Shown: in pieces, positions 1 to 64,000 of the stretch
Layout of the letters: each line of letters starts with the position of its first letter
How positions within the stretch are numbered: position 1 is the first letter of the stretch
Source: an uncultured virus (IMG/VR IMGVR_UViG_3300034023_001061)
Taxonomy: Duplodnaviria > Heunggongvirae > Uroviricota > Caudoviricetes
Virus record (IMG/VR): IMGVR_UViG_3300034023_001061
Reading direction: 5' to 3' (one strand)
Length of the DNA: 64,000 nt
Program-made: the position numbers and the translations under genes
The notes under the pieces: model-generated
Databases searched by the model: none
What the model saw: only the letters and a program-made list of their open reading frames with translations
What the model was told of the DNA's origin: nothing

Positions 1-284
1 AAATCGGTCAACCTCAACGAAAGCACGATCGAGGCGGCGCGTCCCGATGCGCTGGAGGCGGGAACCTACTTCTTGCTCGTGGCATACGCGAGCCACAACT
101 TCGACGTGTACGAAATCATCGCGAACATTTCGATCGACGAGAAGGGCTACCCGGTGTCGTTCACCTACGCCTCGGAAACGGTCATGTGCTTCGACCGCGA
201 GGAGACGGTCAAGACGCTGAACGGCCTTCTCTCGCACCCCGTCACGGGGTGTTTCTTTAGTAGGGTCTGCCGCGGAGGGAAGCA

Positions 285-560
285 GTGAGCGAACGATTCA
301 GCAAGGCAGCGGTCATCGCCTACGCGACGGAGCGAGCGGACGCCGCCGCGGCGACGTTCCAGAAGCTCACGGGCAACGCGATCGACCCGAAGAACGGCAC
401 GTCGCAAACATGGCCTACCGCATGGGAGCCGCTCGCGCGCCCCGAAGGCGATAAGAACCATCTCATCAAGCGAGCGCAGGAGGTGGCCGACGCCTTCGCG
501 ACGTGGAAGGCGATGCAGCGACTCGTCGGCGATATCAACGATGGCTACGTGGTGAAGTAA
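285..560 (+). CDS. hypothetical protein, tandem paralog A (MSERFSK family)
   Basis: GTG start overlaps upstream stop; N-terminus and spacing match the next ORF. Confidence 0.7.
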   Translation: MSERFSKAAVIAYATERADAAAATFQKLTGNAIDPKNGTSQTWPTAWEPLARPEGDKNHLIKRAQEVADAFATWKAMQRLVGDINDGYVVK

Positions 561-832
561 TGAGCGAACGATTCAGCAAGAAGAGCGTGGTCGCCGAGCT
601 CCTGCGTCGTATGGACACGATCGAGACGCAGTACAAGTCCCTCACGGGCCGCACGATCGACTCCGACGGCGGGACCGATCAGACGCGCGTGGTGAACTGG
701 TCTGAGCTCGGACGCAAGCACGCGACGCCCGACAAGGAACGCGAGGCGTGCGACCTTTACGGTCGCTGGCGGGCGCTGCGCCGGTTCTGCTTCGACGTTC
801 GCAGCGGCGACGTTCCAGCGGTGACGCCGTGA
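560..832 (+). CDS. hypothetical protein, tandem paralog B (MSERFSK family)
   Basis: TAATG overlap at 558-562; MSERFSKKSVVAE...LTGRTIDSDGGTDQT aligns with MSERFSKAAVIAY...LTGNAIDPKNGTSQT. Confidence 0.7.
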   Translation: MSERFSKKSVVAELLRRMDTIETQYKSLTGRTIDSDGGTDQTRVVNWSELGRKHATPDKEREACDLYGRWRALRRFCFDVRSGDVPAVTP

Positions 833-1236
833 CCGCCGAAACGTGGCGGGTGAGGCACCCCGACGGGAGCACCGACGCGGTGACGGTCACGAAACTCGAC
901 GACGGGAGGTGGCGCGCTGAGACACCGAGTGGGCGATCGTGGTCCGTTCGACCGTCGCCGCGTGCCGCCGTCACCGCCCTCTTCGACGATTCATCGGGCA
1001 CGGTGTTCGGCCCCGGCGAGACGCCCGAAGAACGCGCGGCGTTCGCCCGCGGCGTCGAGGCGATGCGCGCAGCGGCGGTGGCGGTGTGCCTCGCAGAAGG
1101 CGATGCCTCCGTCGCGGACGCGGAGAAGGCGACTGAGTACGAGGGCGTCTCGAATGCGCGATGGTCGGCGGCAACCTCGCTCATGCTCTCGCAGAACATC
1201 GAGGCCATCGTGATCGAACAGGAGAAAGCCAAGTGA
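829..1236 (+). CDS. hypothetical protein (WRV...GPGET motif family)
   Basis: GTGA overlap; resembles ORFs at 36961-37841. Confidence 0.6.
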   Translation: MTAETWRVRHPDGSTDAVTVTKLDDGRWRAETPSGRSWSVRPSPRAAVTALFDDSSGTVFGPGETPEERAAFARGVEAMRAAAVAVCLAEGDASVADAEKATEYEGVSNARWSAATSLMLSQNIEAIVIEQEKAK

Positions 1237-1475
1237 GAACAACCGAAAACGATGCAAGCATTCTCGTCGCCGTGGCGCGAAGGGTCGCCGACGAGACGAC
1301 CAAGATGGCGGAACCCGGCGAGGTTGTCGAGGTTTCTGCGAGAGCCTACGCTTCTGTTTTTCGCGCACTGGAATTGTGCGCGAGCGGACGGCACACGGAA
1401 GCGCTACAGCACATCGCGAACGTCGCGGGTGTCTCCGTGGATCGGTGGAGAGAACTCGCGGCAGACGAGAAGTGA
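1233..1475 (+). CDS. hypothetical protein
   Basis: GTGA overlaps on both sides; high-GC3 codon pattern. Confidence 0.6.
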   Translation: MRTTENDASILVAVARRVADETTKMAEPGEVVEVSARAYASVFRALELCASGRHTEALQHIANVAGVSVDRWRELAADEK

Positions 1476-1816
1476 GACGCCTCCCGCTGCTATGCGCGTC
1501 CGTTCTCGAAGAGCACGTCCTGCGCACCGAACCGTGCAGCGGAGCCGCGTGCGGCTGGTGGCGCGGTGGCGGTTGCTCCGCTCACGCAGCCACGGAGGCG
1601 AAGCTGGCGGAGTGGCTCGGCTACACCACGGGGCCGCTCCCGCCATGCCCGATCGCCGATCGTTGTACGTGGAACATCACGGCGCTCCGCGCGGGGCAAG
1701 CGGCGTGTTTCCCGCGGCGCACGGGCGACGTGTGCGAGCATCAAGGCGGCGAGTTCAACGCATTCGATTACGCCTATGGCCTTGAGTCGTCGCGGCAAGA
1801 GAGTGAGCAATCGTGA
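1472..1816 (+). CDS. Cys-rich hypothetical protein
   Basis: GTGA overlap; many Cys and Trp. Confidence 0.55.
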   Translation: MRRLPLLCASVLEEHVLRTEPCSGAACGWWRGGGCSAHAATEAKLAEWLGYTTGPLPPCPIADRCTWNITALRAGQAACFPRRTGDVCEHQGGEFNAFDYAYGLESSRQESEQS

Positions 1817-2313
1817 CGTTCCCTCGATACCTCGACGGCCCGTACACGAACACCCGCTACGTCGCGGAGCGCCTGATCGTCGCCAGCGAAGACGGGGCCG
1901 CAGAATCGGTGACCGAGCGTACCGTAAAACTCGACCTACGCAACGACGGAGAAGCCGCTGCGTTCCCCGTCGAGTCGCACGGTCGCATCGCGATCGACGA
2001 CCTCCCGCACACGTTCCACACGTCTAAGGGAACGTGCGAGCGCATCGTTGCGTGGTACGGTGCCGCGCTGGCGCAGTGGCCCGACGCCACGGTCGTGCTG
2101 TTCTGCCACGCCGGGTGCTACCGGAGTGCAGCGGCGGCGTACACGGTGCTCCGCGTGTTCCACGGCGTCGAGCACGACGAAGCCGTGCGACGTGTGCGGA
2201 CGCGCCTCGCGGACGGCACCACGGACACGTTCACGCCCGACGAGTGGCAGATCGAGGATGCCAGCGTGTGGTGCGAAGCGAGGTTGAATACGGGCGATGA
2301 AGGGAGCGTATAG
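1813..2313 (+). CDS. dual-specificity/PTP-like cysteine phosphatase
   Basis: CX5R P-loop: LFCHAGCYRSAAAAY. Confidence 0.8.
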   Translation: MTFPRYLDGPYTNTRYVAERLIVASEDGAAESVTERTVKLDLRNDGEAAAFPVESHGRIAIDDLPHTFHTSKGTCERIVAWYGAALAQWPDATVVLFCHAGCYRSAAAAYTVLRVFHGVEHDEAVRRVRTRLADGTTDTFTPDEWQIEDASVWCEARLNTGDEGSV

Positions 2314-2318
2314 CAAGC

Positions 2319-2711
2319 GTGAAAATCATCGAGAAGGTGACCGAGACGGTCGAACGTGACGAGGTGAAGGAGGTGCACTGCAACCTCTGCGGAGAACCGG
2401 ACGACAACGTCGACCTCCCCACACTCGACGCTTCTGGCCGGTGGAAGAGCACGTTTCCGCCCGACAAGGAGCGATGGACGTCCGATATCTGCGAGCACTG
2501 CGTCGCTGCGCTGTTTCTCGTCTGCACCATCCCGCCCGACGTTTACAACGAGGCGACCGGAGAGGAGGAGCAGGAACCGGGTGGCAAGATGGCAGCGCTG
2601 CTCGCGGGCCAGTGGTGCGGGGGCGACTCACGGGCCGTCATCAAGAGCCTCCAATGGATCGTCTCGTCGGCGACGAGACGCCTCGCGTCGCTCGCGAAGG
2701 CGCCCGCGTGA
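2319..2711 (+). CDS. hypothetical protein with two CxxC motifs
   Basis: CNLC and CEHC; operon context. Confidence 0.6.
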   Translation: MKIIEKVTETVERDEVKEVHCNLCGEPDDNVDLPTLDASGRWKSTFPPDKERWTSDICEHCVAALFLVCTIPPDVYNEATGEEEQEPGGKMAALLAGQWCGGDSRAVIKSLQWIVSSATRRLASLAKAPA

Positions 2712-3034
2712 TGCGCGTCGCATTCATCGTCGCCCACGCACTCGTCGCTCGCGTCGCCCTCCGACTCGGCGCCGCCGCTCGTATCCCGTACGGCTGCTCG
2801 GTCACGTTCCCGCGCGGGCCGTGGTGCGTCGACTTGAACGTCGCGAACAGAATCGTGTGGAGCAACGGGCGCGACGACGTGTGGCGACGCATCGACCGCG
2901 GCGCCGTGTTCGTTGTCGCGGAACTCTACGGCCACGACTACGACGACGTGGTCGTGATGCGCGCCGCCGACGAAGTGACCGGCGCTGCGGCGGCTGCGAT
3001 GGTGCGGCGGGCCGACGGAGACGACGATGAGTAG
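2711..3034 (+). CDS. hypothetical protein
   Basis: TGATG overlap; codon pattern. Confidence 0.5.
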   Translation: MRVAFIVAHALVARVALRLGAAARIPYGCSVTFPRGPWCVDLNVANRIVWSNGRDDVWRRIDRGAVFVVAELYGHDYDDVVVMRAADEVTGAAAAAMVRRADGDDDE

Positions 3035-3242
3035 CGACGCGCCCACGATCACTCGCACCACCGTCACGCTCGCCTGCGGCGTGTGCGGGAGCGCGCACGG
3101 CGGAACCTGCGAGGAGTGCGAGAACAACCCAGCGATCACCGCCGACGCGTTCCGCTGCGAGTGCGGGGGCGTGTGGCTCGCCGACCGGCACCCGCGGCAC
3201 GAGCGCGAGTGCGTGCAGCACGTCGCCGCGAGGTCGAAGTGA
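3027..3242 (+). CDS. small Cys-rich (zinc-binding) protein
   Basis: CGVC, CEEC and CEC motifs. Confidence 0.55.
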   Translation: MSSDAPTITRTTVTLACGVCGSAHGGTCEECENNPAITADAFRCECGGVWLADRHPRHERECVQHVAARSK

Positions 3243-3712
3243 CCTACCCACGATGGATCGCTGGCGGTCCCGCCGACGTGTCGGTGCGCTCGAACGTGCT
3301 GTTGCGCGAGGTCGCCGACGGACTGTTCGTCGGTTCGTCGCTCGCGTTGCCGATCATCGGCCAGTGCGCGGCGGTGCAACTCTCAGATCGGTGCCCGTGG
3401 CACGACGGGCCGACGCTGCGAATGCCATTCGCCGATGGCACTGCGATCCCCGACGACGTTCTGCACGCCGCGGTGGTGTTCGCGCGCGCGTGGCGCGGCA
3501 CGCTCCCGGTGCTGGTGCAGTGCCACGCTGGCCTCTCGCGAAGCGCGTCGGTGGCCTACGCCATCATGCGGCGCGTCGATCGCCTCTCGCACGCGGAGGC
3601 GCTGGCGAGGGTAGCACACTCGCAGGAGCACAACGACCGGACGTTGCACTGGCCGAACATGCACACGCTCGCAAGTGCGAAGGCGTGGTGCGATGTGATG
3701 GAGAATCGCTGA
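3239..3712 (+). CDS. second dual-specificity cysteine phosphatase
   Basis: EVADGLFVGS and VLVQCHAGLSRSASVAYA (CX5R); N-terminus TYPRWIAGGP resembles TFPRYLDGP of ORF 1813. Confidence 0.85.
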   Translation: MTYPRWIAGGPADVSVRSNVLLREVADGLFVGSSLALPIIGQCAAVQLSDRCPWHDGPTLRMPFADGTAIPDDVLHAAVVFARAWRGTLPVLVQCHAGLSRSASVAYAIMRRVDRLSHAEALARVAHSQEHNDRTLHWPNMHTLASAKAWCDVMENR

Positions 3713-3743
3713 ATACGCGGTTGCGTTTCGTCGTATCACACGC

Positions 3744-4880
3744 ATGGCACTGCACCCCTCCGCATCGTGGTCGTTCGACGACCTCTCGCGCGAACTCGAA
3801 GACCGCGTGTTGCGCGGCATGGTTCGCGTGACGACGGCGCACGACGCGCCGCACCTTCGCCTCTACGTCTACAAGAAGAGCACCGAGCACGATCGCTCGT
3901 GGGACCACATCACCACGATGGCGCGAGGCATCACGCTCGACTACCGCGCTCGTGTGATCCGATCGCGACCGTTCCCGAAGTTCTTCAACTACGGGGAAGT
4001 CACCTACACGATCCCCGACGGCCCCGTGTCGTTCTTCGACAAGCCCGATGGCTCGCTCGGCATCGTGTTCCGCGACGGCGACCGCTGGCGCATCACCACG
4101 AAGGGCGGGTTCACGTCGCCGCAGTCGCAGTGGGCTGAATCGTGGATGCGCGCGAACGTCAACCTCGACGCGCTGCGTATGGGCGACACCTACCTCACCG
4201 AGATCGTCTACCTCGCCGACCGCAAGGTGGTGCGCTACGACTTTGAGGGCATGATCCTGCTCGGCGTCTACGCCGCGGACGGACGCGGGTACACTCGCGC
4301 GGAGGTAGAGGATGCCGCGCGACTCGCGGGTCTCCGCGTCGTCGAGGCGCTCACCTTCGACTCGTTCGCGAGCATGATGGCTGCGGTGGCGACGTTCGAT
4401 CGTGATCGCGAGGGGTGCGTCGCTCACTGGCCCGATACCGACTACCGCGTCAAGGTCAAGGGCGCCGAGTACCTCCGTGTGATGCGCGTGATTTCGCGGG
4501 TCACGCCGCTGGCGGTGTGGGAGGCGATGCTCGCGGGCGTGAGGCTCGACGATCTGCGCCGCGAGGTGCCCGAAGAGTTCTGGGGCGACTTCGACGCGAT
4601 CGCTGCGGCGCTCAGGCGGCAACTCACGGACCTTATCGGGACGATCGACCGCGAGTGCGCGCGCGTCGCCGACAAGACGAACCGCGAGGTGGCGGCGATG
4701 CTAGACACGTTCGACCCCCGCGCCCGTCGGTTCGTGCTCGCCCGACGCAAGAAGGGCGACGGGATGGTCACCGACAAGCAGGCTCGCGCGGCGCTGTTCG
4801 ATGCGATTCGCCCCACCGGCAACGTGCTCGCGGGCTACACGCCGAGCGAGTCGCTCCAGCGGGCGGCGGGCGGGGAGTAG
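3744..4880 (+). CDS. T4 Rnl1/RnlA-family ATP-dependent RNA ligase
   Basis: ARGITLD...RPFPKFFNYGE, nucleotidyltransferase motif I KPDGSLG, EG-x-V and RVKVK motifs. Confidence 0.85.
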   Translation: MALHPSASWSFDDLSRELEDRVLRGMVRVTTAHDAPHLRLYVYKKSTEHDRSWDHITTMARGITLDYRARVIRSRPFPKFFNYGEVTYTIPDGPVSFFDKPDGSLGIVFRDGDRWRITTKGGFTSPQSQWAESWMRANVNLDALRMGDTYLTEIVYLADRKVVRYDFEGMILLGVYAADGRGYTRAEVEDAARLAGLRVVEALTFDSFASMMAAVATFDRDREGCVAHWPDTDYRVKVKGAEYLRVMRVISRVTPLAVWEAMLAGVRLDDLRREVPEEFWGDFDAIAAALRRQLTDLIGTIDRECARVADKTNREVAAMLDTFDPRARRFVLARRKKGDGMVTDKQARAALFDAIRPTGNVLAGYTPSESLQRAAGGE

Positions 4881-4884
4881 CGCC

Positions 4885-5172
4885 GTGCCGGAGCAACTCC
4901 CGATGTTCCCGGCCCCCGACGTGCCGCTGGCGCCCGACGACGGCACGTTGCTCCGCGCGCTCGCGAGGCTGCGCACCGCCATCGCCTCCGCGGGCGGCGC
5001 CCCCGACGACTGCCGGGTCACGAAGGTGCGGTACGACCGGGCGACGGGAGAGGTGCGCGCAGGCATCGTCGTGGCGGGCCGCTGTAGGGCCTACAGCGCA
5101 TCGGCGCCCGACGTTCGGGTGTCGCTCGCGGAAGTGGCGGCGGCAGTCAATGCAGGGGCTAACGCACCGTGA
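4885..5172 (+). CDS. hypothetical protein
   Basis: GGGGAG RBS before GTG; operon context. Confidence 0.5.
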   Translation: MPEQLPMFPAPDVPLAPDDGTLLRALARLRTAIASAGGAPDDCRVTKVRYDRATGEVRAGIVVAGRCRAYSASAPDVRVSLAEVAAAVNAGANAP

Positions 5173-5615
5173 GCGCGCCGCCCTCCAGCCTCATCGTCGC
5201 GACGGCGAACATCAACACCTACGCGGGTGCGGATCGCTTCGATATCACGCGAGGGACGGGCAAGGGCGACGGGCTCCTGTTCGCGCCGAGTGCCGAAATC
5301 CTCGCGCCCGCGATATCGGCCCGCAGGCAAGCAGAACCGCTTCTCCGACGCGGCAACGAACGGCAGGCGCTCGCGATCGAACACGCCGCGTGGCGAACGT
5401 ACGAGCCGCTCTACGTCGAGGAAATGCGGGCGTCGTGCCGCGAGCACCGCGATGCGTGGGATCGCCTGCTGGCGCGCGAGAAGGTGACGCTGGTGTGCTT
5501 CTGCGACCTCACCAGATGGCCCGCGGATCACTGCCACCGAGTCGTGCTCGCGCGCTTGCTCACGAAGTTCGGCGCCACGTACGAGGGCGAGCTCAAGCAA
5601 CCCACGCTGTTCTGA
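5169..5615 (+). CDS. DUF488-like protein
   Basis: KVTLVCFCD...HCHRVVLARLL resembles the DUF488 C-terminal Cys/CHR motif. Confidence 0.55.
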   Translation: MSAPPSSLIVATANINTYAGADRFDITRGTGKGDGLLFAPSAEILAPAISARRQAEPLLRRGNERQALAIEHAAWRTYEPLYVEEMRASCREHRDAWDRLLAREKVTLVCFCDLTRWPADHCHRVVLARLLTKFGATYEGELKQPTLF

Positions 5616-5633
5616 GAACCAACGGAGGATTCA

Positions 5634-6161
5634 ATGGCAAGAAGCAAGACGCGCAGCACCAGCGAAGCGTTCGCGATTCTCGAACGCTACCGCGCCTACA
5701 AGCTGCAATGCGCCCGCGTTCTCGCCGTGCGCATCGCGAGGGTGCGCGGCACCGTACACGTCGGGCTCGTGCGCGCCGCGCTCGTCGCGGAGGGCATCCT
5801 CGACGACGTGCCCGTGCACGAAATCAACGGGCCGTCGGAACGCTGGCGCGGGCCGCTGTTCGCCGACCGCAAGGTGTGGGAGAAAACGGGCGAGCGGGTG
5901 CCCCGTGCGAACCGCGGGCGGAACGTTCACGGCGGCGACACGGTGAACGAGTGGCGGCTCCGCGAGGGCGCGGACGTATCGACGTACCTCGTGATGCCCG
6001 ACCCGCCGTTGCCCGACCCCGTAGAGGCGCAGGAGCCCGCTGCGGCGACGGTCGGCGCGGAGTTCTCGCTCACCCGCGCCGCGGAGCAACTGCGGGCGGC
6101 GATCACCGGCACGCTCGGCCCCGACGCGGAACTCGCGCTCAGGTGGATGGAGGGGAAATAG
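5634..6161 (+). CDS. hypothetical protein
   Basis: GGAGGA RBS; codon pattern. Confidence 0.65.
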   Translation: MARSKTRSTSEAFAILERYRAYKLQCARVLAVRIARVRGTVHVGLVRAALVAEGILDDVPVHEINGPSERWRGPLFADRKVWEKTGERVPRANRGRNVHGGDTVNEWRLREGADVSTYLVMPDPPLPDPVEAQEPAAATVGAEFSLTRAAEQLRAAITGTLGPDAELALRWMEGK

Positions 6162-6166
6162 TCACC

Positions 6167-6886
6167 ATGCGAATTCTCGGCCTCGACTTCTCAGCATTCA
6201 CCCGCGGCGGCACCGCAACGGCGGTCGTTCGCGACGCGGACACCTTCGCGCACGTCGCCGAAATCGACGTGGCCTACCGCCCGAGTCCGCGCGCAGGCTT
6301 CGGCGTCGAGGTTGACGCCCGCGACGCCTACGGTCGCCCGCTCGCGTTGAACGCGAGCCTGTTCTTCCGCGCCTACGTTTCGGTCAACGGCGCGCTGGCG
6401 CGTGGCATCGCGATGGCGCTCACGCCCGACGGCGTGGGACGATCGCTCTGCTTCGACGTGTACCCCGACGATGGCGGCCTCGACGGCATGATCGCTCGGT
6501 GGAAGCTCTGGGCGAACAGCGATGCGTGGGCCGAGGGCACGCCCGAGTGGCGCGACGGTGAGGCGGGCTTCTGGCGAACGCTGTTCGGCCCCACGTCGTA
6601 CGACGAGGAGGTGGTCGCGAGCGAGAACGTGAAGATCACGCTCCCCGAAGCGCAGTACGACGCGACCGTCGAGGTGATCGAGGAGCGATGGTCACGCCCG
6701 CGCTGGCGCGGTGCGTGGCACACGCGCAAGTCGGCTCGCGTCACGGTGCCCGCTGGCGTGCCGATCCCCGAGAACGCGATCACGAACGACTCCGTGGTGC
6801 GCGACCTTCGGTTCCCGTGCGACAACGTGGCGGCGGCGGTGATGGCGTTCCAGCAGGCGATCCACGAGGAGCGGGAGGGGCTCTAG
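6167..6886 (+). CDS. hypothetical protein
   Basis: ATG after GGAGGGAAA; only this 3' part of the listed 823-aa ORF looks protein-like. Confidence 0.65.
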   Translation: MRILGLDFSAFTRGGTATAVVRDADTFAHVAEIDVAYRPSPRAGFGVEVDARDAYGRPLALNASLFFRAYVSVNGALARGIAMALTPDGVGRSLCFDVYPDDGGLDGMIARWKLWANSDAWAEGTPEWRDGEAGFWRTLFGPTSYDEEVVASENVKITLPEAQYDATVEVIEERWSRPRWRGAWHTRKSARVTVPAGVPIPENAITNDSVVRDLRFPCDNVAAAVMAFQQAIHEEREGL

Positions 6887-7020
6887 CGAACGTTCAGCGC
6901 GGCGAGCGTTTTCGGGCCGGTGATGCCATCGGCGGTGAGGCCGTGGTCGCGCTGGAACTTCGCCACGCAGCCGTCGCCCCAGTAGCCCGCGCGGTACAGC
7001 GCCGTCGCAGCGCGCCACGC
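6883..7020 (-). pseudogene. orphan peptidoglycan-binding (PG_binding_1-like) fragment with no evident start
   Basis: LYRAGYWGDGCVAKFQRDHGLTADGITGPKTLAAL* carries the FQ...GL..DG..G..T..AL signature. Confidence 0.6.
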
Positions 7021-7036
7021 CGTGCCTCCCTTCTCG

Positions 7037-7222
7037 TTACTCGACGATCGCCGGAGCCTTGATATAGGCCGACACCGCTTCGCGGATGATCGTGGTGCGC
7101 GTAACTCCGGGGTCACCGCGCCTCAGACGCTCTCGCTCGACGAACATATCGAGCGCGTCCATCTGCGTTTGCAGTATACGAAGATTGAAGTTGACAAGAC
7201 CTTCGATTCGATGGCGCGACAT
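7037..7222 (-). CDS. ribbon-helix-helix (CopG/Arc-like) regulator
   Basis: VNFNLRI strand, helix, then TRTTIIREAVSAYI; divergent from the HNH gene. Confidence 0.6.
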   Translation of the reverse strand: MSRHRIEGLVNFNLRILQTQMDALDMFVERERLRRGDPGVTRTTIIREAVSAYIKAPAIVE

Positions 7223-7303
7223 TGCACGTATCTTTCATGCGCATGGGATGTTGACGCGATGCTTCTCGTGTGCGATTGTACGCGAACGAGGAGGCAGTAT
7301 TCA

Positions 7304-8176
7304 ATGATCGCCAATCCAATCGGACTCGTCTTCGGCAAACTCACCGTCAAGGCTTCGCGCAAGGCCGCCAGCAAGCACGAACTGTGGGATTGCGTGTGTG
7401 CGTGTGGTCGGGAGAAAACGATTCGCGCGGGACTGGTCTACCGCGGCAAGGTGGAATCGTGCGGGTGCGATCGGCCCGTGTCCCCGGACGTGAGCGACTA
7501 CACGAACGTCAGGTTCGGAATCGTGACCGCAGTCGAGCGTGTCAACGCGGCGTCGTGGCGCTTCCGGTGCGACTGCGGAACCGAACGTGTGGTCAACGCC
7601 AGCAAGTTGAAGAGTCTGCTGTCGTGCGGGTGTCAACACGCCGAGGCGGCTAGGCGGAAGCGCCTCTCTCACCGCGAGGGAGGTTCGACCGAAAGTCACC
7701 GCTCCGGGGAGTACAGTGTTTGGGGTTCGATGAAAACTCGGTGCTACAACGAGTCGGCGAAGTCGTTTCGCTACTACGGCGCTCGCGGCATCTACGTGTG
7801 CCGCGGGTGGGGAACGTACGAGGCGTTCCTCGCGTCGATGGGAAGGCGACCGTCGCCGTCTCACACGATCGACCGCATCAACAACGACGGTTCGTATACG
7901 TGCGGCGAGTGCGACGACTGCAAGGCTCGCGGCGTGCCTCTCAACTGCCGGTGGGTTACCATGCTGCATCAGGCCAGAAACAAGCGTAATTCAAGGTTCG
8001 TGACGGCGTTCGGACAAACGAAATGCGTGGGGGAGTGGGCAAGAGAAATCGGACTCCCGCCGCACGTCCTGTACGGTCGCCTGAATATGGGTTGGTCGCT
8101 GGAGGAGGAGCGGTGCAGAGCGCCCGTTAAAGTCAGGCACGCGAAGATCGACACGTCCGCGACGGCGGACGACTAG
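7304..8176 (+). CDS. HNH-type homing endonuclease
   Basis: two FG-x-x-T...W-x-x-x-C-x-CG...SCGC repeats, WGSMKTRCYN...YYGARGI, TIDRINNDG...NCRW..Q..N, C-terminal HTH. Confidence 0.85.
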   Translation: MIANPIGLVFGKLTVKASRKAASKHELWDCVCACGREKTIRAGLVYRGKVESCGCDRPVSPDVSDYTNVRFGIVTAVERVNAASWRFRCDCGTERVVNASKLKSLLSCGCQHAEAARRKRLSHREGGSTESHRSGEYSVWGSMKTRCYNESAKSFRYYGARGIYVCRGWGTYEAFLASMGRRPSPSHTIDRINNDGSYTCGECDDCKARGVPLNCRWVTMLHQARNKRNSRFVTAFGQTKCVGEWAREIGLPPHVLYGRLNMGWSLEEERCRAPVKVRHAKIDTSATADD

Positions 8177-9174
8177 ACCGACGCGATCGCCTCCCACGCC
8201 GCCAGCGTGGCATCGCCCGCGGCGCCGTCGATCGCGAGTCGAGCGCCCGTCGCGTTGATCGCGAACTGCGCAGCCTTCACGACGTTCTTCGCCGTCATGC
8301 CCTTAGCGGCGAACCCTTCACGGATGCACCAGAGCACGAAGCGGAGGCACGTTTCCTCGCGAGGCGCGATCATGGGGTCGCACCAGATCACGAGCGGGTC
8401 GCCCGCGCAGACGCCGCGCGAGAGGAGCGCATCGACGAACTCGTGCGACTTCCACCCGTAGCCTTGCAGCGTCACGCGCAGCGGTCGCGAGAGTCCCGCA
8501 GCGCGCAGCGACGGCTCTACTTCGGCCCACGAAGCGTCCATCGCATCGAACGTCGGGCGGTAGTAGGCGCCGAGGTTGTTGTAGATGTACGCCTGCCGGA
8601 AACGCCCCCACGAGCACACCGTCGCGAACTCGTCGACCGGGAACCCCTTGAACGTTCCGCCTTGATCGATCGGTTTCGCCGTTCGGCGCACGTCCCCGTG
8701 GCTCGTGATTTTGTACCAGGGTTGGTCACCGACGCACGCTCCCGGCGCTGCGGTATGGATCGCGTTGCAGAGCGCGAGCGCGCCCGATTCGTCCATATCG
8801 TCGGCGGGGCCGGTGTCGGAGTCCCACTGCCCCTCCGCGTCGAGGAGCCCCGCGGCGCACGACGCTTGCGCGAGCACCGAACCGACGAGTTCGCCCTTGC
8901 GCTTCGCGGTGAGATCCTTCGAGTCGAGCCCCCACGAAGCGAGCGCGGCGAGGCCACGATTCTGCGCGAGTCGCGCGAGTCCGTCCCACGCCTTCGAGAG
9001 TTCTTCGGGGAACCCGTGAAACACGACACCGGGCATCCCGAGCGCCGCGATGCGATCGCAGTAGCGCGCGAGCGTGTCGCGCTTCTCGGTCGCGTCGCGC
9101 CCGCGGATCGCGCCGCGGTAGAGTTGGAGGTAGTAGCCTTCGGGCGGCGCAGGCCGCGCAGTTGCGGTTGTCAT
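8173..9174 (-). CDS. putative endolysin / glycoside hydrolase with C-terminal peptidoglycan-binding domain
   Basis: LLDAE (DxE) in an alpha/beta core; C-terminus VKAAQFAIN...LAIDGAAGDATLAA; class A promoter upstream. Confidence 0.55.
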   Translation of the reverse strand: MTTATARPAPPEGYYLQLYRGAIRGRDATEKRDTLARYCDRIAALGMPGVVFHGFPEELSKAWDGLARLAQNRGLAALASWGLDSKDLTAKRKGELVGSVLAQASCAAGLLDAEGQWDSDTGPADDMDESGALALCNAIHTAAPGACVGDQPWYKITSHGDVRRTAKPIDQGGTFKGFPVDEFATVCSWGRFRQAYIYNNLGAYYRPTFDAMDASWAEVEPSLRAAGLSRPLRVTLQGYGWKSHEFVDALLSRGVCAGDPLVIWCDPMIAPREETCLRFVLWCIREGFAAKGMTAKNVVKAAQFAINATGARLAIDGAAGDATLAAWEAIASV

Positions 9175-9258
9175 GCGGCGCAACGTAACCGAAAATATCG
9201 CGCGCGTCACGATGCGACGATTGCCCCGCGAACGTCGCCCGTGTATCGTCGGCGCGGC

Positions 9259-9621
9259 ATGAACCCGAACGTCGTTCTGATGCTCACCTACGCACCTCAC
9301 CCGCTCCGCGCCGCTGGCGTTCCCGACGCCCCCGCCGCGCCGGAGTTGCCCGCGAGCACGACGCCGACCGTCGCCGCCGATGGGCGGGTGCTCGGCGTAG
9401 ACGGGCTCCTCGATCAGATTTCGGGCAGCGTCGCGCGCCAGTTCCGCGAGGAGTTGTGGCCCGAAATCCGCAGCGATCGCGAGTTACAGCGCACGGTGGG
9501 CTACGCCGTCGGGCACGGCGCCGGTCGCGAACTTCGGCCCGCGGCAACCGTCGCAGCGGCGGCACTCAGCGTCGGTGCCCTCGCGCTCGTGGTGCACGCC
9601 GTGAGGCAGTGGGACCGCTAG
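9259..9621 (+). CDS. membrane protein with LMLTYA leader
   Basis: MNPNVVLMLTYAPHPLRAAG; C-terminal hydrophobic helix. Confidence 0.7.
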   Translation: MNPNVVLMLTYAPHPLRAAGVPDAPAAPELPASTTPTVAADGRVLGVDGLLDQISGSVARQFREELWPEIRSDRELQRTVGYAVGHGAGRELRPAATVAAAALSVGALALVVHAVRQWDR

Positions 9622-10265
9622 CGGGGCAACGCTTCGGCGTCGCGCATCGCTTCGAGCACCTCGCGAAACATCTTCGCGTACCGCACTGCGCCGTCGTGAA
9701 CGCCGAATTTTTCGGTCTTGTGCACGATCCCGAGTCCGTCAAGGATCGTGAGCAGCACGTTCCCTTGACGGCGCGCGACGGCGTTGATCGCGGCCTCGAT
9801 GCGGAACCCGCTCCAGAACTCCGCGGGCACGGCGCGCAGCACGGAGGCGGCGACGACGCGCTCCCCGGTGATGGGCGGCATCGCGACTTGCAGCGCGTTC
9901 TGCACGCGCCCGTGGTCGCGCAGTCCGCACACCATCACGGCCTCGCCACTGAGAATCGGGGCGGTGAGTCGCCCGACGTGATCGGGGCGCAGTCCGATGA
10001 GGTCGGCGTCGAAGAACGCGACGGCGCCAGCGCCACGGGCAAGCGCACGTTCGACGCCCGCACGCATGGCGCCGCCCTTGCCGCCGTTCTTCGGCATGGT
10101 GTACACCTCGGCACCCGCAGCGCGAGCCACGTCGGCGGTGTTGTCGGTGCTCCCGTCGTCTACGACGGTGACACGCGAGAACGCGCCCGACGCGAGTAGC
10201 GGACACACGGCGTCGGCGACGGTGCGGGACTCGTTCCATGCGGGCACGACGGCTTCGATGAGCAT
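9618..10265 (-). CDS. glycosyltransferase family 2
   Basis: VVPAWNE, VVDDGSTDNT, GKGGAM and FFDADL motifs. Confidence 0.9.
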   Translation of the reverse strand: MLIEAVVPAWNESRTVADAVCPLLASGAFSRVTVVDDGSTDNTADVARAAGAEVYTMPKNGGKGGAMRAGVERALARGAGAVAFFDADLIGLRPDHVGRLTAPILSGEAVMVCGLRDHGRVQNALQVAMPPITGERVVAASVLRAVPAEFWSGFRIEAAINAVARRQGNVLLTILDGLGIVHKTEKFGVHDGAVRYAKMFREVLEAMRDAEALPR

Positions 10266-10350
10266 TGCGGGCGACGTTAGACCGGAAACGTCGTAGCGGG
10301 CAAGCGTAACTCGCTTGCGCTGCGCGCCGCCTGAACGGTAACGTCGCACG

Positions 10351-10620
10351 ATGCAAACGTATAACCCGAACGCGATGCTCCTCGCCACCTACGGCGTGCC
10401 CGCCGTCCGCCCCGCGGGCGAAGTGATCCCCGGCGTCTCCGACACGTATGCCGTTGTGTGGGGCGTCGCCTCGACCGTCTCGATGGCGGCGAGCGCGTAT
10501 CACGGTGTCAAGCGAAACGACAGCGTCGCCTATGGAATTTGGTGGGGGCTGATGGGAACGCTGTTCCCGATTATCACGCCCACCATCGCAGTCGCGCAGG
10601 GCTACGCGAAACGCGCGTAG
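10351..10620 (+). CDS. small membrane protein with LLATYG leader
   Basis: NPNAMLLATYGVPAVRPAG; two hydrophobic segments around AYHGVKRN. Confidence 0.7.
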   Translation: MQTYNPNAMLLATYGVPAVRPAGEVIPGVSDTYAVVWGVASTVSMAASAYHGVKRNDSVAYGIWWGLMGTLFPIITPTIAVAQGYAKRA

Positions 10621-10667
10621 CGACAACCCGCTTGCGTTTTCGTCGCTCCGTGCGGTAACGTGCCGCC

Positions 10668-12944
10668 ATGCCGACGATTCGCCGTCCGAACATTCCGCCC
10701 GCCACCGTCCGACTCACGCGCGCCGCGGGTGACGCTGCGTCGGAGGCGGCGCGACTCGTCCCGCTGCGCCTTGTCGGCGCCCCGCCGCGCTCGCGACTGT
10801 TCGTCGGCGCCTCGACGACGCCAACGCCGCAGGCCGCGGACCTCGCGGGCGACCTCACCGCGACCACCGCCGAGCCCTTCGCCTACTTCTACGTGCCGTC
10901 GGGGCAACAGACGCTCCGCATGGTCGCGCTGAACGGTGAGACGCGAACGTGGTCGGGCACCCTCACGTTTCGATCGACTGCGAACTTTCTCCGCATCCTC
11001 GGTGTGCTCGCGGCGGAGTTCGCAGCGGGCGACCTCGTGTCGCGGGCGCGTGAGTCGCTGCGATCCGTCGGGACGCGCGGGTGGAATGCGAGCGACGTAG
11101 AGGATGCCTACCGCATGGACGCCGCCCTCTCGCGCGGCACGTTTCCCGCTGGCATCGTTCCGCCACTCGAAACGCTCGCCACGCTGGCGACGGAGCAAGA
11201 GGTTCGCTGGTCCGACATGACCGTCGTCTCGGGCGCGACGGCGACGGGCACCGGCACTGGCGTCGAGTCGCGCACGCCCGACACTGGCACCGCAACCGGC
11301 GATGGCCCCGATGGCGCGGCGCCTCCCGCCCCCCGCACAGCCACCGTGCGGACGGTGACGGGCATCGGCGGTGGCACCGGAACGATCGGAGGGAGCCTCG
11401 GCGGTGGTTCGGAGCCGTCGCCGCAAGCGTGGGGAACGACGGGCAGCACGAGCGGCACATACACCGAGCGCACCGCCGCGCCCACGCTTCGCCTCGTGGG
11501 TCGTCCGCCGTACAGCGCGCTCTTCGTCGATGAAGTCGCCACGAACGCGGGCGCGTGGTCGAACCCGGCGACGTTCGATGCGTGGGTGATGCCGCTCGCC
11601 GCGGGCCGTCACACGCTGCGCATCGTCCCCGCACCGGGCGGGGGCAACGCACGCACTGCGACCGTCGATGTGCCCGCCACGGGCGAGCAGCGCGTCGAGT
11701 GGGGCACGATGGCCGAAGTACAGCCCGCCGCCGCGCCGCCTTCGCTGCGTATCGACGGGCGCCCGCAGTTCGGTATTCTCTTCGTCGATGGCACGCGAAA
11801 CGACGCGGGAGCGTGGACGGACGCCTCGCAGACGGTGTGGAAGATGCCCCTCGCGGCGGGGGATCACGCGCTCCGCATCGTTCCCGTGTCCGGTGCAGCG
11901 CGCACGGGTTCGGTGACGGTGCCCGCGACCGGCGAGGCGAACATCGCGTGGGGCATCATGGTCGAGGAGCGGCCCGCGCAGCCCGACGCTGGCCCGCCGC
12001 CGCCTCCGCCGCCGCCGCCTCCGCCTCCGCCTCCGCCGCCTCCGCCGCCGCGTGACGAACCCGCGGTCAAGCCCGATGAGCGACGCGACCCCGTGGCGAC
12101 CGCGGACGACGAGGCCGACAAGCGCGAGCAGGACGCCGCTGGCGTTCGCGCTCCCGGCATCACGATTCTCGCGGGCAGTGGCGTCGAGGGCATCACCGCG
12201 ACCCGCGTCGGTGGCGGCGCTCCGGTGGCGCTGCGCGACCTCGGCGACGGGCGGTGGGGCGTCACGCTCCCGTCCGCGGGCCGGTGGAACCTCAACGCGA
12301 TCACGTTCTCCGGCAGTCGCTCGAACCCGCAATACGACACCGACACGTCGCCCGAGCCCGTCGAGGTGGGCGCCTCCGAAGTGCTCACGCTCACCTACTC
12401 GCAGGCGTTCCGCCCTGCGAGCGTCGCGCCTCCGCAGGACCACAACACGGTCGGCGGTCGCGTGATCGTTCGCTCGACGCTCCCGAACGTCGCCGCGATG
12501 CTGCAAGGCGGGCCGACGGTGAGCGGCGATATGGCCCGCGCCGCCGACGGCACGCTCACCGCCTCCGTCGCGTCGGGCACGTACCAACTCGTGGTATGGC
12601 AAGAGTCGACGCCGATGCAGCGCACGAACGTCCGCACTGCGAACGTGACGGTGAGGGCGGGCGAGGAGGTGGCGTTCGTCTACACGGGGGCCGCGCTGGG
12701 GGCCGCGATGGTGAGCGCAACGTCGCGCGTCGAGGGGCCGAACCCGTGGGCGACGCTGATCGCCGCGGGCGCCTCGCGATCGTTCGTGCTGCTCGCGTCG
12801 TTCGGAGCGCGCCAGTCCACGACGGCGACGCCGCCCGTGCTTCCGGGGCCGAGCATGCCCGTCGATCCGAACGACGAAATGGAAACGCTCATGCGGCAGG
12901 GCACGATGTACGGTGCGCCGCCTGCGCCGGGTGGGAGTCGATGA
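10668..12944 (+). CDS. large surface/structural protein with PEGA-like beta-sandwich repeats and a polyproline linker
   Basis: repeats of LRL-x-G-x-P...LFVD...MPLAAG-x-H-x-LRIVP; long proline run. Confidence 0.7.
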   Translation: MPTIRRPNIPPATVRLTRAAGDAASEAARLVPLRLVGAPPRSRLFVGASTTPTPQAADLAGDLTATTAEPFAYFYVPSGQQTLRMVALNGETRTWSGTLTFRSTANFLRILGVLAAEFAAGDLVSRARESLRSVGTRGWNASDVEDAYRMDAALSRGTFPAGIVPPLETLATLATEQEVRWSDMTVVSGATATGTGTGVESRTPDTGTATGDGPDGAAPPAPRTATVRTVTGIGGGTGTIGGSLGGGSEPSPQAWGTTGSTSGTYTERTAAPTLRLVGRPPYSALFVDEVATNAGAWSNPATFDAWVMPLAAGRHTLRIVPAPGGGNARTATVDVPATGEQRVEWGTMAEVQPAAAPPSLRIDGRPQFGILFVDGTRNDAGAWTDASQTVWKMPLAAGDHALRIVPVSGAARTGSVTVPATGEANIAWGIMVEERPAQPDAGPPPPPPPPPPPPPPPPPPPRDEPAVKPDERRDPVATADDEADKREQDAAGVRAPGITILAGSGVEGITATRVGGGAPVALRDLGDGRWGVTLPSAGRWNLNAITFSGSRSNPQYDTDTSPEPVEVGASEVLTLTYSQAFRPASVAPPQDHNTVGGRVIVRSTLPNVAAMLQGGPTVSGDMARAADGTLTASVASGTYQLVVWQESTPMQRTNVRTANVTVRAGEEVAFVYTGAALGAAMVSATSRVEGPNPWATLIAAGASRSFVLLASFGARQSTTATPPVLPGPSMPVDPNDEMETLMRQGTMYGAPPAPGGSR
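11994..12050 (+). repeat. CCG/CCT trinucleotide tract encoding polyproline
   Basis: ccgccgccgcctccgccgccgccgcctccgcctccgcct... seen directly. Confidence 0.9.
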
Positions 12945-15304
12945 TGAACCGCGTTCTTCTTCTCACCTACGGTCGCCCGATCGTTCCCGTCGAGTGCGTG
13001 ATCGCGGCGGTCAACTCCGTGTCCGCGGCGTTCCTCGGTCGCGACGGCGTGGTGTCCGTCACCGACGCCATGAAGGACGGGCGCGCGTGCGTTCTGGTGC
13101 TCGTGGATGGCCCGCTCGACGGAGTGCTCGCGCGACTGCCGCAGAACGTCGCGGGCGTGCCCGTGTTCGCGTTGCGGAGCGGCGCGCTGCGACCGATCGC
13201 CGACGTGCCGACGTTCGCCTCCGCGGGCGAACCTGCCGCCGCGGGCAAGCCTCCATGGGCGGACTCGACCGACAACCACCCCGTCAACCCGTTCGCTCTC
13301 GCGCGACTGATGACGGGCAAGATCGTTCGCACGCGCGATGAACTCGTCGCCGCGTTCGGGATGCCGCTCGACAAGATCCTCGCAGTCGGTGGCCCGCTGT
13401 ACGCGCCCGACCTCGCCGCCATCGCTGCAAGGCGCCAGCAGTCGGCGAACGGCTCCGTGAAGGGGTCGAAACCCGCTGGCGCGGTGGGCGATGCGTCGAA
13501 GAGTTCGCAGAAGATCACGCCGCCTAAGTCCAGCGTCGCGCCGATCGTAAAACTCGCCTCTGGCAAGAGTCCGGCGGTCACGGGATACCGCGATCCGATC
13601 ATCGACCAGCTTGAGAACTTCTCTGGCGGAGTCATCGGTTGCGCGGAGTGGTTGGAGCAAACCGATGAGTGGCGACGCGGCACGCTGATCTACTATGCGC
13701 TCGCGGATGCGACGAACGCGCAGGCTATGGCCGAGCGAGTCACGAACGCTTGCCGGGACTCCGGCATCGCACCGGCAACGAACCTGAACGTGCGCAGCGG
13801 CGACGCGACGAAGGTTCGCGACTGGGTGACACCCGTGCAAGATCCCGCGGTACGGGAGCACTACACCGAAGACCCGACGACAATCGCAGCGAGACGCGCA
13901 TGGAGCACGCTCAACACGTACTTCCCGTGCCCCAACGGCGTGTGCGATACGTGCCGTGACTGGCGGCGGCTCACGCCCGACGCGAAGCGCGAACTCCTCC
14001 TCTCGTATCATCCGTTTTCATTGGCCGGGGTTACTCGCGAAAACGTGGAGTCGGTTGTCGCGAACATCGACGCCCGGTGCGCGACGATCGCGTCGTCCGC
14101 CTCGTATCGCGGCGTTCGCGATAGCAACCGGCTGCTTACGGCGACGGGTCACGGCACGAACGACTGGGCCGAACTGACGTGCCAGCAACAGTTCGATGCG
14201 CTCGCTCGCATCAACGCCGACCTCGTGCCTCCGCGCGTCACGATCGACGAGATGAAGCGCGAACTGTTTGAACAGTGGATCACGGTCTCCGCTAGCACCG
14301 GGTTATTTCTCGCAGAAGGCCCGAGGTCATGGTTTTTCTGGTCTCGCATCGGCGCCTACGCGAGTCACGCGGTGTCGGTATCCGACGCGAAACAGGGCTG
14401 CGTCGGCAACTGCTTCTTCGTCGCGTCGCTCGCTGGCGCCGCGTGGGTTCGCCCCGGTATCATCGCGGCAAGATCGTGGGATGCCAACGTGCGTTCCGCT
14501 GGAGACCCCGCGCCTGCCGCCGTGAGCAACCCGTCGGTGACGATCACATTCTCGGACCCGCGCTCGGGGTCAAACGTCAGTCACGCGGTCACCATGAGCG
14601 ATCGACTGCCCCTCGTCATCAACCCCCGCGATATGTGCGACGGCTCGCAACCGCTTTGTCACTCGCAGGGCGTCAACCAGACGTGGCCCGGCCTGTGGGA
14701 GAAGGCATTTCGGGTATGGTTGGCAGGACGTGATAATCCGCCGATGGTTCCAGACCTCAGGGATGGCAACAGCGACACCAACGCGAGGGCTTACTTCGTC
14801 AGCAACGACGTTCATCCTGCGATCAATTTCGCTGGCGGCGACGGGCAGACTTTTATTCTGTGGTATGGTGCCAGAGGACGTTCTACGGCCGGTGGGTGGC
14901 TGACGAACTTCTTCGGAGCCAATCCGACGATCGAAACTATCTGGCGCTACCTTGACGAGCACTGCGATACGGTAGGCAAGATCAAGTCGGTCGTGTTCGC
15001 TTGCTCGATTGCGCCCGACTGGAGCCCTCCCGCTGGCATCGTTCCGTCGCACGCCTACACGCTGCTCGGGATCGATCGTGCTCGCCGCATGGTCTACCTG
15101 CGCAATCCGTGGGGGCATATCTCGCCCGGTGCGCCCGCAGACCAGCGCGGATCGTGGATGGGGCTCGCGCTCGGAAACGACGACGGCGTTGGCGTCGTGA
15201 CGCTGCAATCGTTCTACGACAATTACGTCGCGATCAGTGGCAACTATTACGGGCCACGGCAGATGAACGACTACGGACTGATCCGCCAGTGGGATACACG
15301 ATGA
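12941..15304 (+). CDS. multidomain protein with C-terminal calpain-like (peptidase C2) domain and LLLTYG leader
   Basis: QGCVGNCFFVASL (Cys), WPGLWEKAF, HAYTLLG (His), YLRNPWG (Asn). Confidence 0.85.
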   Translation: MMNRVLLLTYGRPIVPVECVIAAVNSVSAAFLGRDGVVSVTDAMKDGRACVLVLVDGPLDGVLARLPQNVAGVPVFALRSGALRPIADVPTFASAGEPAAAGKPPWADSTDNHPVNPFALARLMTGKIVRTRDELVAAFGMPLDKILAVGGPLYAPDLAAIAARRQQSANGSVKGSKPAGAVGDASKSSQKITPPKSSVAPIVKLASGKSPAVTGYRDPIIDQLENFSGGVIGCAEWLEQTDEWRRGTLIYYALADATNAQAMAERVTNACRDSGIAPATNLNVRSGDATKVRDWVTPVQDPAVREHYTEDPTTIAARRAWSTLNTYFPCPNGVCDTCRDWRRLTPDAKRELLLSYHPFSLAGVTRENVESVVANIDARCATIASSASYRGVRDSNRLLTATGHGTNDWAELTCQQQFDALARINADLVPPRVTIDEMKRELFEQWITVSASTGLFLAEGPRSWFFWSRIGAYASHAVSVSDAKQGCVGNCFFVASLAGAAWVRPGIIAARSWDANVRSAGDPAPAAVSNPSVTITFSDPRSGSNVSHAVTMSDRLPLVINPRDMCDGSQPLCHSQGVNQTWPGLWEKAFRVWLAGRDNPPMVPDLRDGNSDTNARAYFVSNDVHPAINFAGGDGQTFILWYGARGRSTAGGWLTNFFGANPTIETIWRYLDEHCDTVGKIKSVVFACSIAPDWSPPAGIVPSHAYTLLGIDRARRMVYLRNPWGHISPGAPADQRGSWMGLALGNDDGVGVVTLQSFYDNYVAISGNYYGPRQMNDYGLIRQWDTR

Positions 15305-15846
15305 ACACCGCACTCCTCGCGACCTACGGTCGCACAACGGTCCCGATGCTGTTCGTCGGTCCCGTCGATTCCTCCGCCGCCGAGTACCAGTGGCTCGCCG
15401 CGAACGTTCCCGACGCGAGCGTGATCGGCCAGTCGATCATCAACCACGGTGGGCGTTTCCACGACGTTCTGCGCGTGGCGTCGCCCGCTGGCGTGCGCGA
15501 CTACCACTTCGACGTGACGCCGTTCATGGGGCTCCCGACACGCGCTGCGGGGGCCGTCGCGCCCGCAGGCGACGCAGCGACGGAGCTCCTCACGGGCGTG
15601 CTCGGGCCGCTGGCGTCGAGCGGGCAACTCGACCGCGTGGTCGATCGTCTCGGCAACCAGTTGATCGACCGCCTCCTCGCGCAACCGGAGGTGCAGCGCA
15701 CCATCGGCGATGCAATCGGCAAGGCGGCGGTGAAGGAACTCGCGGGAGGCGTCGGCAAGCCGTACGTCACCACCGTCACCGTCGCGGCGGGCATCGGCGC
15801 TGCGTCGCTCCTCGCGATCGCCGTGTTGTACGCTGCGCGGAAGTAG
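15301..15846 (+). CDS. membrane protein with LLATYG leader; C-terminal half paralogous to ORF 9259
   Basis: MNTALLATYGR; EVQRTIGDAIG versus ELQRTVGYAVG; C-terminal TM helix. Confidence 0.7.
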   Translation: MNTALLATYGRTTVPMLFVGPVDSSAAEYQWLAANVPDASVIGQSIINHGGRFHDVLRVASPAGVRDYHFDVTPFMGLPTRAAGAVAPAGDAATELLTGVLGPLASSGQLDRVVDRLGNQLIDRLLAQPEVQRTIGDAIGKAAVKELAGGVGKPYVTTVTVAAGIGAASLLAIAVLYAARK

Positions 15847-15848
15847 CG

Positions 15849-16361
15849 ATGTCGCGTCGCCGACTGCACCCGCGCAGGAACTCGACCGCGTCACGACGTT
15901 CGGTGCGAAACGGTCGGGCGAAGCCGATCGTTGCGTGGCACGCGACCGATCGCGTTTTCGATCGCTTCGACCCCGACCGTTCGGGACTCGGAACGCACTT
16001 CGGCACCTACCGCGCGGCGGCGGGGCGCAAGCGTCAAATCGGCAAGTTTCGCGGCCCCGCAGGCGAGTGGCGCGTCACGAAGTACACGCTGCGCTTCGCG
16101 TCGGCGTTGCGCACCGACGATATCGGCGGGTGGGACGACGAGCCGCAAGTCGAGTCGATGCTGCTGCGGCACGGGATCATCGCCCCGGCAGACCTTCACG
16201 ACTCACGTCGCCTCTCTGGCGCTGCGTTCTGGTCGTGGGCGAGGCGCAGACTCGCAGACGCGGGCTACGATGCGATCGTGTACGCGAACCGCGTCGAGGA
16301 TAAAGGCCGCGACTCCTACGTGGTGTGGGACAACGGAATCATCGAGACCGTGGAGCGGTGA
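15849..16361 (+). CDS. ADP-ribosyltransferase-fold protein (ART-PolyVal-like) with RRSVRNG leader
   Basis: AWHAT..FDRFD...GTHFG...AGYDAIVYAN..E...SYVVW. Confidence 0.6.
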   Translation: MSRRRLHPRRNSTASRRSVRNGRAKPIVAWHATDRVFDRFDPDRSGLGTHFGTYRAAAGRKRQIGKFRGPAGEWRVTKYTLRFASALRTDDIGGWDDEPQVESMLLRHGIIAPADLHDSRRLSGAAFWSWARRRLADAGYDAIVYANRVEDKGRDSYVVWDNGIIETVER

Positions 16362-16366
16362 AACGT

Positions 16367-16771
16367 ATGGCAACGAAACGCAAGCCGCCCGCGAGGCGAA
16401 GGTCGGTCCGAAACGGAGAAACGTCGATGGGGTTGCCCATCGTAGACCGTGAGGGGTGGGACGACGGGACAATCGTGACGTGGCTCGGTAGCCCGTTCCC
16501 GATCGCGCGGAAACCGATCGTCCCGAGTCGACTGCATCTTCAAGCGAAGCGCAAGCGCGTGACTCTATCCTCGCTCATCGGCACGCAAGACCGAGTGACC
16601 GAGAACGGCGTGAAACGATACATGAGCGACGCGGGCGACGAACTGCCTATGGTGTACAAGTACCGCGGCGAACTGTTCATCGCGGACGGGCACCACAGAC
16701 TGGTTGCTGCGTGGCTCCGTGGCAACAAGACCGCCGTCGTTCGCGTGGTCGAGGTTCCCGATCGCGAGTAG
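16367..16771 (+). CDS. ParB/Srx-like domain protein with RRSVRNG leader
   Basis: LPMVYKYRGELFIADGHHRLVAAWLRG. Confidence 0.7.
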   Translation: MATKRKPPARRRSVRNGETSMGLPIVDREGWDDGTIVTWLGSPFPIARKPIVPSRLHLQAKRKRVTLSSLIGTQDRVTENGVKRYMSDAGDELPMVYKYRGELFIADGHHRLVAAWLRGNKTAVVRVVEVPDRE

Positions 16772-16778
16772 CCATCGC

Positions 16779-16827
16779 GAAAATCGACTCGCCGCCGTAA
16801 AGAATCGCCCTCGCCCCGTCGTACAAG
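16779..16827 (+). promoter_or_regulatory. class B promoter-like motif with no long ORF downstream
   Basis: GAAAATCG...GTAAAG-19 nt-TACAAG matches the repeated motif. Confidence 0.55.
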
Positions 16828-16831
16828 TCTC

Positions 16832-17004
16832 CGAACACAACAGAGGCTTCGGCCACGCATCGCAGCGAAACTCTCGCGGCGCAAGCGAGCCGATGACCGC
16901 GGAGGCTACCATGCAACCGGAGCGGTAACGCCGCTCGACGAACGAAAACAGGCCCACGGCGGGGGCGGCGCGCACGATGCGTCGCTCCCGTCGGCATTTG
17001 TGCC
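16832..17004 (+). ncRNA. candidate structured RNA containing a 5-codon minigene
   Basis: GGC-TTCG-GCC, GAGCGG/CCGCTC and other hairpins; GGAGG-5 nt-ATG CAA CCG GAG CGG TAA. Confidence 0.35.
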
Positions 17005-17005
17005 G

Positions 17006-17042
17006 TTGACAACTCGCCCGCGCCGCGCGTAGCGTCGTGCGT
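17006..17042 (+). promoter_or_regulatory. class A sigma70-like promoter, probably leaderless
   Basis: TTGACA-18 nt-TAGCGT-7 nt-ATG. Confidence 0.7.
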
Positions 17043-17591
17043 ATGGCAACCTCGAAGAAGCCCCGCAAGTCCCGTCCCTCCGCGCTGGCGTGCAAGCGCC
17101 GTGGTCGCGCACTGGCGAAGAAGCGCACCGCGTCGGCGGGCAAGTCGCTCGCAGCGTGCCGTCGCCCCGCGAAGCGCGCCTCCGTCCGCAACGGTTCGCC
17201 GTCGAAGGCGGCGACGCTGCGCAGCCTCGACTCGTTCGCGCGCGCGTACCTCGAAGCGGCGCTCTGGTCGTCGACCGACAACGCGGACGATCGCGGCGGT
17301 GAACCGCTCGACCGCAACTACGGCCCCGAAGACATCGAGTCGAAGACGCTCGCGAAGATGGTCGCCGACTGCAAGAAGTTTCAGAAGCAGAACGCCAGCG
17401 ATATCGGCGGTGAATCGTCGCTCGCCGGTCACGACTTCTGGCTCTCGCGCAACGGTCACGGCAGCGGGTTCTTCGACAACGACGACACGTTCGGCGCCGA
17501 CGAAGCGGAGCGTCTGCAAGAGGCGGCGGAGGCGTTCGGCAACTTCGACCTCTACGTTCACCGCGGTCGCATCTACGGGTCGCGCGGGTGA
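17043..17591 (+). CDS. phage-type protein (AGHDFWLSRNGHG motif) with 51-aa basic leader ending ASVRNG
   Basis: leader nearly identical to that of ORF 45211; acidic globular domain follows. Confidence 0.75.
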   Translation: MATSKKPRKSRPSALACKRRGRALAKKRTASAGKSLAACRRPAKRASVRNGSPSKAATLRSLDSFARAYLEAALWSSTDNADDRGGEPLDRNYGPEDIESKTLAKMVADCKKFQKQNASDIGGESSLAGHDFWLSRNGHGSGFFDNDDTFGADEAERLQEAAEAFGNFDLYVHRGRIYGSRG

Positions 17592-18292
17592 TGCCGCGCG
17601 CCACGAAGAAGCACGCGCCGCCCGCGTACCGTTCGTCCGCCCCCGTGTGCGACTGCGGATCGGGCATCCCCCGCTCGGAGACCGCTGAGATCCCGAGTTC
17701 GGGCGGGCGGCGCGGCTGCGACAAGTGCTACAACCGCAAGTACGCGGCCTACGCCGACACCGACGGCGGCGGTGCGGAGTACAGCGACGATCCATCGTCG
17801 GGCTCGGGCTGGCACTACAGCCGCAACCCGCCGCAGAACTTCACGATCACGTCGGGCGGGCGCCGCATCCGCGTTGCCGGTGGCAACGTGTTCCCGTCGA
17901 AGCGCGACGCCCTCGCGGCGGCGGCGTACCTGCGCGCGACCGACGGCGGCGACTACCGCGTGCGGGCGCTCAAGCCCGGTGATTCCGTCGTCCGCGTCGC
18001 CGTGGCGAACGGCAAGAAATCGACGCGCGCCGGTAAGAAGCGCGGCGCTACGGGCGTACGACGGAGCATGAGCAACGGACGCACGAAGTCGCAGACCGAA
18101 ACCTCGAATCCCTTCGCCGACGCTCACGAGCGCAGGGTGCGGGAGTGGTACGCCGACCAGACGGACAACCGCCTGCGATCGCTCTACACGGGCGCGTGGG
18201 ACGCGAACGACGCCGACGGGGCTCGTTATGCGGTCGCAGAAATGAAGCGGCGCGGCTTCGATACGAGCATGTACCGCTGGCCCGGTCTGTAG
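17591..18292 (+). CDS. basic multi-segment protein with internal SRNP, ANG and RRSMSNG motifs
   Basis: N-terminal CxC/CxxC segment, then segments separated by N-[G/P] motifs. Confidence 0.65.
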   Translation: MPRATKKHAPPAYRSSAPVCDCGSGIPRSETAEIPSSGGRRGCDKCYNRKYAAYADTDGGGAEYSDDPSSGSGWHYSRNPPQNFTITSGGRRIRVAGGNVFPSKRDALAAAAYLRATDGGDYRVRALKPGDSVVRVAVANGKKSTRAGKKRGATGVRRSMSNGRTKSQTETSNPFADAHERRVREWYADQTDNRLRSLYTGAWDANDADGARYAVAEMKRRGFDTSMYRWPGL

Positions 18293-18294
18293 CC

Positions 18295-18843
18295 CTACCG
18301 CCGCTCCGACACCCGATCCGAAACCACACGCCAGTCGACCAGCCGGTCGAAGAACGCCTCGCACCACGCGCGCCTGTTCGGCCCGCGATCGAGGTAGTAG
18401 GCGTGCTCCCACACGTCGAGGGGGAGCACCGCGCGGCCCCACTGAGCCCGCGTGCCGTGGTTGTGGGCCAACTCGACGAACAGCCGCCCACGCTCCGCGG
18501 AGAGCAGCGCCCATCCGCTGCCTTGCGACGCGAGCGCCGTGCGGATCATCGCCTCGCGCAGCGCGGCGTACCCACCGAACTCGCGGTCGACCATGCGGGC
18601 GAGCGGCCCGACGGGAGGCCCGCCGCCGAACGGCGAGAGCGACGGCCACAACAGCGTGTGCAGCACGTTCCCGCCGAGGTTGAACTCGAACGACTCCGAC
18701 GTGAGCCCGCCACGATTCAGCGCGGCGACGTAGTTCGCGTGCAAAACGTCGTGGTGGAACGTCATCGTGTCGCGCGAGACGAACGGTTGCAGCGCGTCGT
18801 AGGCGTAGGGCAGCGGCGGGAGCGTGTACATCGCGGCGTGCAT
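18295..18843 (-). CDS. sod: Fe/Mn superoxide dismutase
   Basis: YTLPPLPYAYDALQP, FHHDVLH, GSGW and DVWEHAYY signature. Confidence 0.92.
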   Translation of the reverse strand: MHAAMYTLPPLPYAYDALQPFVSRDTMTFHHDVLHANYVAALNRGGLTSESFEFNLGGNVLHTLLWPSLSPFGGGPPVGPLARMVDREFGGYAALREAMIRTALASQGSGWALLSAERGRLFVELAHNHGTRAQWGRAVLPLDVWEHAYYLDRGPNRRAWCEAFFDRLVDWRVVSDRVSERR

Positions 18844-18866
18844 CCTACCGCGTCGGCGCGAGCGAC

Positions 18867-19625
18867 TCAAGGAGTCGCGGCGAGCCGTCGTACGGCACGG
18901 ACGGCCCATGCTTCGCCGCAGAACGCGGGCGCGAGGTACTCCCACGGGAGCCACGCGGACCCACCGTCGCACCACGTAGAATTCCACGAATTAACGATCC
19001 GCACGCAGCGCATCGGAATATCGTAGCCAACGACCAGCATCGCGTGCCCGCCGACGGTGTAGCCCCACGGCTCCTCGATCACGTCGCCCGTCGCCTGCTC
19101 GAACGATTGCGGGATCGAAATCCCGACGACGACGGGGTGCCCCGACGCGATCTCCCACAAAATTGCATCCACCTCGATCGCGAGCGCCTCCGCGTTCACC
19201 ACGCGCGGCGCATCGGCGGGGAGGGGCGGGGGCTCCTCCATCCATTGCGGCCCCCACACGGGCTTGTGAGGCCACTGCGCTTCGGGCAACCACCCCGCGC
19301 GCAGCGCCTTCACGCCGTCAGCGATAAGGCACCCGTGGTCGAGCCCCGTGGTGCCCTCCATCGCCCGCGCGCGGTAGTACACGTCCTTGCGCGACGGCAC
19401 ATCATCTTCGTAGCGCGCGTTCGCGAGCACGATGCGGACGGACTGCGCGAGCGCCTGCGCGACGCACGACCCGACGGCGCCCTGATCGAAAACGTCGTGC
19501 GGCACGCCCTTGAGGAGCACGGCGGGCGGGAGCGTGTCGCGGGCGTTGCTAGGAGCGTGCGAGACGCCAGCGTACGTGCGACCGACGGATGCGGGGGAGA
19601 TCCAGCCGAAGTTTCGGATGTTCAC
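18867..19625 (-). CDS. papain-like cysteine protease (peptidase C1A)
   Basis: DQGAVGSCVAQA, GGHAMLVVGYD and VNSW...W..GG. Confidence 0.9.
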   Translation of the reverse strand: MNIRNFGWISPASVGRTYAGVSHAPSNARDTLPPAVLLKGVPHDVFDQGAVGSCVAQALAQSVRIVLANARYEDDVPSRKDVYYRARAMEGTTGLDHGCLIADGVKALRAGWLPEAQWPHKPVWGPQWMEEPPPLPADAPRVVNAEALAIEVDAILWEIASGHPVVVGISIPQSFEQATGDVIEEPWGYTVGGHAMLVVGYDIPMRCVRIVNSWNSTWCDGGSAWLPWEYLAPAFCGEAWAVRAVRRLAATP

Positions 19626-19634
19626 GCGAAGAGT

Positions 19635-20237
19635 CTACCGCCGACCGCGCGAGTTGCCTACGCGATTCCGGCGAACGTCGCGATCGTGCTGGCGTCGGGC
19701 GGCGCGGTTCGGTGCGACGTTCGCGTACGGCGACGGCACCATCATGGTCGCGTGCGGGTCGCTGACGTGCTGGAGCGAGTCGAGAACTACGATGCGATCG
19801 TCGCCGTATGCTGAGAGCGCGACCGCTGCACGGGCCATCGCCGCGGGGCCGACGGCGTGCGCGACGCGATCGAACGTGGCGTCGAGAGACGCATCGTCGA
19901 GCCCGATCGCTGCGAGTTCCGCTTGCTCCGGCGCGTTGCGCTCGTTGTGTACGCGGAACCCCGTGACGCCGTGATCGGTCGCGCAGCACGATTCCGCGCA
20001 CGGCATCCCGTGCCCGCATACGGCGCACGGCGGGGCGTCGGGCGCGAGGTTGTAGTCGCACTCGCAGCACGTAATGCACACGCGCCCGCAGCCGCCGCAC
20101 GGCGGGTAGCGTTGCGAGTCCCACGTTGCCGGGGGCCACACGGCGCCGCACGGGCATCGCGCTGGCAGGAACTCGTCGTGCGCCACCGGGCACGCCACGT
20201 CGATGAAACCGGGAACGGTACAGGTGCAGTTGTTCAC
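19635..20237 (-). CDS. Cys-rich hypothetical protein
   Basis: GTGA overlap; many Cys pairs. Confidence 0.5.
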   Translation of the reverse strand: MNNCTCTVPGFIDVACPVAHDEFLPARCPCGAVWPPATWDSQRYPPCGGCGRVCITCCECDYNLAPDAPPCAVCGHGMPCAESCCATDHGVTGFRVHNERNAPEQAELAAIGLDDASLDATFDRVAHAVGPAAMARAAVALSAYGDDRIVVLDSLQHVSDPHATMMVPSPYANVAPNRAARRQHDRDVRRNRVGNSRGRR

Positions 20238-20851
20238 GTTTGCTCGCTCACTGCGTAGGGGCCGTGCGTCGGGCCGGTGTCCTTCGCGCGTTGCAGGCGC
20301 TCGATCACCTCGTGGATCGCGCGGTGCCACGTTTCGTCGCTCATGCCGTCGGGCGTGCCGCCCCGCTGCATCGACGCGAGGCGCGTGAACCACCCGCCGA
20401 GCATCTCGTCGCGGAGAATCTCCGACGGCGTGCGCGCGTCGGGTCGCGGCTCGTTCGGCGCGTAGCCGCCGAGGTCTTCGTCGCCCGTGCGTCGGCGAAC
20501 GTTCTTCGATTGCCCGACGGCGACGCGCGCGGCGAACAGAAGGCAACCGGGCGCGTGCCAGTCTTCGTCGAGTGCTTCAGGCACGCCCCACCAGCACGCA
20601 TCGCACTCGGGACACTGCACCGTTTGATCGGCGGCGAAGTAGCAGAACGGGAGCGCGTGCGCGAGCATCGCGCGGTAGTCGGGCGGCGGGTTCGCCGCTG
20701 CGGCCCGCGCCTCGATTGTCCACGGGGAGCACTGCGGGCACGGGATCAGGTTGAACACGCCGTCGCCCTCCGCGATGCGATCGTTCGCGAAGTCCCACCG
20801 CACCGCGCCCTTGTGGTCGCAGTGTTCGCAGCCGTCTCCGCTGATGCTCAT
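20234..20851 (-). CDS. hypothetical protein with CxxC motifs
   Basis: GAGGA RBS; CEHC, CPQC and CPEC. Confidence 0.6.
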   Translation of the reverse strand: MSISGDGCEHCDHKGAVRWDFANDRIAEGDGVFNLIPCPQCSPWTIEARAAAANPPPDYRAMLAHALPFCYFAADQTVQCPECDACWWGVPEALDEDWHAPGCLLFAARVAVGQSKNVRRRTGDEDLGGYAPNEPRPDARTPSEILRDEMLGGWFTRLASMQRGGTPDGMSDETWHRAIHEVIERLQRAKDTGPTHGPYAVSEQT

Positions 20852-21174
20852 TTTGTATCCTCGATCGGTTCGTGGTCGGCGGTGAGGGGGCGCCACTCGC
20901 AGCGTTCGGAGGCGAACCAGTCGAGCCGGTCGCAGTCGTTGTCGCTCCCGTGCAGGAGCATCGCCTGCGCGTGCCCCGACACGGGGTGAACGTGAAGGCA
21001 CGCCACGCCCCCGTAGAACTGCGGGAACGTGTCGCAGCGATAGCGGAACTGCCACAACCCCATCGGGGCCGTCGTCTCGCATCCCTTGACGCTCGCGGTG
21101 TGCCAGCGATGCGCGGTCGCGTGAGCGGTCACCTCCGCGGCGGTCGGGCGGCGTGGCATCCACGGGGCGCTCAC
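20848..21174 (-). CDS. hypothetical protein
   Basis: overlapping start/stop; PTAAEVTAH resembles PTPAEIAEH in the ORF ending at 41237. Confidence 0.55.
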   Translation of the reverse strand: MSAPWMPRRPTAAEVTAHATAHRWHTASVKGCETTAPMGLWQFRYRCDTFPQFYGGVACLHVHPVSGHAQAMLLHGSDNDCDRLDWFASERCEWRPLTADHEPIEDTK

Positions 21175-21515
21175 GCGGGCACCTTCGCCCACTCGCGCGC
21201 GAGGCGCAGCGCCTCTTCTGGCGTCGCCACGGTGTCGTCGCGCACGGCGGCATCGTCCGCGTTGAGAATCCACGCGTCAATCAACCCGATGCCGAAGTTC
21301 GGGTCGCGCGCCCCGGCTGCGAGAACGCAGAGCACCCCGTCTTCGTCGTTGACCGTGATCGTGTGGCAGTTGCCGTGCTCCGCGAGGCACCACGAGGCGT
21401 AGTCGTGCCCGTACTCACGAACGTCGTCGGCGTCGAACCGATGGTGCGGTTCGCCGAGCGCGGCGATGAACAGCGGAAGCACGGAGTCGAACGTGTGCGT
21501 TGACTGCGATGGCAT
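21171..21515 (-). CDS. hypothetical protein
   Basis: codon pattern; promoter-like CGTATAC just before ATG. Confidence 0.6.
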   Translation of the reverse strand: MPSQSTHTFDSVLPLFIAALGEPHHRFDADDVREYGHDYASWCLAEHGNCHTITVNDEDGVLCVLAAGARDPNFGIGLIDAWILNADDAAVRDDTVATPEEALRLAREWAKVPA

Positions 21516-21546
21516 GGAACGTATACGCGCGACGCTCGCGCGTTAT

Positions 21547-22128
21547 TCAGTGGCGCTGCGGGGAGAGGTTGTCGAGGTCGCGGCGGAGCACGATCCCGCG
21601 GCGGCTCGCGTCGCGCTCGACGGCGGCGAGTTGCGAGTTCACCCGGTCGCCGTTGCTCGACCACCCCGCGTCACTGGCGCAGCGCGGCGTGAGGGCGTCG
21701 GCGATGCTCCCCACCGAGTCGGCGACGCGACCGATCGTGTTGCCGAGACCGAGGCCCGCGTCGGCGAGCACCGAGGCGAGGCTCACGATCGCGGAGTGCA
21801 GCCCGCCGACGGCGGCGTGCGCGGCGCACTGGTCACCACCGCGAGCATCGTAGGCGTCGAGCGCGTCGTTGAAGCGCGTGGCGGCGTCGGTGAGCGCGAC
21901 GAGCGCGCGATCCGCCACGGCGCGGAAGGGCTCCGGCACCACGGCGGCGACGATGGCACGGGCGGCGGGCACGCACCACTGGAGCGTTGCGAGCACGGTG
22001 CGGGCCGTGTCGGTCCACCCGCCGACGAGCGACGGGTTCGTGGGCGAAGGGCGCGGCTTCGGGCACGCGGCGACGAAAACGAGGGTGAGCGCGAGGGAGA
22101 ATGCGGCGAGGCGACGACGGTTGAACAT
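21547..22128 (-). CDS. putative lipoprotein
   Basis: MFNRRR + hydrophobic stretch + lipobox VAAC; GTGACA-18-TACGTT-6-ATG. Confidence 0.7.
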   Translation of the reverse strand: MFNRRRLAAFSLALTLVFVAACPKPRPSPTNPSLVGGWTDTARTVLATLQWCVPAARAIVAAVVPEPFRAVADRALVALTDAATRFNDALDAYDARGGDQCAAHAAVGGLHSAIVSLASVLADAGLGLGNTIGRVADSVGSIADALTPRCASDAGWSSNGDRVNSQLAAVERDASRRGIVLRRDLDNLSPQRH

Positions 22129-22217
22129 GGCGCGAACGTAACCGATTGCGGCGCGACGTGTCACGCGCAATACGCGGTTGCGTTCTGGCGTCGTTCGTGT
22201 AGCGTCGCAGACTTGCC

Positions 22218-23114
22218 GTGAGGATCGCCACCTACAACGTGCATGGCTGGGTCGATGCCGAGATGGCACCGAACGCAACGCGCGTCGTTTCGTTGCTTCG
22301 TAAGATCGATGCCGACGTGATCGCTCTGCAAGAAGTGACGCGAGGCTTCGGTTTCGACGTGCCGGACGATTGGTACGACTCCGACGAAGAGTTAGCTCCC
22401 GGCTACGTTCGCCCTGATATCCTAGAGGTAGCATCGGCACTCAGGATGCACGCGGTGATCGCTCCTGCCGGGTGGGGAGCAAACGTTTTGCTGGCGAGGC
22501 AACGCCCCGTTGACACGCGATCGTTGTCCATAGGCGACGGCCCCGGTGGGCGGCGCAGCGCGGCCATTGCGACGATCGCGACGCCGATGGGCGACGTTGA
22601 CTTCGTAGCTACGCACCTTGACCCCGCAAGCGAGTCTGCGCGCGTAACTCAACTCCGAAACCTCGCGACGGTCGTCGGTGATCGCAAGGCCGTCATCATG
22701 GGCGATTTCAACGCCATACGGTTCTCCGACTACTCACAAAGTCGTCTCTACGATATCGCTCGCGAGCGCCGCGAGGCTGGCGTAGAGGAGCCATCGGAAT
22801 CGGTCATCCGGTCGGCCGACGCGCTGGGATGGATTGACCTCGCGAGACTTGCTGTTTCCGATTCCGCCGACGATTACTACCGATCGTTGTCGTCGCCGAT
22901 GCCGCGCAAAATGGCGACGACGAGTAACTTCGGCACGCGTGTCGACTATGTATGGGCCACGCGGTCGCTCGTAGATGCCGCGAAGGTGCGCGACGCGCGA
23001 ACGTTTGGCGGCGGAGTGTCCGATCATCGAGCGGTCGCCCTCACCATAACGTCCGACGTTGCGCGCGGTGCCGGTCGTCGTGTACTGTCACGACGTGGCA
23101 TCAAGAAAACCTAG
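22218..23114 (+). CDS. endonuclease/exonuclease/phosphatase (EEP) family protein
   Basis: IATYNV, DVIALQEV, THLD, MGDFN, RVDYVW and SDH motifs. Confidence 0.9.
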   Translation: MRIATYNVHGWVDAEMAPNATRVVSLLRKIDADVIALQEVTRGFGFDVPDDWYDSDEELAPGYVRPDILEVASALRMHAVIAPAGWGANVLLARQRPVDTRSLSIGDGPGGRRSAAIATIATPMGDVDFVATHLDPASESARVTQLRNLATVVGDRKAVIMGDFNAIRFSDYSQSRLYDIARERREAGVEEPSESVIRSADALGWIDLARLAVSDSADDYYRSLSSPMPRKMATTSNFGTRVDYVWATRSLVDAAKVRDARTFGGGVSDHRAVALTITSDVARGAGRRVLSRRGIKKT

Positions 23115-23817
23115 CGGCCCTACACCCGCAGAAGTTCGTGCGATCGTCGAGTCGCTCGCGAGCGGTCGGCGCATCACGCGAGAACTCACCCGCACGGCGT
23201 CGTTCCGTCGCTGGTTCGGAAACAGCGCCGTCGCCGACGAAGGCGGCAACCCGATGGTTGTCTACCACGGCACAACGGCGTCGTTCGATGCGTTCGCACC
23301 GCACCATCGCAAGGGCGAGATGCTCGGCTTCGGTGTTCACTTCGCCGAAGACGTCGAACTCGCAGCGAAATACGCGTTCGAGACTGGTGTCGCGCGCAAG
23401 GGTTCCTCGCCGCGCCTGATCGCCGCGTTCCTCTCCGTGCAGTCACCGCTCTACGGCGACTCGATCGTGCCGGAGGGGACGCCCGAGTTCGCGCTTGCGA
23501 AGAAACTCTGGACCGTGCGGTTCTGGGCACCGCAGGACGCCGACGGCGTGCCGTGCGTGTACGTGCAAAACGCCATCGACAAGACCGACTCGAAGCGGGC
23601 GGAGAGGCTGATCCGTGACGCCGGTTACGACGGTGTTCGGTACATGGCATCGCTGAGAGCCGCCGCCGCGCCCGGACACGTTCGCGAGACGGGCCGAAGC
23701 CGATCGTGGATCGTATTCGAGCCGACGCAGATCAAGTCCGCGACGGACAACATCGGCACGTTCGATCCAGCGCACCCGTCTATCGTGAACCCTCCGCGCC
23801 GTCTGCGGCGACGATGA
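23095..23817 (+). CDS. ADP-ribosyltransferase-fold protein (ART-PolyVal-like) with C-terminal NP-basic tail
   Basis: FRRWFGNS...PMVVYHGT..FDAF...GVHFAE...GYDGV...IVFEPTQIKSATDNIGTFD; start supported by TTGCGC-18-TACTGT-6-GTG. Confidence 0.75.
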   Translation: MASRKPSGPTPAEVRAIVESLASGRRITRELTRTASFRRWFGNSAVADEGGNPMVVYHGTTASFDAFAPHHRKGEMLGFGVHFAEDVELAAKYAFETGVARKGSSPRLIAAFLSVQSPLYGDSIVPEGTPEFALAKKLWTVRFWAPQDADGVPCVYVQNAIDKTDSKRAERLIRDAGYDGVRYMASLRAAAAPGHVRETGRSRSWIVFEPTQIKSATDNIGTFDPAHPSIVNPPRRLRRR

Positions 23818-23892
23818 CCGCGCTCCCCGACGATATCGCGCGGACGATCGACGGGTGGGTTGACGGGCGCGGGACGGGTGCCGCGCCTCGGT

Positions 23893-24192
23893 TCACCCGA
23901 GCATCTTGAGCACGTCGTCCCAGCGGTCGGCGTGCTTGAGCAGCGCCTCCAGTACCGCGGGGCGAACGTGGCCCGCCAGCGCCAGCAACCGATCGGCGGC
24001 GGCACGCTTCATCCCCGATGCCGCAGCGATGGCGTCGAGCGTCTCCGCCTTCACAGTGCAGTGACCGACCTCGATCTTGCGGACGGTTACGGCGGAAACG
24101 TGCGCCTCCCGCGCCACCGCCAGCGCCGACTTGCCCGTTCGCTCGCGGGCCTTCTCCAGCAAGGCGCCCACCTTCGTACGATTATCGTTCAC
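23893..24192 (-). CDS. XRE-family helix-turn-helix regulator
   Basis: LLEKARERTGKSALAVAREAHVSAVTVRKIEVG; AAAGG RBS. Confidence 0.75.
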   Translation of the reverse strand: MNDNRTKVGALLEKARERTGKSALAVAREAHVSAVTVRKIEVGHCTVKAETLDAIAAASGMKRAAADRLLALAGHVRPAVLEALLKHADRWDDVLKMLG

Positions 24193-24247
24193 AACGGCTA
24201 CCTTTCGTGTTGCGTGCGGTTCTGGCGTAGTGTACGGTCCGGTTGCC

Positions 24248-25534
24248 GTGCTCATTCACCGCGGGTTCAAATATCGTTGCTATCCCACGCCGGAGCAAGT
24301 CGCGTTGCTCGACGACTGGCAGGGCAAGCAACGATTTCTGTGGAACGTCGCCAACGCGCAATACGAGCACGCGAGTTCGCGCTGCAAGACAGACAGTTGG
24401 CGTCGTCCAAACGCGTTCAGTCAGAGTTACGAGCTCACCGCGTTGCGGACTGAATACCGATGGTTAGTCGACGTTCCTCGCGACGTCCAAGTGCAGTTGC
24501 TCGTGGAACTTGACCTCGCGTGGCAACGTTTCTTCAAGGGGCTCGCCGACCGTCCGCAGTTCAAGCGCAAGGGAAAGCATCGAGCGCCCGTGATTGGTCC
24601 GAACCCGAAGTCATTTCGTCTCGAAGGGGAGGGCCGCAAGCGTCACGTTGTGTTCCCGAAACTCGGGCGCCTCGCAATCGTCTACCACCGCGACCCCGTC
24701 GGCAAGATGGCGAAGTGCGCTGTCACCCGCGATGGCGACGCGTGGTACGTGAGCATCGTGTGCGCCATCGAGGTTGACGACCCGCCCGTCTCGACGAAGC
24801 CGATCGTCGCGTACGATCGCGGCGTGACGAACACGATCGCGGGCAGCGACGGGAGCATCGTCAAGAACCCGAAGCACGCCGAACGGTCGGAGAAGCGAAC
24901 TAAACGTCTCCAGCGCGCCGCGGCGCGCAAGAAGAAGGGCAGCAAGAATCAGAAGAAGGCATACGCGCGCGTCGCAAGGGCGCAGCGTAGGGTGAAACGT
25001 CAGCGCACTCATTTTCTGCACGTCGAGTCGAAGAAGGTCGCCAAAAACCACGGCGTCGTCATCTTCGAGAAACTCAACCTGAAGAACATGACGAAGAGCG
25101 CGAAGGGCACCGTCGAGAAGCCGGGACGCAACGTCAGCGCGAAGTCCGCGCTGAATCGTGGCTTGCTCGGTGCGGCGCTCGGCGAGTTCAAGCGCATGGT
25201 CGCGTACAAGATCGTGGCCGAAGGCGGTCGCATCATCGAGGTTCCGCCCGCGTGGTCGTCGCAGACCTGCGCGGAGTGCGATCACGTCGATGCCGCGTCT
25301 CGCAAGGGCGAACGATTCAAGTGCACGGCGTGTGGTCACACCGACCACGCGGACGTGAATGCGGCAAGGGTACTTCTTGCACGAGGGATGCTCGTGCTCG
25401 CCGTGGAACCCACGGTGACAGTCTGTGGAGACGCGGGCGCCCGAGGCCGGTCGACGAAGCAGAAACTCCGCGTCGTGAGGCGCGGAACCCGTCGCAGCGG
25501 TGAGGCGAAAGCCCCGTCGCTCACGACGGGGTAG
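24248..25534 (+). CDS. tnpB: TnpB RNA-guided nuclease (IS200/IS605/IS607 family)
   Basis: FKYRCYPTPEQ N-terminus; RuvC residues in YDRG, FEKLN and HADVNAA; CAEC/CTAC zinc ribbon. Confidence 0.92.
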   Translation: MLIHRGFKYRCYPTPEQVALLDDWQGKQRFLWNVANAQYEHASSRCKTDSWRRPNAFSQSYELTALRTEYRWLVDVPRDVQVQLLVELDLAWQRFFKGLADRPQFKRKGKHRAPVIGPNPKSFRLEGEGRKRHVVFPKLGRLAIVYHRDPVGKMAKCAVTRDGDAWYVSIVCAIEVDDPPVSTKPIVAYDRGVTNTIAGSDGSIVKNPKHAERSEKRTKRLQRAAARKKKGSKNQKKAYARVARAQRRVKRQRTHFLHVESKKVAKNHGVVIFEKLNLKNMTKSAKGTVEKPGRNVSAKSALNRGLLGAALGEFKRMVAYKIVAEGGRIIEVPPAWSSQTCAECDHVDAASRKGERFKCTACGHTDHADVNAARVLLARGMLVLAVEPTVTVCGDAGARGRSTKQKLRVVRRGTRRSGEAKAPSLTTG

Positions 25535-25541
25535 CGTTTAC
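24248..25541 (+). mobile_element. tnpB-only IS-like element (left end not defined)
   Basis: 3' hairpin CCCCGTCG-CTCA-CGACGGGG then TAGCGTTTAC, typical of the right-end/omegaRNA region; no tnpA nearby. Confidence 0.65.
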
Positions 25542-25810
25542 GTTCTCAAGGAGTCGCTCTCAACGTCACCCACTCGCGCGAACTGCGCGCCGCCGCAAAC
25601 TCCGTCAAGGGCCTCGCCCGCCACCGCATTCACCTCGATCGCCGCAGCGTCGGCGACGAGACGCGGTATCACCGCCGTCGCAATCGCGGGCCGCGCTCGC
25701 GGCCACAGCACCCACGCAACGCCCGCTACTGCGAGCACCGCCCCCGAAGCAACGGCAACGCCCACCGCCACGTCGCGCGCCGCACCGTTCTTCTGCGACA
25801 CCCGCCTCAA
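25538..25810 (-). CDS. small membrane protein with RRVSQKNG N-terminus
   Basis: one TM helix; TTGA overlap with the upstream gene. Confidence 0.5.
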   Translation of the reverse strand: MRRVSQKNGAARDVAVGVAVASGAVLAVAGVAWVLWPRARPAIATAVIPRLVADAAAIEVNAVAGEALDGVCGGAQFARVGDVESDSLRT

Positions 25811-27435
25811 TCTTCACTCCACGCAAGCGTCACGAGCGTATTGTTGGCGTTGGCGCTCTGCGCTGCGACCGTGATGATCTCGCCTGGGAGCATGGCGATT
25901 CCGGTCTGCGCGAGGTCAACGTTAGCCGACCCGTTCGGCCCGACGTTCGATGCAAAGACTTGCACTCCGCCGCTCACTCCAGTGGAGGCAGTATCCACGG
26001 CCACGCTTGAAACGTTGGCATTGACGGGGATGAAGTTCGGCGTGCCAGCAAGCACCGGGTCACGGTAGAGCGTGAACACCGTCGGGCGAGAGCCGTCGCC
26101 TGCAAACGACAGGATCGTAAGCGTAACTTGCACCCTCGACGCGCGGTTCTGGAACGACCGCATCAGCATGATCGACAGGACCGGCGTGAGCGTGCCGGAA
26201 CTGATCGAACGCGATGCGCTCGTCGAGAAGCGAGGGTTCGTCGGCGCGTCGGTGCCTTGCAGAAACGTGGCGCCGGACGCTCCTTGAATCGCAACCGACG
26301 TCGTGCTGCCGACGTTCTGCGAGACCCATCGCACGGACGCGGACGGTTGCCTGAGAACGACCGCCGTTCGCGTGTTCGTGTTGCGTATCACGTTGACCAG
26401 AATAGGGAGCCCGGTGGTCTGGCTCTCGACGTAAAAAAACGCGTTGCCGAAGCCGAGGTACTGGTAGGCGATGCGGTAGACGTTGCCGAGCGATGGATTG
26501 AGAAGCATCCCCGATGGATTGCCCGCGTTGCCCGAGCCGTCGAGCGTGTCGACGTTCCACGCGGACTGCGGTGTGAACGATACGGCGTTGGCGACCGCAG
26601 CCGTCACGACCGCGCCGACACCGACCGCGGTGCTCGCGGTTAGCGAGACGGTGCCCACCGCCGCGTTGCACTGCCGCGCGACGAAGTACACCACGGAGTC
26701 GATCGCCTGCGCGTCCCATCCCTGCCCCGCGTTCGCGTAGTTGCCCTGCGCGATCTCCCACGCGGTCGTGATGGTGCTCGCACCGTTCGTGACGGCGACG
26801 CTCACGGGCGTGCCGTCGAGCGTGACGGTGACGTTTTCCGCGGTCGATGATTTCGTTGTGATCGTGAGCGTCTGTATCGCCCGAGTCCCGTTCGAGACGT
26901 GAACGATTCCGAACGCACTCCCGCCGTTGTAACCGAAGTAGTAGCCCGACTCAGCGTTGCCGCCGCCAGCCCATTGCCGGTTGTTCGTGACGGGGGCGGC
27001 GAAGATCGCGGTGAGTTCGACGAGCGAGCCTTGCCCCGGATGGTACGTGATTGCTCGCCTCGACTGGAGCACCGAGTAGCCCGTGGCAGACGTCCCACAC
27101 CCGGCCGATGCGATCCCGCTTGCAACCGACACACTCGCGCCCGTGCCGTACGAGACCGATCGCCACGTATCGGTGTTGATTCCGTAGACGAAAGCACCCT
27201 GAGCCATTGGATAGAGTCCGACCGCTTGGAGCTCCCCAAATGCCGTGAGGGGGCCAGCGATCGTCGCGGACACGTTCCCCGAAACCGGCTGCGTGACACC
27301 GCTTCCATCGGTCGAGAGGCGCCCGCCCACCAGCGCAGCGGGGAGTTGCGTCGTGCTCACCGGGAGCGGGTCCGGCAGCGTAACGACCACGGCACCCGAA
27401 ACCGGACCACCTACAGTGCGCGCCAGTTCGCTCAC
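25807..27435 (-). CDS. putative virion spike/fibre structural protein, beta-rich
   Basis: Ser/Thr/Gly/Val-rich; QSAWNVDTLDGSG...PSG...YQYLGFG resembles phage structural proteins. Confidence 0.6.
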   Translation of the reverse strand: MSELARTVGGPVSGAVVVTLPDPLPVSTTQLPAALVGGRLSTDGSGVTQPVSGNVSATIAGPLTAFGELQAVGLYPMAQGAFVYGINTDTWRSVSYGTGASVSVASGIASAGCGTSATGYSVLQSRRAITYHPGQGSLVELTAIFAAPVTNNRQWAGGGNAESGYYFGYNGGSAFGIVHVSNGTRAIQTLTITTKSSTAENVTVTLDGTPVSVAVTNGASTITTAWEIAQGNYANAGQGWDAQAIDSVVYFVARQCNAAVGTVSLTASTAVGVGAVVTAAVANAVSFTPQSAWNVDTLDGSGNAGNPSGMLLNPSLGNVYRIAYQYLGFGNAFFYVESQTTGLPILVNVIRNTNTRTAVVLRQPSASVRWVSQNVGSTTSVAIQGASGATFLQGTDAPTNPRFSTSASRSISSGTLTPVLSIMLMRSFQNRASRVQVTLTILSFAGDGSRPTVFTLYRDPVLAGTPNFIPVNANVSSVAVDTASTGVSGGVQVFASNVGPNGSANVDLAQTGIAMLPGEIITVAAQSANANNTLVTLAWSED

Positions 27436-27887
27436 GTTACGCTCCCTCCGCCGTAGACCGACACCGTGCCCGGTAGCGCGCCGTCCACATCGGCCATCCT
27501 CACGCGCAACCAGAAGTGACACGAGACGTCGATGATATCGGGCCACGACGTCGAGAACGTCGTGCCCGCGCCCGACGGCGACACGGGCTTCACGCGCTCG
27601 GTGTATGCAGTGATCGCGCCGACGGCGAACGACGCCCCGTCAAGGATCAACTGCGGGCGCCAGTCGGCGTCCGTGGTCGGCGGCGAGGTGGTCGGTGACC
27701 GCGAGATGTCGACCGCGATGATCGGTGAGCCCGTGCCCCCGCCGCCGTTCGCCACGTAGAGCACGTCGACCGCCGCCCGCGTGAAGTTCGCCACGCAGAA
27801 AACGGCGCCGACTTGCACGATCGTGCCCGTGAGCGCGACATTGCTCGCGATCGTGAAGAACGGCGAGAGTTTCTGGAGCGCAAGCAT
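27432..27887 (-). CDS. putative small beta-sandwich structural protein
   Basis: beta-rich composition; GTGA overlap with the fibre-like gene. Confidence 0.55.
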   Translation of the reverse strand: MLALQKLSPFFTIASNVALTGTIVQVGAVFCVANFTRAAVDVLYVANGGGGTGSPIIAVDISRSPTTSPPTTDADWRPQLILDGASFAVGAITAYTERVKPVSPSGAGTTFSTSWPDIIDVSCHFWLRVRMADVDGALPGTVSVYGGGSVT

Positions 27888-27945
27888 GTCGCGGGTAGGT
27901 TAACACACGTTCCGCCGCCGACGTACCCCCCCCTGTTCCTGGGGG

Positions 27946-28326
27946 TCACTCGGCGGCAGACTTCGCCTCCGACGGCGCGGGCGCGACGTTCTCCTCGCGC
28001 TCCGCAGCGGGCACCACCTCGACGGGCACACTCGACGCCACGAGGGCGCGCAGGCGAGCGAGTTCGGCGTCGCGTGGGTCGTCGAGCACGGTGCCACCGG
28101 GGAGCTTCGTGGTGCCGGTTTCGTCGTGGAACCGGGCGTGCCCGAACCAGTGCAGCGCGCGGACGATGCGCCCGTAGCGCGGGTGATCGACGGCGCTCTT
28201 CGGGAGTTGCGCGATGATCTGCGAGGCGATGATCTGCGCGACGCCGACGATCGACACGATCGCAACGACGGTGGGGCGATGCGCTTCGGGGATCACCGCG
28301 AGAATGGGGGCCAGTAGGTCGGTCAT
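27946..28326 (-). CDS. small membrane protein (holin-like?)
   Basis: hydrophobic VVAIVSIVGVAQIIASQII; charged C-terminus. Confidence 0.5.
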   Translation of the reverse strand: MTDLLAPILAVIPEAHRPTVVAIVSIVGVAQIIASQIIAQLPKSAVDHPRYGRIVRALHWFGHARFHDETGTTKLPGGTVLDDPRDAELARLRALVASSVPVEVVPAAEREENVAPAPSEAKSAAE

Positions 28327-28426
28327 GGTGATCCACGGTAACACGAAAACGCGAGGGCGTGTGCGTCGTCGAAACACGGAGAAAAGATCGTTGCGGGCGA
28401 CGGCGGTGCAAGGTAGCGTGGCGACC

Positions 28427-28831
28427 ATGCCCGCTCGCATCACCGTCGCCCGCGCCCGTGCGATCTTCCACGAGGAGCGCGAACGTTTCGCCGCGGTGTA
28501 CCCGCGACTCGCGCGGGCAACGCTGGTGATCGTGGATGCGCCGTGCTTCGACGGCGGGCCGTGCAAGCCGCGCGACCTTGCCCGGTGCTACGCGCGGGAT
28601 GCGGATGTACAGTTGCTCCGCCGCGCGCTCACGTCGGAGTCGCGTGTGCGAAGTCTAGTGCGTCACGAACTCGGGCACGCCGCCGACGCGAGGGTGCGAG
28701 AACCGGGGCGCGAGCAACGGGCCGACGATATCGCGGAGCGGGTGACGGGGGAGCGCGTGTACTACGACCGCGACGACGTGCAGACGACGCGCCGTGGGGC
28801 GTACCCGAGGCCGCGCAGGTTGCCGCGCTAG
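28427..28831 (+). CDS. minimal zincin-like metallopeptidase
   Basis: LVRHELGHAAD (HExxH) followed by EQRAD; class A promoter. Confidence 0.7.
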   Translation: MPARITVARARAIFHEERERFAAVYPRLARATLVIVDAPCFDGGPCKPRDLARCYARDADVQLLRRALTSESRVRSLVRHELGHAADARVREPGREQRADDIAERVTGERVYYDRDDVQTTRRGAYPRPRRLPR

Positions 28832-30457
28832 TCCGAAATCAGAACGGCGAACACGAACGCGGCGGCACCGAGCACGGCACCCGCCGCTCCCGCAGCGCAG
28901 GCGCCCACCAGCGCCCCCGCAGTCGCCGCGAGGAACAGGTCAACCGTCGCGCTACGCCCGCTGGCGTAGTGCGGCAGAACGGGCGCTCCGCACGCCTCGC
29001 AGCGCCGCACGCCGTCACGCACGAACGTCTCCGACTCGCGCAGCGCGACACCCGCCGCCGCGTAGTTCTGGCACTCGACGTTCCAGCACTCGTACCTCAC
29101 GGGTCGGCCATCCGGCACGGCACGCGAACGACGAACGGTTCCTGCCACTGGTAACAGTACCGTGCCCCGTCGATCGTGGCGGCGATGCCCACGCGAACGC
29201 CCGCGTCGCCGCCGTAGCCCCACTCGGTACGTTCCACCCACTCGCGGTAGGCGGGCGCCAAGGTGTCGGGCACCTCGCTCACGAGCCCCTCACCGGGGAC
29301 CGCGATGTACCGCATCACGCGCCCGTCGGGCAGCGTGAGGGCGACGCCTCGCCAGCCTCGCACCGAAACGTTCGTGAGGTCGCACCAGAAGGGCCGTCGG
29401 CGACGGTGCGGAACCGCGGGCACGTCGGCCCCCGCGTCGCGTCGCACGCCCGCGTCGGGCGCGTGGGAGTACACCGGGCGAGGGCGCGGTTGCGCTGGGC
29501 GCTCGCGCTGGTGCGAGGCGAGCATCACGTTGCCAGCGAGGGTGACGACGATTCCGCCGATGATCGTGAGGGCGAACTTCATCGCGGTTCCCTCCGCTTC
29601 GTGCGCCTCACGACCCACGCATCGCGCCCGCGGCGCGCATCTTCGTAGGAGCGCATATACTCCGCCAGCGGGCCAGCGTCGATCGTGCGTCCGATCGAGG
29701 TGACGGCCCACCCGAACTTCGGCGGGAGGTCGGCGGGGCGTTCGCACTCGACGGCCTTCATGCTCGCGTCGCCGTAGCCGTTCGGGCAGTCGAGGCGAAA
29801 CCACCGTTCCTCCTCCGGCATCGCGCCCGCGGGAAACACGCCCTCGATGATGCGCGTGAGGCATGCGTAACGATAGAGGCAGTCCCACACGTCGCCGTCG
29901 TTCGCGTTGAGCGACGCGGCAAGCCCCTCGAACGTGCCTGCACCGCCGAACTCGACGGACGCGCTCCCGTCGCCGTTCGGTTCGTGGTCGCGGATCTGCA
30001 CCATCGCGCAGACCCACACGAAGCGGAGCGGCTCGAAGTGCGGGCGATGTTCGGCGATGTTGCTGCACCCGACGCATCGCAGCCACTCACCGTCGATGTA
30101 CGTCTCCGTCTGCGCGATCGGCCCGTTCTTGTGCGCCTCGTACTTGCAGTCGGGCGAGGTGCACTCGAACAGTTGGTCGGTCTCGTCGTACGTGAACGTC
30201 TCGCTCGTCCCGTCGGGCTCGATCGTGGTCTGCCCCGCGGGTAGCCTCACGATCAGCCCGCCGTTGCGACGCGCGAAGATCGGCGGCACGCTGCGAGACG
30301 AACTGTAGCGGTACGACTCGATGGCACGCTGGCGCGCGACCGCGCACGCCGCATCGGTCGCTGGCGACACCGCGTCGTCGGGCCAGTCGTCGGCGGGGGG
30401 GTCGCGGAGTTCCGCGAGTCGGTCGTCGATCGCCTTCGTTGCTTGTTCTTCGTTCAC
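28828..30457 (-). CDS. three overlapping hypothetical genes (28828-29100, 29097-29582, 29579-30457)
   Basis: 4-nt start/stop overlaps; the first two have hydrophobic segments. Confidence 0.55.
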
Positions 30458-31101
30458 TGCGCACCTCCGGTCACTGCGAAGCACGTCTCCGTGCCGCTCG
30501 GCACTTCGGTGAACCCTGCGTCCGCGACGATGCACTCGCGGTTGCCGCGGGCCAACGCCTCCCACTCAACGCCCGACGCGAACGTCACGACGCACGGGAA
30601 ACCACTGCGCGACCACGGGGCCACCGTGTGCGGGTCGTGCAGCGTCTCGAACGCCAGCATTGCAGCGTGGCCTACCTGCGCGAGCATCTTGCCTACGCTC
30701 ATCGGAACGTCGCCGTTGACCACGATGCGAACGGCGTGTTCGTGCTCCGCGGCGGGCGACCCGTCGAGGTCGCTCACCGCGGCGTCGTACGTTTGCAGCC
30801 TCGCGAGCGCCTTCGGTCGCTCCGAGCGGCGGCACGGCGCGAACACGGTGACGCCGCCCTGCGCGTGCGACGGGAACCCGACGAGGGCCGCGAGTTCCTT
30901 CATGCTCGCTCGCAGCGTCACCTTGCGGTACAGCGCCCCGCGCCACGCCTCGAACTGGCGTTCGCGCATCGTCTCGCGCGAGTAGGCGTTCATCACGCGG
31001 CAGACCGCCGTGGCGCCGTCGGAGAGGAGTTGCGCGAGTGCGTAGGTGTGGTCCTTGCGGACCACGAGGTACATCACCGCAGGATCGTTGTCGTTCATCA
31101 C
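30454..31101 (-). CDS. peptidyl-tRNA hydrolase 2 (Pth2) family protein with a degenerate N-terminal copy
   Basis: IVVNGDVPMSVGKMLAQVGHAA...DAGFTEVPSGTETC; N-terminal MYLVVRKD...W...RKVTLR. Confidence 0.8.
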   Translation of the reverse strand: MMNDNDPAVMYLVVRKDHTYALAQLLSDGATAVCRVMNAYSRETMRERQFEAWRGALYRKVTLRASMKELAALVGFPSHAQGGVTVFAPCRRSERPKALARLQTYDAAVSDLDGSPAAEHEHAVRIVVNGDVPMSVGKMLAQVGHAAMLAFETLHDPHTVAPWSRSGFPCVVTFASGVEWEALARGNRECIVADAGFTEVPSGTETCFAVTGGAQ

Positions 31102-31526
31102 TTCTTCTCCGACGCGCCGCCCGCCAGCGCCGCCTTCGCTTCGTCGAGGAGCGGCCCGATGGTGTGCGCGAGTTCGTGATTCTCCATCGCATTGTCGAGG
31201 TCGTCGAGCGCCTCACGCAGCACCGCGCAGGCTTCGGGCGACGCGGCCTTGTCGGTCGGGCTGCGCAGCGCCGCCGTGATGCTGCGGAGCATCGCTGCGT
31301 AGGCGTTCGCGGTGTCGTCGGAGAGCGAGGCGCGGGCGAACGGAACGTCGCCGAGGGCCGCGTCGTGCCTCTCGACCACCGCGACCAAATCGGCGAGCAT
31401 TGCGAGGGCCTTCGGTCGCGACGTGTCCTGCGCCACCACGTCGTACTCGGGGCACACGGCGCACCACTCGCCGGAAACGTCGTGGCACGGGAACACGATC
31501 GCGGTGATCGGGCGGGAACTACTCAC
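31098..31526 (-). CDS. protein with HicB-like N-terminal fold
   Basis: GEWCAVCPEYDVVAQDTSRPKALAML. Confidence 0.45.
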   Translation of the reverse strand: MSSSRPITAIVFPCHDVSGEWCAVCPEYDVVAQDTSRPKALAMLADLVAVVERHDAALGDVPFARASLSDDTANAYAAMLRSITAALRSPTDKAASPEACAVLREALDDLDNAMENHELAHTIGPLLDEAKAALAGGASEKK

Positions 31527-31841
31527 TGGTTTCCTCGTCTCTCTCGTCCAGAAGATACGTTTCGCCCGCGCCGTCGGGAGCGAAACTACGAACGATCACG
31601 AGGCGCCCGTAACGCTGCACGCCGATGATGCTCCATCCGTGGTGAGCGCGAGTCTCGCCGTCGCGCGGGAGGTCCGCGAGGAACAGTCGGTCGCACCGCT
31701 GGTCTACGCCAGCCTCGATGCGCCACGGCGCGACGTGCACGCAGAACCGATCGCCGCCGCGACCGCCGATACGTTTGGCGAGCGCACACGCTGCGGAGTG
31801 CAGAAGGTCGGCGGCGAGGAGCCCGGTGAGGGCTAGCATTT

Positions 31842-31898
31842 CTCGTAACATGGCCGTGTGACGGCGCGACGGGGCGCCGTATTCAGCGATGTTACGAG
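31842..31898. repeat. nested inverted repeat / long stem-loop
   Basis: CTCGTAACAT...ATGTTACGAG encloses ACGGCGC...GCGCCGT. Confidence 0.65.
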
Positions 31899-32105
31899 TC
31901 TCCGAAGATGGCGCGCGTGATGGCGTCGGCGACCTTGTCGCTGATCTTGTTGTAGCCGCGAGCCTCGATCGCCTTGAGTCCATCGACGACGCACTTGCGG
32001 ACCATGCGCTCGACGTTCGGGTCCGACGCCACGATGTCGTTGGTCTGCTTTCATACTGTTTTGACGTGCGAGTCGGGCGCGCTATTCACCAGCGCGGAGT
32101 GAGAA

Positions 32106-35100
32106 TCACTGCGGCTGCGGAGCGCGCGACGCCTCGAACGCCTGCACGCCGACCGCGAAGGCGTCGACCATCTCGGCGGCGCGGGCGGCGACGGGCTGCG
32201 GCACCGCGGCGACGGCGGCTTGCGCGTCGGGATCGCGCGAGAGGTCCGTGCGGCCCGCGAGGGCCTCCGTGAGCGTCTGCGCGAGGGCGAACACGCGCAC
32301 GAGGTCGCGCTGCGGGGCGTCGCCGCCGAGGATCACCAGCGCGGCGCGCGTGAGGCGAAGGATCGTCTCACGCACTTCTTCGGCGTGCGCCGGAACGGTC
32401 GGGGCGGCGGTCACGACCGCCTGTGCGATGGCGGCGCGGTACTCGCCGTCGATGGTGTCGGTCGGCATCGATGCGAACCTGCCGAACACGCCGTGCGTGT
32501 AGCCGAGCACGGCGGCGGGGTCGCACACGAGCAGGAACATGCGCGCGTACCTCGCGTTGTCGATCTCGGCGGCGCGGGCGTACGTGACCGCGAGGATGTT
32601 GTCCACTTGTTCGCGGGTGAACACCGAGGGCACCTCCGGTTCGGCGGGCGGCGCGATCGTGGGGGCGGTTGCGAGTTCGGTCGTTTCGTTCGTCTGTTCG
32701 TCGGGCATCGTAGCTCCTGCGTGTTGTACGTTCGCGGTCGCGCGTTTATTCACGCGGCGCCGCCGCGCGATGAAACCATCGCCTCCGCGTGGCGCGGGAG
32801 GCTGTTGCAGAGGGCGCCAGCGACGCACGCGAGCGCGTCGATCGCCTCGTGCCAGTCGTCGGCGACGTTCTCCGGCGCGGGCACGGCGCGGGCCGCTTCG
32901 GTGAGTGCGCGGATCGTGAGGCGCATCGCGTGGTCGTCGAGCACGACGCCGCAGAGAATCGTGTGCGCCTGCGCATCGCCCGTGCTGATCTTGAGCGCGC
33001 ACGCGACGGTGCCGAGCCACGCGAAGAAGAGGCGCGTTTCCGACTTGTCGGGGTCGACGCTTCGCGCGTTGAGCGTCGCGAAGATCGCGACCACGCGGCC
33101 GAAGTGCGTGGTGGCGGTCACGCGACGCTCCCGAGCATCGCGCGGAACCGAGACACGAGCGCGATCCACCGAGGATCGTCGGTGTTCACCTTCGTGTCGA
33201 AGTTGCCGTCGATCACCATGCCTTCACGATTTCGAGCGCGCGGAGCGCTCCGCCGTACGTTGTCGCGGTGGCGCGACTGAGCACCACGTCGGAGAGCGAC
33301 GACTCGCTGAACACGCGGAGTTCGGCGAGGAACTCGACGCTGTTTTCGCTGGTCACTCGCACGCGGTATCCGCGCGCTTCGTGCGCCTCGGTGAGTCGCG
33401 CGTGCAGTTGCGCGTCGGTCTCCACCTTCACCGCGGCGTGCATCCCCGCCGTTGGGCGCGCGGGGAACACGTTGTCGCAGGAACCGCTGCCGTAGATGCG
33501 AGTGCTCACGGCGCCACCGGAGGCAGGTACGCCACGTTGTCGGCGCGGGTCACGACGGCGCCCTTCGTGGGGGCGGTTTCGGCGGTGGCGAACGCCACTA
33601 GGACGATCACGAAGAAGGCCAGTACGTCGGTCACGATAGTTGCTCCTGTTGCTCGGGGCGCATTGCCCTCGATGACCCTCTTACGCCCGTCGCTCCGCTG
33701 TTCTTACGCCGCCCCGTCCGATTTCGCCGCGGGCTTGTCGAGCGCCGCGATGGCGCTGCGCAACCGCCGCTCGATGCGCCGCGTGGTGTCGGTCGCGTTC
33801 GCGCTCTCGACGCGCTGCACCGCTTGCCAGAGCAGCCCGCGCTCCGACCACGCGCGCAGCGTGACCTTGCGGTGCCGCTCGGTCGCCGACCACGTCGCGA
33901 CGGTGACCGTTCGGGCGTCGCCCGCGCCCTCGGTGAGCACGTCGAGGGTACGACCGCCCGTCACGGCCTCCGCCGCCTCGCAGACCAGTGCCAGCGTCGC
34001 GGGCGTCACTTCGCGCCCCCGCGGAACTCGTCGGGCGACACGCCGCAGAACTGCGCGAGCGAGTCGACTGCGGGGCGCCCGGTGGGCGTGTTCGCTGCGA
34101 CGGGATCGACGCGCTCCTCCGGTTCGTCGGGCAACAGAACGCATGGGCACACGATATGGCAGCGCATGAAGTACGAGAAGAACACGCCGGAACCATCGCA
34201 CTGCCGACACTTCGCCTTCGCCATCACGCCCCCGCCTTGATCTCGGCCTTCGTTTGGCCGCAGTGCACGCACACCTTCGCGCTCCTGAACCCCACCATCT
34301 CGTGCTTGCACGCGGCCTTGATCGCTCGCGCCACGGCGTCACGCATCGCACCGCAGTCGCAGTTCGCGTCGTTCCGCGTGAACGTCCAGTTGACGATGCA
34401 GGTATCGGCGTGCCCTTCCGCGTTGCGGTGCTTGACGATCACGGCGTCATCTCCCCGTAGAGCCCCTCGCGGAACGCTGCGACCGCGACGGCGCCACGCT
34501 CCGCGCCGTACTCTCCCTTCGCCCACACATCGAAGTGAAGCAGTTGCGCGGCGTGCGTGTTGTCGGCCTCGCGGTACACCTTCGCCGCAACGTTCCGCGC
34601 TGCGACGCGGCCTTGCTCGCGGAACCGTTCGCGCTCCGCGTCGCTGACGGGCACGGGCATCGCGCGGGCAGCGACTTCGACGGCCACGTCGAGCGGCGCG
34701 ACGCACGTTCCGAGACTCCCCATGTACTCGTCGACCTCCGCGAGCGTCGCGAAGCGTGGCACGACGGACGGGCGAAACGGGTCGGTGCCGGGAGCATCGT
34801 AGCCGTCGATATCGAACGTTCGCACCGTGCCGCGGCGCGTGAGTTTGTACACGTCGATCCGCGCCGCCCCGTCGGCATGAACGTAGCAATCGACGCCCGG
34901 TCCGGGGTATCGCGTGAGCCCCCACGACGCGGTGGGGTTGCCCTTGAACTCGCCCGTGTGCTCGGGCGTGCCGAGTCGCGCCACGAGCGCGGCGATCACC
35001 GTTGCGATGCTCACGACGCCACCCGCTCGCCGTTGCGGAACGACGAGACGACGGTTGCGGTTCCGTCTGTCGTCGTCACGCTGTAGGTCACGCCACGCGC

Positions 35101-35627
35101 CTGCGACGAGTAACGTCGCGCCGCAGTTTCGGCGCTCTCAAGCGTGGGCCATACACCGCGAATCGTGCCAGCTTCGTAGATCATTCCGAACATCGTGCCC
35201 TCTTCTACGCGCGCTGCGGCGCGTTTGTTCACTGCGCCGCGAGCATCGCCGCGCGGCGGGCCTCGACGTTGAGCGCCTTCACCGACTCGGTCGCCTTGCG
35301 CGCTTCGTCGAGCAACCGCTGCTCCTCGGCGATGGCGAAGTTGAGCGCGGACTCCGACCACTCGCGGCACTTCGCGAAGAGCGCGGCAATCGCCGCCTCT
35401 TCGTCGCGACCCTCGGCGCTCGGCACAAACAGCGACCGCGTGGGGCCGTGCACGGTCACGAGGTGCTGTCCCCACCCCGTCGCAGTGGCGAGCTTCGCGC
35501 CCTTCATGAACGATCGCTCGCCGTTGCCCTTGTAGGGCGAGAGCGTGATCGTAACGGCGTCGGCGTTCGCGACGCCAGCGGCGGTCGCGAGAAGGCGGAT
35601 GGCGGCGGTGGCAGCGTCGAGGTTCAT
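32106..35627 (-). CDS. cluster of small hypothetical genes (32106-32708, 32750-33169, 33213-33509, 33506-33634, 33704-34009, 34006-34224, 34224-34442, 34439-35014, 35011-35193, 35229-35627)
   Basis: overlapping starts/stops, GC3 bias, class B motifs near 33678, 35202 and 35632. Confidence 0.55.
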
Positions 35628-35696
35628 GCCCCTTCTACGGCGCCAGTCCGACGGACCTTACCGACGCCACCGCATTTGGTCGGCGCGGAAATAGCA

Positions 35697-35732
35697 TTGA
35701 CGCTCGCCCGACGCGGGGTGTAGCGTCGCGCT
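35697..35732 (+). promoter_or_regulatory. class A promoter, probably leaderless
   Basis: TTGACG-18-TAGCGT-6-ATG. Confidence 0.7.
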
Positions 35733-36590
35733 ATGGCACACGCACGTCGCTCGCTCCGCAATCACCACGGCAAGCCCCACGAGCACGCCCCCGGCGACCC
35801 GCTCGGCGTGTACCTCCCGCCGCTGGGGAAGTGGAAGAAGGACGATCACGGGATGCGCAGTTGGCGACACCCTGAACTGCCGCTGCGATTCACCATCACC
35901 GGCAGCAGTGGCGGCGTTGCCGTGAGGTACAACGACGATTACTCGTACGACGAGACGTGGTTCGATGGCCCCAACCCGCGAGACGTTCTCGCCGCGATGA
36001 AGGTCTGGTACTCGCAGCAGACAATGGCGTCGCTGCGCCGCGCCGAACGCAACCCCGACTGGTCCGCGATGCGCGCGAAGGCGTCGCACTACGGTTCGCG
36101 CGCCGCCACGGGTGCCCGCGAGGCGTACGAGTGGACGGCGCCCCGTGCGAAGCGTGCCGCAGCGGCGACGTGGGAGGGCGCGAAGGCGACGGGTCGCGCC
36201 GTCAAGCGCGGAGCGAAGCGCGCGGCCCCCGTGCTCGCCCGTGGCGCCCGCAGCGCGGCGGAGAGCATGGAACGCTGGTCGCAGACGAACGGGCGCTGCG
36301 CGATGCGGAACGGGGCCACGCAAGGGCGCATGATCCTCGTCGGGAACAAGCGCCTCGGTGGGCATATCCTCCGCTACTCCGGTCACTACGGCGACGCCGC
36401 GAGTCGCACGGGACTGGCGTTCTACAATCGAGAGGCGATCCCGTTGAAGGACGCGCGCGACGCACTTCAGGATCTCAAGTGGATGGCAGGGTTCGACACG
36501 ATTCACGGCAGGGCGTGGCAACGCGGTGAGAAGTCAGTTCTCGCGACCACGATCAAGGGACTCGAAGCGGCGATCGCTCGCGCGAAGTAG
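35733..36590 (+). CDS. basic multi-segment protein with RRSLRN, RRAERNP and AMRNG motifs
   Basis: three compositionally different segments separated by RN motifs. Confidence 0.7.
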   Translation: MAHARRSLRNHHGKPHEHAPGDPLGVYLPPLGKWKKDDHGMRSWRHPELPLRFTITGSSGGVAVRYNDDYSYDETWFDGPNPRDVLAAMKVWYSQQTMASLRRAERNPDWSAMRAKASHYGSRAATGAREAYEWTAPRAKRAAAATWEGAKATGRAVKRGAKRAAPVLARGARSAAESMERWSQTNGRCAMRNGATQGRMILVGNKRLGGHILRYSGHYGDAASRTGLAFYNREAIPLKDARDALQDLKWMAGFDTIHGRAWQRGEKSVLATTIKGLEAAIARAK

Positions 36591-36989
36591 CGCCTCGCCT
36601 ACTCGACGTTCCCGCCCGACACGATCGACTCGCAACAGGATCAATCATGGCAACCAAGACGAAGCCTCGCGTTCGCAAGCCCGCATCGAAGCCGAGTTAC
36701 CGCAAGAACGTCAAGGGCACGAAGTCGCTCGGTGGGCAACTCGCGCTCATCCAAGCGATGTCGTGCTCCGGTGACGATCTCACGAAGGTCGCCCACAGCC
36801 TCGTGCACGGGCGCAGCATCGATCTCGCAACCGCGAAGATCAGCCTGCTCGACCTTCAACGGATTCTGGATCGTTCCCGCGGCGAAGAGTTCGTGGCGCA
36901 GATCCTCAAGGCCATGAAGCAACTCAAGGCGATCATCGCGAAGGCGAAGTAGCGCCTCGCCTACTCGACGTTCGCGACCGACACGATCG
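36582..36989 (+). repeat. 46-bp direct repeat (36582-36627 and 36944-36989), 2 mismatches
   Basis: GCGAAGTAGCGCCTCGCCTACTCGACGTTC[C/G]CG[C/A]CCGACACGATCG occurs twice. Confidence 0.9.
36647..36952 (+). CDS. small protein with basic MATK... leader
   Basis: AGGA RBS; MATKTKPRVRKPASKPSYRKN. Confidence 0.7.
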   Translation: MATKTKPRVRKPASKPSYRKNVKGTKSLGGQLALIQAMSCSGDDLTKVAHSLVHGRSIDLATAKISLLDLQRILDRSRGEEFVAQILKAMKQLKAIIAKAK

Positions 36990-37841
36990 GTGCTTGCCCC
37001 GCGGCAGGTTCCGCCGTCGCGGCGTTGTGCAGCGCGAGTAGCATTCCGTTCGCCGTGCGGATGAGCGACGCCGCGTGCTCGTAGGCTTGCTCCTTGCCCG
37101 ACGTTCGCGCGGCGCTGATGCTCGCGTCGATTTGGTCGTTGAGCGTACGGTTCGGGTCGAGCGAGGTTGCCGCATAGCCGAGTTGAAGTTCCTCGCACGC
37201 CGCCGCCCGCTTCTCGAACTCGCGCACGGTCTCCGCGAGCACGTCGGCGACGCGCTTGCGCTCCGCGGCGAGCGCCTCCGCGGTGGTGCTCTCGCCCGGT
37301 GGCACGATCTCGCGAACGTCCCACTTGTGGTATCGGGCGAGGTCGAGCATCGCGTCGATGTGCCCGACGTACGACCCGGTGCCTTGCCGCCCGTACGTCG
37401 CCGTGTACCACGTTCGGCGATCGTACCGCGTCGAGTCGGTGTCGGTCTCGATCGCGAGCGTTTCACCGCCCGCGAGCACCACGCGCCACCCGCTCACGAC
37501 TGCGCTCCCGCGAGACGGTCGACGAGGTCGGCGTAGAACCACGAGTACGAACCGGCGTGCTCACTGATGGCGGCGCTCGCCTTCGCCAGCGTCTCACGGC
37601 GCACGCGGGCGGCGAGTTCGGCGCGTGTCTCGCCACCGGGCGGAACGATTTCGGCGACGGGCCAGTTGCACTTGCCAGCGTACCGCGCGACGCACGCGGC
37701 GTCGTCGTTCTTGGCGGAGAACACGTCGCCCTGCATCCCCGGCGAGGAGAGCGCGAGGTAGCCCGCGCCGCCGTTGGAAACGGTGACGGTGTGCGTCTCG
37801 CCGGTTGTGGTGACGACGCGGTAGTCGATTGTTTTCGTCAT
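36961..37841 (-). CDS. two paralogous hypothetical genes (36961-37497, 37494-37841)
   Basis: both carry (W/Y)RVV...GET...W-x-V-x-EIVPPG...T-x-AE. Confidence 0.65.
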
Positions 37842-37854
37842 GGTCTCGATTCTC

Positions 37855-38082
37855 CTACTTGACGGTCTCGACGATGGCCCGCGCCCCGTAGGTGCAGACC
37901 AGAAGGAACGCCACGATGAAGCCCACGACGTTCGCGTGCAACCACGGCGCTGCGCGGTGCATGAGCCCGCCCGCGAGTGCCACGGCGACCGCGATGGCGA
38001 TGCCGCGCAGGAACAGCGCGGAGGGCGTCGGGCGCGGCGCCGGGGCATCGGGCGGCGCTGGCGTTCGGAACGGGGTGTTCAT
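37855..38082 (-). CDS. small two-TM membrane protein
   Basis: two hydrophobic helices. Confidence 0.6.
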   Translation of the reverse strand: MNTPFRTPAPPDAPAPRPTPSALFLRGIAIAVAVALAGGLMHRAAPWLHANVVGFIVAFLLVCTYGARAIVETVK

Positions 38083-38109
38083 GCGTGTTCTACGCTCCGT
38101 CGTGGGCCG

Positions 38110-38580
38110 CTATTCACGCGGACGTTCGACTTCGTACGCGGTCCACGCAAGAGCGTCTCGCCCACTGGCAACCTCGGCGCCGCCCTCGCACCACCACCCG
38201 CGCGGAAGGTACGTCGCGACGGCGCCGTCGGGCACCGTAATGCTCGCGTGAACCCGCGTGAGGTACACCCGCTCGCAGCGCGGGAGCGCCTCCGCGAACA
38301 GCCGCGCGCCGCCGATCGCGAACGCATCGTCGCCCGCGAGGGCCACCGCCTCGTCGAGCGTCCGCGCCGTGACGACGCCCGCGATCGTGCGCGACGTCAC
38401 TACGACGCGGCGACGGCCCACCAGCGGCGCGGGGAGCGACTCGAACGTCGCTCGGCCCATCACGACGGCGTGGCCGTAAGTGAGGGCGCGGAAGTGCCTC
38501 AGTTCGCTTGGGATGTGCCACGGGAGCGCGCCGTCGAGGCCGATGAGCCCGTTGACGTCGCAGGCGACGATCGCTCGCAT
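38110..38580 (-). CDS. folA: dihydrofolate reductase
   Basis: IVACDVNGLIG..GALPWHIPSELRHF, VVMGRATFESL, IGG and YLTRV. Confidence 0.9.
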   Translation of the reverse strand: MRAIVACDVNGLIGLDGALPWHIPSELRHFRALTYGHAVVMGRATFESLPAPLVGRRRVVVTSRTIAGVVTARTLDEAVALAGDDAFAIGGARLFAEALPRCERVYLTRVHASITVPDGAVATYLPRGWWCEGGAEVASGRDALAWTAYEVERPRE

Positions 38581-41500
38581 CACGGCCACTCGGCGCGGAC
38601 CAGCGCGACCATCGCGGGGTCGGCGCCGTCGCGCTCGCGTTGATCGGCGAGCCTTCGCACTTCGCACACGCGCGCCATGCGCGTGTTGCCCGTGGCCCAG
38701 TACCGCAGTGCGGCGCGGCGGGCGTCGACTCCGAGGTGTTGCGCCGCCGTGGCGTCGCCGCGGAGGAGACGGTGAAACGGGGCGTTGCTAGGCGGTGTTT
38801 CCATCGTGCTTACCTCTTGAACGTGACGAAAACGAACGGTGAGTCGGGCTTCGTCGCGTGCGTTCTCGCGTAGTGCTTCGGGCGGTACTTGCGCTCGAAG
38901 GCGTCGGCGGCGAGCAAGCGACGGGCGTTGTCGGCGCACTCGGCGCAGCGATCGTCGCGCCCCTTGCCGTGGGCGCATCGCCACCCGTAGGCGGATGCGC
39001 TCACGACGCGCCTCGCGAGAGCGGCACGAACGCCTCGACGAGTTCGCGACACGCGAGCACCACGGCGTCGCGTGACGTGGCGCCGCCGACGGGCGCCTCT
39101 ACGGGCGTTTCGACGGCCCACGACGTGTCGGAGAGGCGACGCGCCCACGGCTCGCGGGCCACGGCGGCATCGCACGTCGCGAGTTCGTCGGGCGTCGCGC
39201 CGCGAACGGTCACGACGCTGCGGTGGCGGTCCTGACCCGCGCGGGCGGCGTAGGGCGTCGGGTCGGTGACGTGGATTTTCATAGTGCTCTCGTACGGTGG
39301 TTCGGAGACGATTGTTCACGCGGCGCGCTTGCGGCGGGGCGTGTTGAGCTCCGCGACGGCCCGCGCGCCGTTCTCGTAGAACTCCGCGTCGCCCTCCGCG
39401 ATGCCGCGCACCATATCGCCAGCGCCGTCGCAGAAGAACGACTCGGCGGGGTAGACCACCGCGTCGCGGCACGCTTCGTTGCCGTCGGCGTCGACCGCGA
39501 AGGTGACAAGCGAGCCGCTGTACAGCCCCGCGAAGCCCGTGCCCGTGGGGTACACCCACCGGCAGTCGCACGGGAGGCGGCGCGTCTCCCATCGGAACCC
39601 CAGCGCGAGGAGTTTCGCCGTCGCCTTCTCGCGACCGCAACGCGACTGGTACAGCACGTCGCTCTTCACGAACACACGAGACCCCGTGGCGTCGTCGGTC
39701 ATCCACGAGGTGCCGAAGGGGCTCTCGACCCACCGTCCGCGGGCGGGCGTGCCGTCGAGTCGGCAGAGGCCGACGAAGCCCATGCGCCACCCCGCGCGGG
39801 CGAGTTCCAGCGAGCGTTCGATATGCGAGAGGTGCTGTTGCTCGCACTTCTGCGAGACGAACGAGTCGTCGTCGCGACCTTGCTCGTATCGGTCGGTGTT
39901 GAGCTTCGCGATGCGCGCCTGCTCGGTTGCGAGGAGGGCGGCGAGTTCGGCGACGGGGGCGTTGAAGTGCTTCATGGTGACTCTCTTACGCCCGCCGTCT
40001 CGCGGACCTTACCGGGTCGTGCTGATTTCTCCGCGAGCCCTTCTGGCGCGAGCGATCACCTGTTCGCCAGCGTGGGGATCTTGCAGTTGTCGAGCGCCCA
40101 CCGCGTCCACCACACGAGCCACGCGGTCGCTTCGGCGACGTCCGCGTATCCCGCCGCGACGCACCGCGCGTGCGCGTCCTCGAAGCGCGCGAGGTGACTC
40201 GGCGCAAGCATCGCTGCGCCGGGGTGGTGCGGCATCAGCAATGGCGGCGGATTGTACGCTCCCTTGTCGGCGAGGATATCGTCGATCCCCGCGATGCGCA
40301 TCGCGTGTGACCACCACGCGCAACCGACGTCGAGACGATTCCATCCTCCCGGCGCGTCGGGCACGCGAACCACCTTCGCGACGTGCACACGCAACGCTGC
40401 GATTTCGTCGCACTCGCTCTTCTCCGGTACGAGGAGCGCCGCCTGCCCGATCATAAACGTGTAGCCCATGCTCCGTCTCCCTTCAACGCGGCAAGCCCCG
40501 CAACCTATCGGCGGCGGGGCGTTGGCGTGCGATGCGCTGCTCAGTCGTCGGCGAGCACCCGCGCGATCGTGCGGCGGATCTCGCGACGGTAGACGCGCTC
40601 GGTCTCGATGTTGTAGACCGCAGCCCACCGCTCGGGCACGCGGGCCGACGTCGAGGGCGCTTCGGAGAGCCCGCCGAACCCCGAGTCGAAACCGCGCAGC
40701 GCGTCGGCGTAGGTCTCGGAGTCGGGCGCGTCGCCGTCGAGGTCGCGAACGAGGTCGCTGAACGTTTCGGCTGCGCTGTCCTGCGCCCACGCGAAGGCGT
40801 CGGCGGCGGCGACCTTGAGGCACTGGCGGCGGGCGGTGATCTTGCTGGCGTCGTTGATCTTCATGGTGCTCTCCGAACCCGCGTGGTGCGGGCAACGCCT
40901 TGCGGCATCACGGCAGAATCAGTCGGCGACGGCGACGCGGCGCGCGGTGAGGCCGTCTGTTGCCACGTCGAGGGCGTCGGCAACCTCCTGCACGACCGCG
41001 CCGAGCCACCAGCCGGATTCCACGATGTCGAGCCCTACGATGGCGCCGTCGGGCGACTCGACCGCGACGATCTCTTCGCCGCGCCGCAGACGCAGCGACG
41101 CGGGGCACGGAGCGCCAGCGGCGCGCAACCGACGCGCGGTGCGGCGGGTTTCGGACGAAGCGGCGCGGGGCATATCGCTCTTGCTGGCGGGTGTGTTCGT
41201 CATGGTGCCTCTCGTACGGTTCCATCGGCGCGCTTCTTACGTCGCCTCGCCGATTTCTTCGCCGCCCACCTCGCACGGCCCGTCGGCCCACTGCCACCAG
41301 CGGTCGGCGTACAGTGCGGCGATCACCTCGGCGGCGGTGCCGCGCTCGCCCTTCGCTTCGCACTCGCCGCGCTGCTCGCCCGTGGGCACGTAGCTCTCGC
41401 TCGCGTCGTCCCACCGGGTCACAGCCCACAACCGCACCACCACGGGCACGCCGCGCCCGATGCGCGCGATCCAGAACTGGCCCTCGTGGTCGTCGGGCTC

Positions 41501-43693
41501 GGTGTGCTCCGCGATCTCAGCGGGCGTCGGCGGCGTTGCGCGGCCCGCGGCGGTCACGCGAGCACCGCCGCGATGGTCTCCGCCGAAACGTACTTCGAGG
41601 CGAGAGCGTCGACCTTCGCTTGCGACGCGGCGTGGTTCGGGCCGCTCAAATCCACCACGCCGAAGTCGATGCACTGCGCGACGCACTCGCATCGACTGCG
41701 TGCGGTGCGTGCGGCGAGGATCGCCTCGTCGGCGTCGGGATCGGCCCACGCATTGGCGGCGGCTTCGATCGAGAACGCTGCTGCGCATCGCACGTACACG
41801 TCACGAGAGAGGCTCCGGTAGTTCTCGTGGTATTCTTCGTTGAATGGTTGCACGAGCGCGTCCGCCTCGGCGACGTTGCCCGCGAGGCACTCCGCAAGCA
41901 TCGCTTGCACGCGCGCATCGTCGCACAAGTCGGCGGCGACGCGCGCGTACGCGGAGGCGACGGCGCGAACGTCGTCGAGGCTTGAGGTTGTCGTCGCGGT
42001 CTTGTGGTCGGTCGGCATGTTCTTCGGTTCCTTCACCGCAGCGAGCCGCGGCCCGTGAAGGTGCGCGGTTGTTGCGTGCGCTGCGCGGCGCTGGCTGGCG
42101 ATGGCTAGGTGCTGGCGGCGTCCTGCATGCCGAGGAGGATGCCTCGCCGCATCTCGACTTCGGCAGCAGCGCGGCCGACGTCTCCGGGCTGCGACAGAGG
42201 CGAACCGCTGCGGAGGTCTTCGATCGCAGACTCCAGACGTTCGACCGCGGCGTCGAGGGCGCTCTGCGCGCGGTTGATCTTGAGGGCGATGGCAGCGTTG
42301 GTTCCGGGCGCGGTCGTCATGGTGTCCTGTTCCTTCTTCGGGGCGTCACGCCCTCGATGCCACTTGTACGTCGCCAGTCGAGGCGGCCTTACGTCACCCT
42401 GCCGATTTCTCCGCAGCGGCGGCGAGGCGCTGTTTCGCCACCGTCACGTCGCACTGCTCGGGCACACCGTGGGCTTGGTAGCCCGCGCAGCGGGCATTCT
42501 CGGCCTCGTGTGAGACGTTGAACGCGATATCCGCGAGCGACTTCGCCGCGGAGTAGGCGGCGCTGTTCACGCGCTGCGCGGTCTCCGTGGCGCCGTCGCG
42601 GTAGCCCCGCAGGTAGTTGTCGTTCTCGCGGTTCGCGACCGCTTCGACGTTGACCGCCGCCGCGACCGCTTCGTCGATCGCCAGCGTCACGAGGCGTTCG
42701 ACTTCGGCGCGACGCTCGGGCGTCGTGCGGAGGGCTGCGAGTGCTGCGGTGACCTTCGATCGTGTGTTCATAGTGCCTCAATGCCGCAAGCCCCGTGGCG
42801 CGAGCCTACGGGGCGGGGGGCGGCGTGTTGTTTCAGATCGCGTCCCACGCTTTCAGCACGAGGGCGTGCTTGCGGGCGAACGCGTCGGCGTCGCCCGCGA
42901 ACGCTGCGTAGTCGCCGCGCTCGTAGGCGGAGTTCATCGACGCGCTGATCTCGCCGAGTTCGGCGACCTCGCGCTGGAGTGTCTTGAACGCCGCTGCCCT
43001 GCCTGCCTTCGTGTGCTTCATGGTGACTCTTCTACGCCTCCGGTCGCCCGGTTCTTTACGTCGCTCCGCCGATTCCATCCCGCGCCCCGCGAGCACGGAC
43101 AACCGGCGCGATATCGGGCCATCGCCCGCGGGACGGTTGTGCGTTCAGCGGCGCATCGCGCCCGCGAGGTAGTACCTCGCGATGTAGAACGTCGAATCGT
43201 CGCCGTTCCAGTCCGCAACCCACTGCTCGCACTCCCGGCGCGACTTGAAGGTGCGCACCGGCTGCATCGTTTCGGAGCGAAGCGCGCACCATCCCTCACG
43301 GTCTGGAGCGAGTTTCATGAAGGCTGCGCGCACGGTCACGACGCACCGCGTTCGCGGCAGGTTTCGATGTTCATAGCGAGCCTTCTACGCCAGTCACGTC
43401 GCAGTTCTTTACGCTGCCCGTCGGTTTTCTCCGCTGGCCTTCTTTACGGGCGCGCTCGCTAAGTTTCGGCGCCGTCGCCTGAACAACGGCCCGCGCGCCG
43501 ACGGCGTAGTGAGGCTCGCTTTACGAAGCCGTATCGTCGCTCACCGGAACGCCTCCCGCGAGGCGCAGTGCGCGCCGCCGTTCACCACCACGCACACGTC
43601 GTCGGGCGAGCACCCGCACGGCGCCGTCGGGTACGCCGCACGCATCGGAGCGCACGCGATCATCGCCACCGCGAGAACGATCGCGCGCGTCAC
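38580..43693 (-). CDS. array of small hypothetical genes (e.g. 39001-39282, 39316-39975, 40056-40469, 40541-40864, 40919-41203, 41237-41557, 41554-42036, 42105-42320, 42394-42771, 42833-43021, 43145-43339)
   Basis: consistent minus-strand GC3 bias; many preceded by class B motifs. Confidence 0.55.
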
Positions 43694-43989
43694 TTCTTGC
43701 CCCCGAGGGCGCCCATGCCCGCGAGCATCACTTCGCGCAGCGTCGCCGCCATCGTCTCGCCGCGTGACGTAGCGAGCGCACGCCACCGCTCGCGCAGCGC
43801 CCGGTCGAGCAGCGGGGCGCCGTCGACAAGAAACGCGAGCACGATGTCGGTGATCCGCGCCTCCTTGCCGTCGGGCGTGTGGTACTCCCGCCGCATCTCG
43901 GTGATGCTCGCGTAGATGCCGGGGGGCACGCGGGCGAACACACGGGGGTTGCCACGTTTGCCCGGTCGTTTCGTCGGTTCGTCGTCCAT
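43690..43989 (-). CDS. small putative DNA-binding protein divergent from the recombinase
   Basis: PRVFARVP strand-helix-helix pattern (RHH-like). Confidence 0.45.
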   Translation of the reverse strand: MDDEPTKRPGKRGNPRVFARVPPGIYASITEMRREYHTPDGKEARITDIVLAFLVDGAPLLDRALRERWRALATSRGETMAATLREVMLAGMGALGGKK

Positions 43990-44108
43990 CGCGGGCAATA
44001 GTGCGCTTTCGCTTCTCAATTGTCAACGCCGGTTCCCGTGTGCCGCGATTGACACGACCTACAATACTAATTGTCGCGCGTGTAAGGTTCATGTGCTACG
44101 GTTCGCCC

Positions 44109-45155
44109 ATGAATGAGGAATCGTTGTCAGAAATCGTCGTTCTCGACGCAGACCCCACCCCCGCCGACGATCACGCGCTGGTGCCGCTCAAGCGTCGCCT
44201 GCCGAACGATCGAAACCCCATGCTCCTGTACCTGGGGCGCCTCACGGGCGAGACGTCCGCGAAGACGATGGCGCGCGTGCTCAAGCGCGTCGGCGCCGTG
44301 ATCGCTTCGTGGATGGGCGCCGACGACGTTCCGTACGATCAACTCCCGTGGCATATGCTCCGCTACCAGCACGTCGCACGGCTGCGCTCGCAGTGGGCGC
44401 AGGCGGGGCTCAAGCCTCGCACCATCAACCAGTACCTCAGTGCGGTGAAGGGCGTGATCGACGAAGCCGAGAACCTCGGGTTGATCCCGCCCGACGATGC
44501 CCGCCGCGTCGAGAAGGTGAAGGGGCTCAAGATCCGCGACGAGTTGCTCGCGGGACGTTCGATCGAAGACGACGAGGTTCGCGCCCTCGTGTCGGCGTGC
44601 GACACGTCGGTGATGGGGTTGCGCAACCACGCGCTGCTCGCGCTTCTGTTCGGTGGCGGGCTGCGCCGTCGCGAGGTCTCGAAGGTGCGCATCGGCGACT
44701 TCGACGCGGCGCATGGCGAAGTGCGCGTGCGGGGCAAGGGCGCGAAGGAACGCCTCGTGCCGCTCTCTCCCGACGCGGTGACGATGGTGAAGGCGTGGCT
44801 CGTGCGTCGCGGCACGAGCGACGGGAACGGCGCCCCGTTGCTCGTGGCGTTCACTTTAGAGGGCGAGGTGAAGCGCGCGAACGGCGCGGTGACGCACCTC
44901 ACGTCGTCGGGCGTCTACCGCGTGCTCTGCGCCATCGCCGAGAAGGCGAACGTTCGCGATATCAGTCCGCACGATGCCCGCCGCACGCGCATCACCGAAA
45001 TGCTCCTCGCCGGGGAGAACATCGTGACGGTGCAGCGCATCGCGGGGCACGAGTCCGTCGAGACGACGGGGCGCTACGTTCGCACGGGGCAAGAGGCGGC
45101 GCGTGAGTCCGCCGCGCGCGTCCCCATGCTCAAGCGCAAGCCCGCCGCGGAGTAG
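44109..45155 (+). CDS. tyrosine recombinase/integrase (XerC/D-like)
   Basis: GLRRREV (R), GKGAKER (K), SPHDARRT (HxxR), AGHESVETTGRY (H, Y). Confidence 0.92.
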   Translation: MNEESLSEIVVLDADPTPADDHALVPLKRRLPNDRNPMLLYLGRLTGETSAKTMARVLKRVGAVIASWMGADDVPYDQLPWHMLRYQHVARLRSQWAQAGLKPRTINQYLSAVKGVIDEAENLGLIPPDDARRVEKVKGLKIRDELLAGRSIEDDEVRALVSACDTSVMGLRNHALLALLFGGGLRRREVSKVRIGDFDAAHGEVRVRGKGAKERLVPLSPDAVTMVKAWLVRRGTSDGNGAPLLVAFTLEGEVKRANGAVTHLTSSGVYRVLCAIAEKANVRDISPHDARRTRITEMLLAGENIVTVQRIAGHESVETTGRYVRTGQEAARESAARVPMLKRKPAAE

Positions 45156-45210
45156 CGCGCGCCCGCGCTCGACGGTTGCGTTCTGCGGGCGTTCGTGTAG
45201 CGTCACACGT

Positions 45211-45726
45211 ATGGCAACCAAGAAGAAGTCTACGAGGAAGCGTCCGTCGAAGTTGGCGTGCAAGCGCCGCGCGAAGGCGCTCCCGAAGAAGCGCACGGCG
45301 TCGGCAGGCAAGTCGCTCGCAGCGTGCCGTCGCCCTGCGAAGCGCGCCTCCGTCCGCAACGGCTATTACAGCCCGTCCGAAGTCGCCGAACTCAACGAGT
45401 ATTTCAGCGCCGACAGCGTGCGGCGTCGCGAGGCCGCGCGCGCAGCATCGGTCCCCGACTTGTCGGGGTGGCAAGCGTACCGCGGCGGGTCGTACGGACT
45501 GAGAGTGTCCGAGGACCGCTCCTACGAGATCGAACCCGTATCGCGCGTCGCGCGCAAGAACGATCACGCGGGCTACGTTCTTCGCGTGAACCACGGAGTC
45601 TACCAAGACTTCGTAGGCCGCAACGGGAAGTACGCGGACCCTTCGCGCGGTGCGAAGGATTACCTCTTCCGCACACCCGAGCAGGCCGTTCTCGCCGCAC
45701 GCTCGCACCGCCGCGACAACCTCTGA
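45211..45726 (+). CDS. hypothetical protein with 51-aa basic leader ending ASVRNG
   Basis: TTGCGT-16-TAGCGT-7-ATG; leader shared with ORF 17043. Confidence 0.75.
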   Translation: MATKKKSTRKRPSKLACKRRAKALPKKRTASAGKSLAACRRPAKRASVRNGYYSPSEVAELNEYFSADSVRRREAARAASVPDLSGWQAYRGGSYGLRVSEDRSYEIEPVSRVARKNDHAGYVLRVNHGVYQDFVGRNGKYADPSRGAKDYLFRTPEQAVLAARSHRRDNL

Positions 45727-45795
45727 GGCGCGCATCGCGCCCTCACCCCACCAGTCGCAGTTCCCTCGCCACGGCCCGCCCGAGCACCCTCGGCC

Positions 45796-48683
45796 TCACC
45801 CTTCGTCGTACGCGCCGCGATCGAACGTCGCGGGCGGCGTCCACCCCGCCCTGAGCGCGGTTTTGATCCACTCCGGCAACCGCGGCTTCATGCCGAGCGA
45901 TCGGCGGAGTTCATCGCTGCCGCCATCGCTCTCGGACTCCATCGAGTCGAGAAGTTGCGGGAGACTGCACCTCTGCATGCCCGTGCCGTGACCGCCGTTG
46001 TCCATCCACGTTTGATCGTTGGCGTCGATGGCCCAGTAGTTGTCGATATCCCACCCCATCGAGGGGTAGCGACCCGCGCGCTTGAGCGGGAGCGCAGGCC
46101 CCGCTTCTCGCCCACCGTCGAGGTAGAAGTTGAAGTGCTCACCGTCGAACTCGATCGTGATGCTCATAGTCTATGATCCCCTTGCCACGGCCCGCCCGAG
46201 CACAGTCGGTTTCGCCGTGAACGTTGTGTACGACACGTCGTGCGACCCGCCGATCCAGCGCCCGAACGCGCCGCGGTTGAGTTGATTGTCCGACTGCGTG
46301 CGCGCCGCCAGTTCGATCAACCCGAGCGCGTGGATCGCGTGCAGCGTGCGAACGTCTCGCACGTCACCGTGAGCGCCCGTGGTGACGCTCACCCCGGAGC
46401 GGAGACCCTCGCCCCACCGGGCGATTTCGCGAGCGTTCGCGGCGTCCCACGCCTTGACGACGTGGGCGAGGGCGGCGCGCTGCGCGGGTGTGAGTTTCGG
46501 GTGTTTCATGGCGAGCATCCTACGCCACCCGGCGTGGCGATCTAACTCGAAAACGAGACGGCGCCCGCGGCGGTGAGTTCCGCTACCGAGACCGTTTGCC
46601 ACTGGCAGTCCGGTTCACGCCCCGCGGCGACTTCGGCGTCGCAATACGCCTGCTTGCGAGCGAGAAGCGTTGCGCCAGCGCGTCGCTCGACTTGCTCACG
46701 AACGGCCTCCGCGGCGGCGAACGCATCGGCCCACGTAGCCCCTTCGCCGACGGTTACGACAACCGTCATTTTTTCGGCAAAGACGATGCGGAACACGCCT
46801 TCGGATCGCTTGTGATGGAGCATAAGGGCGAACCCCCAGCGGGCATAGTTCTGCTCGGCAACCTGCTTGCGCGTCGTCGGTCTCATGCCTCTCATACGCC
46901 TCACGGCGCGGCGATCTAACGGGGGAGGCGCCGATTTGTGATCGCATCGGACGTTGGCGCCAGTCGCTAACGCAGTACGCGCCTCCAGTGTGTTCCGAGC
47001 GTCTGAAGGTTCGCATTTTTCATCCGCTCTACTAGGCGAATCGCCTGCTCTGGAGGAGGCATATATCCAGACTGCGTGTATCGTCGCCGAGGTCTGGAGA
47101 GCCATTGATAGTCGTGATAGAACCGTTCGCCGTCATGCGTTGTGGCGAATATGCGCCATGCTGTGCAGAATTGGTGCGTTCTTGAACCGCTCATCACGGT
47201 GCTGTTCGCGATCTCGAACTTCATGCCGCTCTCCTGAGAAGATGGCTACTCGGGGTCGACGTCGATGCCGTTCGCTTCGCCGAAGCGGCGCACTGCGCTG
47301 GTCAGTGATTCCCACGCGCGCCTGAGCGATGCTTCGGTTCGCCCGTGCTTCACCGTGTCCGTTCCAGTGAAGAGAGCAAACCTGCTAGCGTTCTGGATGA
47401 AAACGTCTCGATCCATGCGATACGCACCGACTTCGAGGTTGTCGTAGACGCCTCGCAGACTATCGATCATATCGCTCATGACGGCAGGGCCGACTTCGAC
47501 GAGTACCGGGTCAAGGGCGAAGAATTCGTCAGAATTTTTCGCGATCGCCCCGTACTTCTCCGACTCGTTGTACAGACGGTAACTGCCGGTTTTTCCTCCC
47601 CACCCGAGGCCCGACTGTAGACGAACCACCGGGTTACCGAACAATCCCATCATCCTGTATCGAGAGTCGATCAGGAGAGGCGAGCGGACCGGCTTCATGC
47701 CTTTGGGATAGTTGAGTGCAGTTGTGACGAGCATTGTTCGCATAGTGGTTACCTCGTACAACGATTACGCGGCATCGTGTTGTGATGTCAACCGATTCTA
47801 CGCCACCCGGCGCGGAGTTCTTACGAAGAAACGGCCCCCTCGGACTCGACGCGACGGCAAAACTCTCTGCCCTCCGAAACCCACGCCTCGCCCGGAAGAT
47901 CACTGAGACGGACCGTCATGACGCTAACGGGGGCGGCGCTCGCGGTCGGTGAGCGCGCGGAACACGCCGAGTCGGTTCGGGCGCTCCGGGGCGAACGCAG
48001 CGCGCGGACGTTCGGTTCTAGGTGCCACGTTCACCATCACTGCCACCGCATCACGCCGATCACGAGGCGCGGCTTGCTCGCACCGGGGATGATGCGCCGC
48101 AGTTGCTCGATCGTGGCGCGCTGCCGCTTCGAGAACCGCATCGCGGCTGCGACCCTCTCGGGAGTAGTCGTTGCGAGCCCGCCGCCGTCGCCATCGCCCG
48201 TCGCGTGCGCCGCTTCGCGCCCGATCACCCACCGCACGTCAACGTCGCTGCCGCACCACTCGACGGTGAGCCCGCGGCGCCACAACCGTCTGTCGATCCC
48301 GTTCATGACGCGACTGAGCACGGAGCGCCACCACCGGGTGTGTTCGCTGCCCTGCGTATCGTCGTCGTCGCCATCGTCGGGCGGTTCCACGTCGAGCGAG
48401 AACGCCGCCACGAGTTGTCGGATCACGGCGGGCGGGAGGTCTTCGGTGTCGACGATGATCCCGTAGGTGACCCACGCGGAGGTGTCTATGCCCACGATGC
48501 CTCCTCGCGGACGGGCGAACCGTTCGCATCGACGGGTGACGAAACGCGCGCCATCGCGATGCGGGGCGGCGGGAGCGTCGGCTCTACTGGCGCCGCGACG
48601 GGCTCGCGCCCGCACGACTCGCGGTAGCCGATGAACCAGAGGTCGCCGTTCGGCCCCTCCGCGAAGGGGAGTTCGAGTTCCAT
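45796..48683 (-). CDS. cluster of hypothetical genes (45796-46167, 46171-46509, 46542-46886, 46967-47224, 47246-47743, 48037-48495, 48486-48683)
   Basis: minus-strand ORFs, several with class B motifs; 46900-47800 is visibly AT-richer. Confidence 0.5.
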
Positions 48684-48714
48684 GCCCCTTCTACGTCGCG
48701 GGGCGACCGATTCT

Positions 48715-49083
48715 TTACGTGGCGGCGAAGAATTCTGCGAGGGTGCCCGCGCTCACCAGCGCGTAGCCACGCGCCATCGCCTCGGTCGCGGAGCGTCGGT
48801 CGAGCAGAACGGCGACGCCCCGCGCCTCGATCGCAGCGCGGCGATCGTCGGCCAGTGCGAGAACGTCCGCAGGCGCGCAGCGAACGTACACGGCGAAGCG
48901 GGCGAGTTGGTCGATCGTAAGGGCGGACGTGCCGTGCTCGATGCGCGACCACGTACTCGGCGCTAGTTCCATCGCCGCAGCGCAGTCCGCTTGCGTAGCG
49001 CCGTGACGGTCGCGGAGCCGCGCGACGGCGGCACCGACGATCGCGGCGTAGGTGGTGGCGGGGGTCACGGCGCGGTCGCTCAC
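48715..49083 (-). CDS. XRE-family helix-turn-helix regulator
   Basis: LRDRHGATQADCAAAMELAPSTWSRIEHG. Confidence 0.8.
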   Translation of the reverse strand: MSDRAVTPATTYAAIVGAAVARLRDRHGATQADCAAAMELAPSTWSRIEHGTSALTIDQLARFAVYVRCAPADVLALADDRRAAIEARGVAVLLDRRSATEAMARGYALVSAGTLAEFFAAT

Positions 49084-49356
49084 CGCGACGCCTTGGATGC
49101 GAGGTTCTTCGCGTCCGCAATCGCCTCTCGCTTGTCGTGCCACGGGTACAGCACGGATCGCTCGACGGTGTCGATCACGGTGTACGCTGCGGCCATGCGG
49201 AACGTGCGCCCGACTTCGCGGAGTCCGACACGCGCAGCGATGAAGCGGCCATCCTTCGACGACCACGCCACGTCGCCACGCCGAACGGTGACGCCTTCGC
49301 CCTTGAAAACAACGTCGTCGATCATGCTGGTTATACGACGCTGGTGGCGCCGTTCT

Positions 49357-50148
49357 TCAGCGGCCGAACCACTTCCCCGGCGTTCGTGGTTTCGGATTGC
49401 TCCACAACTTGAACGCTTCGATGTATTCCGGCCCGATCGTTCCGCGCGCACGGTCGCCGCCTACCTCGAAGATCGCCGACGGCGGCACGCCGTACCTCAT
49501 GCGGTACTGGTGCGCACCAGCCGAGATATCGCGGTCGTCGAGGTCGGGCGATAGATCGTCCCACGGAACGATCACGCGGAGCACGATAGGGTCGCCCCCG
49601 TGCTCGCGCGCGGCCTTGAGCGCGTAGTCCCACGCACCGCCCGGTCCGCCGCTCGGTGCGCGCGTGAGGTACACCCAACCGCGCGTCGTGCTCGACCACG
49701 TACGTTTCGGTGCATCGGTCTGGAGACCGTTGCGTTTGATATCGCGGAGGAGCGCGGTCGACGTTCCGTGGTACATCCACACGAGAGCGCCCGTGAACTT
49801 CCCACGGTGCCCGCCCTTCGGCTTCGGCGGAACCTCGAACGCTTGCGACTCCCATCGCTCGGCTTCGGCGGCGGCAAGGTCGTACCCCGAACGCTTCGAC
49901 GACTCGGCCTCGCGCTCCGCGATCCACTCTTCGACCTCGGTTCGGTCGGAGGCAAGAAGGAACTCGACGAAGCGATTCCACAGGATGTAAGGCGTCGTTC
50001 GCGCGTGCGCGATGGCGCGGTCGTAGAGCGGATCGCCCCACAAGCGAGCGGGATAAGGCACCTTCTTCGCGCGGTCGATCCACTTCGGCATCCTGCCGAC
50101 TGCCGTGTTTCGTATAGACCTTCGGAGTACGTTCTTCGCTCTAGCCAT
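49357..50148 (-). CDS. ADP-ribosyltransferase-fold protein (Tpt1/KptA C-lobe-like) with RRSIRN leader
   Basis: MYHGTS..L..I...GL...VYLT...IVLRV...VPPSAI; TTGCCT-17-TAGCGT promoter. Confidence 0.65.
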   Translation of the reverse strand: MARAKNVLRRSIRNTAVGRMPKWIDRAKKVPYPARLWGDPLYDRAIAHARTTPYILWNRFVEFLLASDRTEVEEWIAEREAESSKRSGYDLAAAEAERWESQAFEVPPKPKGGHRGKFTGALVWMYHGTSTALLRDIKRNGLQTDAPKRTWSSTTRGWVYLTRAPSGGPGGAWDYALKAAREHGGDPIVLRVIVPWDDLSPDLDDRDISAGAHQYRMRYGVPPSAIFEVGGDRARGTIGPEYIEAFKLWSNPKPRTPGKWFGR

Positions 50149-50225
50149 CGCATCCGTACGCTACGCGAGCATTTGCCGCTAGGCAACTAGCAACGCTCGC
50201 CGCGCGAGGGTGTATCCTCGCAGCC

Positions 50226-50969
50226 ATGCGCCGCTCCCACCGCAACAGCCTCGCCGACGCCCTCCCCCTCTTCTCGAACGCCGACGACGTGGCGTACGCC
50301 GCCGACCGCTACGGCGGACTCGCCGACGAACTGCCCGACGCCGCCGACCGGGCGCTCCGTGCGGGCGCGCGGGCGCCTCTGCGCTACCTCGGAGCGGGAG
50401 CGAACGGCATCGTGTTCTGCGACGCCCGCAAGCGAGGCTACAAGGTCGCCCGCTCGCGGGACACGTTCGCGTCGCTCGCCGACGAAGCGGAGTGGCTCTC
50501 CGTCGCCAGCGCCGACCCGACGCTGCGCAGTCACGTCGCGAAGTTCCGCGCGTGGCACCCGACGCTCGGAGTGATCGAGCGCGAGTGCGTGCAAGCGCAG
50601 GATCGCGAGAAGGTGCGAACGTGGGGTCTCGACGATAAACGGTGGAATCTGCACCGCATGATCGGGCGCGTGATGCGCCAGTACGGGTGGTCGGCACCGG
50701 AGTACAAGGACGATTCCTACATCGTCACGCGCGATCGTGGCCTTGTGCTCGTCGATGCGGGCTACGTGCTCCGTCTCGGGAGTCGCCTCGCGCGTGAGGT
50801 TGCGGCGACACACCGCGACCCGTCGGCGTCGGCCTTCGATCGCGACTTCTCGCGCGGCACGCTGCGTTCGGAGTACGGCAGGACGATCCCGCGGATGGCT
50901 GGCGAGCGGCTGCACGATCGCCTCGCGCCACTCCCGAACGGGAACCGTGCGCGGCGTCGCTCGCGCTAG
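50226..50969 (+). CDS. protein kinase-like fold protein with RRSHRN leader and NG-basic tail
   Basis: YLGAGANGIVF glycine loop, YKVA Lys, helix-C Glu and LVLVDAG; catalytic loop atypical (EYKDDS). Confidence 0.55.
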   Translation: MRRSHRNSLADALPLFSNADDVAYAADRYGGLADELPDAADRALRAGARAPLRYLGAGANGIVFCDARKRGYKVARSRDTFASLADEAEWLSVASADPTLRSHVAKFRAWHPTLGVIERECVQAQDREKVRTWGLDDKRWNLHRMIGRVMRQYGWSAPEYKDDSYIVTRDRGLVLVDAGYVLRLGSRLAREVAATHRDPSASAFDRDFSRGTLRSEYGRTIPRMAGERLHDRLAPLPNGNRARRRSR

Positions 50970-51268
50970 ACCGCTTCGAGCTCGAAGACGGGCTTGCTGG
51001 TCTTCGCGGCGTTGACATAGACCGCGTAGGGCCAGTTGGAATCGTCGATGTCCATCTGCGCCACGCGCGCAGTCTTCTTGACGAGACCCTCGTCCTTGAG
51101 CGCGCGGAGAATGTCACCCGCGGTGCCGCTCTCGGCGAGGGTCACCTTGCTCCCGGTGTACGATCGGTCGTTGACTTCGTAACCGTCCCTCGCGTTGCCC
51201 CACACGTCGAGCGTGTAGACCTTGAACGTGACGGACGCGCTGTTCTTCACTGCGCGACGAAAACACAA
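50966..51268 (-). CDS. phage-type hypothetical protein (DVWGN...GYEVND motif)
   Basis: strong codon bias; start codon uncertain. Confidence 0.6.
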   Translation of the reverse strand: MCFRRAVKNSASVTFKVYTLDVWGNARDGYEVNDRSYTGSKVTLAESGTAGDILRALKDEGLVKKTARVAQMDIDDSNWPYAVYVNAAKTSKPVFELEAV

Positions 51269-51313
51269 CCGCCGATGTTCGATCGGTACTTCTCGCGCGC
51301 GGCGTCGAGCGCG

Positions 51314-53171
51314 CTAGACGCCCCACGGCCAGCGCACGGGAATCCAGCGCGAGAGCACGCCGTCGGCTGGCTTCTCCGCGGCCCTACGCCACCAGAACAG
51401 AAGCACCAGCGGGGCACCGACGACGTAGACGCGCCAGTCGAGGATGCCCGCGTGACGCGCGATCGCTCCGATCGTCGCTCCGATGGCAACCCCGACGGGG
51501 ATATTGAATACGCCGTACGGGCCAAACTGGCGCGCGTACCACCGCTTCGGCGGAGGCGGCGGCTGCACCACGTCGGCGGTGCGATATGGCGAACCTGCGC
51601 TACCCACCGCACGCCTCCATTTCGGCGAGCACGTCGGTCGCCGCAGCCCGCAGGCGCAGCCACGCGGCGCCGTGCCACGCGTCGGGCATTCCGAGGAGCG
51701 ACGCGAGCGCCTCTCGCGTGGCGAAGTTTTCGTGTTGCTCGCGCATCATCGCGATCGTCCCCTCCGCGTGGCGCGAGCATTGATAGTCGCCGTACATCGC
51801 GCACTCGTCGCAGTTGTCTTCATCGTCGCGGTCGTCGCCGCAAGCGCACCGATCGTGCCCGCACTCGTCGCAGCGTTCGTCGCCCTCCGCCAACGCTCCG
51901 TCGTCGTGCCTCACGTTCCCCACCCCTTCACCACGGCGCTCGCGGCGGCGAGACGCTCCGCACGCATCGTCGCGTCGCTGGCGTGTTGCTGCACCTTCGC
52001 CAGCGTAGCGCGAGCGTCGTTCGCATCCATCACGGCGCGCTCGGCGTCGAACTGGAGTTCCTGCGCTACTTCGTCCGCGAACTCTTCGAGCGTGTCGCAC
52101 CCCAACACGCAGCCCCCGTAGGTCGTACGCATCCCGACCCACTCGCCCTTGTCGAGCTCCATGACACACCACGATTCGAGCGGAGGGTTGCAGTTGTGAT
52201 CGACGCGCACGATCACGCGAACGTCGTCGTTGCTCGCGAGCGCCGCGAGAACCGGCAGGAGTTTCGCGATCACCGCGGCCTCTTCGGGTGTCGGTTCGCG
52301 CGACACAACCTTGCGGTCGTACTCCGCGTCCGCTTCGATCGTCGCCAGAACAGCGGCGCGGTACTCCGGCGACGCGCCGACCGCATCGCAGATGGGGGTG
52401 GCGAGCGCCCTGAGATCACGCGCGAGAAGTTCGGGCGCGTACCCGTCGAAACTGCGCTTCGCGTTCTCGCGAACGTACGGTTCGTCGGACTCGACGAGTG
52501 CCGCGGTGCCTCGGTAACTCTCGACGCGGTAGCCGTCCCACGCGAAGGCGAGCGTGCGGTCACCGAGCTTGAATTCATGCCACTTCATCTTCTGTCCTCA
52601 CCGAACTCGATGCCGAGCGCGCGGGCGAGTGCTCCCGCCGCGTGGCCCTTTACCTTCGCGCTGGCGGAGTGGCGCGATACCTGAGCACCGCTCCTGCCCG
52701 TCACCACCACCCACGCGTCCCACTGCGCCTTCTCCGCGTCGTGCTCTACGTCGCCGTGCGCCTCGCACCCCGGAAACCGCTCGCGGAGCACGGCGCACAC
52801 CTTCACCAGAACGTCGCCGGAGGTCACTCGGAGGCTCCGAAATCCTGCCACGTCAGGAACGCGAGGGAGCGCGCGAACTTCGCCGACTCTCGCGCTGGAT
52901 ATCGAGAGAACGCCTGAGACTCGAAGTAGTCCGCAGGGCTGACCGACGGCGGCTTGCAGAACGCGGGCTTCGCCGCCCAGCGCATGATCGCTGCGTACGG
53001 GTGCGCGTCGAGTTCCTCGCGCGAGAGCACGGCGGTGTCCCTGCGCGCTTCGAGGTACTTCGTGGCCCACTCCAGCGCGCCGACGTGCGTGTACTTGAGC
53101 ACCAGTTCGATCGCCTGCACGCTCCGTTCGAGCGCGGCGAACTCGTCCGGGTCTACGGTCTCGATGTTCAT
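51314..53171 (-). CDS. operon of hypothetical genes (51314-51607, 51600-51914, 51911-52588, 52585-52827, 52824-53171)
   Basis: overlapping starts/stops; class B motif upstream of 53171. Confidence 0.55.
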
Positions 53172-53266
53172 GCGCCTTCTACGCCGCCAGCGCGGCGATT
53201 CTTCACGGCGCGGGAGAAAATCGGTGGCGGCGTTAGAACGGCGCTGCGAGCGGCGTATGAGGTGGC

Positions 53267-53608
53267 ATGAACCACGAACAATGCAGGGTCGGAATGCATG
53301 TATTCTTCGGTCGCGAGAACGGCGAGAAGACGCTCGGCGAAGTGATCCGCAAGAACCCCACGAAGGCCGTAGTGCGGACGCTGGAGTCGCGCGGAGACGG
53401 TCGCGGGTCGTTCGTCGGCGCCGAGTGGCGGGTGCCCTACTCGATGCTCTCGCCCGCTACGAACGTCGCCGCCAGCGACGCGCCCATCGCGCGACCCGCC
53501 GTCGACCACGAGTCGGTGTTCGCGAGCGTTCGCGCTGCGATCGAGCGCGGCGACAAGGCCGTCGCTGCGCGACTTCTGCGCGGACTCGCGGCGACTCTCG
53601 ACGGGTGA
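53267..53608 (+). CDS. hypothetical protein with SH3-like N-terminal region
   Basis: GAAAATCGG...GTTAGA-18-TATGAG-5-ATG; RVGMHVFF...GEVIRKN...WRVPY. Confidence 0.65.
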   Translation: MNHEQCRVGMHVFFGRENGEKTLGEVIRKNPTKAVVRTLESRGDGRGSFVGAEWRVPYSMLSPATNVAASDAPIARPAVDHESVFASVRAAIERGDKAVAARLLRGLAATLDG

Positions 53609-53617
53609 CCGGCCCGG

Positions 53618-53995
53618 TCAAGCGATGGGACCGCCGACGATCCACGCGCTGCACGTCCGACTCGCCGCGCACTTGAAGTTGAACATCCGGCAGTACCCGA
53701 GTTCGGCCCTCACGATCACCTCGTCGGCGTCGAGGCCGTTGCCCATCGCCAGCCCCTCCTTGATGCAGTCGAGCATCTGCGGAGTGATATCGAACGCAGC
53801 GCAGTTGCCGCAGAGCATCGTGCGCGCCTCCGCGGGGGTGGCGCCCCATCGGCTCGCGAGCGACGCCCAGAAACCGGCGTTCTCCAGCCGCGGGTTCGCC
53901 GGTCCGTAGTGCGCGGAGTCGATCGCGTGTTGACGGTTGGCGAGGTTGAGGATCGTGTCTTGCGTGGGCGCGGGACAGAGGGGGAGTTTTCGCAT
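53618..53995 (-). CDS. Cys-rich metal-binding hypothetical protein
   Basis: CGNC...GYC...FKC...TC-x-AW. Confidence 0.65.
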   Translation of the reverse strand: MRKLPLCPAPTQDTILNLANRQHAIDSAHYGPANPRLENAGFWASLASRWGATPAEARTMLCGNCAAFDITPQMLDCIKEGLAMGNGLDADEVIVRAELGYCRMFNFKCAASRTCSAWIVGGPIA

Positions 53996-54025
53996 GGTGG
54001 GCCTACCTTCTGGTGACGTGAACGT

Positions 54026-54553
54026 TTACTTGCGCTTCGCCTTGCGCGTGGTGCGCTTGGCCTTCGTACGCCGCTTCGGCGCGGCCCTCTTCTTCGCCGC
54101 GGGGCGCTTGACGCTCGCGCGCTTCGCGGTGGCCTTCTTCGCCGACGCGCGCTTCGGTGCCGCCTTCTTGGCGACGCGACGCTTGGCCTTCGCGGGCTTC
54201 TTCGCTGGAGCGCGCTTCGCGGCGACCTTCTTCGCGCGAGGCTTCGCCGCACCGCTGGCACCGCAGAGCGGGATCGACGAGTCGCGGTACAGCCTCTTCT
54301 GCATCTCGACGATCTTCGCCGCGCCCTCGCGAACGGCGTCGTCGAAGCCACGCTGGTAGTCCGCGACGAACTCGCGCGACACCTTGCGCAGCGGGTGCCA
54401 TTCGACATCGCGCATCCGCTTGTCGCCAGCGATGATCGCGTCGGCGGCTTCGTCGGCGCAAGCGCCGATGCGAACCGTTGCCACGCTCGCCATCTTCTTG
54501 CCCCAGTCGTGCCCCGTATCGTAGGCGACGTGCGCCCCGGAAATCGTTTTCAT
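54026..54553 (-). CDS. histone H1-like protein with Lys/Ala/Arg-rich tail
   Basis: C-terminal KPRAKKVAAKRAPAKKPAKAK...KAKRK; TTGCGA-17-TAGCGT-6-ATG. Confidence 0.75.
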   Translation of the reverse strand: MKTISGAHVAYDTGHDWGKKMASVATVRIGACADEAADAIIAGDKRMRDVEWHPLRKVSREFVADYQRGFDDAVREGAAKIVEMQKRLYRDSSIPLCGASGAAKPRAKKVAAKRAPAKKPAKAKRRVAKKAAPKRASAKKATAKRASVKRPAAKKRAAPKRRTKAKRTTRKAKRK

Positions 54554-54631
54554 CCCGCGACGCTACCCGAACGTGCCGGGAATCGCAATCGCCCCGTGAC
54601 ACCGCCAGCGACGATACGGTACAATCGCCGT

Positions 54632-55372
54632 ATGCAACGTACGTGGCGTCAAGTCGGGGACCGCTGGTGGTTCTCGCTCCCGTGGTCGATCGGACTCGAA
54701 CTCCGACGTGTCGGTTCGCGGACGGTCGGTTCGTTCGTACTGTTCCGTGACGGGCGCGAGGTGTCCCGCCACAACCTGCTCCCGCAAGCGCAGGGCGCCG
54801 TCGCGGAACTCGAAGCCCCGGCGACGCAGCCCGACGACCTCCGCGGGTGGCGCCCGACGCGCGAGAGCGTCCGCAACCCCGGTCGCACCCTCCCCGCGAT
54901 CGTCGACCGCTGCGTGGCGCACGTCGCCCCGCGCCTCAAGGATCGCGGCCCCCGTGGCGCGCTCTCGGGCGCCGTCGCGATCTGCACCGCGCAGGCGCAG
55001 AAGCGTGGGGCACTCAAGAAGGGCTCTCGCAGCCTCACGGCGCGCGGCAAGCGCGAGGAGCGCAGCGCAACCCGTCGCAAGGGCTACAAGGCCGACACGC
55101 GGGCGGTGAAGGCCCTCGCGCGCGAGGCACGGGAGGCTCCCCCGCTCGACCCGCGCATCGTCGCAATCGCGACCGTGCTCCGCGAACGTCAACCGGCGAA
55201 CCTCGCCGACGTGGCGTTCGCGATCAAGATGAAGCGCGCCGACGCTCGCAAGTTCGTCCGCGCTGCGGCGACCCGCGCTGCGGTGGCGAAGTTCATGGGG
55301 GCGAAGAAGGTCACCTACACCGCGAGCAAGAAGAGCATCGGGCACGACTTGCTCGCCGTGGTGTCGAAGTGA
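54632..55372 (+). CDS. basic multi-domain protein with internal RESVRNP motif
   Basis: GTGACA-18-TACAAT-6-ATG; C-terminal domain paralogous to ORF 56229. Confidence 0.7.
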   Translation: MQRTWRQVGDRWWFSLPWSIGLELRRVGSRTVGSFVLFRDGREVSRHNLLPQAQGAVAELEAPATQPDDLRGWRPTRESVRNPGRTLPAIVDRCVAHVAPRLKDRGPRGALSGAVAICTAQAQKRGALKKGSRSLTARGKREERSATRRKGYKADTRAVKALAREAREAPPLDPRIVAIATVLRERQPANLADVAFAIKMKRADARKFVRAAATRAAVAKFMGAKKVTYTASKKSIGHDLLAVVSK

Positions 55373-56229
55373 GTGCGCGACTGGAGCGGTACAACGTTCG
55401 GCGGTCGCGAAGGAATCCCGACGCTGCCGTCGCGGATGCAGAGTGGGTAAACGCACGCAAGGGCACCCTCTGTGACCCATTCTTGGCGAGCGAAGCCATC
55501 GCGATGCTCGACTCCTCGTATCGTGGCATCGGAGGCAATGCGACGTTCAGATCCGCCTCCGACCTCTGCGACGACGAGTACGACGCGGTGGAACTGCTTC
55601 TGTCCGGCGACCGACTGAGGGCCGTCCGTATTTCCAAGACGACGCCGTTCGGCGTGAAGTGCGTCGCAATCGCGACCGATGGTTCCGACCTCGCCCGCGC
55701 CAGCATGAAGCAGAAAACGATGGACTGGTATCGCCAGCCCGGACAATACGGCGAGGTTTCGGGGGCGATTGCTGCACTGGCGCTCAAGGCCAAGTCCCCG
55801 GTCGTCACCGACCATGCCACCGTTGAGAGAGTGCTTGGCAAGCGAGTCCAGTGGCACGGAGCGCACCCGGACGGCGAGTTCCCCGGAACGTTCGGGTGGT
55901 ACACCCGTTCCATCGGTGGGCACCCTCACGTCAAGATCCTCGTCGGCACACCGCGCGTGAGTCGCGACAATGGTCGCCGATCAGCGCCAAACGGCACCGC
56001 ATGGTCGCTCGACGTTCGTGTCGTCGGGGCGCGTCAAACCGAACCGCAGCCGATTCTCGGAGTCCGCGGGGAAACCGCTGCGAAGCGCATGGCAAGCACT
56101 ATCCTGCGAGAAGTCTACCGCGACGGTGGGCGTGAATTCCGCGAGGCGTACCTCTCCCGTGTTCGCCCCGACGGCTTCGTGATCGTGCAATGGCGCCGCG
56201 TCAACGGGCGCTGGATTCTCAACCTCTGA
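55369..56229 (+). CDS. two-domain protein with RRSRRNP leader and internal RRSAPNG motif
   Basis: GTGA overlap; motif positions. Confidence 0.65.
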   Translation: MSARLERYNVRRSRRNPDAAVADAEWVNARKGTLCDPFLASEAIAMLDSSYRGIGGNATFRSASDLCDDEYDAVELLLSGDRLRAVRISKTTPFGVKCVAIATDGSDLARASMKQKTMDWYRQPGQYGEVSGAIAALALKAKSPVVTDHATVERVLGKRVQWHGAHPDGEFPGTFGWYTRSIGGHPHVKILVGTPRVSRDNGRRSAPNGTAWSLDVRVVGARQTEPQPILGVRGETAAKRMASTILREVYRDGGREFREAYLSRVRPDGFVIVQWRRVNGRWILNL

Positions 56230-56531
56230 TGCCCCGCCCGCCGCCCGACTTCTCACGCCTCGCGCGGGCCTACGCCGCCGCGGAGCACGCTCGCCCTCGA
56301 CGTGCGCCCGACGCCCGCTACGCCGTGGCGGCGCGGGTGCTCCGCGAGAAGCACCACGCGAAACTCTACGACCTCGCAGTGGCGATGCTCACGCCGCTCG
56401 ACGACGCGCGAACGTTTCTGCGCCGCCCCGAAGTGCGCGACGAACTGGCGAGGATGCTCGGCGCCGTGAGGGTGGCGTACACCACCGCGCGCCTCCTGCG
56501 CAACGACGTGATCGAGGCGGTTTTCTTGTGA
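56229..56531 (+). CDS. hypothetical protein, possibly HTH-like
   Basis: VLREKHHAKLYDLAV...DDARTFLR...LGAVRVAYT aligns with VLRERQPANLADVAF...ADARKFVR...MGAKKVTYT. Confidence 0.6.
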   Translation: MPRPPPDFSRLARAYAAAEHARPRRAPDARYAVAARVLREKHHAKLYDLAVAMLTPLDDARTFLRRPEVRDELARMLGAVRVAYTTARLLRNDVIEAVFL

Positions 56532-57448
56532 AGCGCCGCAGCACCCGCAACCCGACGATGCTCCCCACCGGCAAGAGCGAGTGGGCGCAGCACTACGTCA
56601 TCGACGCGAGCGACCCGCCGACGATACGCGAGGTGATCGACGCCTACGCGAACGGCAACGCGCAGGCGCGGCAACCGTTCAACGACAACGGCGACCTGTT
56701 GCCGATGGCGCACTACACGCTCGGCGATGTGATGCGCGACGTTCGACCGGGCAACTTCTTGCGCTACGGGAGCGCGACGCCGAAGTTCCGCGCGCTCAAG
56801 GGGCAACTGCGCCGGTACGGCCAGCGCGTGCCGTTGATGATCGAGGTTGACCGCAAGGGCGTCGCGCAAGTCGGCGAGGGTAACCACCGCGTCGCGGCGT
56901 TGCTCGCGATGTACGGCCCGTCGCACCGCGTCGGCGTGAGGTTCGTGTTCAACCGCTACCCGATCACGACGCACGCGGGCTTGACGTGGGCGACCGCCGA
57001 TCGTGACCCCGTAGCAAGACGTTCGGAGCGCAACGGCGCTCCGTCCCCATACACCGACCCGTCGCTGCGCGATGCGATCAAGCGACGCATCATGGCGGGC
57101 AGCAAGGGCGGGAAACCGGGCCAGTGGTCCGCGCGCAAGGCGCAACTCGTCGCCGCGGAGTACGCCGCTGCGGGCGGCGGCTACCGCTCCGGTGCACGCA
57201 CCGCGGCGCAACGTTCGTTGCGCAAGTGGACGGGCGAGAAGTGGACGACGAGTGATGGTAAGCCCGCGATCCGCAAGGGCGGCACCGTGCGCTACCTCCC
57301 GCAGTCCGCGTGGGCCACGCTCACCCCGGCGCAGCGTGCGGCGACGAACCGTAAGAAGCGCGCGGGCTCGCAGGCGGGCCAGCAGTTCGTGAAGAATACC
57401 CGCGCTGCGGCGAGGGCGGGCAAGGCCGCGCGCTCGCGGCGGCGGTAG
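56528..57448 (+). CDS. ParB-like domain fused to a DUF5872-like basic domain, each preceded by an RRSxRN[P/G] motif
   Basis: MKRRSTRNP; VGEGNHRVAAL; RRSERNG; KGGKPGQWSARKAQL...GGGY...SLRKWT.EKW. Confidence 0.75.
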   Translation: MKRRSTRNPTMLPTGKSEWAQHYVIDASDPPTIREVIDAYANGNAQARQPFNDNGDLLPMAHYTLGDVMRDVRPGNFLRYGSATPKFRALKGQLRRYGQRVPLMIEVDRKGVAQVGEGNHRVAALLAMYGPSHRVGVRFVFNRYPITTHAGLTWATADRDPVARRSERNGAPSPYTDPSLRDAIKRRIMAGSKGGKPGQWSARKAQLVAAEYAAAGGGYRSGARTAAQRSLRKWTGEKWTTSDGKPAIRKGGTVRYLPQSAWATLTPAQRAATNRKKRAGSQAGQQFVKNTRAAARAGKAARSRRR

Positions 57449-57449
57449 G

Positions 57450-59402
57450 CTACGGCACGTAGCCGTTCCGCGCGGCGGTGTGGCACCACGCGCGGGCGGA
57501 CTCGACCGCGGATTCGAGGGATGCGCGTGCTTCGATCGAGCCTACCAGCCTGTACGACGGGTGCTCCGGCCCTCCGTCTGACAGCGCATCCATCGCTCGA
57601 CCGGCGACGATCGTGTAGTGCTCCGTCTGCCACTGCTTGAGATCGTCGCGCAGGTTCTCCGACCACGGCAGCGCGAGCGTGACGCGGTAACGGTCCTTCA
57701 CCACTTCTCCGCCGCGTGCGCTGCTCGTCCCCGGTAGCCACTTCGCGCGCTCGACTCGCTCGCGAACCTCCCACGCGATGCCGTCGGTTACGCCGGTTGC
57801 GAGGCACTCTCCGAACACGCGGTCGTTCTGCAAGGCGCGGAGCTCTTCGGGCTTCATCGCGCCTCCATCGCGGCGTTGTACGCCGCCAGCGCGTGTGGCT
57901 TGACGTGATCCCACACCACGTCGACCGACTCGGCGAACCGCTCGACGGCGCGCAGTTCCTCCGCGACGTACGGCGCCGCAGCGAACTGCGGGAGGTTCGC
58001 CGGAACGTTCGTGTTCGCGCCGATGTTCGCCGCGTGCTCGACGACGCGCTGTTCGTTTCGGGTGAGGTTGCAGTGGTCGGTGAGACAACCGAGAACGCAG
58101 GCGAGGGTGTGGCTCACCGCGACCTCAGTTCGCGCTCGCGTCGCTCGATCGCGCGGAGCAAGCGGTAGTGCGCCACCGTGTTGAGGTGCGACTCCGCGAG
58201 CACCATGCGGAGGCCAGCGCCCTCCGACACCCGCTGCATCGCGGCGATGTTCTCTTCGATCGTTGCCGTGACTCGCGCGTCGCGGGCTTCTTTTTCGTGC
58301 GTCACTTGTCTCTCCGCTTGTTCTTGGCGATGGCTCTCAACTCGCGCGCGACTTCTCTCAAGCGACTCGCAAGGGCGTCGGCTTCGGGCGCGGTGAGGAT
58401 TGTCTCGTGATGAGTAGAGTACATGCTGGACGCTTGCCCGCAGGCAACGGAGAGCCTTGCGATCGGCATACCCTTGCTCGATTGATCGTGCTCCTCGCGG
58501 GAAACCTCGACGGTGATCGTTGGGCCATCGTCGGTGATTATTTCGAGGGGTTGCACTTCGCCACCGCCCACGTTGGGATGTTCGCGCGCTCGATGGCGCG
58601 CAGGTTGTTTGCGCTGGCGTAGGCGAACATCGCCTCGATGCCAGCCTCGGTGATCTTGTACACGATCCTGCACTTAACCCTTATCCACGCGTACCCGTCG
58701 ACAAGCCCGCGCTTCTTGAGAGCGACGTACGTTCTGCGCGGCACTAAAAACGAATGGCCGTCGCCGCTAGAGATCGTTTTTAGCGCGACGTACTGCGCGC
58801 CAGTGATGCTTGCCATGCGCGGTGTGACGTGGCCCGTGAGGCGCGTATTCAGCGCGTGCGGCGCGCTACTTCGAGGCTTGCGATGCGATGTACCTAAACA
58901 CCTCGCTGAGATTCTTGAAACGATGCTGCACACCCTCACTATCGGTGATGATGCGACCGCGCTTAGGACCACGCGTGATCTTCGTGCCGCAGTGGTAGAA
59001 GTCGCCGATCGCTCCCTTCGCGCGAGGCAACTCGGCGACTTCGATGCACCCTCTCAGCGCCCGCACTTCGTAGCGCGAAGGCTCCGCTGCGATTTTTTCG
59101 ATCATGCAGTCGGGGAGGTGAATATCTGCATAATCCACGAGGTTGCGTTTCATGGTCACTCTCTTCTACGGTGATCGTCCGACGGACTAGTCCCGCACGC
59201 CCTGCGAGCGGAGGTACGCCCGCTCGGCGTAGAACTCACGCTCCGCGACCTCGGGGTCGCCGCCCTCGCGCGCTGCGAGCGCGGCACGCTCGAAGGCACG
59301 CTCCGACGGAGCGACGGTCGCGTCGGCGGGCGGGCACACACGCACGCCGCGGTCGCGGCGAAACAGGCAGACCTTGCACTGGCAATCGGTGGGGTGATTC
59401 AT
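57450..59402 (-). CDS. cluster of small hypothetical genes (57450-57857, 57854-58117, 58114-58305, 58538-58816, 58866-59153, 59187-59402 and one more near 58302-58541)
   Basis: overlapping starts/stops; class B motifs. Confidence 0.5.
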
Positions 59403-59455
59403 AGTGCTTCTCTTACGGCGTGGGCGACGCGAACCTTACGGTGCCGCGTCGATTT

Positions 59456-59791
59456 TCAGCGGCGGCGGGCGGCGCGCTCGGCTTCGCGCACGGCGTCCTG
59501 CTTCGCGGCGGATTCTTGCCACTCGACAAGCGCCTCGAACGCTTCGCGCTTCGTCGGGATCGGGTCAGAGAACGAACTACTATCGGCAGCGTCTTCGATC
59601 ATCCAGTTGCCGCGCGCGTACGTCTCGGCGTGCTCGTTGGCGCGACGGTAGAGCGAGAACCGAAGGTCGGGCGACACGTAGAAGCCAGCGTGAACCTCGA
59701 TTACGGGAACGCCGAGAACGGTCTTGAGGGTGCCGTAGACTTCGTGGCCCTTCGGGGCGCCGGGGGAGACATTGACGCGCTGGTTCTTCAT
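59456..59791 (-). CDS. hypothetical protein, tandem paralog A
   Basis: GTLKTVLG..VIE...YVSPDL.F...SDPIPTKREA; own class B motif. Confidence 0.7.
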   Translation of the reverse strand: MKNQRVNVSPGAPKGHEVYGTLKTVLGVPVIEVHAGFYVSPDLRFSLYRRANEHAETYARGNWMIEDAADSSSFSDPIPTKREAFEALVEWQESAAKQDAVREAERAARRR

Positions 59792-59847
59792 AGTGCCACC
59801 TTGTACGTCGCTGGCGACGGCGACCTTACGGCGCCCCGCTGATTTTC

Positions 59848-60189
59848 TCAGCGACGGAACGCGGCGATGCGCGCGGCGCGCTCCTCGGCGTCCTGCTTCG
59901 CCCACCGCACGAGTTCGGTGAGCGCCTCGCGCTTCGTCGCGATCGGGTCGGAGTGATCCTTGCCCATCGTCTCCCGCACGATCCACCCGCTCCAGTCGAT
60001 ACCGTCGCGTCCCTTATAGAAGCGCACGGCCTCGAAATGGAGGTCTTCGGACACGTACGACCCGCCCTTCGTTTCGATCACGCGCAGCCCGTACAGGGTG
60101 CGGAGCGTGCCGGTCGCCGGGGTAACGCCGGGGGCGAGGTACTGAAGGTCTTCGGGGCGGGTGAGGCAGACGGTGGCGTTGCGCTTCAT
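59848..60189 (-). CDS. hypothetical protein, tandem paralog B
   Basis: GTLRTLYG..VIE...YVSEDL.F...SDPIATKREA; own class B motif. Confidence 0.7.
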   Translation of the reverse strand: MKRNATVCLTRPEDLQYLAPGVTPATGTLRTLYGLRVIETKGGSYVSEDLHFEAVRFYKGRDGIDWSGWIVRETMGKDHSDPIATKREALTELVRWAKQDAEERAARIAAFRR

Positions 60190-60245
60190 GGTGCCCCTTG
60201 TACGCCCGCTGTCGAGGCGACCTTACGGCACCCTGCCGATTTTCT
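60190..60245 (-). promoter_or_regulatory. class B promoter-like motif (type example)
   Basis: AGAAAATCGGC-N8-GTAAGG-18 nt-TACAAG-7 nt-ATG. Confidence 0.7.
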
Positions 60246-60595
60246 CAGCGGCTCCTCGGGAGCACAACCGGCATCTTCCGCTCGGCGACCTTCACCATCG
60301 ACGCGGGCACGAGCATCGTTCGGAACACGCGCTTCGCGTTGTCGAGCGCCTCACCCTCCGCGCGCGAGAGCACCGTGCTGTTCCTCTCGTGCCTACGCTG
60401 GAACTCGTCGATCGCCTTCGCGAGCATCACCGCCTCGTCGCGAACGTTCTCGTAATGGTTGTAGTCTTCGGGCGAGAGACGGAACTCGCGCGCTTCGAGC
60501 CAGCGGTAGAACGTTCGCGGCGCGATGAACTCGCCGGGTGCGGGTTCGATCGAGTTGCGGACGGAGCGGCGGACGGTACGCTTCTTGGATTGCAT
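60245..60595 (-). CDS. hypothetical protein with RRSVRNS leader
   Basis: MQSKKRTVRRSVRNS; TTGACG-17-TAGCGT-10-ATG. Confidence 0.7.
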   Translation of the reverse strand: MQSKKRTVRRSVRNSIEPAPGEFIAPRTFYRWLEAREFRLSPEDYNHYENVRDEAVMLAKAIDEFQRRHERNSTVLSRAEGEALDNAKRVFRTMLVPASMVKVAERKMPVVLPRSR

Positions 60596-60647
60596 TGTGC
60601 TCCACACGCTACACTTCGAGGGATTGATCGTCAACGGCAACGTTCGC

Positions 60648-63600
60648 TCACGGCGTCACCGTCGTGCCGTACACGGCGGCTTCGTCGCGGAGCGCGCGAC
60701 GGAACTTCTCGCGGTACGCCACCCACGCCGGGTCCGTCTCGCTCGGTTTGTCGTGGTGACCGTCGAGCCACCACGCCATCAAGGCGAGGCAGTCGACGTG
60801 GAAGTCGTGCTTCACGTTCGCGGCGTCGCGACGCTTCACGCTGTTCGTCACGCACGGCTCGCCGCACTCGGTACAGGTTGCGTGCTTGCTCACGTCGCCG
60901 CCAGTGCGGCGAGTTCCGCGCGCAGTGCCGCCGCCTCCTCGTCGAGCAGTGCGAGTCGCAATTTGATTTCGCCCGCGCGCACTTTTGCCCACACGGCATC
61001 GACGGTGAGATCGTGCGTCTTGTGGTCTCTCAGCACGTACATCGCAGTCACGATCGGGCGGGGCACGCCTTCGCGAACGAACGTGTCGAGCGAGCGGTAG
61101 CGGCGGTAGGCGTCGGCGTAGCGGCGCTCCGCGAGAAGGTCCGCGAGCACCCGGAGGTTGATCGCGTCGGCCTTCGACCCGCCCGCCTCGTCGCTATCGG
61201 CCACTTCGCGCAGTTGCCGCAGGAGCGGCGACGTTTCGCCGGTTGTGTTCGTTTCCATCGAGCCTCCGACGTGCCCACGCGGTCGGCTATTCACCGCGTC
61301 CTGTAGCACCAGCGCGGAACGCGGTACAGGTAGTCGGTCCCCCACTCGTCGCGCATGGTGATATTGTCGCTGTACCACGACACTCGCGTGATCGTGATGA
61401 ACGTCCCGACGCCGAGCACGGTGCCCTTCGCGATGTTCTCGAAAATGGCCGCGCGGCGACCGAACCACCGCTGGCCGATGCCCCACGTATGCAGAAACTC
61501 GATCGCCGTCGGGTGCCTCGCGGGGTCGCTTCCGAGACGCCTAGCGACCGCTGCGATGGCATCGCGTGCGCCGTCGCGGGCGCCGATCGCGAGGAGCAAC
61601 TCTTCGAGCGTGCGCGGGTCGTCCGCGGTGCGATAGGCGGTGGTCACGACGAACGCGACGTGCTCTCGAACGTGAGTTTCCACGATCCACCCTCCGGCGT
61701 TACCCACGCTTGCGTGCCGTGGAACAGCCCGTAGAACTGCGCAGCGCCTCCGCGCTCGCGGAACCCGACAACGGTCATGAAACTGCCGTGCACGAACCGT
61801 CGCTCGCGATCGGCGGTATAGAAGCCATCGCTGCGCGTGACCGCCTCGCACTTGTACAGCGGGCTCTCCGTGGAGACCCCGAGTTTCGCGAGCGCATGAA
61901 CCTCGTCTGCGGTCGTCACTGAAAACTTGCCGGTAATCATGGTTTCGTCTCCATTGACGCGAGCAACGTTCGGCTCGCTTCGGTGAGTGCGATGTACGTT
62001 GTCCATCGGTCGCGGGACCAGACGTGCAACAGCCCGCGGCGCGTCAACGCCTTCGCAGTGGTCGCCGCGCCGAGTCGGTAGGGGCAACCAGCGATGCCGT
62101 TCGGTTGCTTCGCGAGCCACCGCAGCATCGCCAGCATCTTCGGTGTGACGGGCACGCTCACCGCGCCGACGCGAGCGCAGCACGGCCCGCGTCGGTCAAC
62201 CACACGCCCTCGCTGTTGACGATGCCGAAGCCATCACTCCCAATCTTCTCGGGGCCGCGGAGGATAAGTCCGCGTCTCAGGCACGCCCTCTTCGCGTTTA
62301 CGTTGAGCGATGGGTGCGCGTAATACTTGCCGCGATTTCCCTCGCGTTCGATGGAGCGCAGCACCTTGAGCATCGCAGGCGTGAGTTTCATGGTGACCCT
62401 TATACGCCGCGAGGGCGCTGGTTCTATCGCGCAATCGGCGGCGCTACACGCGACCGACGGTGCGCTCGGTGACCCACTTCTGCGTGAGAAGATCGAAACG
62501 CTGGATCTTCGCGCCCTTGTTGCCGTTGATGCCCTCGCGCACGATCCAGAGGGCGTCGCCCTCCGCGCGCCAAGCGTTTTCGCGCGTCGGAGCGTGAGAG
62601 GGATAAGCCCCGACGCCCACCGCGCGCCACGCCTCGACGATGCGCGGTACGCGGTGACCGCTCCCCTCGCAGGAACCGTCGCGCTTCTGCTGCGGACCGC
62701 GCCCGAGCGACTCCTGCCACGAGGCGCGACGGAGCGTCCCGCCGTGCTTGCGAAGCGCGAGGATGTTGTGCCCCGCTACCTCCTGCGTGGCGATCATCTT
62801 CTGGCACACGGGGCACTCGCGGCGATCGGGTGTCTTGCTCATGGTGCGCATCATACGCCACGAGTTCGCCAGTTCTCTACGGCGCCGCGCCGATTTACTT
62901 CACCCCGATCAACTTCGCCGCCGCCTCGACGCACACCGGGTCGCTTCCGTTGACGGAGTAGAGCGGCACGGCGACGACTCGGAGGTTGTAGCGCACCACA
63001 CGATGCCCCACCTCGCCGGGGTAGTATCGCCCCTCCCCGTTCTCGATCACGAGGCGCACGTCGTCGACCTTGCGCATGAACGTCTCCGTCGTCGCGCAAG
63101 CGATCGCTCGACGCAGACGCACGTCGCCGTCCCACCCGAAGCGCGCGGCCTCCGCCGCGTCGATCACCACGCCGCTGCGCATCCCGCGGGCTCGCTCGCT
63201 CGGGCATTCACGGCGCCGTGTGAGGTAGCGACCGTTCTCGACGCGAACGATCACGATGTTGCTGTTCGCCATGCCGACGACCGGCGCGACGTGCCCGACG
63301 ATGGCGCGGTAGTCGCCGCTGTACGTGTCCACCACGTCGAGCCACGCCGGTCCCGGCAGGCCGACTCGCCGCGCCACCGTCTCGTGCTGTTCGTCGCTCT
63401 TCTTGCGCTGCTCGCTTGCCATGATTGCTCGGTTCCCTTCTGCGCAGTCGTTTCTCAGTCGTCCGCGGGCGGGGTCACTGCACGCACCGTGCGGCATCAA
63501 TCGCCACGCCGAGGAGGTTCGCGAGCGCCACCAGCGCCTCGACTTCGGTCGCTCGCTCGGTCTGAGCCAACGAGTGTCCGGTCTCGTCGCCCTGCACCGA

Positions 63601-63951
63601 CGCGAGCCATCGACCACTCGGGTAGCGGTGCGTTCCAACCGGCTTGAGGCCCCTCACCTTCATCGCCGCGTTGATGCTCGCCTTGAGCATCGCGATGCCC
63701 CTCACGTCGTCGGCGCCACGTTCGATCCTCGCCCTCACGTCGGCCTCGGTGAGTTCGCTCGTGACCACCACGCGCTTCGGGTCGAAGCCTTCGACGCCGT
63801 GCACCTCGCAGTACGTCATCCCACTGCCGTACGTCCCGCAATCGACGCGTCCCTTGCGCCCGCAGTCGAGGCACGTATTCACTCCATCACCGCGTTCGTC
63901 GATCCACACGTTGTCACCCTCCTCGCAGCGAACGTTTCGCCGCGCTTGCAC
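60648..63951 (-). CDS. cluster of small hypothetical genes (e.g. 60648-60893, 60890-61258, 61937-62161, 62158-62391, 62444-62842, 62895-63422, 63475-63951)
   Basis: minus-strand codon bias; class B motifs near 62398 and 62852. Confidence 0.5.
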
Positions 63952-64000
63952 CGACCACTATGACCGTCTCCGTTCCGCTGCTTGCTAGGCCGTTGCGGTC

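What the first reader, a model, noticed from the sequence alone, without database searches (positions are those of the whole stretch)
15849..60595. A shared basic R-R-S-x-R-N-[G/P] tag on about a dozen unrelated proteins: candidate virion cargo-loading and maturation system
Seen: the motif ends an Arg/Lys-rich N-terminal leader in ORFs 15849 (RRSVRNG), 16367 (RRSVRNG), 17043 and 45211 (KRASVRNG), 35733 (RRSLRNH), 50148- (RRSIRNT), 50226 (RRSHRNS), 55369 (RRSRRNP), 56528 (RRSTRNP) and 60595- (RRSVRNS). Weaker versions occur in 36647 (SYRKN) and 25810- (RRVSQKNG). Three ORFs carry a mirror-image form, N-[P/G] then a basic tail (23095 NPPRRLRRR; 50226 NGNRARRRSR; 50148- NPKPR). The attached domains are unrelated: ART-fold, ParB-like, kinase-like and unknown. 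The genes are scattered on both strands, and most sit behind class A promoters. Established: T4 internal proteins use a short capsid-targeting leader that the prohead protease removes. Inference: a DNA-binding basic tag that loads diverse effectors into the particle and is cleaved near the Asn. I do not know of a description of this tag.
Basis: partly seen in the sequence, partly recalled or inferred. Interest (0 to 1): 0.85.

Follow-up and report, generated by a model that had tools for sequence, protein, structure and literature searches.

The report
Shared arginine-Asn tag on phage proteins
About one protein in ten of an uncultured large bacterial virus carries the same short arginine-rich peptide joined to it through an asparagine, which looks like a portable address or release label of a kind not found in the papers searched, though what it does has not been shown.

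Summary
All ten strong sites, both weak ones and the three C-terminal forms are at the stated coordinates. In the window RRSxRN occurs 9 times against 0.03 in shuffles. I joined the window to overlapping contigs of the same virus (165.7 kb, 280 genes). There, 25 strong sites lie in the coding frame against 0-2 in each other frame and 0.35 in local shuffles. 2.06 Mb of other phage DNA gave 2. Codons vary freely, so selection is on the peptide. The tag is an add-on: homologous domains elsewhere start just after it, orthologues keep it, and 11 proteins carry it reversed at the C-terminus. Function is inferred only. The best guess is an address-and-release label, a basic hook plus an Asn-Gly/Pro/Ser junction, that gathers effector enzymes with the viral DNA. 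No cleavage, DNA binding or virion location was shown, and no head protease or HK97-type capsid gene was found. The main rival is a DNA-tethering hook with no packaging.

The parts
15849..16361 (+). Tagged ORF (170 aa), ART-like domain; tag core RRSVRNG at 15894-15914, at the end of a 21-residue leader
   Evidence: sequence; blastp to the ART-PolyVal ORF 23059; weak Pfam ART-PolyVal match from residue 25, three residues after the tag
16367..16771 (+). Tagged ORF (134 aa), ParB-like/VapB-like domain; core RRSVRNG at 16397-16417
   Evidence: (PF23719 2e-7, PF08857 2e-4)
17043..17591 (+). Tagged ORF (182 aa) with a 50-residue basic leader ending KRASVRNG (core 17175-17195), then a widespread phage domain (phrog_1915)
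   Evidence: 108 of 149 homologue alignments begin at query residue 49 or later; only the 86% orthologue shares the tag. GTAGCGT box 7 nt before the ATG
45211..45726 (+). Tagged ORF (171 aa) with the same promoter and leader cassette as 17043 (77% identity over residues 1-61) but a different C-terminal domain; core 45343-45363
35733..36590 (+). Tagged ORF (285 aa) with three motif copies: RRSLRNH 35745-35765, RRAERNP 36036-36056, RCAMRNG 36294-36314; the copies flank cassettes that vary among homologues
   Evidence: RRS[LVQ]RN at the N-terminus in 12 of 14 aligned sequences; N107-P-D-W and N186-G187 invariant
49357..50148 (-). Tagged ORF (263 aa): N-terminal RRSIRNT (50104-50124) and C-terminal NPKPRTPGKWFGR (49360-49398)
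   Evidence: GTAGCGT box before the ATG
50226..50969 (+). Tagged kinase-like ORF (247 aa): MRRSHRNS (50229-50249) and C-terminal NGNRARRRSR (50937-50966)
   Evidence: nearest named Atlas clusters are OspG kinase, T7 kinase, YrbL and APH at 0.94 (a lead only)
55369..56229 (+). Tagged ORF (286 aa), unknown domain; core RRSRRNP 55399-55419; GTG start at the upstream gene's stop codon
56528..57448 (+). Tagged two-domain ORF (306 aa): RRSTRNP 56534-56554 before a ParB-like part, and RRSERNG 57017-57037 four residues before a DUF5872-like domain
   Evidence: 69 of 80 related loci begin matching at residues 171-188; in 12 of 27 loci inspected the domain starts a stand-alone ORF
60245..60595 (-). Tagged ORF (116 aa), unknown domain; core RRSVRNS 60551-60571
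   Evidence: GTAGCGT box before the ATG
54761..55372 (+). Weaker copy RESVRNP at 54860-54880 (residue 34 or 77, depending on the start chosen)
17588..18292 (+). Weak internal copy RRSMSNG at 18059-18079 within a basic linker
36647..36952 (+). Weak variant: basic leader MATKTKPRVRKPASKPSYRKN-VKG
   Evidence: below the PSSM threshold
25538..25810 (-). Weak variant RRVSQKNG directly before a hydrophobic (membrane-like) segment
23059..23817 (+). ART-PolyVal ORF with the reversed C-terminal form NPPRRLRRR (23788-23814)
   Evidence: (PF18760 3e-20)
18867..19625 (-). Papain-like cysteine protease, a candidate processing enzyme (no link to the tag shown)
   Evidence: E 4e-30 to chain 3ois_A, with Cys, His and Asn aligned in conserved GSC, GGHA and NSW blocks
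12941..15304 (+). 787-aa protein with a calpain-like cysteine protease core, a second candidate processing enzyme (no link to the tag shown)
   Evidence: calpain-9 E 9e-5, aligned GNC and HAY...RNPWG motifs

Best explanation
The feature is a portable peptide label specific to one lineage of large uncultured bacterial viruses. It has two elements. The first is a short arginine-rich hook with core R-R-(S/A)-x-R, often preceded by more Lys/Arg. The second is an Asn-(Gly/Pro/Ser) junction that joins the hook to the folded domain. At N-termini the order is hook, then junction, then domain. At C-termini it is domain, then junction, then hook. Bare copies of the core also sit between domains. I think it most likely works as an address-and-release label. 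The hook holds otherwise unrelated enzymes and some membrane or structural proteins on a polyanion, most likely the viral DNA, so that they are gathered with the genome for encapsidation and delivery into the next host. The Asn junction is where the hook is later detached, either by one of the virus's own cysteine proteases or by the intrinsic lability of Asn-Gly and Asn-Pro bonds. Shown here: the motif, its excess over chance, its terminal position, selection on the peptide, its modular add-on nature and its conservation in relatives. Inferred only: DNA binding, packaging and cleavage.
For: The excess over chance and the positional bias come. Lineage specificity: 25 N-terminal hits in 165.7 kb against 2 in 926 kb and 0 in 1.13 Mb of other phage loci. 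Peptide-level selection: six Arg codons and two Ser codon families. Logo of the 25 strong sites: R 23, R 18, S 22/A 3, hydrophobic, R 24, N 25, then G 10/P 7/S 5. Add-on nature: the DUF5872-like domain starts 4 residues after the internal copy, and 69 of 80 related loci begin matching there. For the 17043 domain, 108 of 149 homologue alignments start at or after the tag, and 33 homologues have the domain at their own N-terminus. Paralogue 115333+ is tagged and 47246- is not, with homology starting right after the tag. Conservation: orthologues of 162816- read RRSVRN, RRSVRN, RSASRN, RLYSPN and RRFTPN. The orthologue of 161695- in relative L168 keeps RNPPEGGY. The 35733 family keeps all three junction Asn residues. 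Cargo type: ART-PolyVal, ParB-like, DUF5872-like, kinase-like and helicase are domains that PMC5512222 (passages read) predicts to be packaged and injected. Six proteins carry a strong or weak N-terminal tag and a basic C-terminal tail (50226, 49357-, 94012-, 92109-, 106428-, 99667- has the C-terminal form only); adenovirus pVI is likewise cut at both ends, releasing a basic DNA-sliding peptide (PMC4246237 passages). None of the 25 residues after Asn is Leu, Phe, Tyr, Trp, Arg or Lys; from general knowledge of the bacterial N-end rule, that suits a new stable N-terminus. Two clan-CA cysteine proteases are encoded in the window.
Against: No data show cleavage, DNA binding or presence in particles. 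No prohead-protease, portal, terminase or HK97-type capsid family was detected in 165.7 kb, although the genome is incomplete. A -10-like box abutting the start codon precedes 8 of 21 tagged genes against 11 of 259 untagged genes. These promoters could be early ones, whereas the capsid-candidate genes have Shine-Dalgarno starts inside operons. The tag also occurs on proteins with a hydrophobic segment right after it (140472-, 25538-, 161695-; weaker in 147189- and 139088-) and internally in sigma factor 134224+, which are not obvious cargo. The reversed order at C-termini does not fit one linear protease site. In a tailed phage, DNA-bound proteins could not pass the portal with the DNA. In the 35733 family the motif is embedded in a longer conserved region and is not a free tag.
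Confidence: 0.4

Rival explanations
1. A DNA- or nucleoid-tethering hook with no packaging and no cleavage. The basic peptide keeps enzymes made in the infected cell, probably early, on host or viral DNA or another polyanion. The Asn-Gly/Pro/Ser acts only as a flexible turn between the hook and the domain.
For: Stand-alone sigma-70-like promoters abut the start codon of many tagged genes (8 of 21 against 11 of 259; 18 of 280 genes have the full -35/-10 pattern, 8 of them strongly tagged). The tag is on a helicase, on ParB-like proteins and inside a sigma factor. The hook works in either order and at either end, as expected for a charge-based contact. Short basic peptides bind and slide on DNA largely regardless of sequence (PMC4797294, abstract and section headings seen). 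No head protease was found.
Against: Generic DNA binding does not explain an invariant Asn (25 of 25), Ser/Ala at -3 (25 of 25) and Gly/Pro/Ser after it (22 of 25). It also does not explain bare cores without a basic leader at domain junctions (57017 RRSERNG, 36036 RRAERNP), or the retention of Asn across orthologues while the arginines drift.
Confidence: 0.3
2. A shared site for regulatory modification. The Ser would be phosphorylated by the phage's kinase-like protein, or an Arg ADP-ribosylated by its ART enzymes, switching a set of proteins on or off together.
For: R-R-S-x-R looks like a site for a basophilic kinase (general knowledge, not tested). The virus encodes a kinase-like protein that is itself tagged, PP2C and dual-specificity phosphatases, two ART-like proteins, an ADP-ribosylglycohydrolase and a Nudix hydrolase.
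Against: Ala replaces Ser in 3 of 25 strong sites and in several weaker ones (RRALRN, RRAVRN, RRAERN). Asn, not Ser, is the most conserved residue. The terminal position and the coincidence with domain boundaries are not explained.
Confidence: 0.1
3. Purely a protease processing site that removes pro-peptides and separates fused domains, with no addressing role.
For: Copies lie at domain junctions. Two clan-CA cysteine proteases are encoded. The residue after Asn is small.
Against: The basic leaders are long and conserved (up to 50 residues, shared by 17043 and 45211 and similar in 107965-), which is more than a cleavage site needs. The reversed C-terminal arrangement does not fit one recognition sequence.
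Confidence: 0.1
4. A secretion or membrane-insertion signal of the twin-arginine type.
For: Paired arginines near the N-terminus. A few tagged proteins have a hydrophobic segment right after the tag (140472-, 25538-; 147189- and 139088- with a weaker form) and 161695- about 15 residues after it.
Against: Most strong N-terminal tags are followed directly by polar, globular sequence. There is no F-L-K after the arginines. C-terminal and internal copies cannot be signal peptides.
Confidence: 0.03
5. No function: a hitch-hiking remnant of a duplicated promoter-plus-leader cassette.
For: 17043 and 45211 share promoter and leader at about 82% nucleotide identity, and 107965- has a very similar promoter and leader.
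Against: Apart from that trio the codons differ: mean third-position identity in the core is 0.48, and Ser is encoded as both TCN and AGC. Yet the residues are kept, also in orthologues at 55-60% identity.
Confidence: 0.03

Closest known systems
Phage T4 capsid targeting sequence on internal proteins IPI-III and Alt, removed by prohead protease gp21; related processing in giant phage SPN3US (papers seen only as search listing and abstracts; T4 Alt passage in PMC5512222)
   Same: A short N-terminal leader shared by unrelated proteins, including an ADP-ribosyltransferase; the proposed roles are loading into the particle and removal of the leader.
   Different: The T4 leader is not basic and is cut after Glu (recalled, not tested). 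Here the tag is arginine-rich and ends in Asn-Gly/Pro/Ser, also occurs reversed at C-termini, and no gp21-type protease or HK97-type capsid gene was detected in 165.7 kb.
Adenovirus maturation: DNA-bound precursor proteins cut by the AVP protease, and the basic pVIc 'molecular sled' (PMC4246237 passages; PMC4797294 abstract and headings; PMC4740752 abstract)
   Same: Several unrelated precursors bind DNA without sequence preference. pVI is trimmed at both its N- and C-termini, and the released C-terminal piece is a short basic peptide with a KRRR core. DNA serves as the track that brings enzyme and substrates together. The layout here formally matches: basic pieces at either end, fenced by a small conserved junction.
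   Different: The adenovirus junction is (M/I/L)XGX-G style (IVGL-G for pVIc) and the enzyme is AVP. Here the junction is Asn-Gly/Pro/Ser and the only proteases seen are papain-like and calpain-like. The host is a bacterium. Nothing has been shown experimentally.
Polyvalent proteins of phages and conjugative elements (Iyer et al. 2017, PMC5512222, passages read)
   Same: The same repertoire of effector domains (ART, ParB-like DNase, kinase, helicase), which that paper predicts to travel with the DNA into the next host and in some cases to be processed by peptidases.
   Different: There the domains are fused into one giant polypeptide. Here they are mostly separate small genes, each carrying the same tag, and only a few are two-domain fusions joined by the tag core.
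Short DNA-binding hooks such as the AT-hook (RGRP core) and SPKK motifs (recalled from memory, not tested)
   Same: Small basic motifs with a turn-forming residue, found at either end of many unrelated proteins.
   Different: Different sequence; those motifs are eukaryotic or cellular; the invariant Asn junction has no counterpart.
Basic tags fenced by Gly-Gly in giant viruses, and Glu-bounded arginine-rich junction peptides in a 228-kb gut phage, as noted earlier in this scan (unchecked AI notes)
   Same: About one protein in six to ten carries a Lys/Arg-rich leader, tail or spacer joined through a small invariant junction, and those notes read it as a clip-off DNA-binding address label.
   Different: The junction residue differs (Gly-Gly or Glu there, Asn-Gly/Pro/Ser here), as do the virus type and host; those notes also lack experimental support.

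Membership tests
T4-type capsid targeting sequence / prohead-protease propeptide | Short shared leader at the N-terminus of unrelated proteins | tested here: met
   21 of 25 strong sites start within the first 50 residues; leader length median 16, range 7-50
T4-type capsid targeting sequence / prohead-protease propeptide | Cleavage motif ending in Glu (L/I-x-E in T4, A/S/G-x-E in phiKZ-like phages; recalled) | tested here: not met
   The junction residue is Asn in 25 of 25 sites and the residue before it is Arg in 24 of 25
T4-type capsid targeting sequence / prohead-protease propeptide | A prohead protease (S77, S78 or assemblin type) and an HK97-fold capsid gene in the genome | tested here: inconclusive
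   No such Pfam or PHROG hit in 165.7 kb, but the genome is incomplete and most genes have no family
T4-type capsid targeting sequence / prohead-protease propeptide | Tagged proteins present in the particle with the leader removed | not testable with these tools
   Needs virion proteomics or N-terminomics
Adenovirus-type DNA-scaffolded maturation (basic precursors plus sled peptide) | Basic segments at the N- or C-terminus of several unrelated precursors | tested here: met
   Net charge of the first 25 residues is +5.6 in tagged against +0.4 in untagged proteins; 11 C-terminal N[GP]-plus-basic tails against 1.04 expected
Adenovirus-type DNA-scaffolded maturation (basic precursors plus sled peptide) | Gly-containing consensus site cut by the AVP protease | tested here: not met
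   The junction is Asn-Gly/Pro/Ser; the proteases found are papain-like and calpain-like
Adenovirus-type DNA-scaffolded maturation (basic precursors plus sled peptide) | DNA-dependent processing | not testable with these tools
   Needs biochemistry
Twin-arginine (Tat) signal peptide | S/T-R-R-x-F-L-K followed by a hydrophobic stretch and a signal-peptidase site (recalled) | tested here: not met
   No F-L-K after the arginines; most strong N-terminal tags are followed by polar sequence; C-terminal and internal copies exist
Polyvalent proteins (Iyer et al. 2017) | Effector domain repertoire (ART, ParB-like, kinase, helicase) | tested here: met
   PF18760 3e-20 in ORF 23059, PF08857/PF23719 in 16367, UvrD helicase in composite gene 101299-, kinase-like 50226; the repertoire is named in PMC5512222
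Polyvalent proteins (Iyer et al. 2017) | 2 to 15 such domains fused in one polypeptide | tested here: not met
   Tagged proteins are 116-783 aa and mostly single-domain; only a few are two- or three-module fusions (56528, 35733, 107965-)

The most novel reading that the evidence does not exclude
This could be a giant non-tailed bacterial virus (more than 166 kb) with a jelly-roll capsid and an internal membrane. Like adenovirus and the giant viruses of eukaryotes, it would mature on its own DNA. About thirty proteins would ride on the genome by an arginine 'sled' and be released at an Asn-Gly/Pro/Ser fence by a clan-CA cysteine protease or by spontaneous Asn chemistry. That would extend DNA-scaffolded 'one-dimensional' virion maturation, and a protein-sorting code, to viruses of bacteria.
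Probability: 0.1. Interest if true: 0.9.

Novelty: new variant of a known kind. Interest (0 to 1): 0.68.

Why it matters
Shared sorting or processing signals are how viruses load enzymes into particles and deliver them to the next host. Only a few such codes are known in phages: the T4 capsid targeting sequence, the phiKZ/SPN3US cleavage motifs and the P1 Dar proteins. Here a different code, basic and fenced by asparagine, marks about a tenth of the proteome of a deep-branching, almost wholly unannotated virus lineage seen in lake metagenomes. If it is an address label, it names the likely injected arsenal of this lineage (ART, nucleases, kinase, helicase and many unknowns). It would also offer a short portable tag for loading foreign proteins. 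If it is a DNA hook, it is a compact sequence-defined tether. Either way the motif gives a direct handle, through peptides, point mutants and two candidate proteases, on proteins that otherwise have no annotation.

Tried and rejected
- DNA-level element: rejected, because the codons vary.
- Whole genome: none is held. I extended the window through overlapping contigs of the same virus. The ends do not overlap, and no contig was found for the window's left side.
- megablast of 23 kb against the phage collection: no match.
- Related-locus scans in viral contigs: ORF 25810- and ORF 35733 found nothing. The capsid-candidate protein next door and the capsid-candidate alignment found only the virus itself. 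The genome-contig scan found none.
- The 143 other phage loci fetched served as controls and do not carry the tag.
- AlphaFold2 of the tagged protein 162816-, which I hoped might be a protease, failed (mean pLDDT 38) and was not used.
- The capsid-candidate model (pLDDT 62) gave only weak fold matches: best VIA Z 5.8, Foldseek PDB no E <= 0.001, BFVD one hit at 5.8e-4 with TM 0.17. I therefore do not claim a capsid fold.
- Earlier notes of this scan: nothing for this genome or for ORF 35733.
- Papers: five searches found no description of the motif (and 97 for RRSVRN, RRSxRN, RRSLRN, RSVRNG). Subscription journals are not covered.
- Complex prediction was not used: enzyme-substrate or peptide pairs are poor cases for it, and I claim no specific binding pair.
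- Phage-nucleus import signal: considered and set aside. The sigma factors' N-termini, the integrase and the HNH enzymes are untagged, and no signs of a nucleus-forming phage were seen.
- Acidic-cargo idea: rejected. The mature parts of tagged proteins have mean net charge +0.023 per residue.

Full report
WHAT THE WINDOW IS. The window is 68% G+C and holds about 120 short genes, most without any family (Pfam, PHROGs). The few named genes are phage-like: RNA ligase, HNH endonuclease, TnpB transposase, tyrosine integrase, a virion structural PHROG, DHFR, SOD, PTH2, a GT2 glycosyltransferase, an ART-PolyVal ADP-ribosyltransferase, a ParB-like protein and two cysteine proteases. No genome is held for it and megablast against the phage collection found nothing. 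One tagged gene led to a viral contig identical to window 43349-64000. The helicase on that contig led to a second contig of the same virus. Joining them through exact overlaps gave 165,753 bases and 280 called genes. The ends do not overlap, so the genome is larger still. The added 102 kb brought three sigma factors, a UvrD-type helicase, PP2C, Nudix, an ADP-ribosylglycohydrolase, fibre-like proteins and again mostly orphans. It brought no recognisable terminase, portal, HK97-type capsid or prohead protease.

In the window's gene set RRS.RN occurs 9 times against 0.033 in 300 within-protein shuffles, with 8 of the 9 in the first 60 residues. In the composite, [RK]R[SA].RN occurs 18 times (15 near the N-terminus) against 0.44 (0.17) when residues are shuffled only within 30-residue blocks, which keeps the arginine-rich leaders intact; 0 of 200 shuffles reach the observed count. 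A position matrix built from the sites finds 25, of which 21 start within the first 50 residues, against 0.35. The five other reading frames of the same genes give 2, 2, 0, 2 and 0 matrix hits and 5, 3, 0, 1 and 1 regex hits, so arginine-rich off-frames of G+C-rich DNA do not explain the signal. The same matrix, run on all ORF N-termini of 80 unrelated phage loci (926 kb) and 63 more (1.13 Mb), found 2 and 0 hits, against 25 in this virus. The matrix counts are partly circular; the regex, frame and foreign-phage controls are not.

THE CONSERVATION IS IN THE PEPTIDE. Across the 25 strong sites, Arg at -5 is written with six codons, and Ser at -3 with TCG, TCC, TCT and AGC. Mean third-position identity in the core is 0.48. 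Only 17043, 45211 and the composite gene 107965- share promoter and leader at the DNA level. The logo is R (23 of 25), R (18), S (22) or A (3), a mostly hydrophobic residue, R (24), N (25), then G (10), P (7) or S (5).

THE TAG IS AN ADD-ON MODULE. The tagged proteins are unrelated by blastp, except that 17043 and 45211 share only the leader and 15849 resembles the ART of 23059. In ORF 56528 an internal RRSERNG lies four residues before a DUF5872-like domain. 69 of 80 related loci begin matching at residues 171-188, and in 12 of 27 loci inspected that domain starts a stand-alone ORF of about 130 residues. The domain of ORF 17043 has 6,254 representatives at E <= 0.001. Among the best 149, 108 alignments begin at query residue 49 or later (the tag ends at 51), 33 homologues have the domain at their own N-terminus, and only the 86% orthologue carries the tag, with one further protein starting MPKRRSVRA. 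Composite gene 115333+ is tagged and its paralogue 47246- in the window is not; their homology begins right after the tag.

THE TAG IS KEPT IN RELATIVES. A metagenome contig (L168) whose capsid-candidate is 55% identical is syntenic with the composite. Its orthologue of 161695- keeps RNPPEGGY, and its orthologue of 162816- reads RRFTPN where my virus reads RRSVRN. Five full-length orthologues of 162816- read RRSVRN, RRSVRN, RSASRN, RLYSPN and RRFTPN, so the Asn and the basic leader persist while other positions drift. In the 35733 family (14 sequences, 45-76% identity), 12 have RRS[LVQ]RN at the N-terminus. N107-P-D-W and N186-G are invariant, and the segments between these junctions are swapped for unrelated cassettes.

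THE REVERSED FORM. Eleven proteins end in N-[G/P] followed by a basic tail, against 1.04 in local shuffles (0 of 500). Three of them read NG-RR[S/A]x[R/K], which is the same two elements in the opposite order. Several proteins carry a basic piece at both ends (50226, 49357-, 94012-, 92109-, 106428-). This suggests two separable elements, a basic hook and an Asn-Gly/Pro junction, rather than one linear recognition sequence.

WHAT CARRIES THE TAG. The proteins that can be named are ART-like (15849), ParB-like (16367, 56528), DUF5872-like (56528), kinase-like (50226; Atlas lead at 0.94 to OspG, T7 kinase, YrbL and APH) and a UvrD-type helicase (composite 101299-). Also tagged are a zinc-ribbon-like protein, two proteins next to the capsid candidates (161695-, 162816-), and proteins whose tag is followed by a hydrophobic segment (140472-, 25538-, weaker in 147189- and 139088-). 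A weaker internal copy sits in sigma factor 134224+. ART, ParB-like DNase, kinase and helicase are the stock domains of 'polyvalent proteins', which Iyer et al. predict are packaged and injected; T4 Alt, an ART, is packaged and injected (PMC5512222, passages read).

EXPRESSION. A -10-like box 5-9 nt before the start codon occurs at 8 of 21 tagged genes against 11 of 259 untagged genes (Fisher 1e-5). The exact GTAGCGT box occurs at 5 of 21 against 2 of 259. The full TTGNNN-N16-19-TANNNT-N4-11-start pattern occurs at 18 of 280 genes, 8 of them strongly tagged. These genes look like leaderless, self-contained units, which also anchors their start codons. The capsid-candidate genes instead have Shine-Dalgarno starts inside operons. 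I cannot tell early from late, and this does not support co-expression with structural genes.

CANDIDATE ENZYMES AND PARTICLE TYPE. ORF 18870- is a clear papain-like cysteine protease (E 4e-30 to a solved one). ORF 12941 has a calpain-like core with aligned Cys, His and Asn motifs. Neither is linked to the tag by any result. The most strongly codon-biased gene of the composite (160691-) has homologues at 40-84% identity that start at its Met13, so it is untagged. Its model (pLDDT 62) is a beta-sandwich with only weak matches, many of them jelly-roll capsid proteins (best Z 5.8). It has a paralogue in the composite and three copies in L168. This is a lead that the particle may not be of the tailed HK97 type, and no more than that.

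HOW IT MOST LIKELY WORKS. I put 0.9 on this being a functional, portable peptide signal. For its role I favour an address-and-release label (0.4). The hook would hold diverse enzymes on the viral DNA or another polyanion so that they are gathered with the genome, and the Asn junction would be where the hook comes off. The closest worked-out parallel is adenovirus. There, several precursors bind DNA, pVI is cut at both ends, and the basic C-terminal peptide slides on DNA (PMC4246237 passages; PMC4797294 abstract and headings). The main rival (0.3) is a tether to DNA with no packaging and no cutting, which fits the promoters, the helicase and sigma factor, and the reversibility of the hook. It does not explain the invariant Asn, the Ser/Ala and the small residue after Asn. 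Other readings get 0.1 or less: a modification site, weakened by Ser-to-Ala replacements; processing only; a Tat-like signal, which lacks the hydrophobic stretch in most cases; and a hitch-hiking cassette, contradicted by synonymous variation.

NOVELTY. Five searches of the held papers found no description; subscription journals are not covered. Earlier notes of this scan describe formally similar tags in giant viruses (Gly-Gly fence) and in a gut phage (Glu fence). These are unchecked leads that I did not test. I file this as a new variant of a known kind of system, portable targeting or processing tags on viral proteins. It is not a member of the T4 or adenovirus families, whose defining cleavage motifs are not met.

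Noticed in passing
window 9259-9621, 10351-10620, 12941-15304, 15289-15846 (all +); also composite gene 80803-81045(-), outside the window: A second shared N-terminal motif, (N)..[LM]L.[TF]Y[GA].P..[VI]P, begins five otherwise different proteins, including the calpain-like protease. Two of them (9259, 10351) have the same promoter-abuts-start arrangement.
   Followed up: partly
window 17029, 35720, 45197, 50164(-), 54566(-), 60612(-), 22199, 28413: A sigma-70-like promoter class (TTGNNN, 16-19 nt, GTAGCGT or a related TANNNT) ends 4-11 nt before the start codon, implying leaderless mRNAs. 18 of 280 genes of the composite have it.
   Followed up: partly
L102:4116-5060 (+) and its paralogue, composite gene 151607-152491(-); L168:6290-7114, 7300-8025, 10001-10894: This is the most codon-biased gene of the virus. 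It is a beta-sandwich or jelly-roll-like protein with two to three paralogues per genome and no family. Weak fold matches include single-jelly-roll capsid proteins of membrane-containing viruses (Z <= 5.8). No HK97 capsid, portal or terminase was seen in 165.7 kb.
   Followed up: partly
window 35733-36590: This family is polymorphic. Conserved basic alanine-rich scaffolding segments and junction motifs (RNHH, ERNPDW, TNG) are kept, while the domains between and after them are exchanged among homologues; one homologue has the ERNPDW module twice.
   Followed up: partly
window 17026-17194 and 45194-45362; composite gene 107965-108540(-): A promoter-plus-leader cassette of about 170 nt is duplicated at about 82% identity in front of different C-terminal domains. 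This is a likely route by which the tag spreads to new genes.
   Followed up: partly
window 3239-3712, 15849-16361, 23059-23817, 50226-50969; loci L086:9041-9736(-), L086:9751-10272(-), L086:15453-15899(-): The virus encodes a full set for reversible protein modification: two ART-like proteins, an ADP-ribosylglycohydrolase, a Nudix hydrolase, a kinase-like protein, PP2C and a dual-specificity phosphatase.
   Followed up: no
window 23893-25534 and 44091-45155: A TnpB (IS605 OrfB/Cas12f-like) gene lies next to an HTH gene, and a tyrosine integrase lies elsewhere. Two RRXRR-HNH endonuclease genes at 82% identity lie in the composite and coincide with contig ends.
   Followed up: no
L084:12247-14379(-), L103:12745-13530(-), L103:1227-1892(-): Three sigma-70-family factors, one of 711 residues, are encoded by the same virus.
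   Followed up: no
window 18298-18843(-), 30457-31101(-), 38113-38589(-): Auxiliary genes: Fe/Mn superoxide dismutase, a PTH2-type peptidyl-tRNA hydrolase domain and dihydrofolate reductase. No tRNA genes are in the window.
   Followed up: no

What the first reader, a model, noticed from the sequence alone, without database searches (positions are those of the whole stretch)
17006..45363. The same 51-codon leader plus promoter fused to two different domains 28 kb apart
Seen: 17043-17195 (MATSKKPRKSRPSALACKRRGRALAKKRTASAGKSLAACRRPAKRASVRNG) and 45211-45363 (MATKKKSTRKRPSKLACKRRAKALPKKRTASAGKSLAACRRPAKRASVRNG) are near-identical in protein and DNA, and both follow TAGCGTC-x-x-x-CGT-ATG. Similarity stops at the RNG codons and the downstream domains look unrelated. 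Inference: promoter plus tag is a portable module that captures new cargo domains by recombination, and the RNG motif is the module boundary.
Basis: seen in the sequence. Interest (0 to 1): 0.72.

Follow-up and report, generated by a model that had tools for sequence, protein, structure and literature searches.

The report
Swappable basic address tag on phage proteins
An uncultured lake phage starts many unrelated proteins with the same arginine/lysine-rich piece ending in Arg-Asn-Gly and swaps what lies behind it, most likely as an address or clip-off label whose destination is still untested.

Summary
Genes at 17043-17591 and 45211-45726 share a 51-codon basic leader ending RASVRNG. Similarity stops at the Gly codon, and the two cargo domains show no detectable homology (BLASTP E 2.2; hhalign probability 0.05%).

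The leader is the long form of a lineage-wide tag: a basic stretch of 7-55 residues ending R-[RK]-[SA]-x-R-N-(G/S/P/T). The strict motif occurs 16 times in 173 ORFs of 131 kb of this phage, against 0.43 in shuffles. It sits at N-termini or between domains, on a UvrD-like helicase, ParB-like and ART-like domains and many orphans.

In relatives the long leader sits on 8 unrelated cargo families. At two syntenic loci the cargo is replaced directly behind the tag. Leader copies within one genome are homogenised, while synonymous change between genomes shows selection on the peptide.

Most tagged genes follow a recurrent TAGCGT box 6-10 nt before ATG. That box also precedes untagged genes, and tags occur without it.

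What the tag does is inferred only. It is most likely a targeting label for DNA or the capsid, possibly clipped by a phage cysteine protease. The nearest parallels are the T4 capsid-targeting sequence and polyvalent proteins. No cut, binding or packaging has been shown.

The parts
17006..17042 (+). Promoter-like stretch of gene A: TTGACA (17006-17011), 18-nt spacer, TAGCGT (17030-17035), 7 nt, then ATG
   Evidence: Read. TAGCGT-N5-10-ATG occurs 8 times in the window against 0.94 expected. The generic sigma-70 scan does not call it.
17043..17195 (+). Long leader of gene A, 51 codons: MATSKKPRKSRPSALACKRRGRALAKKRTASAGKSLAACRRPAKRASVRNG
   Evidence: AF2 pLDDT is about 50 over residues 1-50.
17196..17591 (+). 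Cargo of A. It belongs to a widespread phage family (phrog_1915, 'EAALWSS...GHDFWLTRNGHG'), mostly alpha-helical, of unknown function
   Evidence: phrog_1915 E 7e-20. 894 homologues, mostly without a leader. AF2 pLDDT 87-97. No PDB fold match.
45176..45210 (+). Promoter-like stretch of gene B: TTGCGT (45176-45181), 16-nt spacer, TAGCGT (45198-45203), 7 nt, then ATG
   Evidence: Not called by the generic scan.
45211..45363 (+). Long leader of gene B, 51 codons: MATKKKSTRKRPSKLACKRRAKALPKKRTASAGKSLAACRRPAKRASVRNG
   Evidence: Contigs of other runs diverge at 45362.
45364..45726 (+). Cargo of B, an orphan domain with one homologous family member (P0122) and no Pfam or PHROG hit
   Evidence: The single-sequence fold is poor.
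15849..15914 (+). Short tag MSRRRLHPRRNSTASRRSVRNG on gene D (15849-16361), which has a weakly ART-PolyVal-like cargo
   Evidence: PF18760 E 0.22. The ortholog in L003 has the tag MATKRRSWRNG.
16367..16417 (+). Short tag MATKRKPPARRRSVRNG on gene C (16367-16771), which has a ParB-like/VapB-like cargo
18059..18079 (+). Internal tag RRSMSNG, preceded by GKKSTRAGKKRGATGV, between the two domains of gene 17591-18292
   Evidence: In L002 the domain behind it is replaced.
35733..35762 (+). Short tag MAHARRSLRN on gene 35733-36590, preceded by TTGACG-N-TAGCGT-N6. There is a second, internal RRAERN at 36036-36053
50107..50148 (-). Short tag MARAKNVLRRSIRN on gene 49357-50148, with TAGCGT 9 nt before the ATG
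50226..50246 (+). Short tag MRRSHRN on gene 50226-50969
56528..56551 (+). Short tag (V/M)KRRSTRN on gene 56528-57448. An internal RRSERNG lies at 57017-57037, in front of two small basic domains (phrog_17747, phrog_14910, DUF5872-like)
   Evidence: The C-terminal domains are separate small genes in marine phages.
60554..60595 (-). Short tag MQSKKRTVRRSVRN on gene 60245-60595, with TTGACG-N17-TAGCGT-N10-ATG upstream
22172..22210 (+). Third copy of the B-type promoter stretch, in front of an untagged Exo_endo_phos gene (22218-23114)
12941..15304 (+). Calpain-like cysteine protease gene directly upstream of the tag-rich cluster; a candidate processing enzyme (inference only)
   Evidence: PF00648 E 2e-8 / 7e-9. 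Cys, His and Asn motifs lie at 14396, 15047 and 15098.
18867..19625 (-). Papain-like (C1/C39-like) cysteine protease gene beside the cluster; a second candidate processing enzyme (inference only)
   Evidence: PF00112 E 1.9e-4 and phrog_16701 E 2.7e-14. Motifs GSCVAQ, GGHAML and NSWNS.

Best explanation
The 51-codon leader is the long form of a lineage-specific, portable N-terminal tag. The tag is a disordered Lys/Arg-rich stretch, often beginning MAT-K/R, 7 to about 55 residues long, that ends in the short motif R-[RK]-[SA]-x-R-N followed mostly by Gly.

Shown here:
- About 18-21 of 173 predicted proteins in 131 kb of this uncultured 67.5% GC phage carry the tag at the N-terminus or between domains. 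The cargos are unrelated: a UvrD-like helicase, ParB-like and ART-like domains, and many orphans.
- The peptide, not the DNA, is conserved.
- Leader copies within one genome are homogenised by gene conversion.
- In relatives the cargo is exchanged with the breakpoint at the RN-G codons.
- Most tagged genes sit 6-10 nt behind a recurrent TAGCGT box with a TTGnnn box 16-18 nt upstream. That arrangement would give leaderless or nearly leaderless mRNAs.

Inferred, not shown: the tag is an address label that brings a set of DNA-acting enzymes and small effectors to one destination. That destination is most likely the phage DNA or the DNA-filled capsid, so that the proteins travel with the genome. 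The motif would be the docking site, and possibly the clipping site, for one of the two phage cysteine proteases encoded beside the tag-rich cluster. On this reading the system works like the T4 capsid-targeting sequence, or like a polyvalent protein broken into separately tagged pieces.

My odds: portable tag under selection about 0.85; one common destination about 0.6; capsid or DNA delivery with clipping about 0.35. The confidence given for this entry (0.4) is for the statement as a whole, including the inferred function.
For: Enrichment: the strict motif occurs 16 times (12 within the first 60 residues of the called ORFs) in 173 ORFs and 36,578 residues, against a mean of 0.43 and a maximum of 3 in 1000 shuffles.

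Peptide-level selection: the Arg and Ser codons of the tags vary (CGC, CGA, CGT, AGG, AGA; TCG, AGC, TCT, TCC). winB and L002 leaders differ at 8 codons, all synonymous. winB and L005 differ at 12 synonymous and 5 non-synonymous codons out of 40.

Concerted evolution: A and B differ at 3 of the last 66 nt, against 16-18 of 66 when compared with L005-L007.

Portability: there are 8 cargo families with a best cross-family E of 0.26, and both leader subtypes occur on 5 of 5 families with 2 or more members.

Syntenic replacement directly behind two tags, and contigs of other runs that break at 45362.

Conservation on orthologs: D carries RRSVRNG here and MATKRRSWRNG in L003. Of the 21 best helicase homologues whose N-termini I inspected, 7 have a basic N-terminus ending RN[GAT] about 5 residues before the conserved WTRNFGFPT, down to 36% identity.

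The tag is an add-on. In the AF2 model it has pLDDT about 50 while the cargo has 87-97. Untagged homologues of the A cargo start 7 residues behind the tag position.

Internal tags lie at domain joins.

Candidate proteases with intact catalytic motifs flank the cluster.

Precedents: the T4 CTS on IPI-III and Alt, and N-terminal propeptides of SPN3US head and ejection proteins cleaved at AXE (passages of PMC7411985); polyvalent proteins with ParB, ART, helicase and peptidase domains that are thought to be packaged and processed (passages of PMC5512222).
Against: No cut, DNA binding or presence in virions is shown.

No major capsid protein, portal, terminase or prohead protease was recognised in the 131 kb available, so nothing links the tags to head assembly.

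A UvrD-like helicase is an unusual virion cargo.

Several tags have Pro after the Asn (RNP). From general knowledge, Pro there would be a poor P1' residue if cutting were after Asn.

The one protein with a PHROG 'virion structural' hit that I checked (25807-27435) does not carry a tag once its SD-led GTG start is used.

The promoter call rests on recurrence only. The generic sigma-70 scan finds nothing at either locus, because TAGCGT matches TATAAT at 3 of 6 positions. No transcription start data exist.

Of 18 ORFs behind a TA[GA][CTA]GT box, only 8 carry a clear tag and 2 a loose one.
Confidence: 0.4

Rival explanations
1. The tag is a permanent nucleic-acid-binding arm that is never cleaved. 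The basic, disordered N-terminal extension tethers DNA-acting enzymes and small effectors to host or phage DNA or RNA inside the infected cell, as arginine-rich motifs and the basic arms of viral proteins do. The R-N end is part of the contact or a linker cap.
For: The identified cargos act on DNA: a UvrD-like helicase, ParB-like domains and an ART-like domain. The leader is very basic and predicted disordered. The tag length is free but the charge is kept.
Against: A plain charge-based arm would not need an invariant R-N at a fixed join to the cargo, nor recur between domains. Most cargos are orphans with no sign of DNA work. Cargo net charge shows no pattern.
Confidence: 0.25
2. The tag is an import signal for a phage-built compartment, or a sorting signal for a replication factory. 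It would be a phage counterpart of a nuclear localisation signal that gathers replication and counter-defence enzymes.
For: It is a basic, NLS-like, transferable N-terminal peptide on a helicase, nuclease-like and modifying enzymes. The genome is large: contigs up to 180,664 bp hold the B protein.
Against: No shell protein or importer homologue was recognised in the 131 kb scanned. Known nucleus-forming phages, as far as I recall, use no linear basic signal. Nothing here tests localisation.
Confidence: 0.08
3. The tag is an instability or regulatory tag. It would be an N-terminal degron, or an inhibitory propeptide that keeps potentially toxic enzymes short-lived or inactive until a protease removes it.
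For: Cargos include nuclease-like, ART-like and helicase proteins that could harm the producing cell. Two cysteine proteases lie next to the cluster.
Against: No known degron class matches. The many small orphan cargos and the internal tags are not explained better by this than by a targeting label. Untested.
Confidence: 0.1
4. The conservation is an expression feature at the DNA or RNA level. The first codons would be kept because they favour translation of leaderless mRNAs, or because they are a recombination site, and the peptide itself has no role.
For: Most tagged genes start 6-10 nt behind a TAGCGT box, and several share ATGGCAAC.
Against: Tag codons vary freely while the residues are kept. 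Tags also occur internally and on SD-led or coupled genes. The motif sits at a variable distance from the ATG. Untagged genes use the same box.
Confidence: 0.05
5. This is an ordinary gene duplication: A and B are paralogs whose C-terminal parts have diverged beyond recognition.
For: Only the shared leader and upstream box.
Against: The A cargo belongs to a large family that mostly lacks the leader, and B gives hhalign probability 0.05% against its profile and BLASTP E 2.2. Identity drops from about 97% to background within one codon. Six further unrelated cargos carry the same leader. Caveat: the B fold is of low confidence (mean pLDDT 52), so a remote structural likeness is not excluded.
Confidence: 0.02

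Closest known systems
Capsid targeting sequence (CTS) of phage T4 internal proteins IPI-III and Alt
   Same: A short N-terminal peptide shared by otherwise unrelated proteins and transferable to other cargo. In T4 it brings the proteins into the prohead and is then clipped at a short motif, and the cargo is ejected with the DNA (passages of PMC7411985).
   Different: There is no sequence likeness. Here the tag is strongly basic, 7-55 residues long, ends in R-N-(G) rather than a Glu-ending motif, also occurs between domains, and sits on a helicase. Neither packaging nor cleavage is shown, and no prohead protease was found in the DNA at hand.
N-terminal propeptides of head and ejection proteins of giant phages (SPN3US, phiKZ-like), cleaved at AXE
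   Same: Many proteins of one large phage carry N-terminal pieces of very different length that end in one short consensus, with some internal sites (passages of PMC7411985).
   Different: Those propeptides are not alike apart from the cleavage motif and are cut by a serine prohead protease. Here the tags share composition and motif, and the only protease candidates are cysteine proteases.
Polyvalent proteins of phages and conjugative elements (Iyer et al. 2017, PMC5512222)
   Same: The domain repertoire is similar (ParB-like, ART-PolyVal, helicase, papain-like peptidase), and that paper proposes delivery with the DNA and processing into units (passages). This phage has two- and three-domain proteins joined by tags.
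   Different: Here most units are separate genes, each with its own tag and often its own promoter. The shared basic join motif is not described in the passages I read.
Gly-Gly-joined basic tags of giant viruses
   Same: Lys/Arg-rich leaders or tails on about one protein in six, joined to unrelated bodies through a short invariant motif and read as clip-off, DNA-directed labels.
   Different: The virus realm is different, the join is different (Gly-Gly against R-N-G), and so is the protease type (clan CE). Those notes are AI notes and not independent evidence.
Arginine-rich motifs and nuclear localisation signals
   Same: Short, transferable, basic linear peptides that direct a protein to RNA, DNA or a compartment (recalled general knowledge).
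   Different: No known ARM or NLS consensus contains R-[RK]-[SA]-x-R-N. No target is known here.

Membership tests
T4-type capsid targeting sequence / prohead-protease propeptide | One short N-terminal peptide shared by unrelated proteins of the phage | tested here: met
   16 strict motifs in 173 ORFs against 0.43 expected. 8 cargo families carry the long leader.
T4-type capsid targeting sequence / prohead-protease propeptide | The peptide ends in the Glu-ending cleavage motif of the gp21/gp245-type protease (AXE in SPN3US) | tested here: not met
   All tags end in R-N followed by G/S/P/T. The AXE motif is quoted from PMC7411985.
T4-type capsid targeting sequence / prohead-protease propeptide | A prohead protease is encoded by the phage | tested here: inconclusive
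   There was no PHROG or Pfam hit to a prohead protease in the ORFs I scanned from the 131 kb. The genome is incomplete: contigs up to 180,664 bp exist.
T4-type capsid targeting sequence / prohead-protease propeptide | The cargo is present in the virion and the tag is removed on maturation | not testable with these tools
   This needs virion proteomics. No RNA or protein data were available (one search lists DNA runs only).
Polyvalent proteins (Iyer et al. 2017) | 2 to 15 effector domains in one polypeptide | tested here: not met
   A and B have one cargo domain each. Only a few tagged proteins have 2-3 units (17591-18292, 56528-57448, and merged 107965-108540).
Polyvalent proteins (Iyer et al. 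2017) | Hallmark domains (ART-PolyVal, ParB-like, helicase, processing peptidase) in the element | tested here: met
   PF18760 E 3e-20 at 23059-23817 (untagged). ParB-like/VapB-like domain in 16367-16771. UvrD-like helicase. Papain-like and calpain-like genes.
Integron-like cassette system | A tyrosine integrase tied to the promoter and cassette site | tested here: not met
   An integrase (44001-45155) lies before B only. Relatives L004 and L008 join the homolog of 43459-43526 to the promoter and leader without it. The A locus has none.
Integron-like cassette system | attC-like inverted repeats at the cassette ends | not tested
   No repeat search was run on the cargo ends.
Tat or Sec signal peptide | A basic n-region followed by a hydrophobic h-region | tested here: not met
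   No hydrophobic stretch follows the RR in any tag read. The A cargo starts as a soluble helical domain.
Leaderless genes behind a -10 box of TANNNT type | A TANNNT hexamer 6-10 nt before the start codon and no Shine-Dalgarno sequence | tested here: met
   TAGCGT-N5-10-ATG occurs 8 times against 0.94 expected. Upstream sequences were read.
Leaderless genes behind a -10 box of TANNNT type | Transcription starts at or next to the start codon | not testable with these tools
   No RNA run holds the stretch. The generic sigma-70 scan finds no site.

The most novel reading that the evidence does not exclude
The tag is a true protein-sorting signal of a phage. One short linear code, a basic run plus R-[RK]-[SA]-x-R-N, would route more than a tenth of the proteome to a single destination: the capsid interior together with the DNA, or a replication compartment. 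The routed proteins include a helicase, nuclease-like and ADP-ribosyltransferase-like enzymes and a changing set of orphan effectors. Because the tag is also a shared stretch of DNA, it would serve as an in-frame recombination handle. Related phages could then trade effector cassettes behind it without any dedicated recombinase, in an integron-like economy of 'tag and swap'.
Probability: 0.2. Interest if true: 0.85.

Novelty: new variant of a known kind. Interest (0 to 1): 0.66.

Why it matters
If the tag is a sorting or packaging code, it gives a sequence-readable list of the proteins that this phage lineage sends to one place. That set is otherwise invisible in uncultured phages, because almost all of the cargos are orphans.

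The tag would also be a ready-made handle for loading foreign proteins into a phage particle or compartment.

It would show how short shared tags speed the exchange of counter-defence effectors between phages.

Even on the modest reading, this is a clear case of concerted evolution of a peptide tag together with cassette-like cargo turnover at exact codon boundaries.

Tried and rejected
1. Whole genome: none is held for this window. I joined the window with the identical IMG/VR record G002 to get 131 kb.

2. Earlier notes on this genome or sequence: none.

3. Scan of IMG/VR for DNA encoding RRSVRNG (CGN/TCN codons only): 116 loci were returned. On inspection all looked like chance matches in non-coding frames, so it gave no evidence for the tag outside the lineage. 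Other codons and motif variants were not covered.

4. Single-protein scans of IMG/VR with the helicase and with gene 50226 found only records identical to this phage. The genome-contig scan gave one weak 17-residue match in an Acidobacteria MAG (L010), which I did not follow.

5. Complex prediction of the papain-like protease with leader residues 26-65: no answer (score 0.00). This is no evidence either way.

6. Fold of B from a single sequence: mean pLDDT 52, too poor for a fold comparison. Fold search of the A model against the PDB: no match with E <= 0.001. PDB sequence search and protein atlas for the A cargo: nothing usable.

7. A tag-like RRRERN in the long ORF of the virion structural gene (25807-27546) was rejected. 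The gene starts at an SD-led GTG overlapping the upstream stop, behind that motif.

8. Gene 50226 looked kinase-like by eye, but no Pfam or PHROG support was found.

9. Cargo charge: no common pattern.

10. RNA evidence: no RNA holder is listed.

11. A profile of the B cargo with its one homologue was not built.

12. tRNA search of the window: none found.

Full report
OBSERVATION. Gene A (17043-17591, +) and gene B (45211-45726, +) both begin with 51 codons of a Lys/Arg-rich leader that ends RASVRNG. The DNA alignment shows likeness from GTAGCGTC, 13 nt before the ATG, to the Gly codon, and none behind it. The likeness is uneven. In the last 66 nt of the leader the two copies differ at 3 positions; in the 54 nt before that, at 15. 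Upstream, A reads TTGACA-N18-TAGCGT-N7-ATG and B reads TTGCGT-N16-TAGCGT-N7-ATG, so only the TAGCGTC...CGTATG part is shared. The cargo parts are unrelated as far as sequence can tell: BLASTP E 2.2, and hhalign probability 0.05% for a 20-sequence profile of the A cargo against B. The fold of B from a single sequence was too poor (mean pLDDT 52) to add a structural test.

WHAT THE ELEMENT IS. The window is 67.6% GC and phage-like. It holds:
- a T4 Rnl1-type RNA ligase, an HNH endonuclease, a virion structural protein (phrog_1645), a tyrosine integrase and a TnpB;
- an ART-PolyVal protein, a PTH2 peptidyl-tRNA hydrolase and an Fe/Mn superoxide dismutase;
- two cysteine proteases, among many orphans.

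No genome is held for the window. Positions 43349-64000 are identical to the start of an 87,860-bp IMG/VR record, which let me extend the view to 131,208 bp. The B protein is on record on contigs up to 180,664 bp. DNA runs that hold the stretch are labelled lake water or freshwater metagenomes. The host is unknown, and the window holds no tRNA.

THE LEADER IS THE LONG FORM OF A COMMON TAG.
- Reading the N-termini of all called ORFs showed the same ending on many other proteins behind much shorter basic stretches. Examples are MATKRKPPARRRSVRNG (16367, ParB-like/VapB-like cargo), MSRRRLHPRRNSTASRRSVRNG (15849, weakly ART-like), MAHARRSLRN (35733), MARAKNVLRRSIRN (50148, minus strand), MRRSHRN (50226), KRRSTRN (56528) and MQSKKRTVRRSVRN (60595, minus strand). 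Beyond the window are MATTKKSPKKRPAKFASVRNG, MSKKSKTRVRRSVRNSG, MATTRKSPKRAAARKPAAKRRAVRNP, MPAKRRARRALRN and MRRSARRSPRIVRSRKSHRNG. The last of these sits on a 783-residue UvrD-like helicase (PF00580 E 7.6e-23; PcrA E 8e-9).
- The motif also lies between domains: RRSMSNG in 17591-18292, RRSERNG in 56528-57448, and KRTSVRNG in the two-unit protein at merged 107965-108540.
- The strict pattern [RK][RK][SA]xRN occurs 16 times in 173 ORFs (36,578 residues), 12 of them within the first 60 residues of the called ORF. In 1000 within-protein shuffles the mean was 0.43 and the maximum 3. A, B, the two tags of 107965 and RRSMSN are not caught by this strict pattern. The count is therefore about 18 proteins, or 21 with loose variants (RRSFPN, RRSLLN, RRATGN).
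- A contig of another run lays the short-leader paralog onto the B locus. Promoter and tag end align, and the middle 126 nt are replaced by 35 others. At the DNA level, then, the short and long forms are deletion or insertion derivatives of each other.

SELECTION IS ON THE PEPTIDE.
- The tags use many different Arg and Ser codons.
- Between contigs, leader differences are mostly synonymous. winB against L002 has 8 synonymous and 0 non-synonymous codon differences. winB against L005 has 12 synonymous and 5 non-synonymous out of 40.
- Orthologs keep the motif while the rest of the tag changes. Gene D has ...ASRRSVRNG here and MATKRRSWRNG in L003, at 78% DNA identity overall.
- I read the N-termini of the 21 best helicase homologues (51 had E <= 1e-20 among 8000 scored candidates). 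Seven have a basic N-terminus ending SHRN-G, [FY]ERN-A or ALRN-T about five residues before the conserved WTRNFGFPT, down to 36% identity. Two more are loosely alike. One starts right behind the tag position. Eleven have other N-termini.
- In the AlphaFold model of A (29-sequence alignment) residues 1-50 have pLDDT about 50 and the cargo 87-97. Untagged homologues of the A cargo begin 7 residues behind the tag.

PORTABILITY AND THE BOUNDARY.
- The A cargo is a widespread phage family (phrog_1915). It gave 894 hits with E <= 0.001 among 1319 candidates. Of the 17 I fetched, 4 carry the leader, one has another basic N-terminus, and the rest are solo or fused to other N-domains.
- Searching with B gave 19 hits among 235 candidates. 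Thirteen of the 15 newly fetched proteins carry the full leader on other cargos. One is B itself with a later start. One has a truncated leader fused to an SCP2_2 domain on a 1-kb contig, possibly a chimera.
- With 5 ORFs from metagenome loci added, 24 leader-bearing sequences fall into 8 cargo families at BLASTP E < 1e-3. The best cross-family E is 0.26. Some locus ORFs duplicate database proteins, so these are not 24 independent genes.
- A profile of the leader run against 1.84 billion representatives finds 7 full matches, all 113-182 residues long, plus 3 partial low-complexity hits. The long leader is therefore confined to this lineage and to small proteins.
- The two leader subtypes (RRGRALAKKR and RRAKALPKKR) each occur on all 5 families that have 2 or more members.
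- At the A locus the relative L002 is 80-90% identical through the promoter and leader. It falls to about 45% from the codon after RNG to the next gene, returns to 85-90% through the first domain of that gene up to its internal RRSMSNG, falls again behind that tag, and recovers at the gene's end. At the B locus L004 has the same upstream flank and leader but another cargo.
- Two contigs of another run match B up to 45362 and then run on unlike it.
- Within this genome the 3' halves of the two leaders are nearly identical (3 of 66 nt differ), while they differ at 16-18 of 66 from the L005-L007 leaders. L006 and L007, two contigs with the same accession prefix, carry leaders that differ at 4 of 120 nt but have different cargos. 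This is the pattern of gene conversion between copies.

THE PROMOTER.
- TAGCGT followed 5-10 nt later by ATG occurs 8 times in the window, against 0.94 expected; 0 of 100 shuffles reached 8. Five of these precede tagged genes (A, 35733, B, 50148, 60595). Two precede untagged ORFs, and one precedes no called gene.
- Over the 131 kb, 18 ORFs start 5-12 nt behind TA[GA][CTA]GT. Eight have a clear tag and two a loose one. A TTGnnn box lies 16-18 nt upstream in most, and no Shine-Dalgarno sequence is seen. The structural gene at 27435 does have GGAGG.
- The 39-nt B-type promoter stretch recurs at 22172-22210 before an untagged Exo_endo_phos gene and before the short-leader paralog.
- So there is a recurrent, very uniform promoter-like class that would give leaderless or nearly leaderless mRNAs and is associated with the tag but separable from it.
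- The generic sigma-70 scan calls nothing at either locus, and there are no transcript data. Whether the host sigma or the phage's own sigma-like protein (phrog_1740) reads these sites, and when, is open.

HOW IT MOST LIKELY WORKS.
- Shown: a transferable, disordered basic tag with a conserved R-N join, under peptide-level selection, on unrelated cargos, with cargo turnover at the join.
- Inferred: the tag is an address label. A motif that marks both N-terminal add-ons of any length and the joins between units is what viral maturation sites look like. In T4, a 10-20-residue capsid-targeting sequence brings IPI-III and Alt into the prohead and is clipped off. In SPN3US, seven head proteins lose N-terminal propeptides at AXE (passages of PMC7411985).
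- The recognisable cargos (ParB-like, ART-like, helicase) are those of the polyvalent proteins that phages are thought to package, deliver with the DNA and process with built-in peptidases (passages of PMC5512222).
- Two clan-CA-type cysteine proteases with intact catalytic motifs flank the tag-rich cluster at 15.8-18.3 kb. From recalled general knowledge, such enzymes favour a hydrophobic residue two places before the cut and accept Arg before it, which would fit x-R|N. This is a lead, not a test.
- Against this reading: no head-assembly gene was found in the DNA at hand. A helicase is an odd virion cargo. Several tags read R-N-P. Nothing shows a cut.
- A permanent DNA- or RNA-binding arm is the main rival. 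A compartment-import signal, a degron or inhibitory propeptide, and a pure expression element are lesser ones. Plain duplication is nearly excluded.

COMPARISON AND NOVELTY. The tag works like the T4 CTS or the propeptides of giant phages, but it fails the one sequence feature that could be tested (a Glu-ending motif), and the other defining features cannot be tested here. It is not a polyvalent protein, because most units are separate genes, and not an integron, because the integrase next to B is absent at the same place in L004 and L008. Earlier notes of this scan describe Gly-Gly-joined basic tags in giant viruses and a Gly-rich leader in another phage. They are unchecked AI notes, but they suggest that such tags may be a recurring solution. 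My two literature searches, for capsid targeting sequences and for polyvalent proteins, and the passages I read do not mention an R-[RK]-[SA]-x-R-N tag. No search was made for the motif itself, so I cannot say that it is not in print. I rate it a new variant of a known kind, with interest 0.66.

Noticed in passing
window 10668-12944 (+), about 11990-12050: A 758-residue ORF holds a run of about 20 prolines, and the opposite strand reads poly-Arg/poly-Gly. It is repeat-rich with two similar ~100-residue segments, has no family hit beyond a weak DUF4140, and follows a TAACGT box 6 nt before its ATG.
   Followed up: no
window 12941-15304 (+) and 15301-15846 (+): The calpain-like protease protein and the next ORF share a similar N-terminal start (MMNRVLLLTYGRPIVP / MNTALLATYGRTTVP). 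The second ORF ends in a hydrophobic, membrane-anchor-like tail. The two genes overlap by ATGA.
   Followed up: partly
window 24077-25534 (+); L002 2106-3023: A TnpB (OrfB_IS605 / Cas12f-like TNB) gene. In relative L002 its homolog lies inverted directly beside the SOD gene region, so the element has moved.
   Followed up: no
window 18295-18987 (-): An Fe/Mn superoxide dismutase is encoded by the phage, between the tag-rich cluster and the papain-like protease gene.
   Followed up: no
window 56996-57445 (+); L018, L019: The two small basic C-terminal domains of gene 56528-57448 (GKPGQWSARKAQ... and QRSLRKWTGEKW...) are separate adjacent small genes in Pelagibacter, Roseobacter, Methylophilales and Synechococcus phages (17 records). 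Their function is unknown.
   Followed up: partly
proteins P0149-P0152 (relatives of the helicase at merged 101299-103650): Several homologues of the tagged UvrD-like helicase carry intein or homing-endonuclease domains (PF14890, PF05204, PF14528) and are 1072-1233 residues long.
   Followed up: no
protein P0135 (1063-bp contig): A leader truncated after ...AACR continues into an SCP2_2 (Eis-type) domain. This may be an assembly chimera, a frameshift or a junction with host DNA.
   Followed up: no
window 3744-6161 (+) and 30454-31101 (-): A T4 Rnl1-like RNA ligase, a DUF488-N3a protein and a PTH2 peptidyl-tRNA hydrolase suggest a tRNA repair or translation-rescue set.
   Followed up: no
merged 117052-118434 (-) and 129609-131207 (-) (record G002): Two copies of a large HNH endonuclease (phrog_2214, E 1e-105) lie about 12 kb apart.
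   Followed up: no
merged 99667-100263 (-) and protein P0134: A tag-like motif (ERRRAERNGS..., ...SARNGT) sits at the very C-terminus of a protein with nothing folded behind it. It is possibly a remnant of recombination at tags.
   Followed up: no
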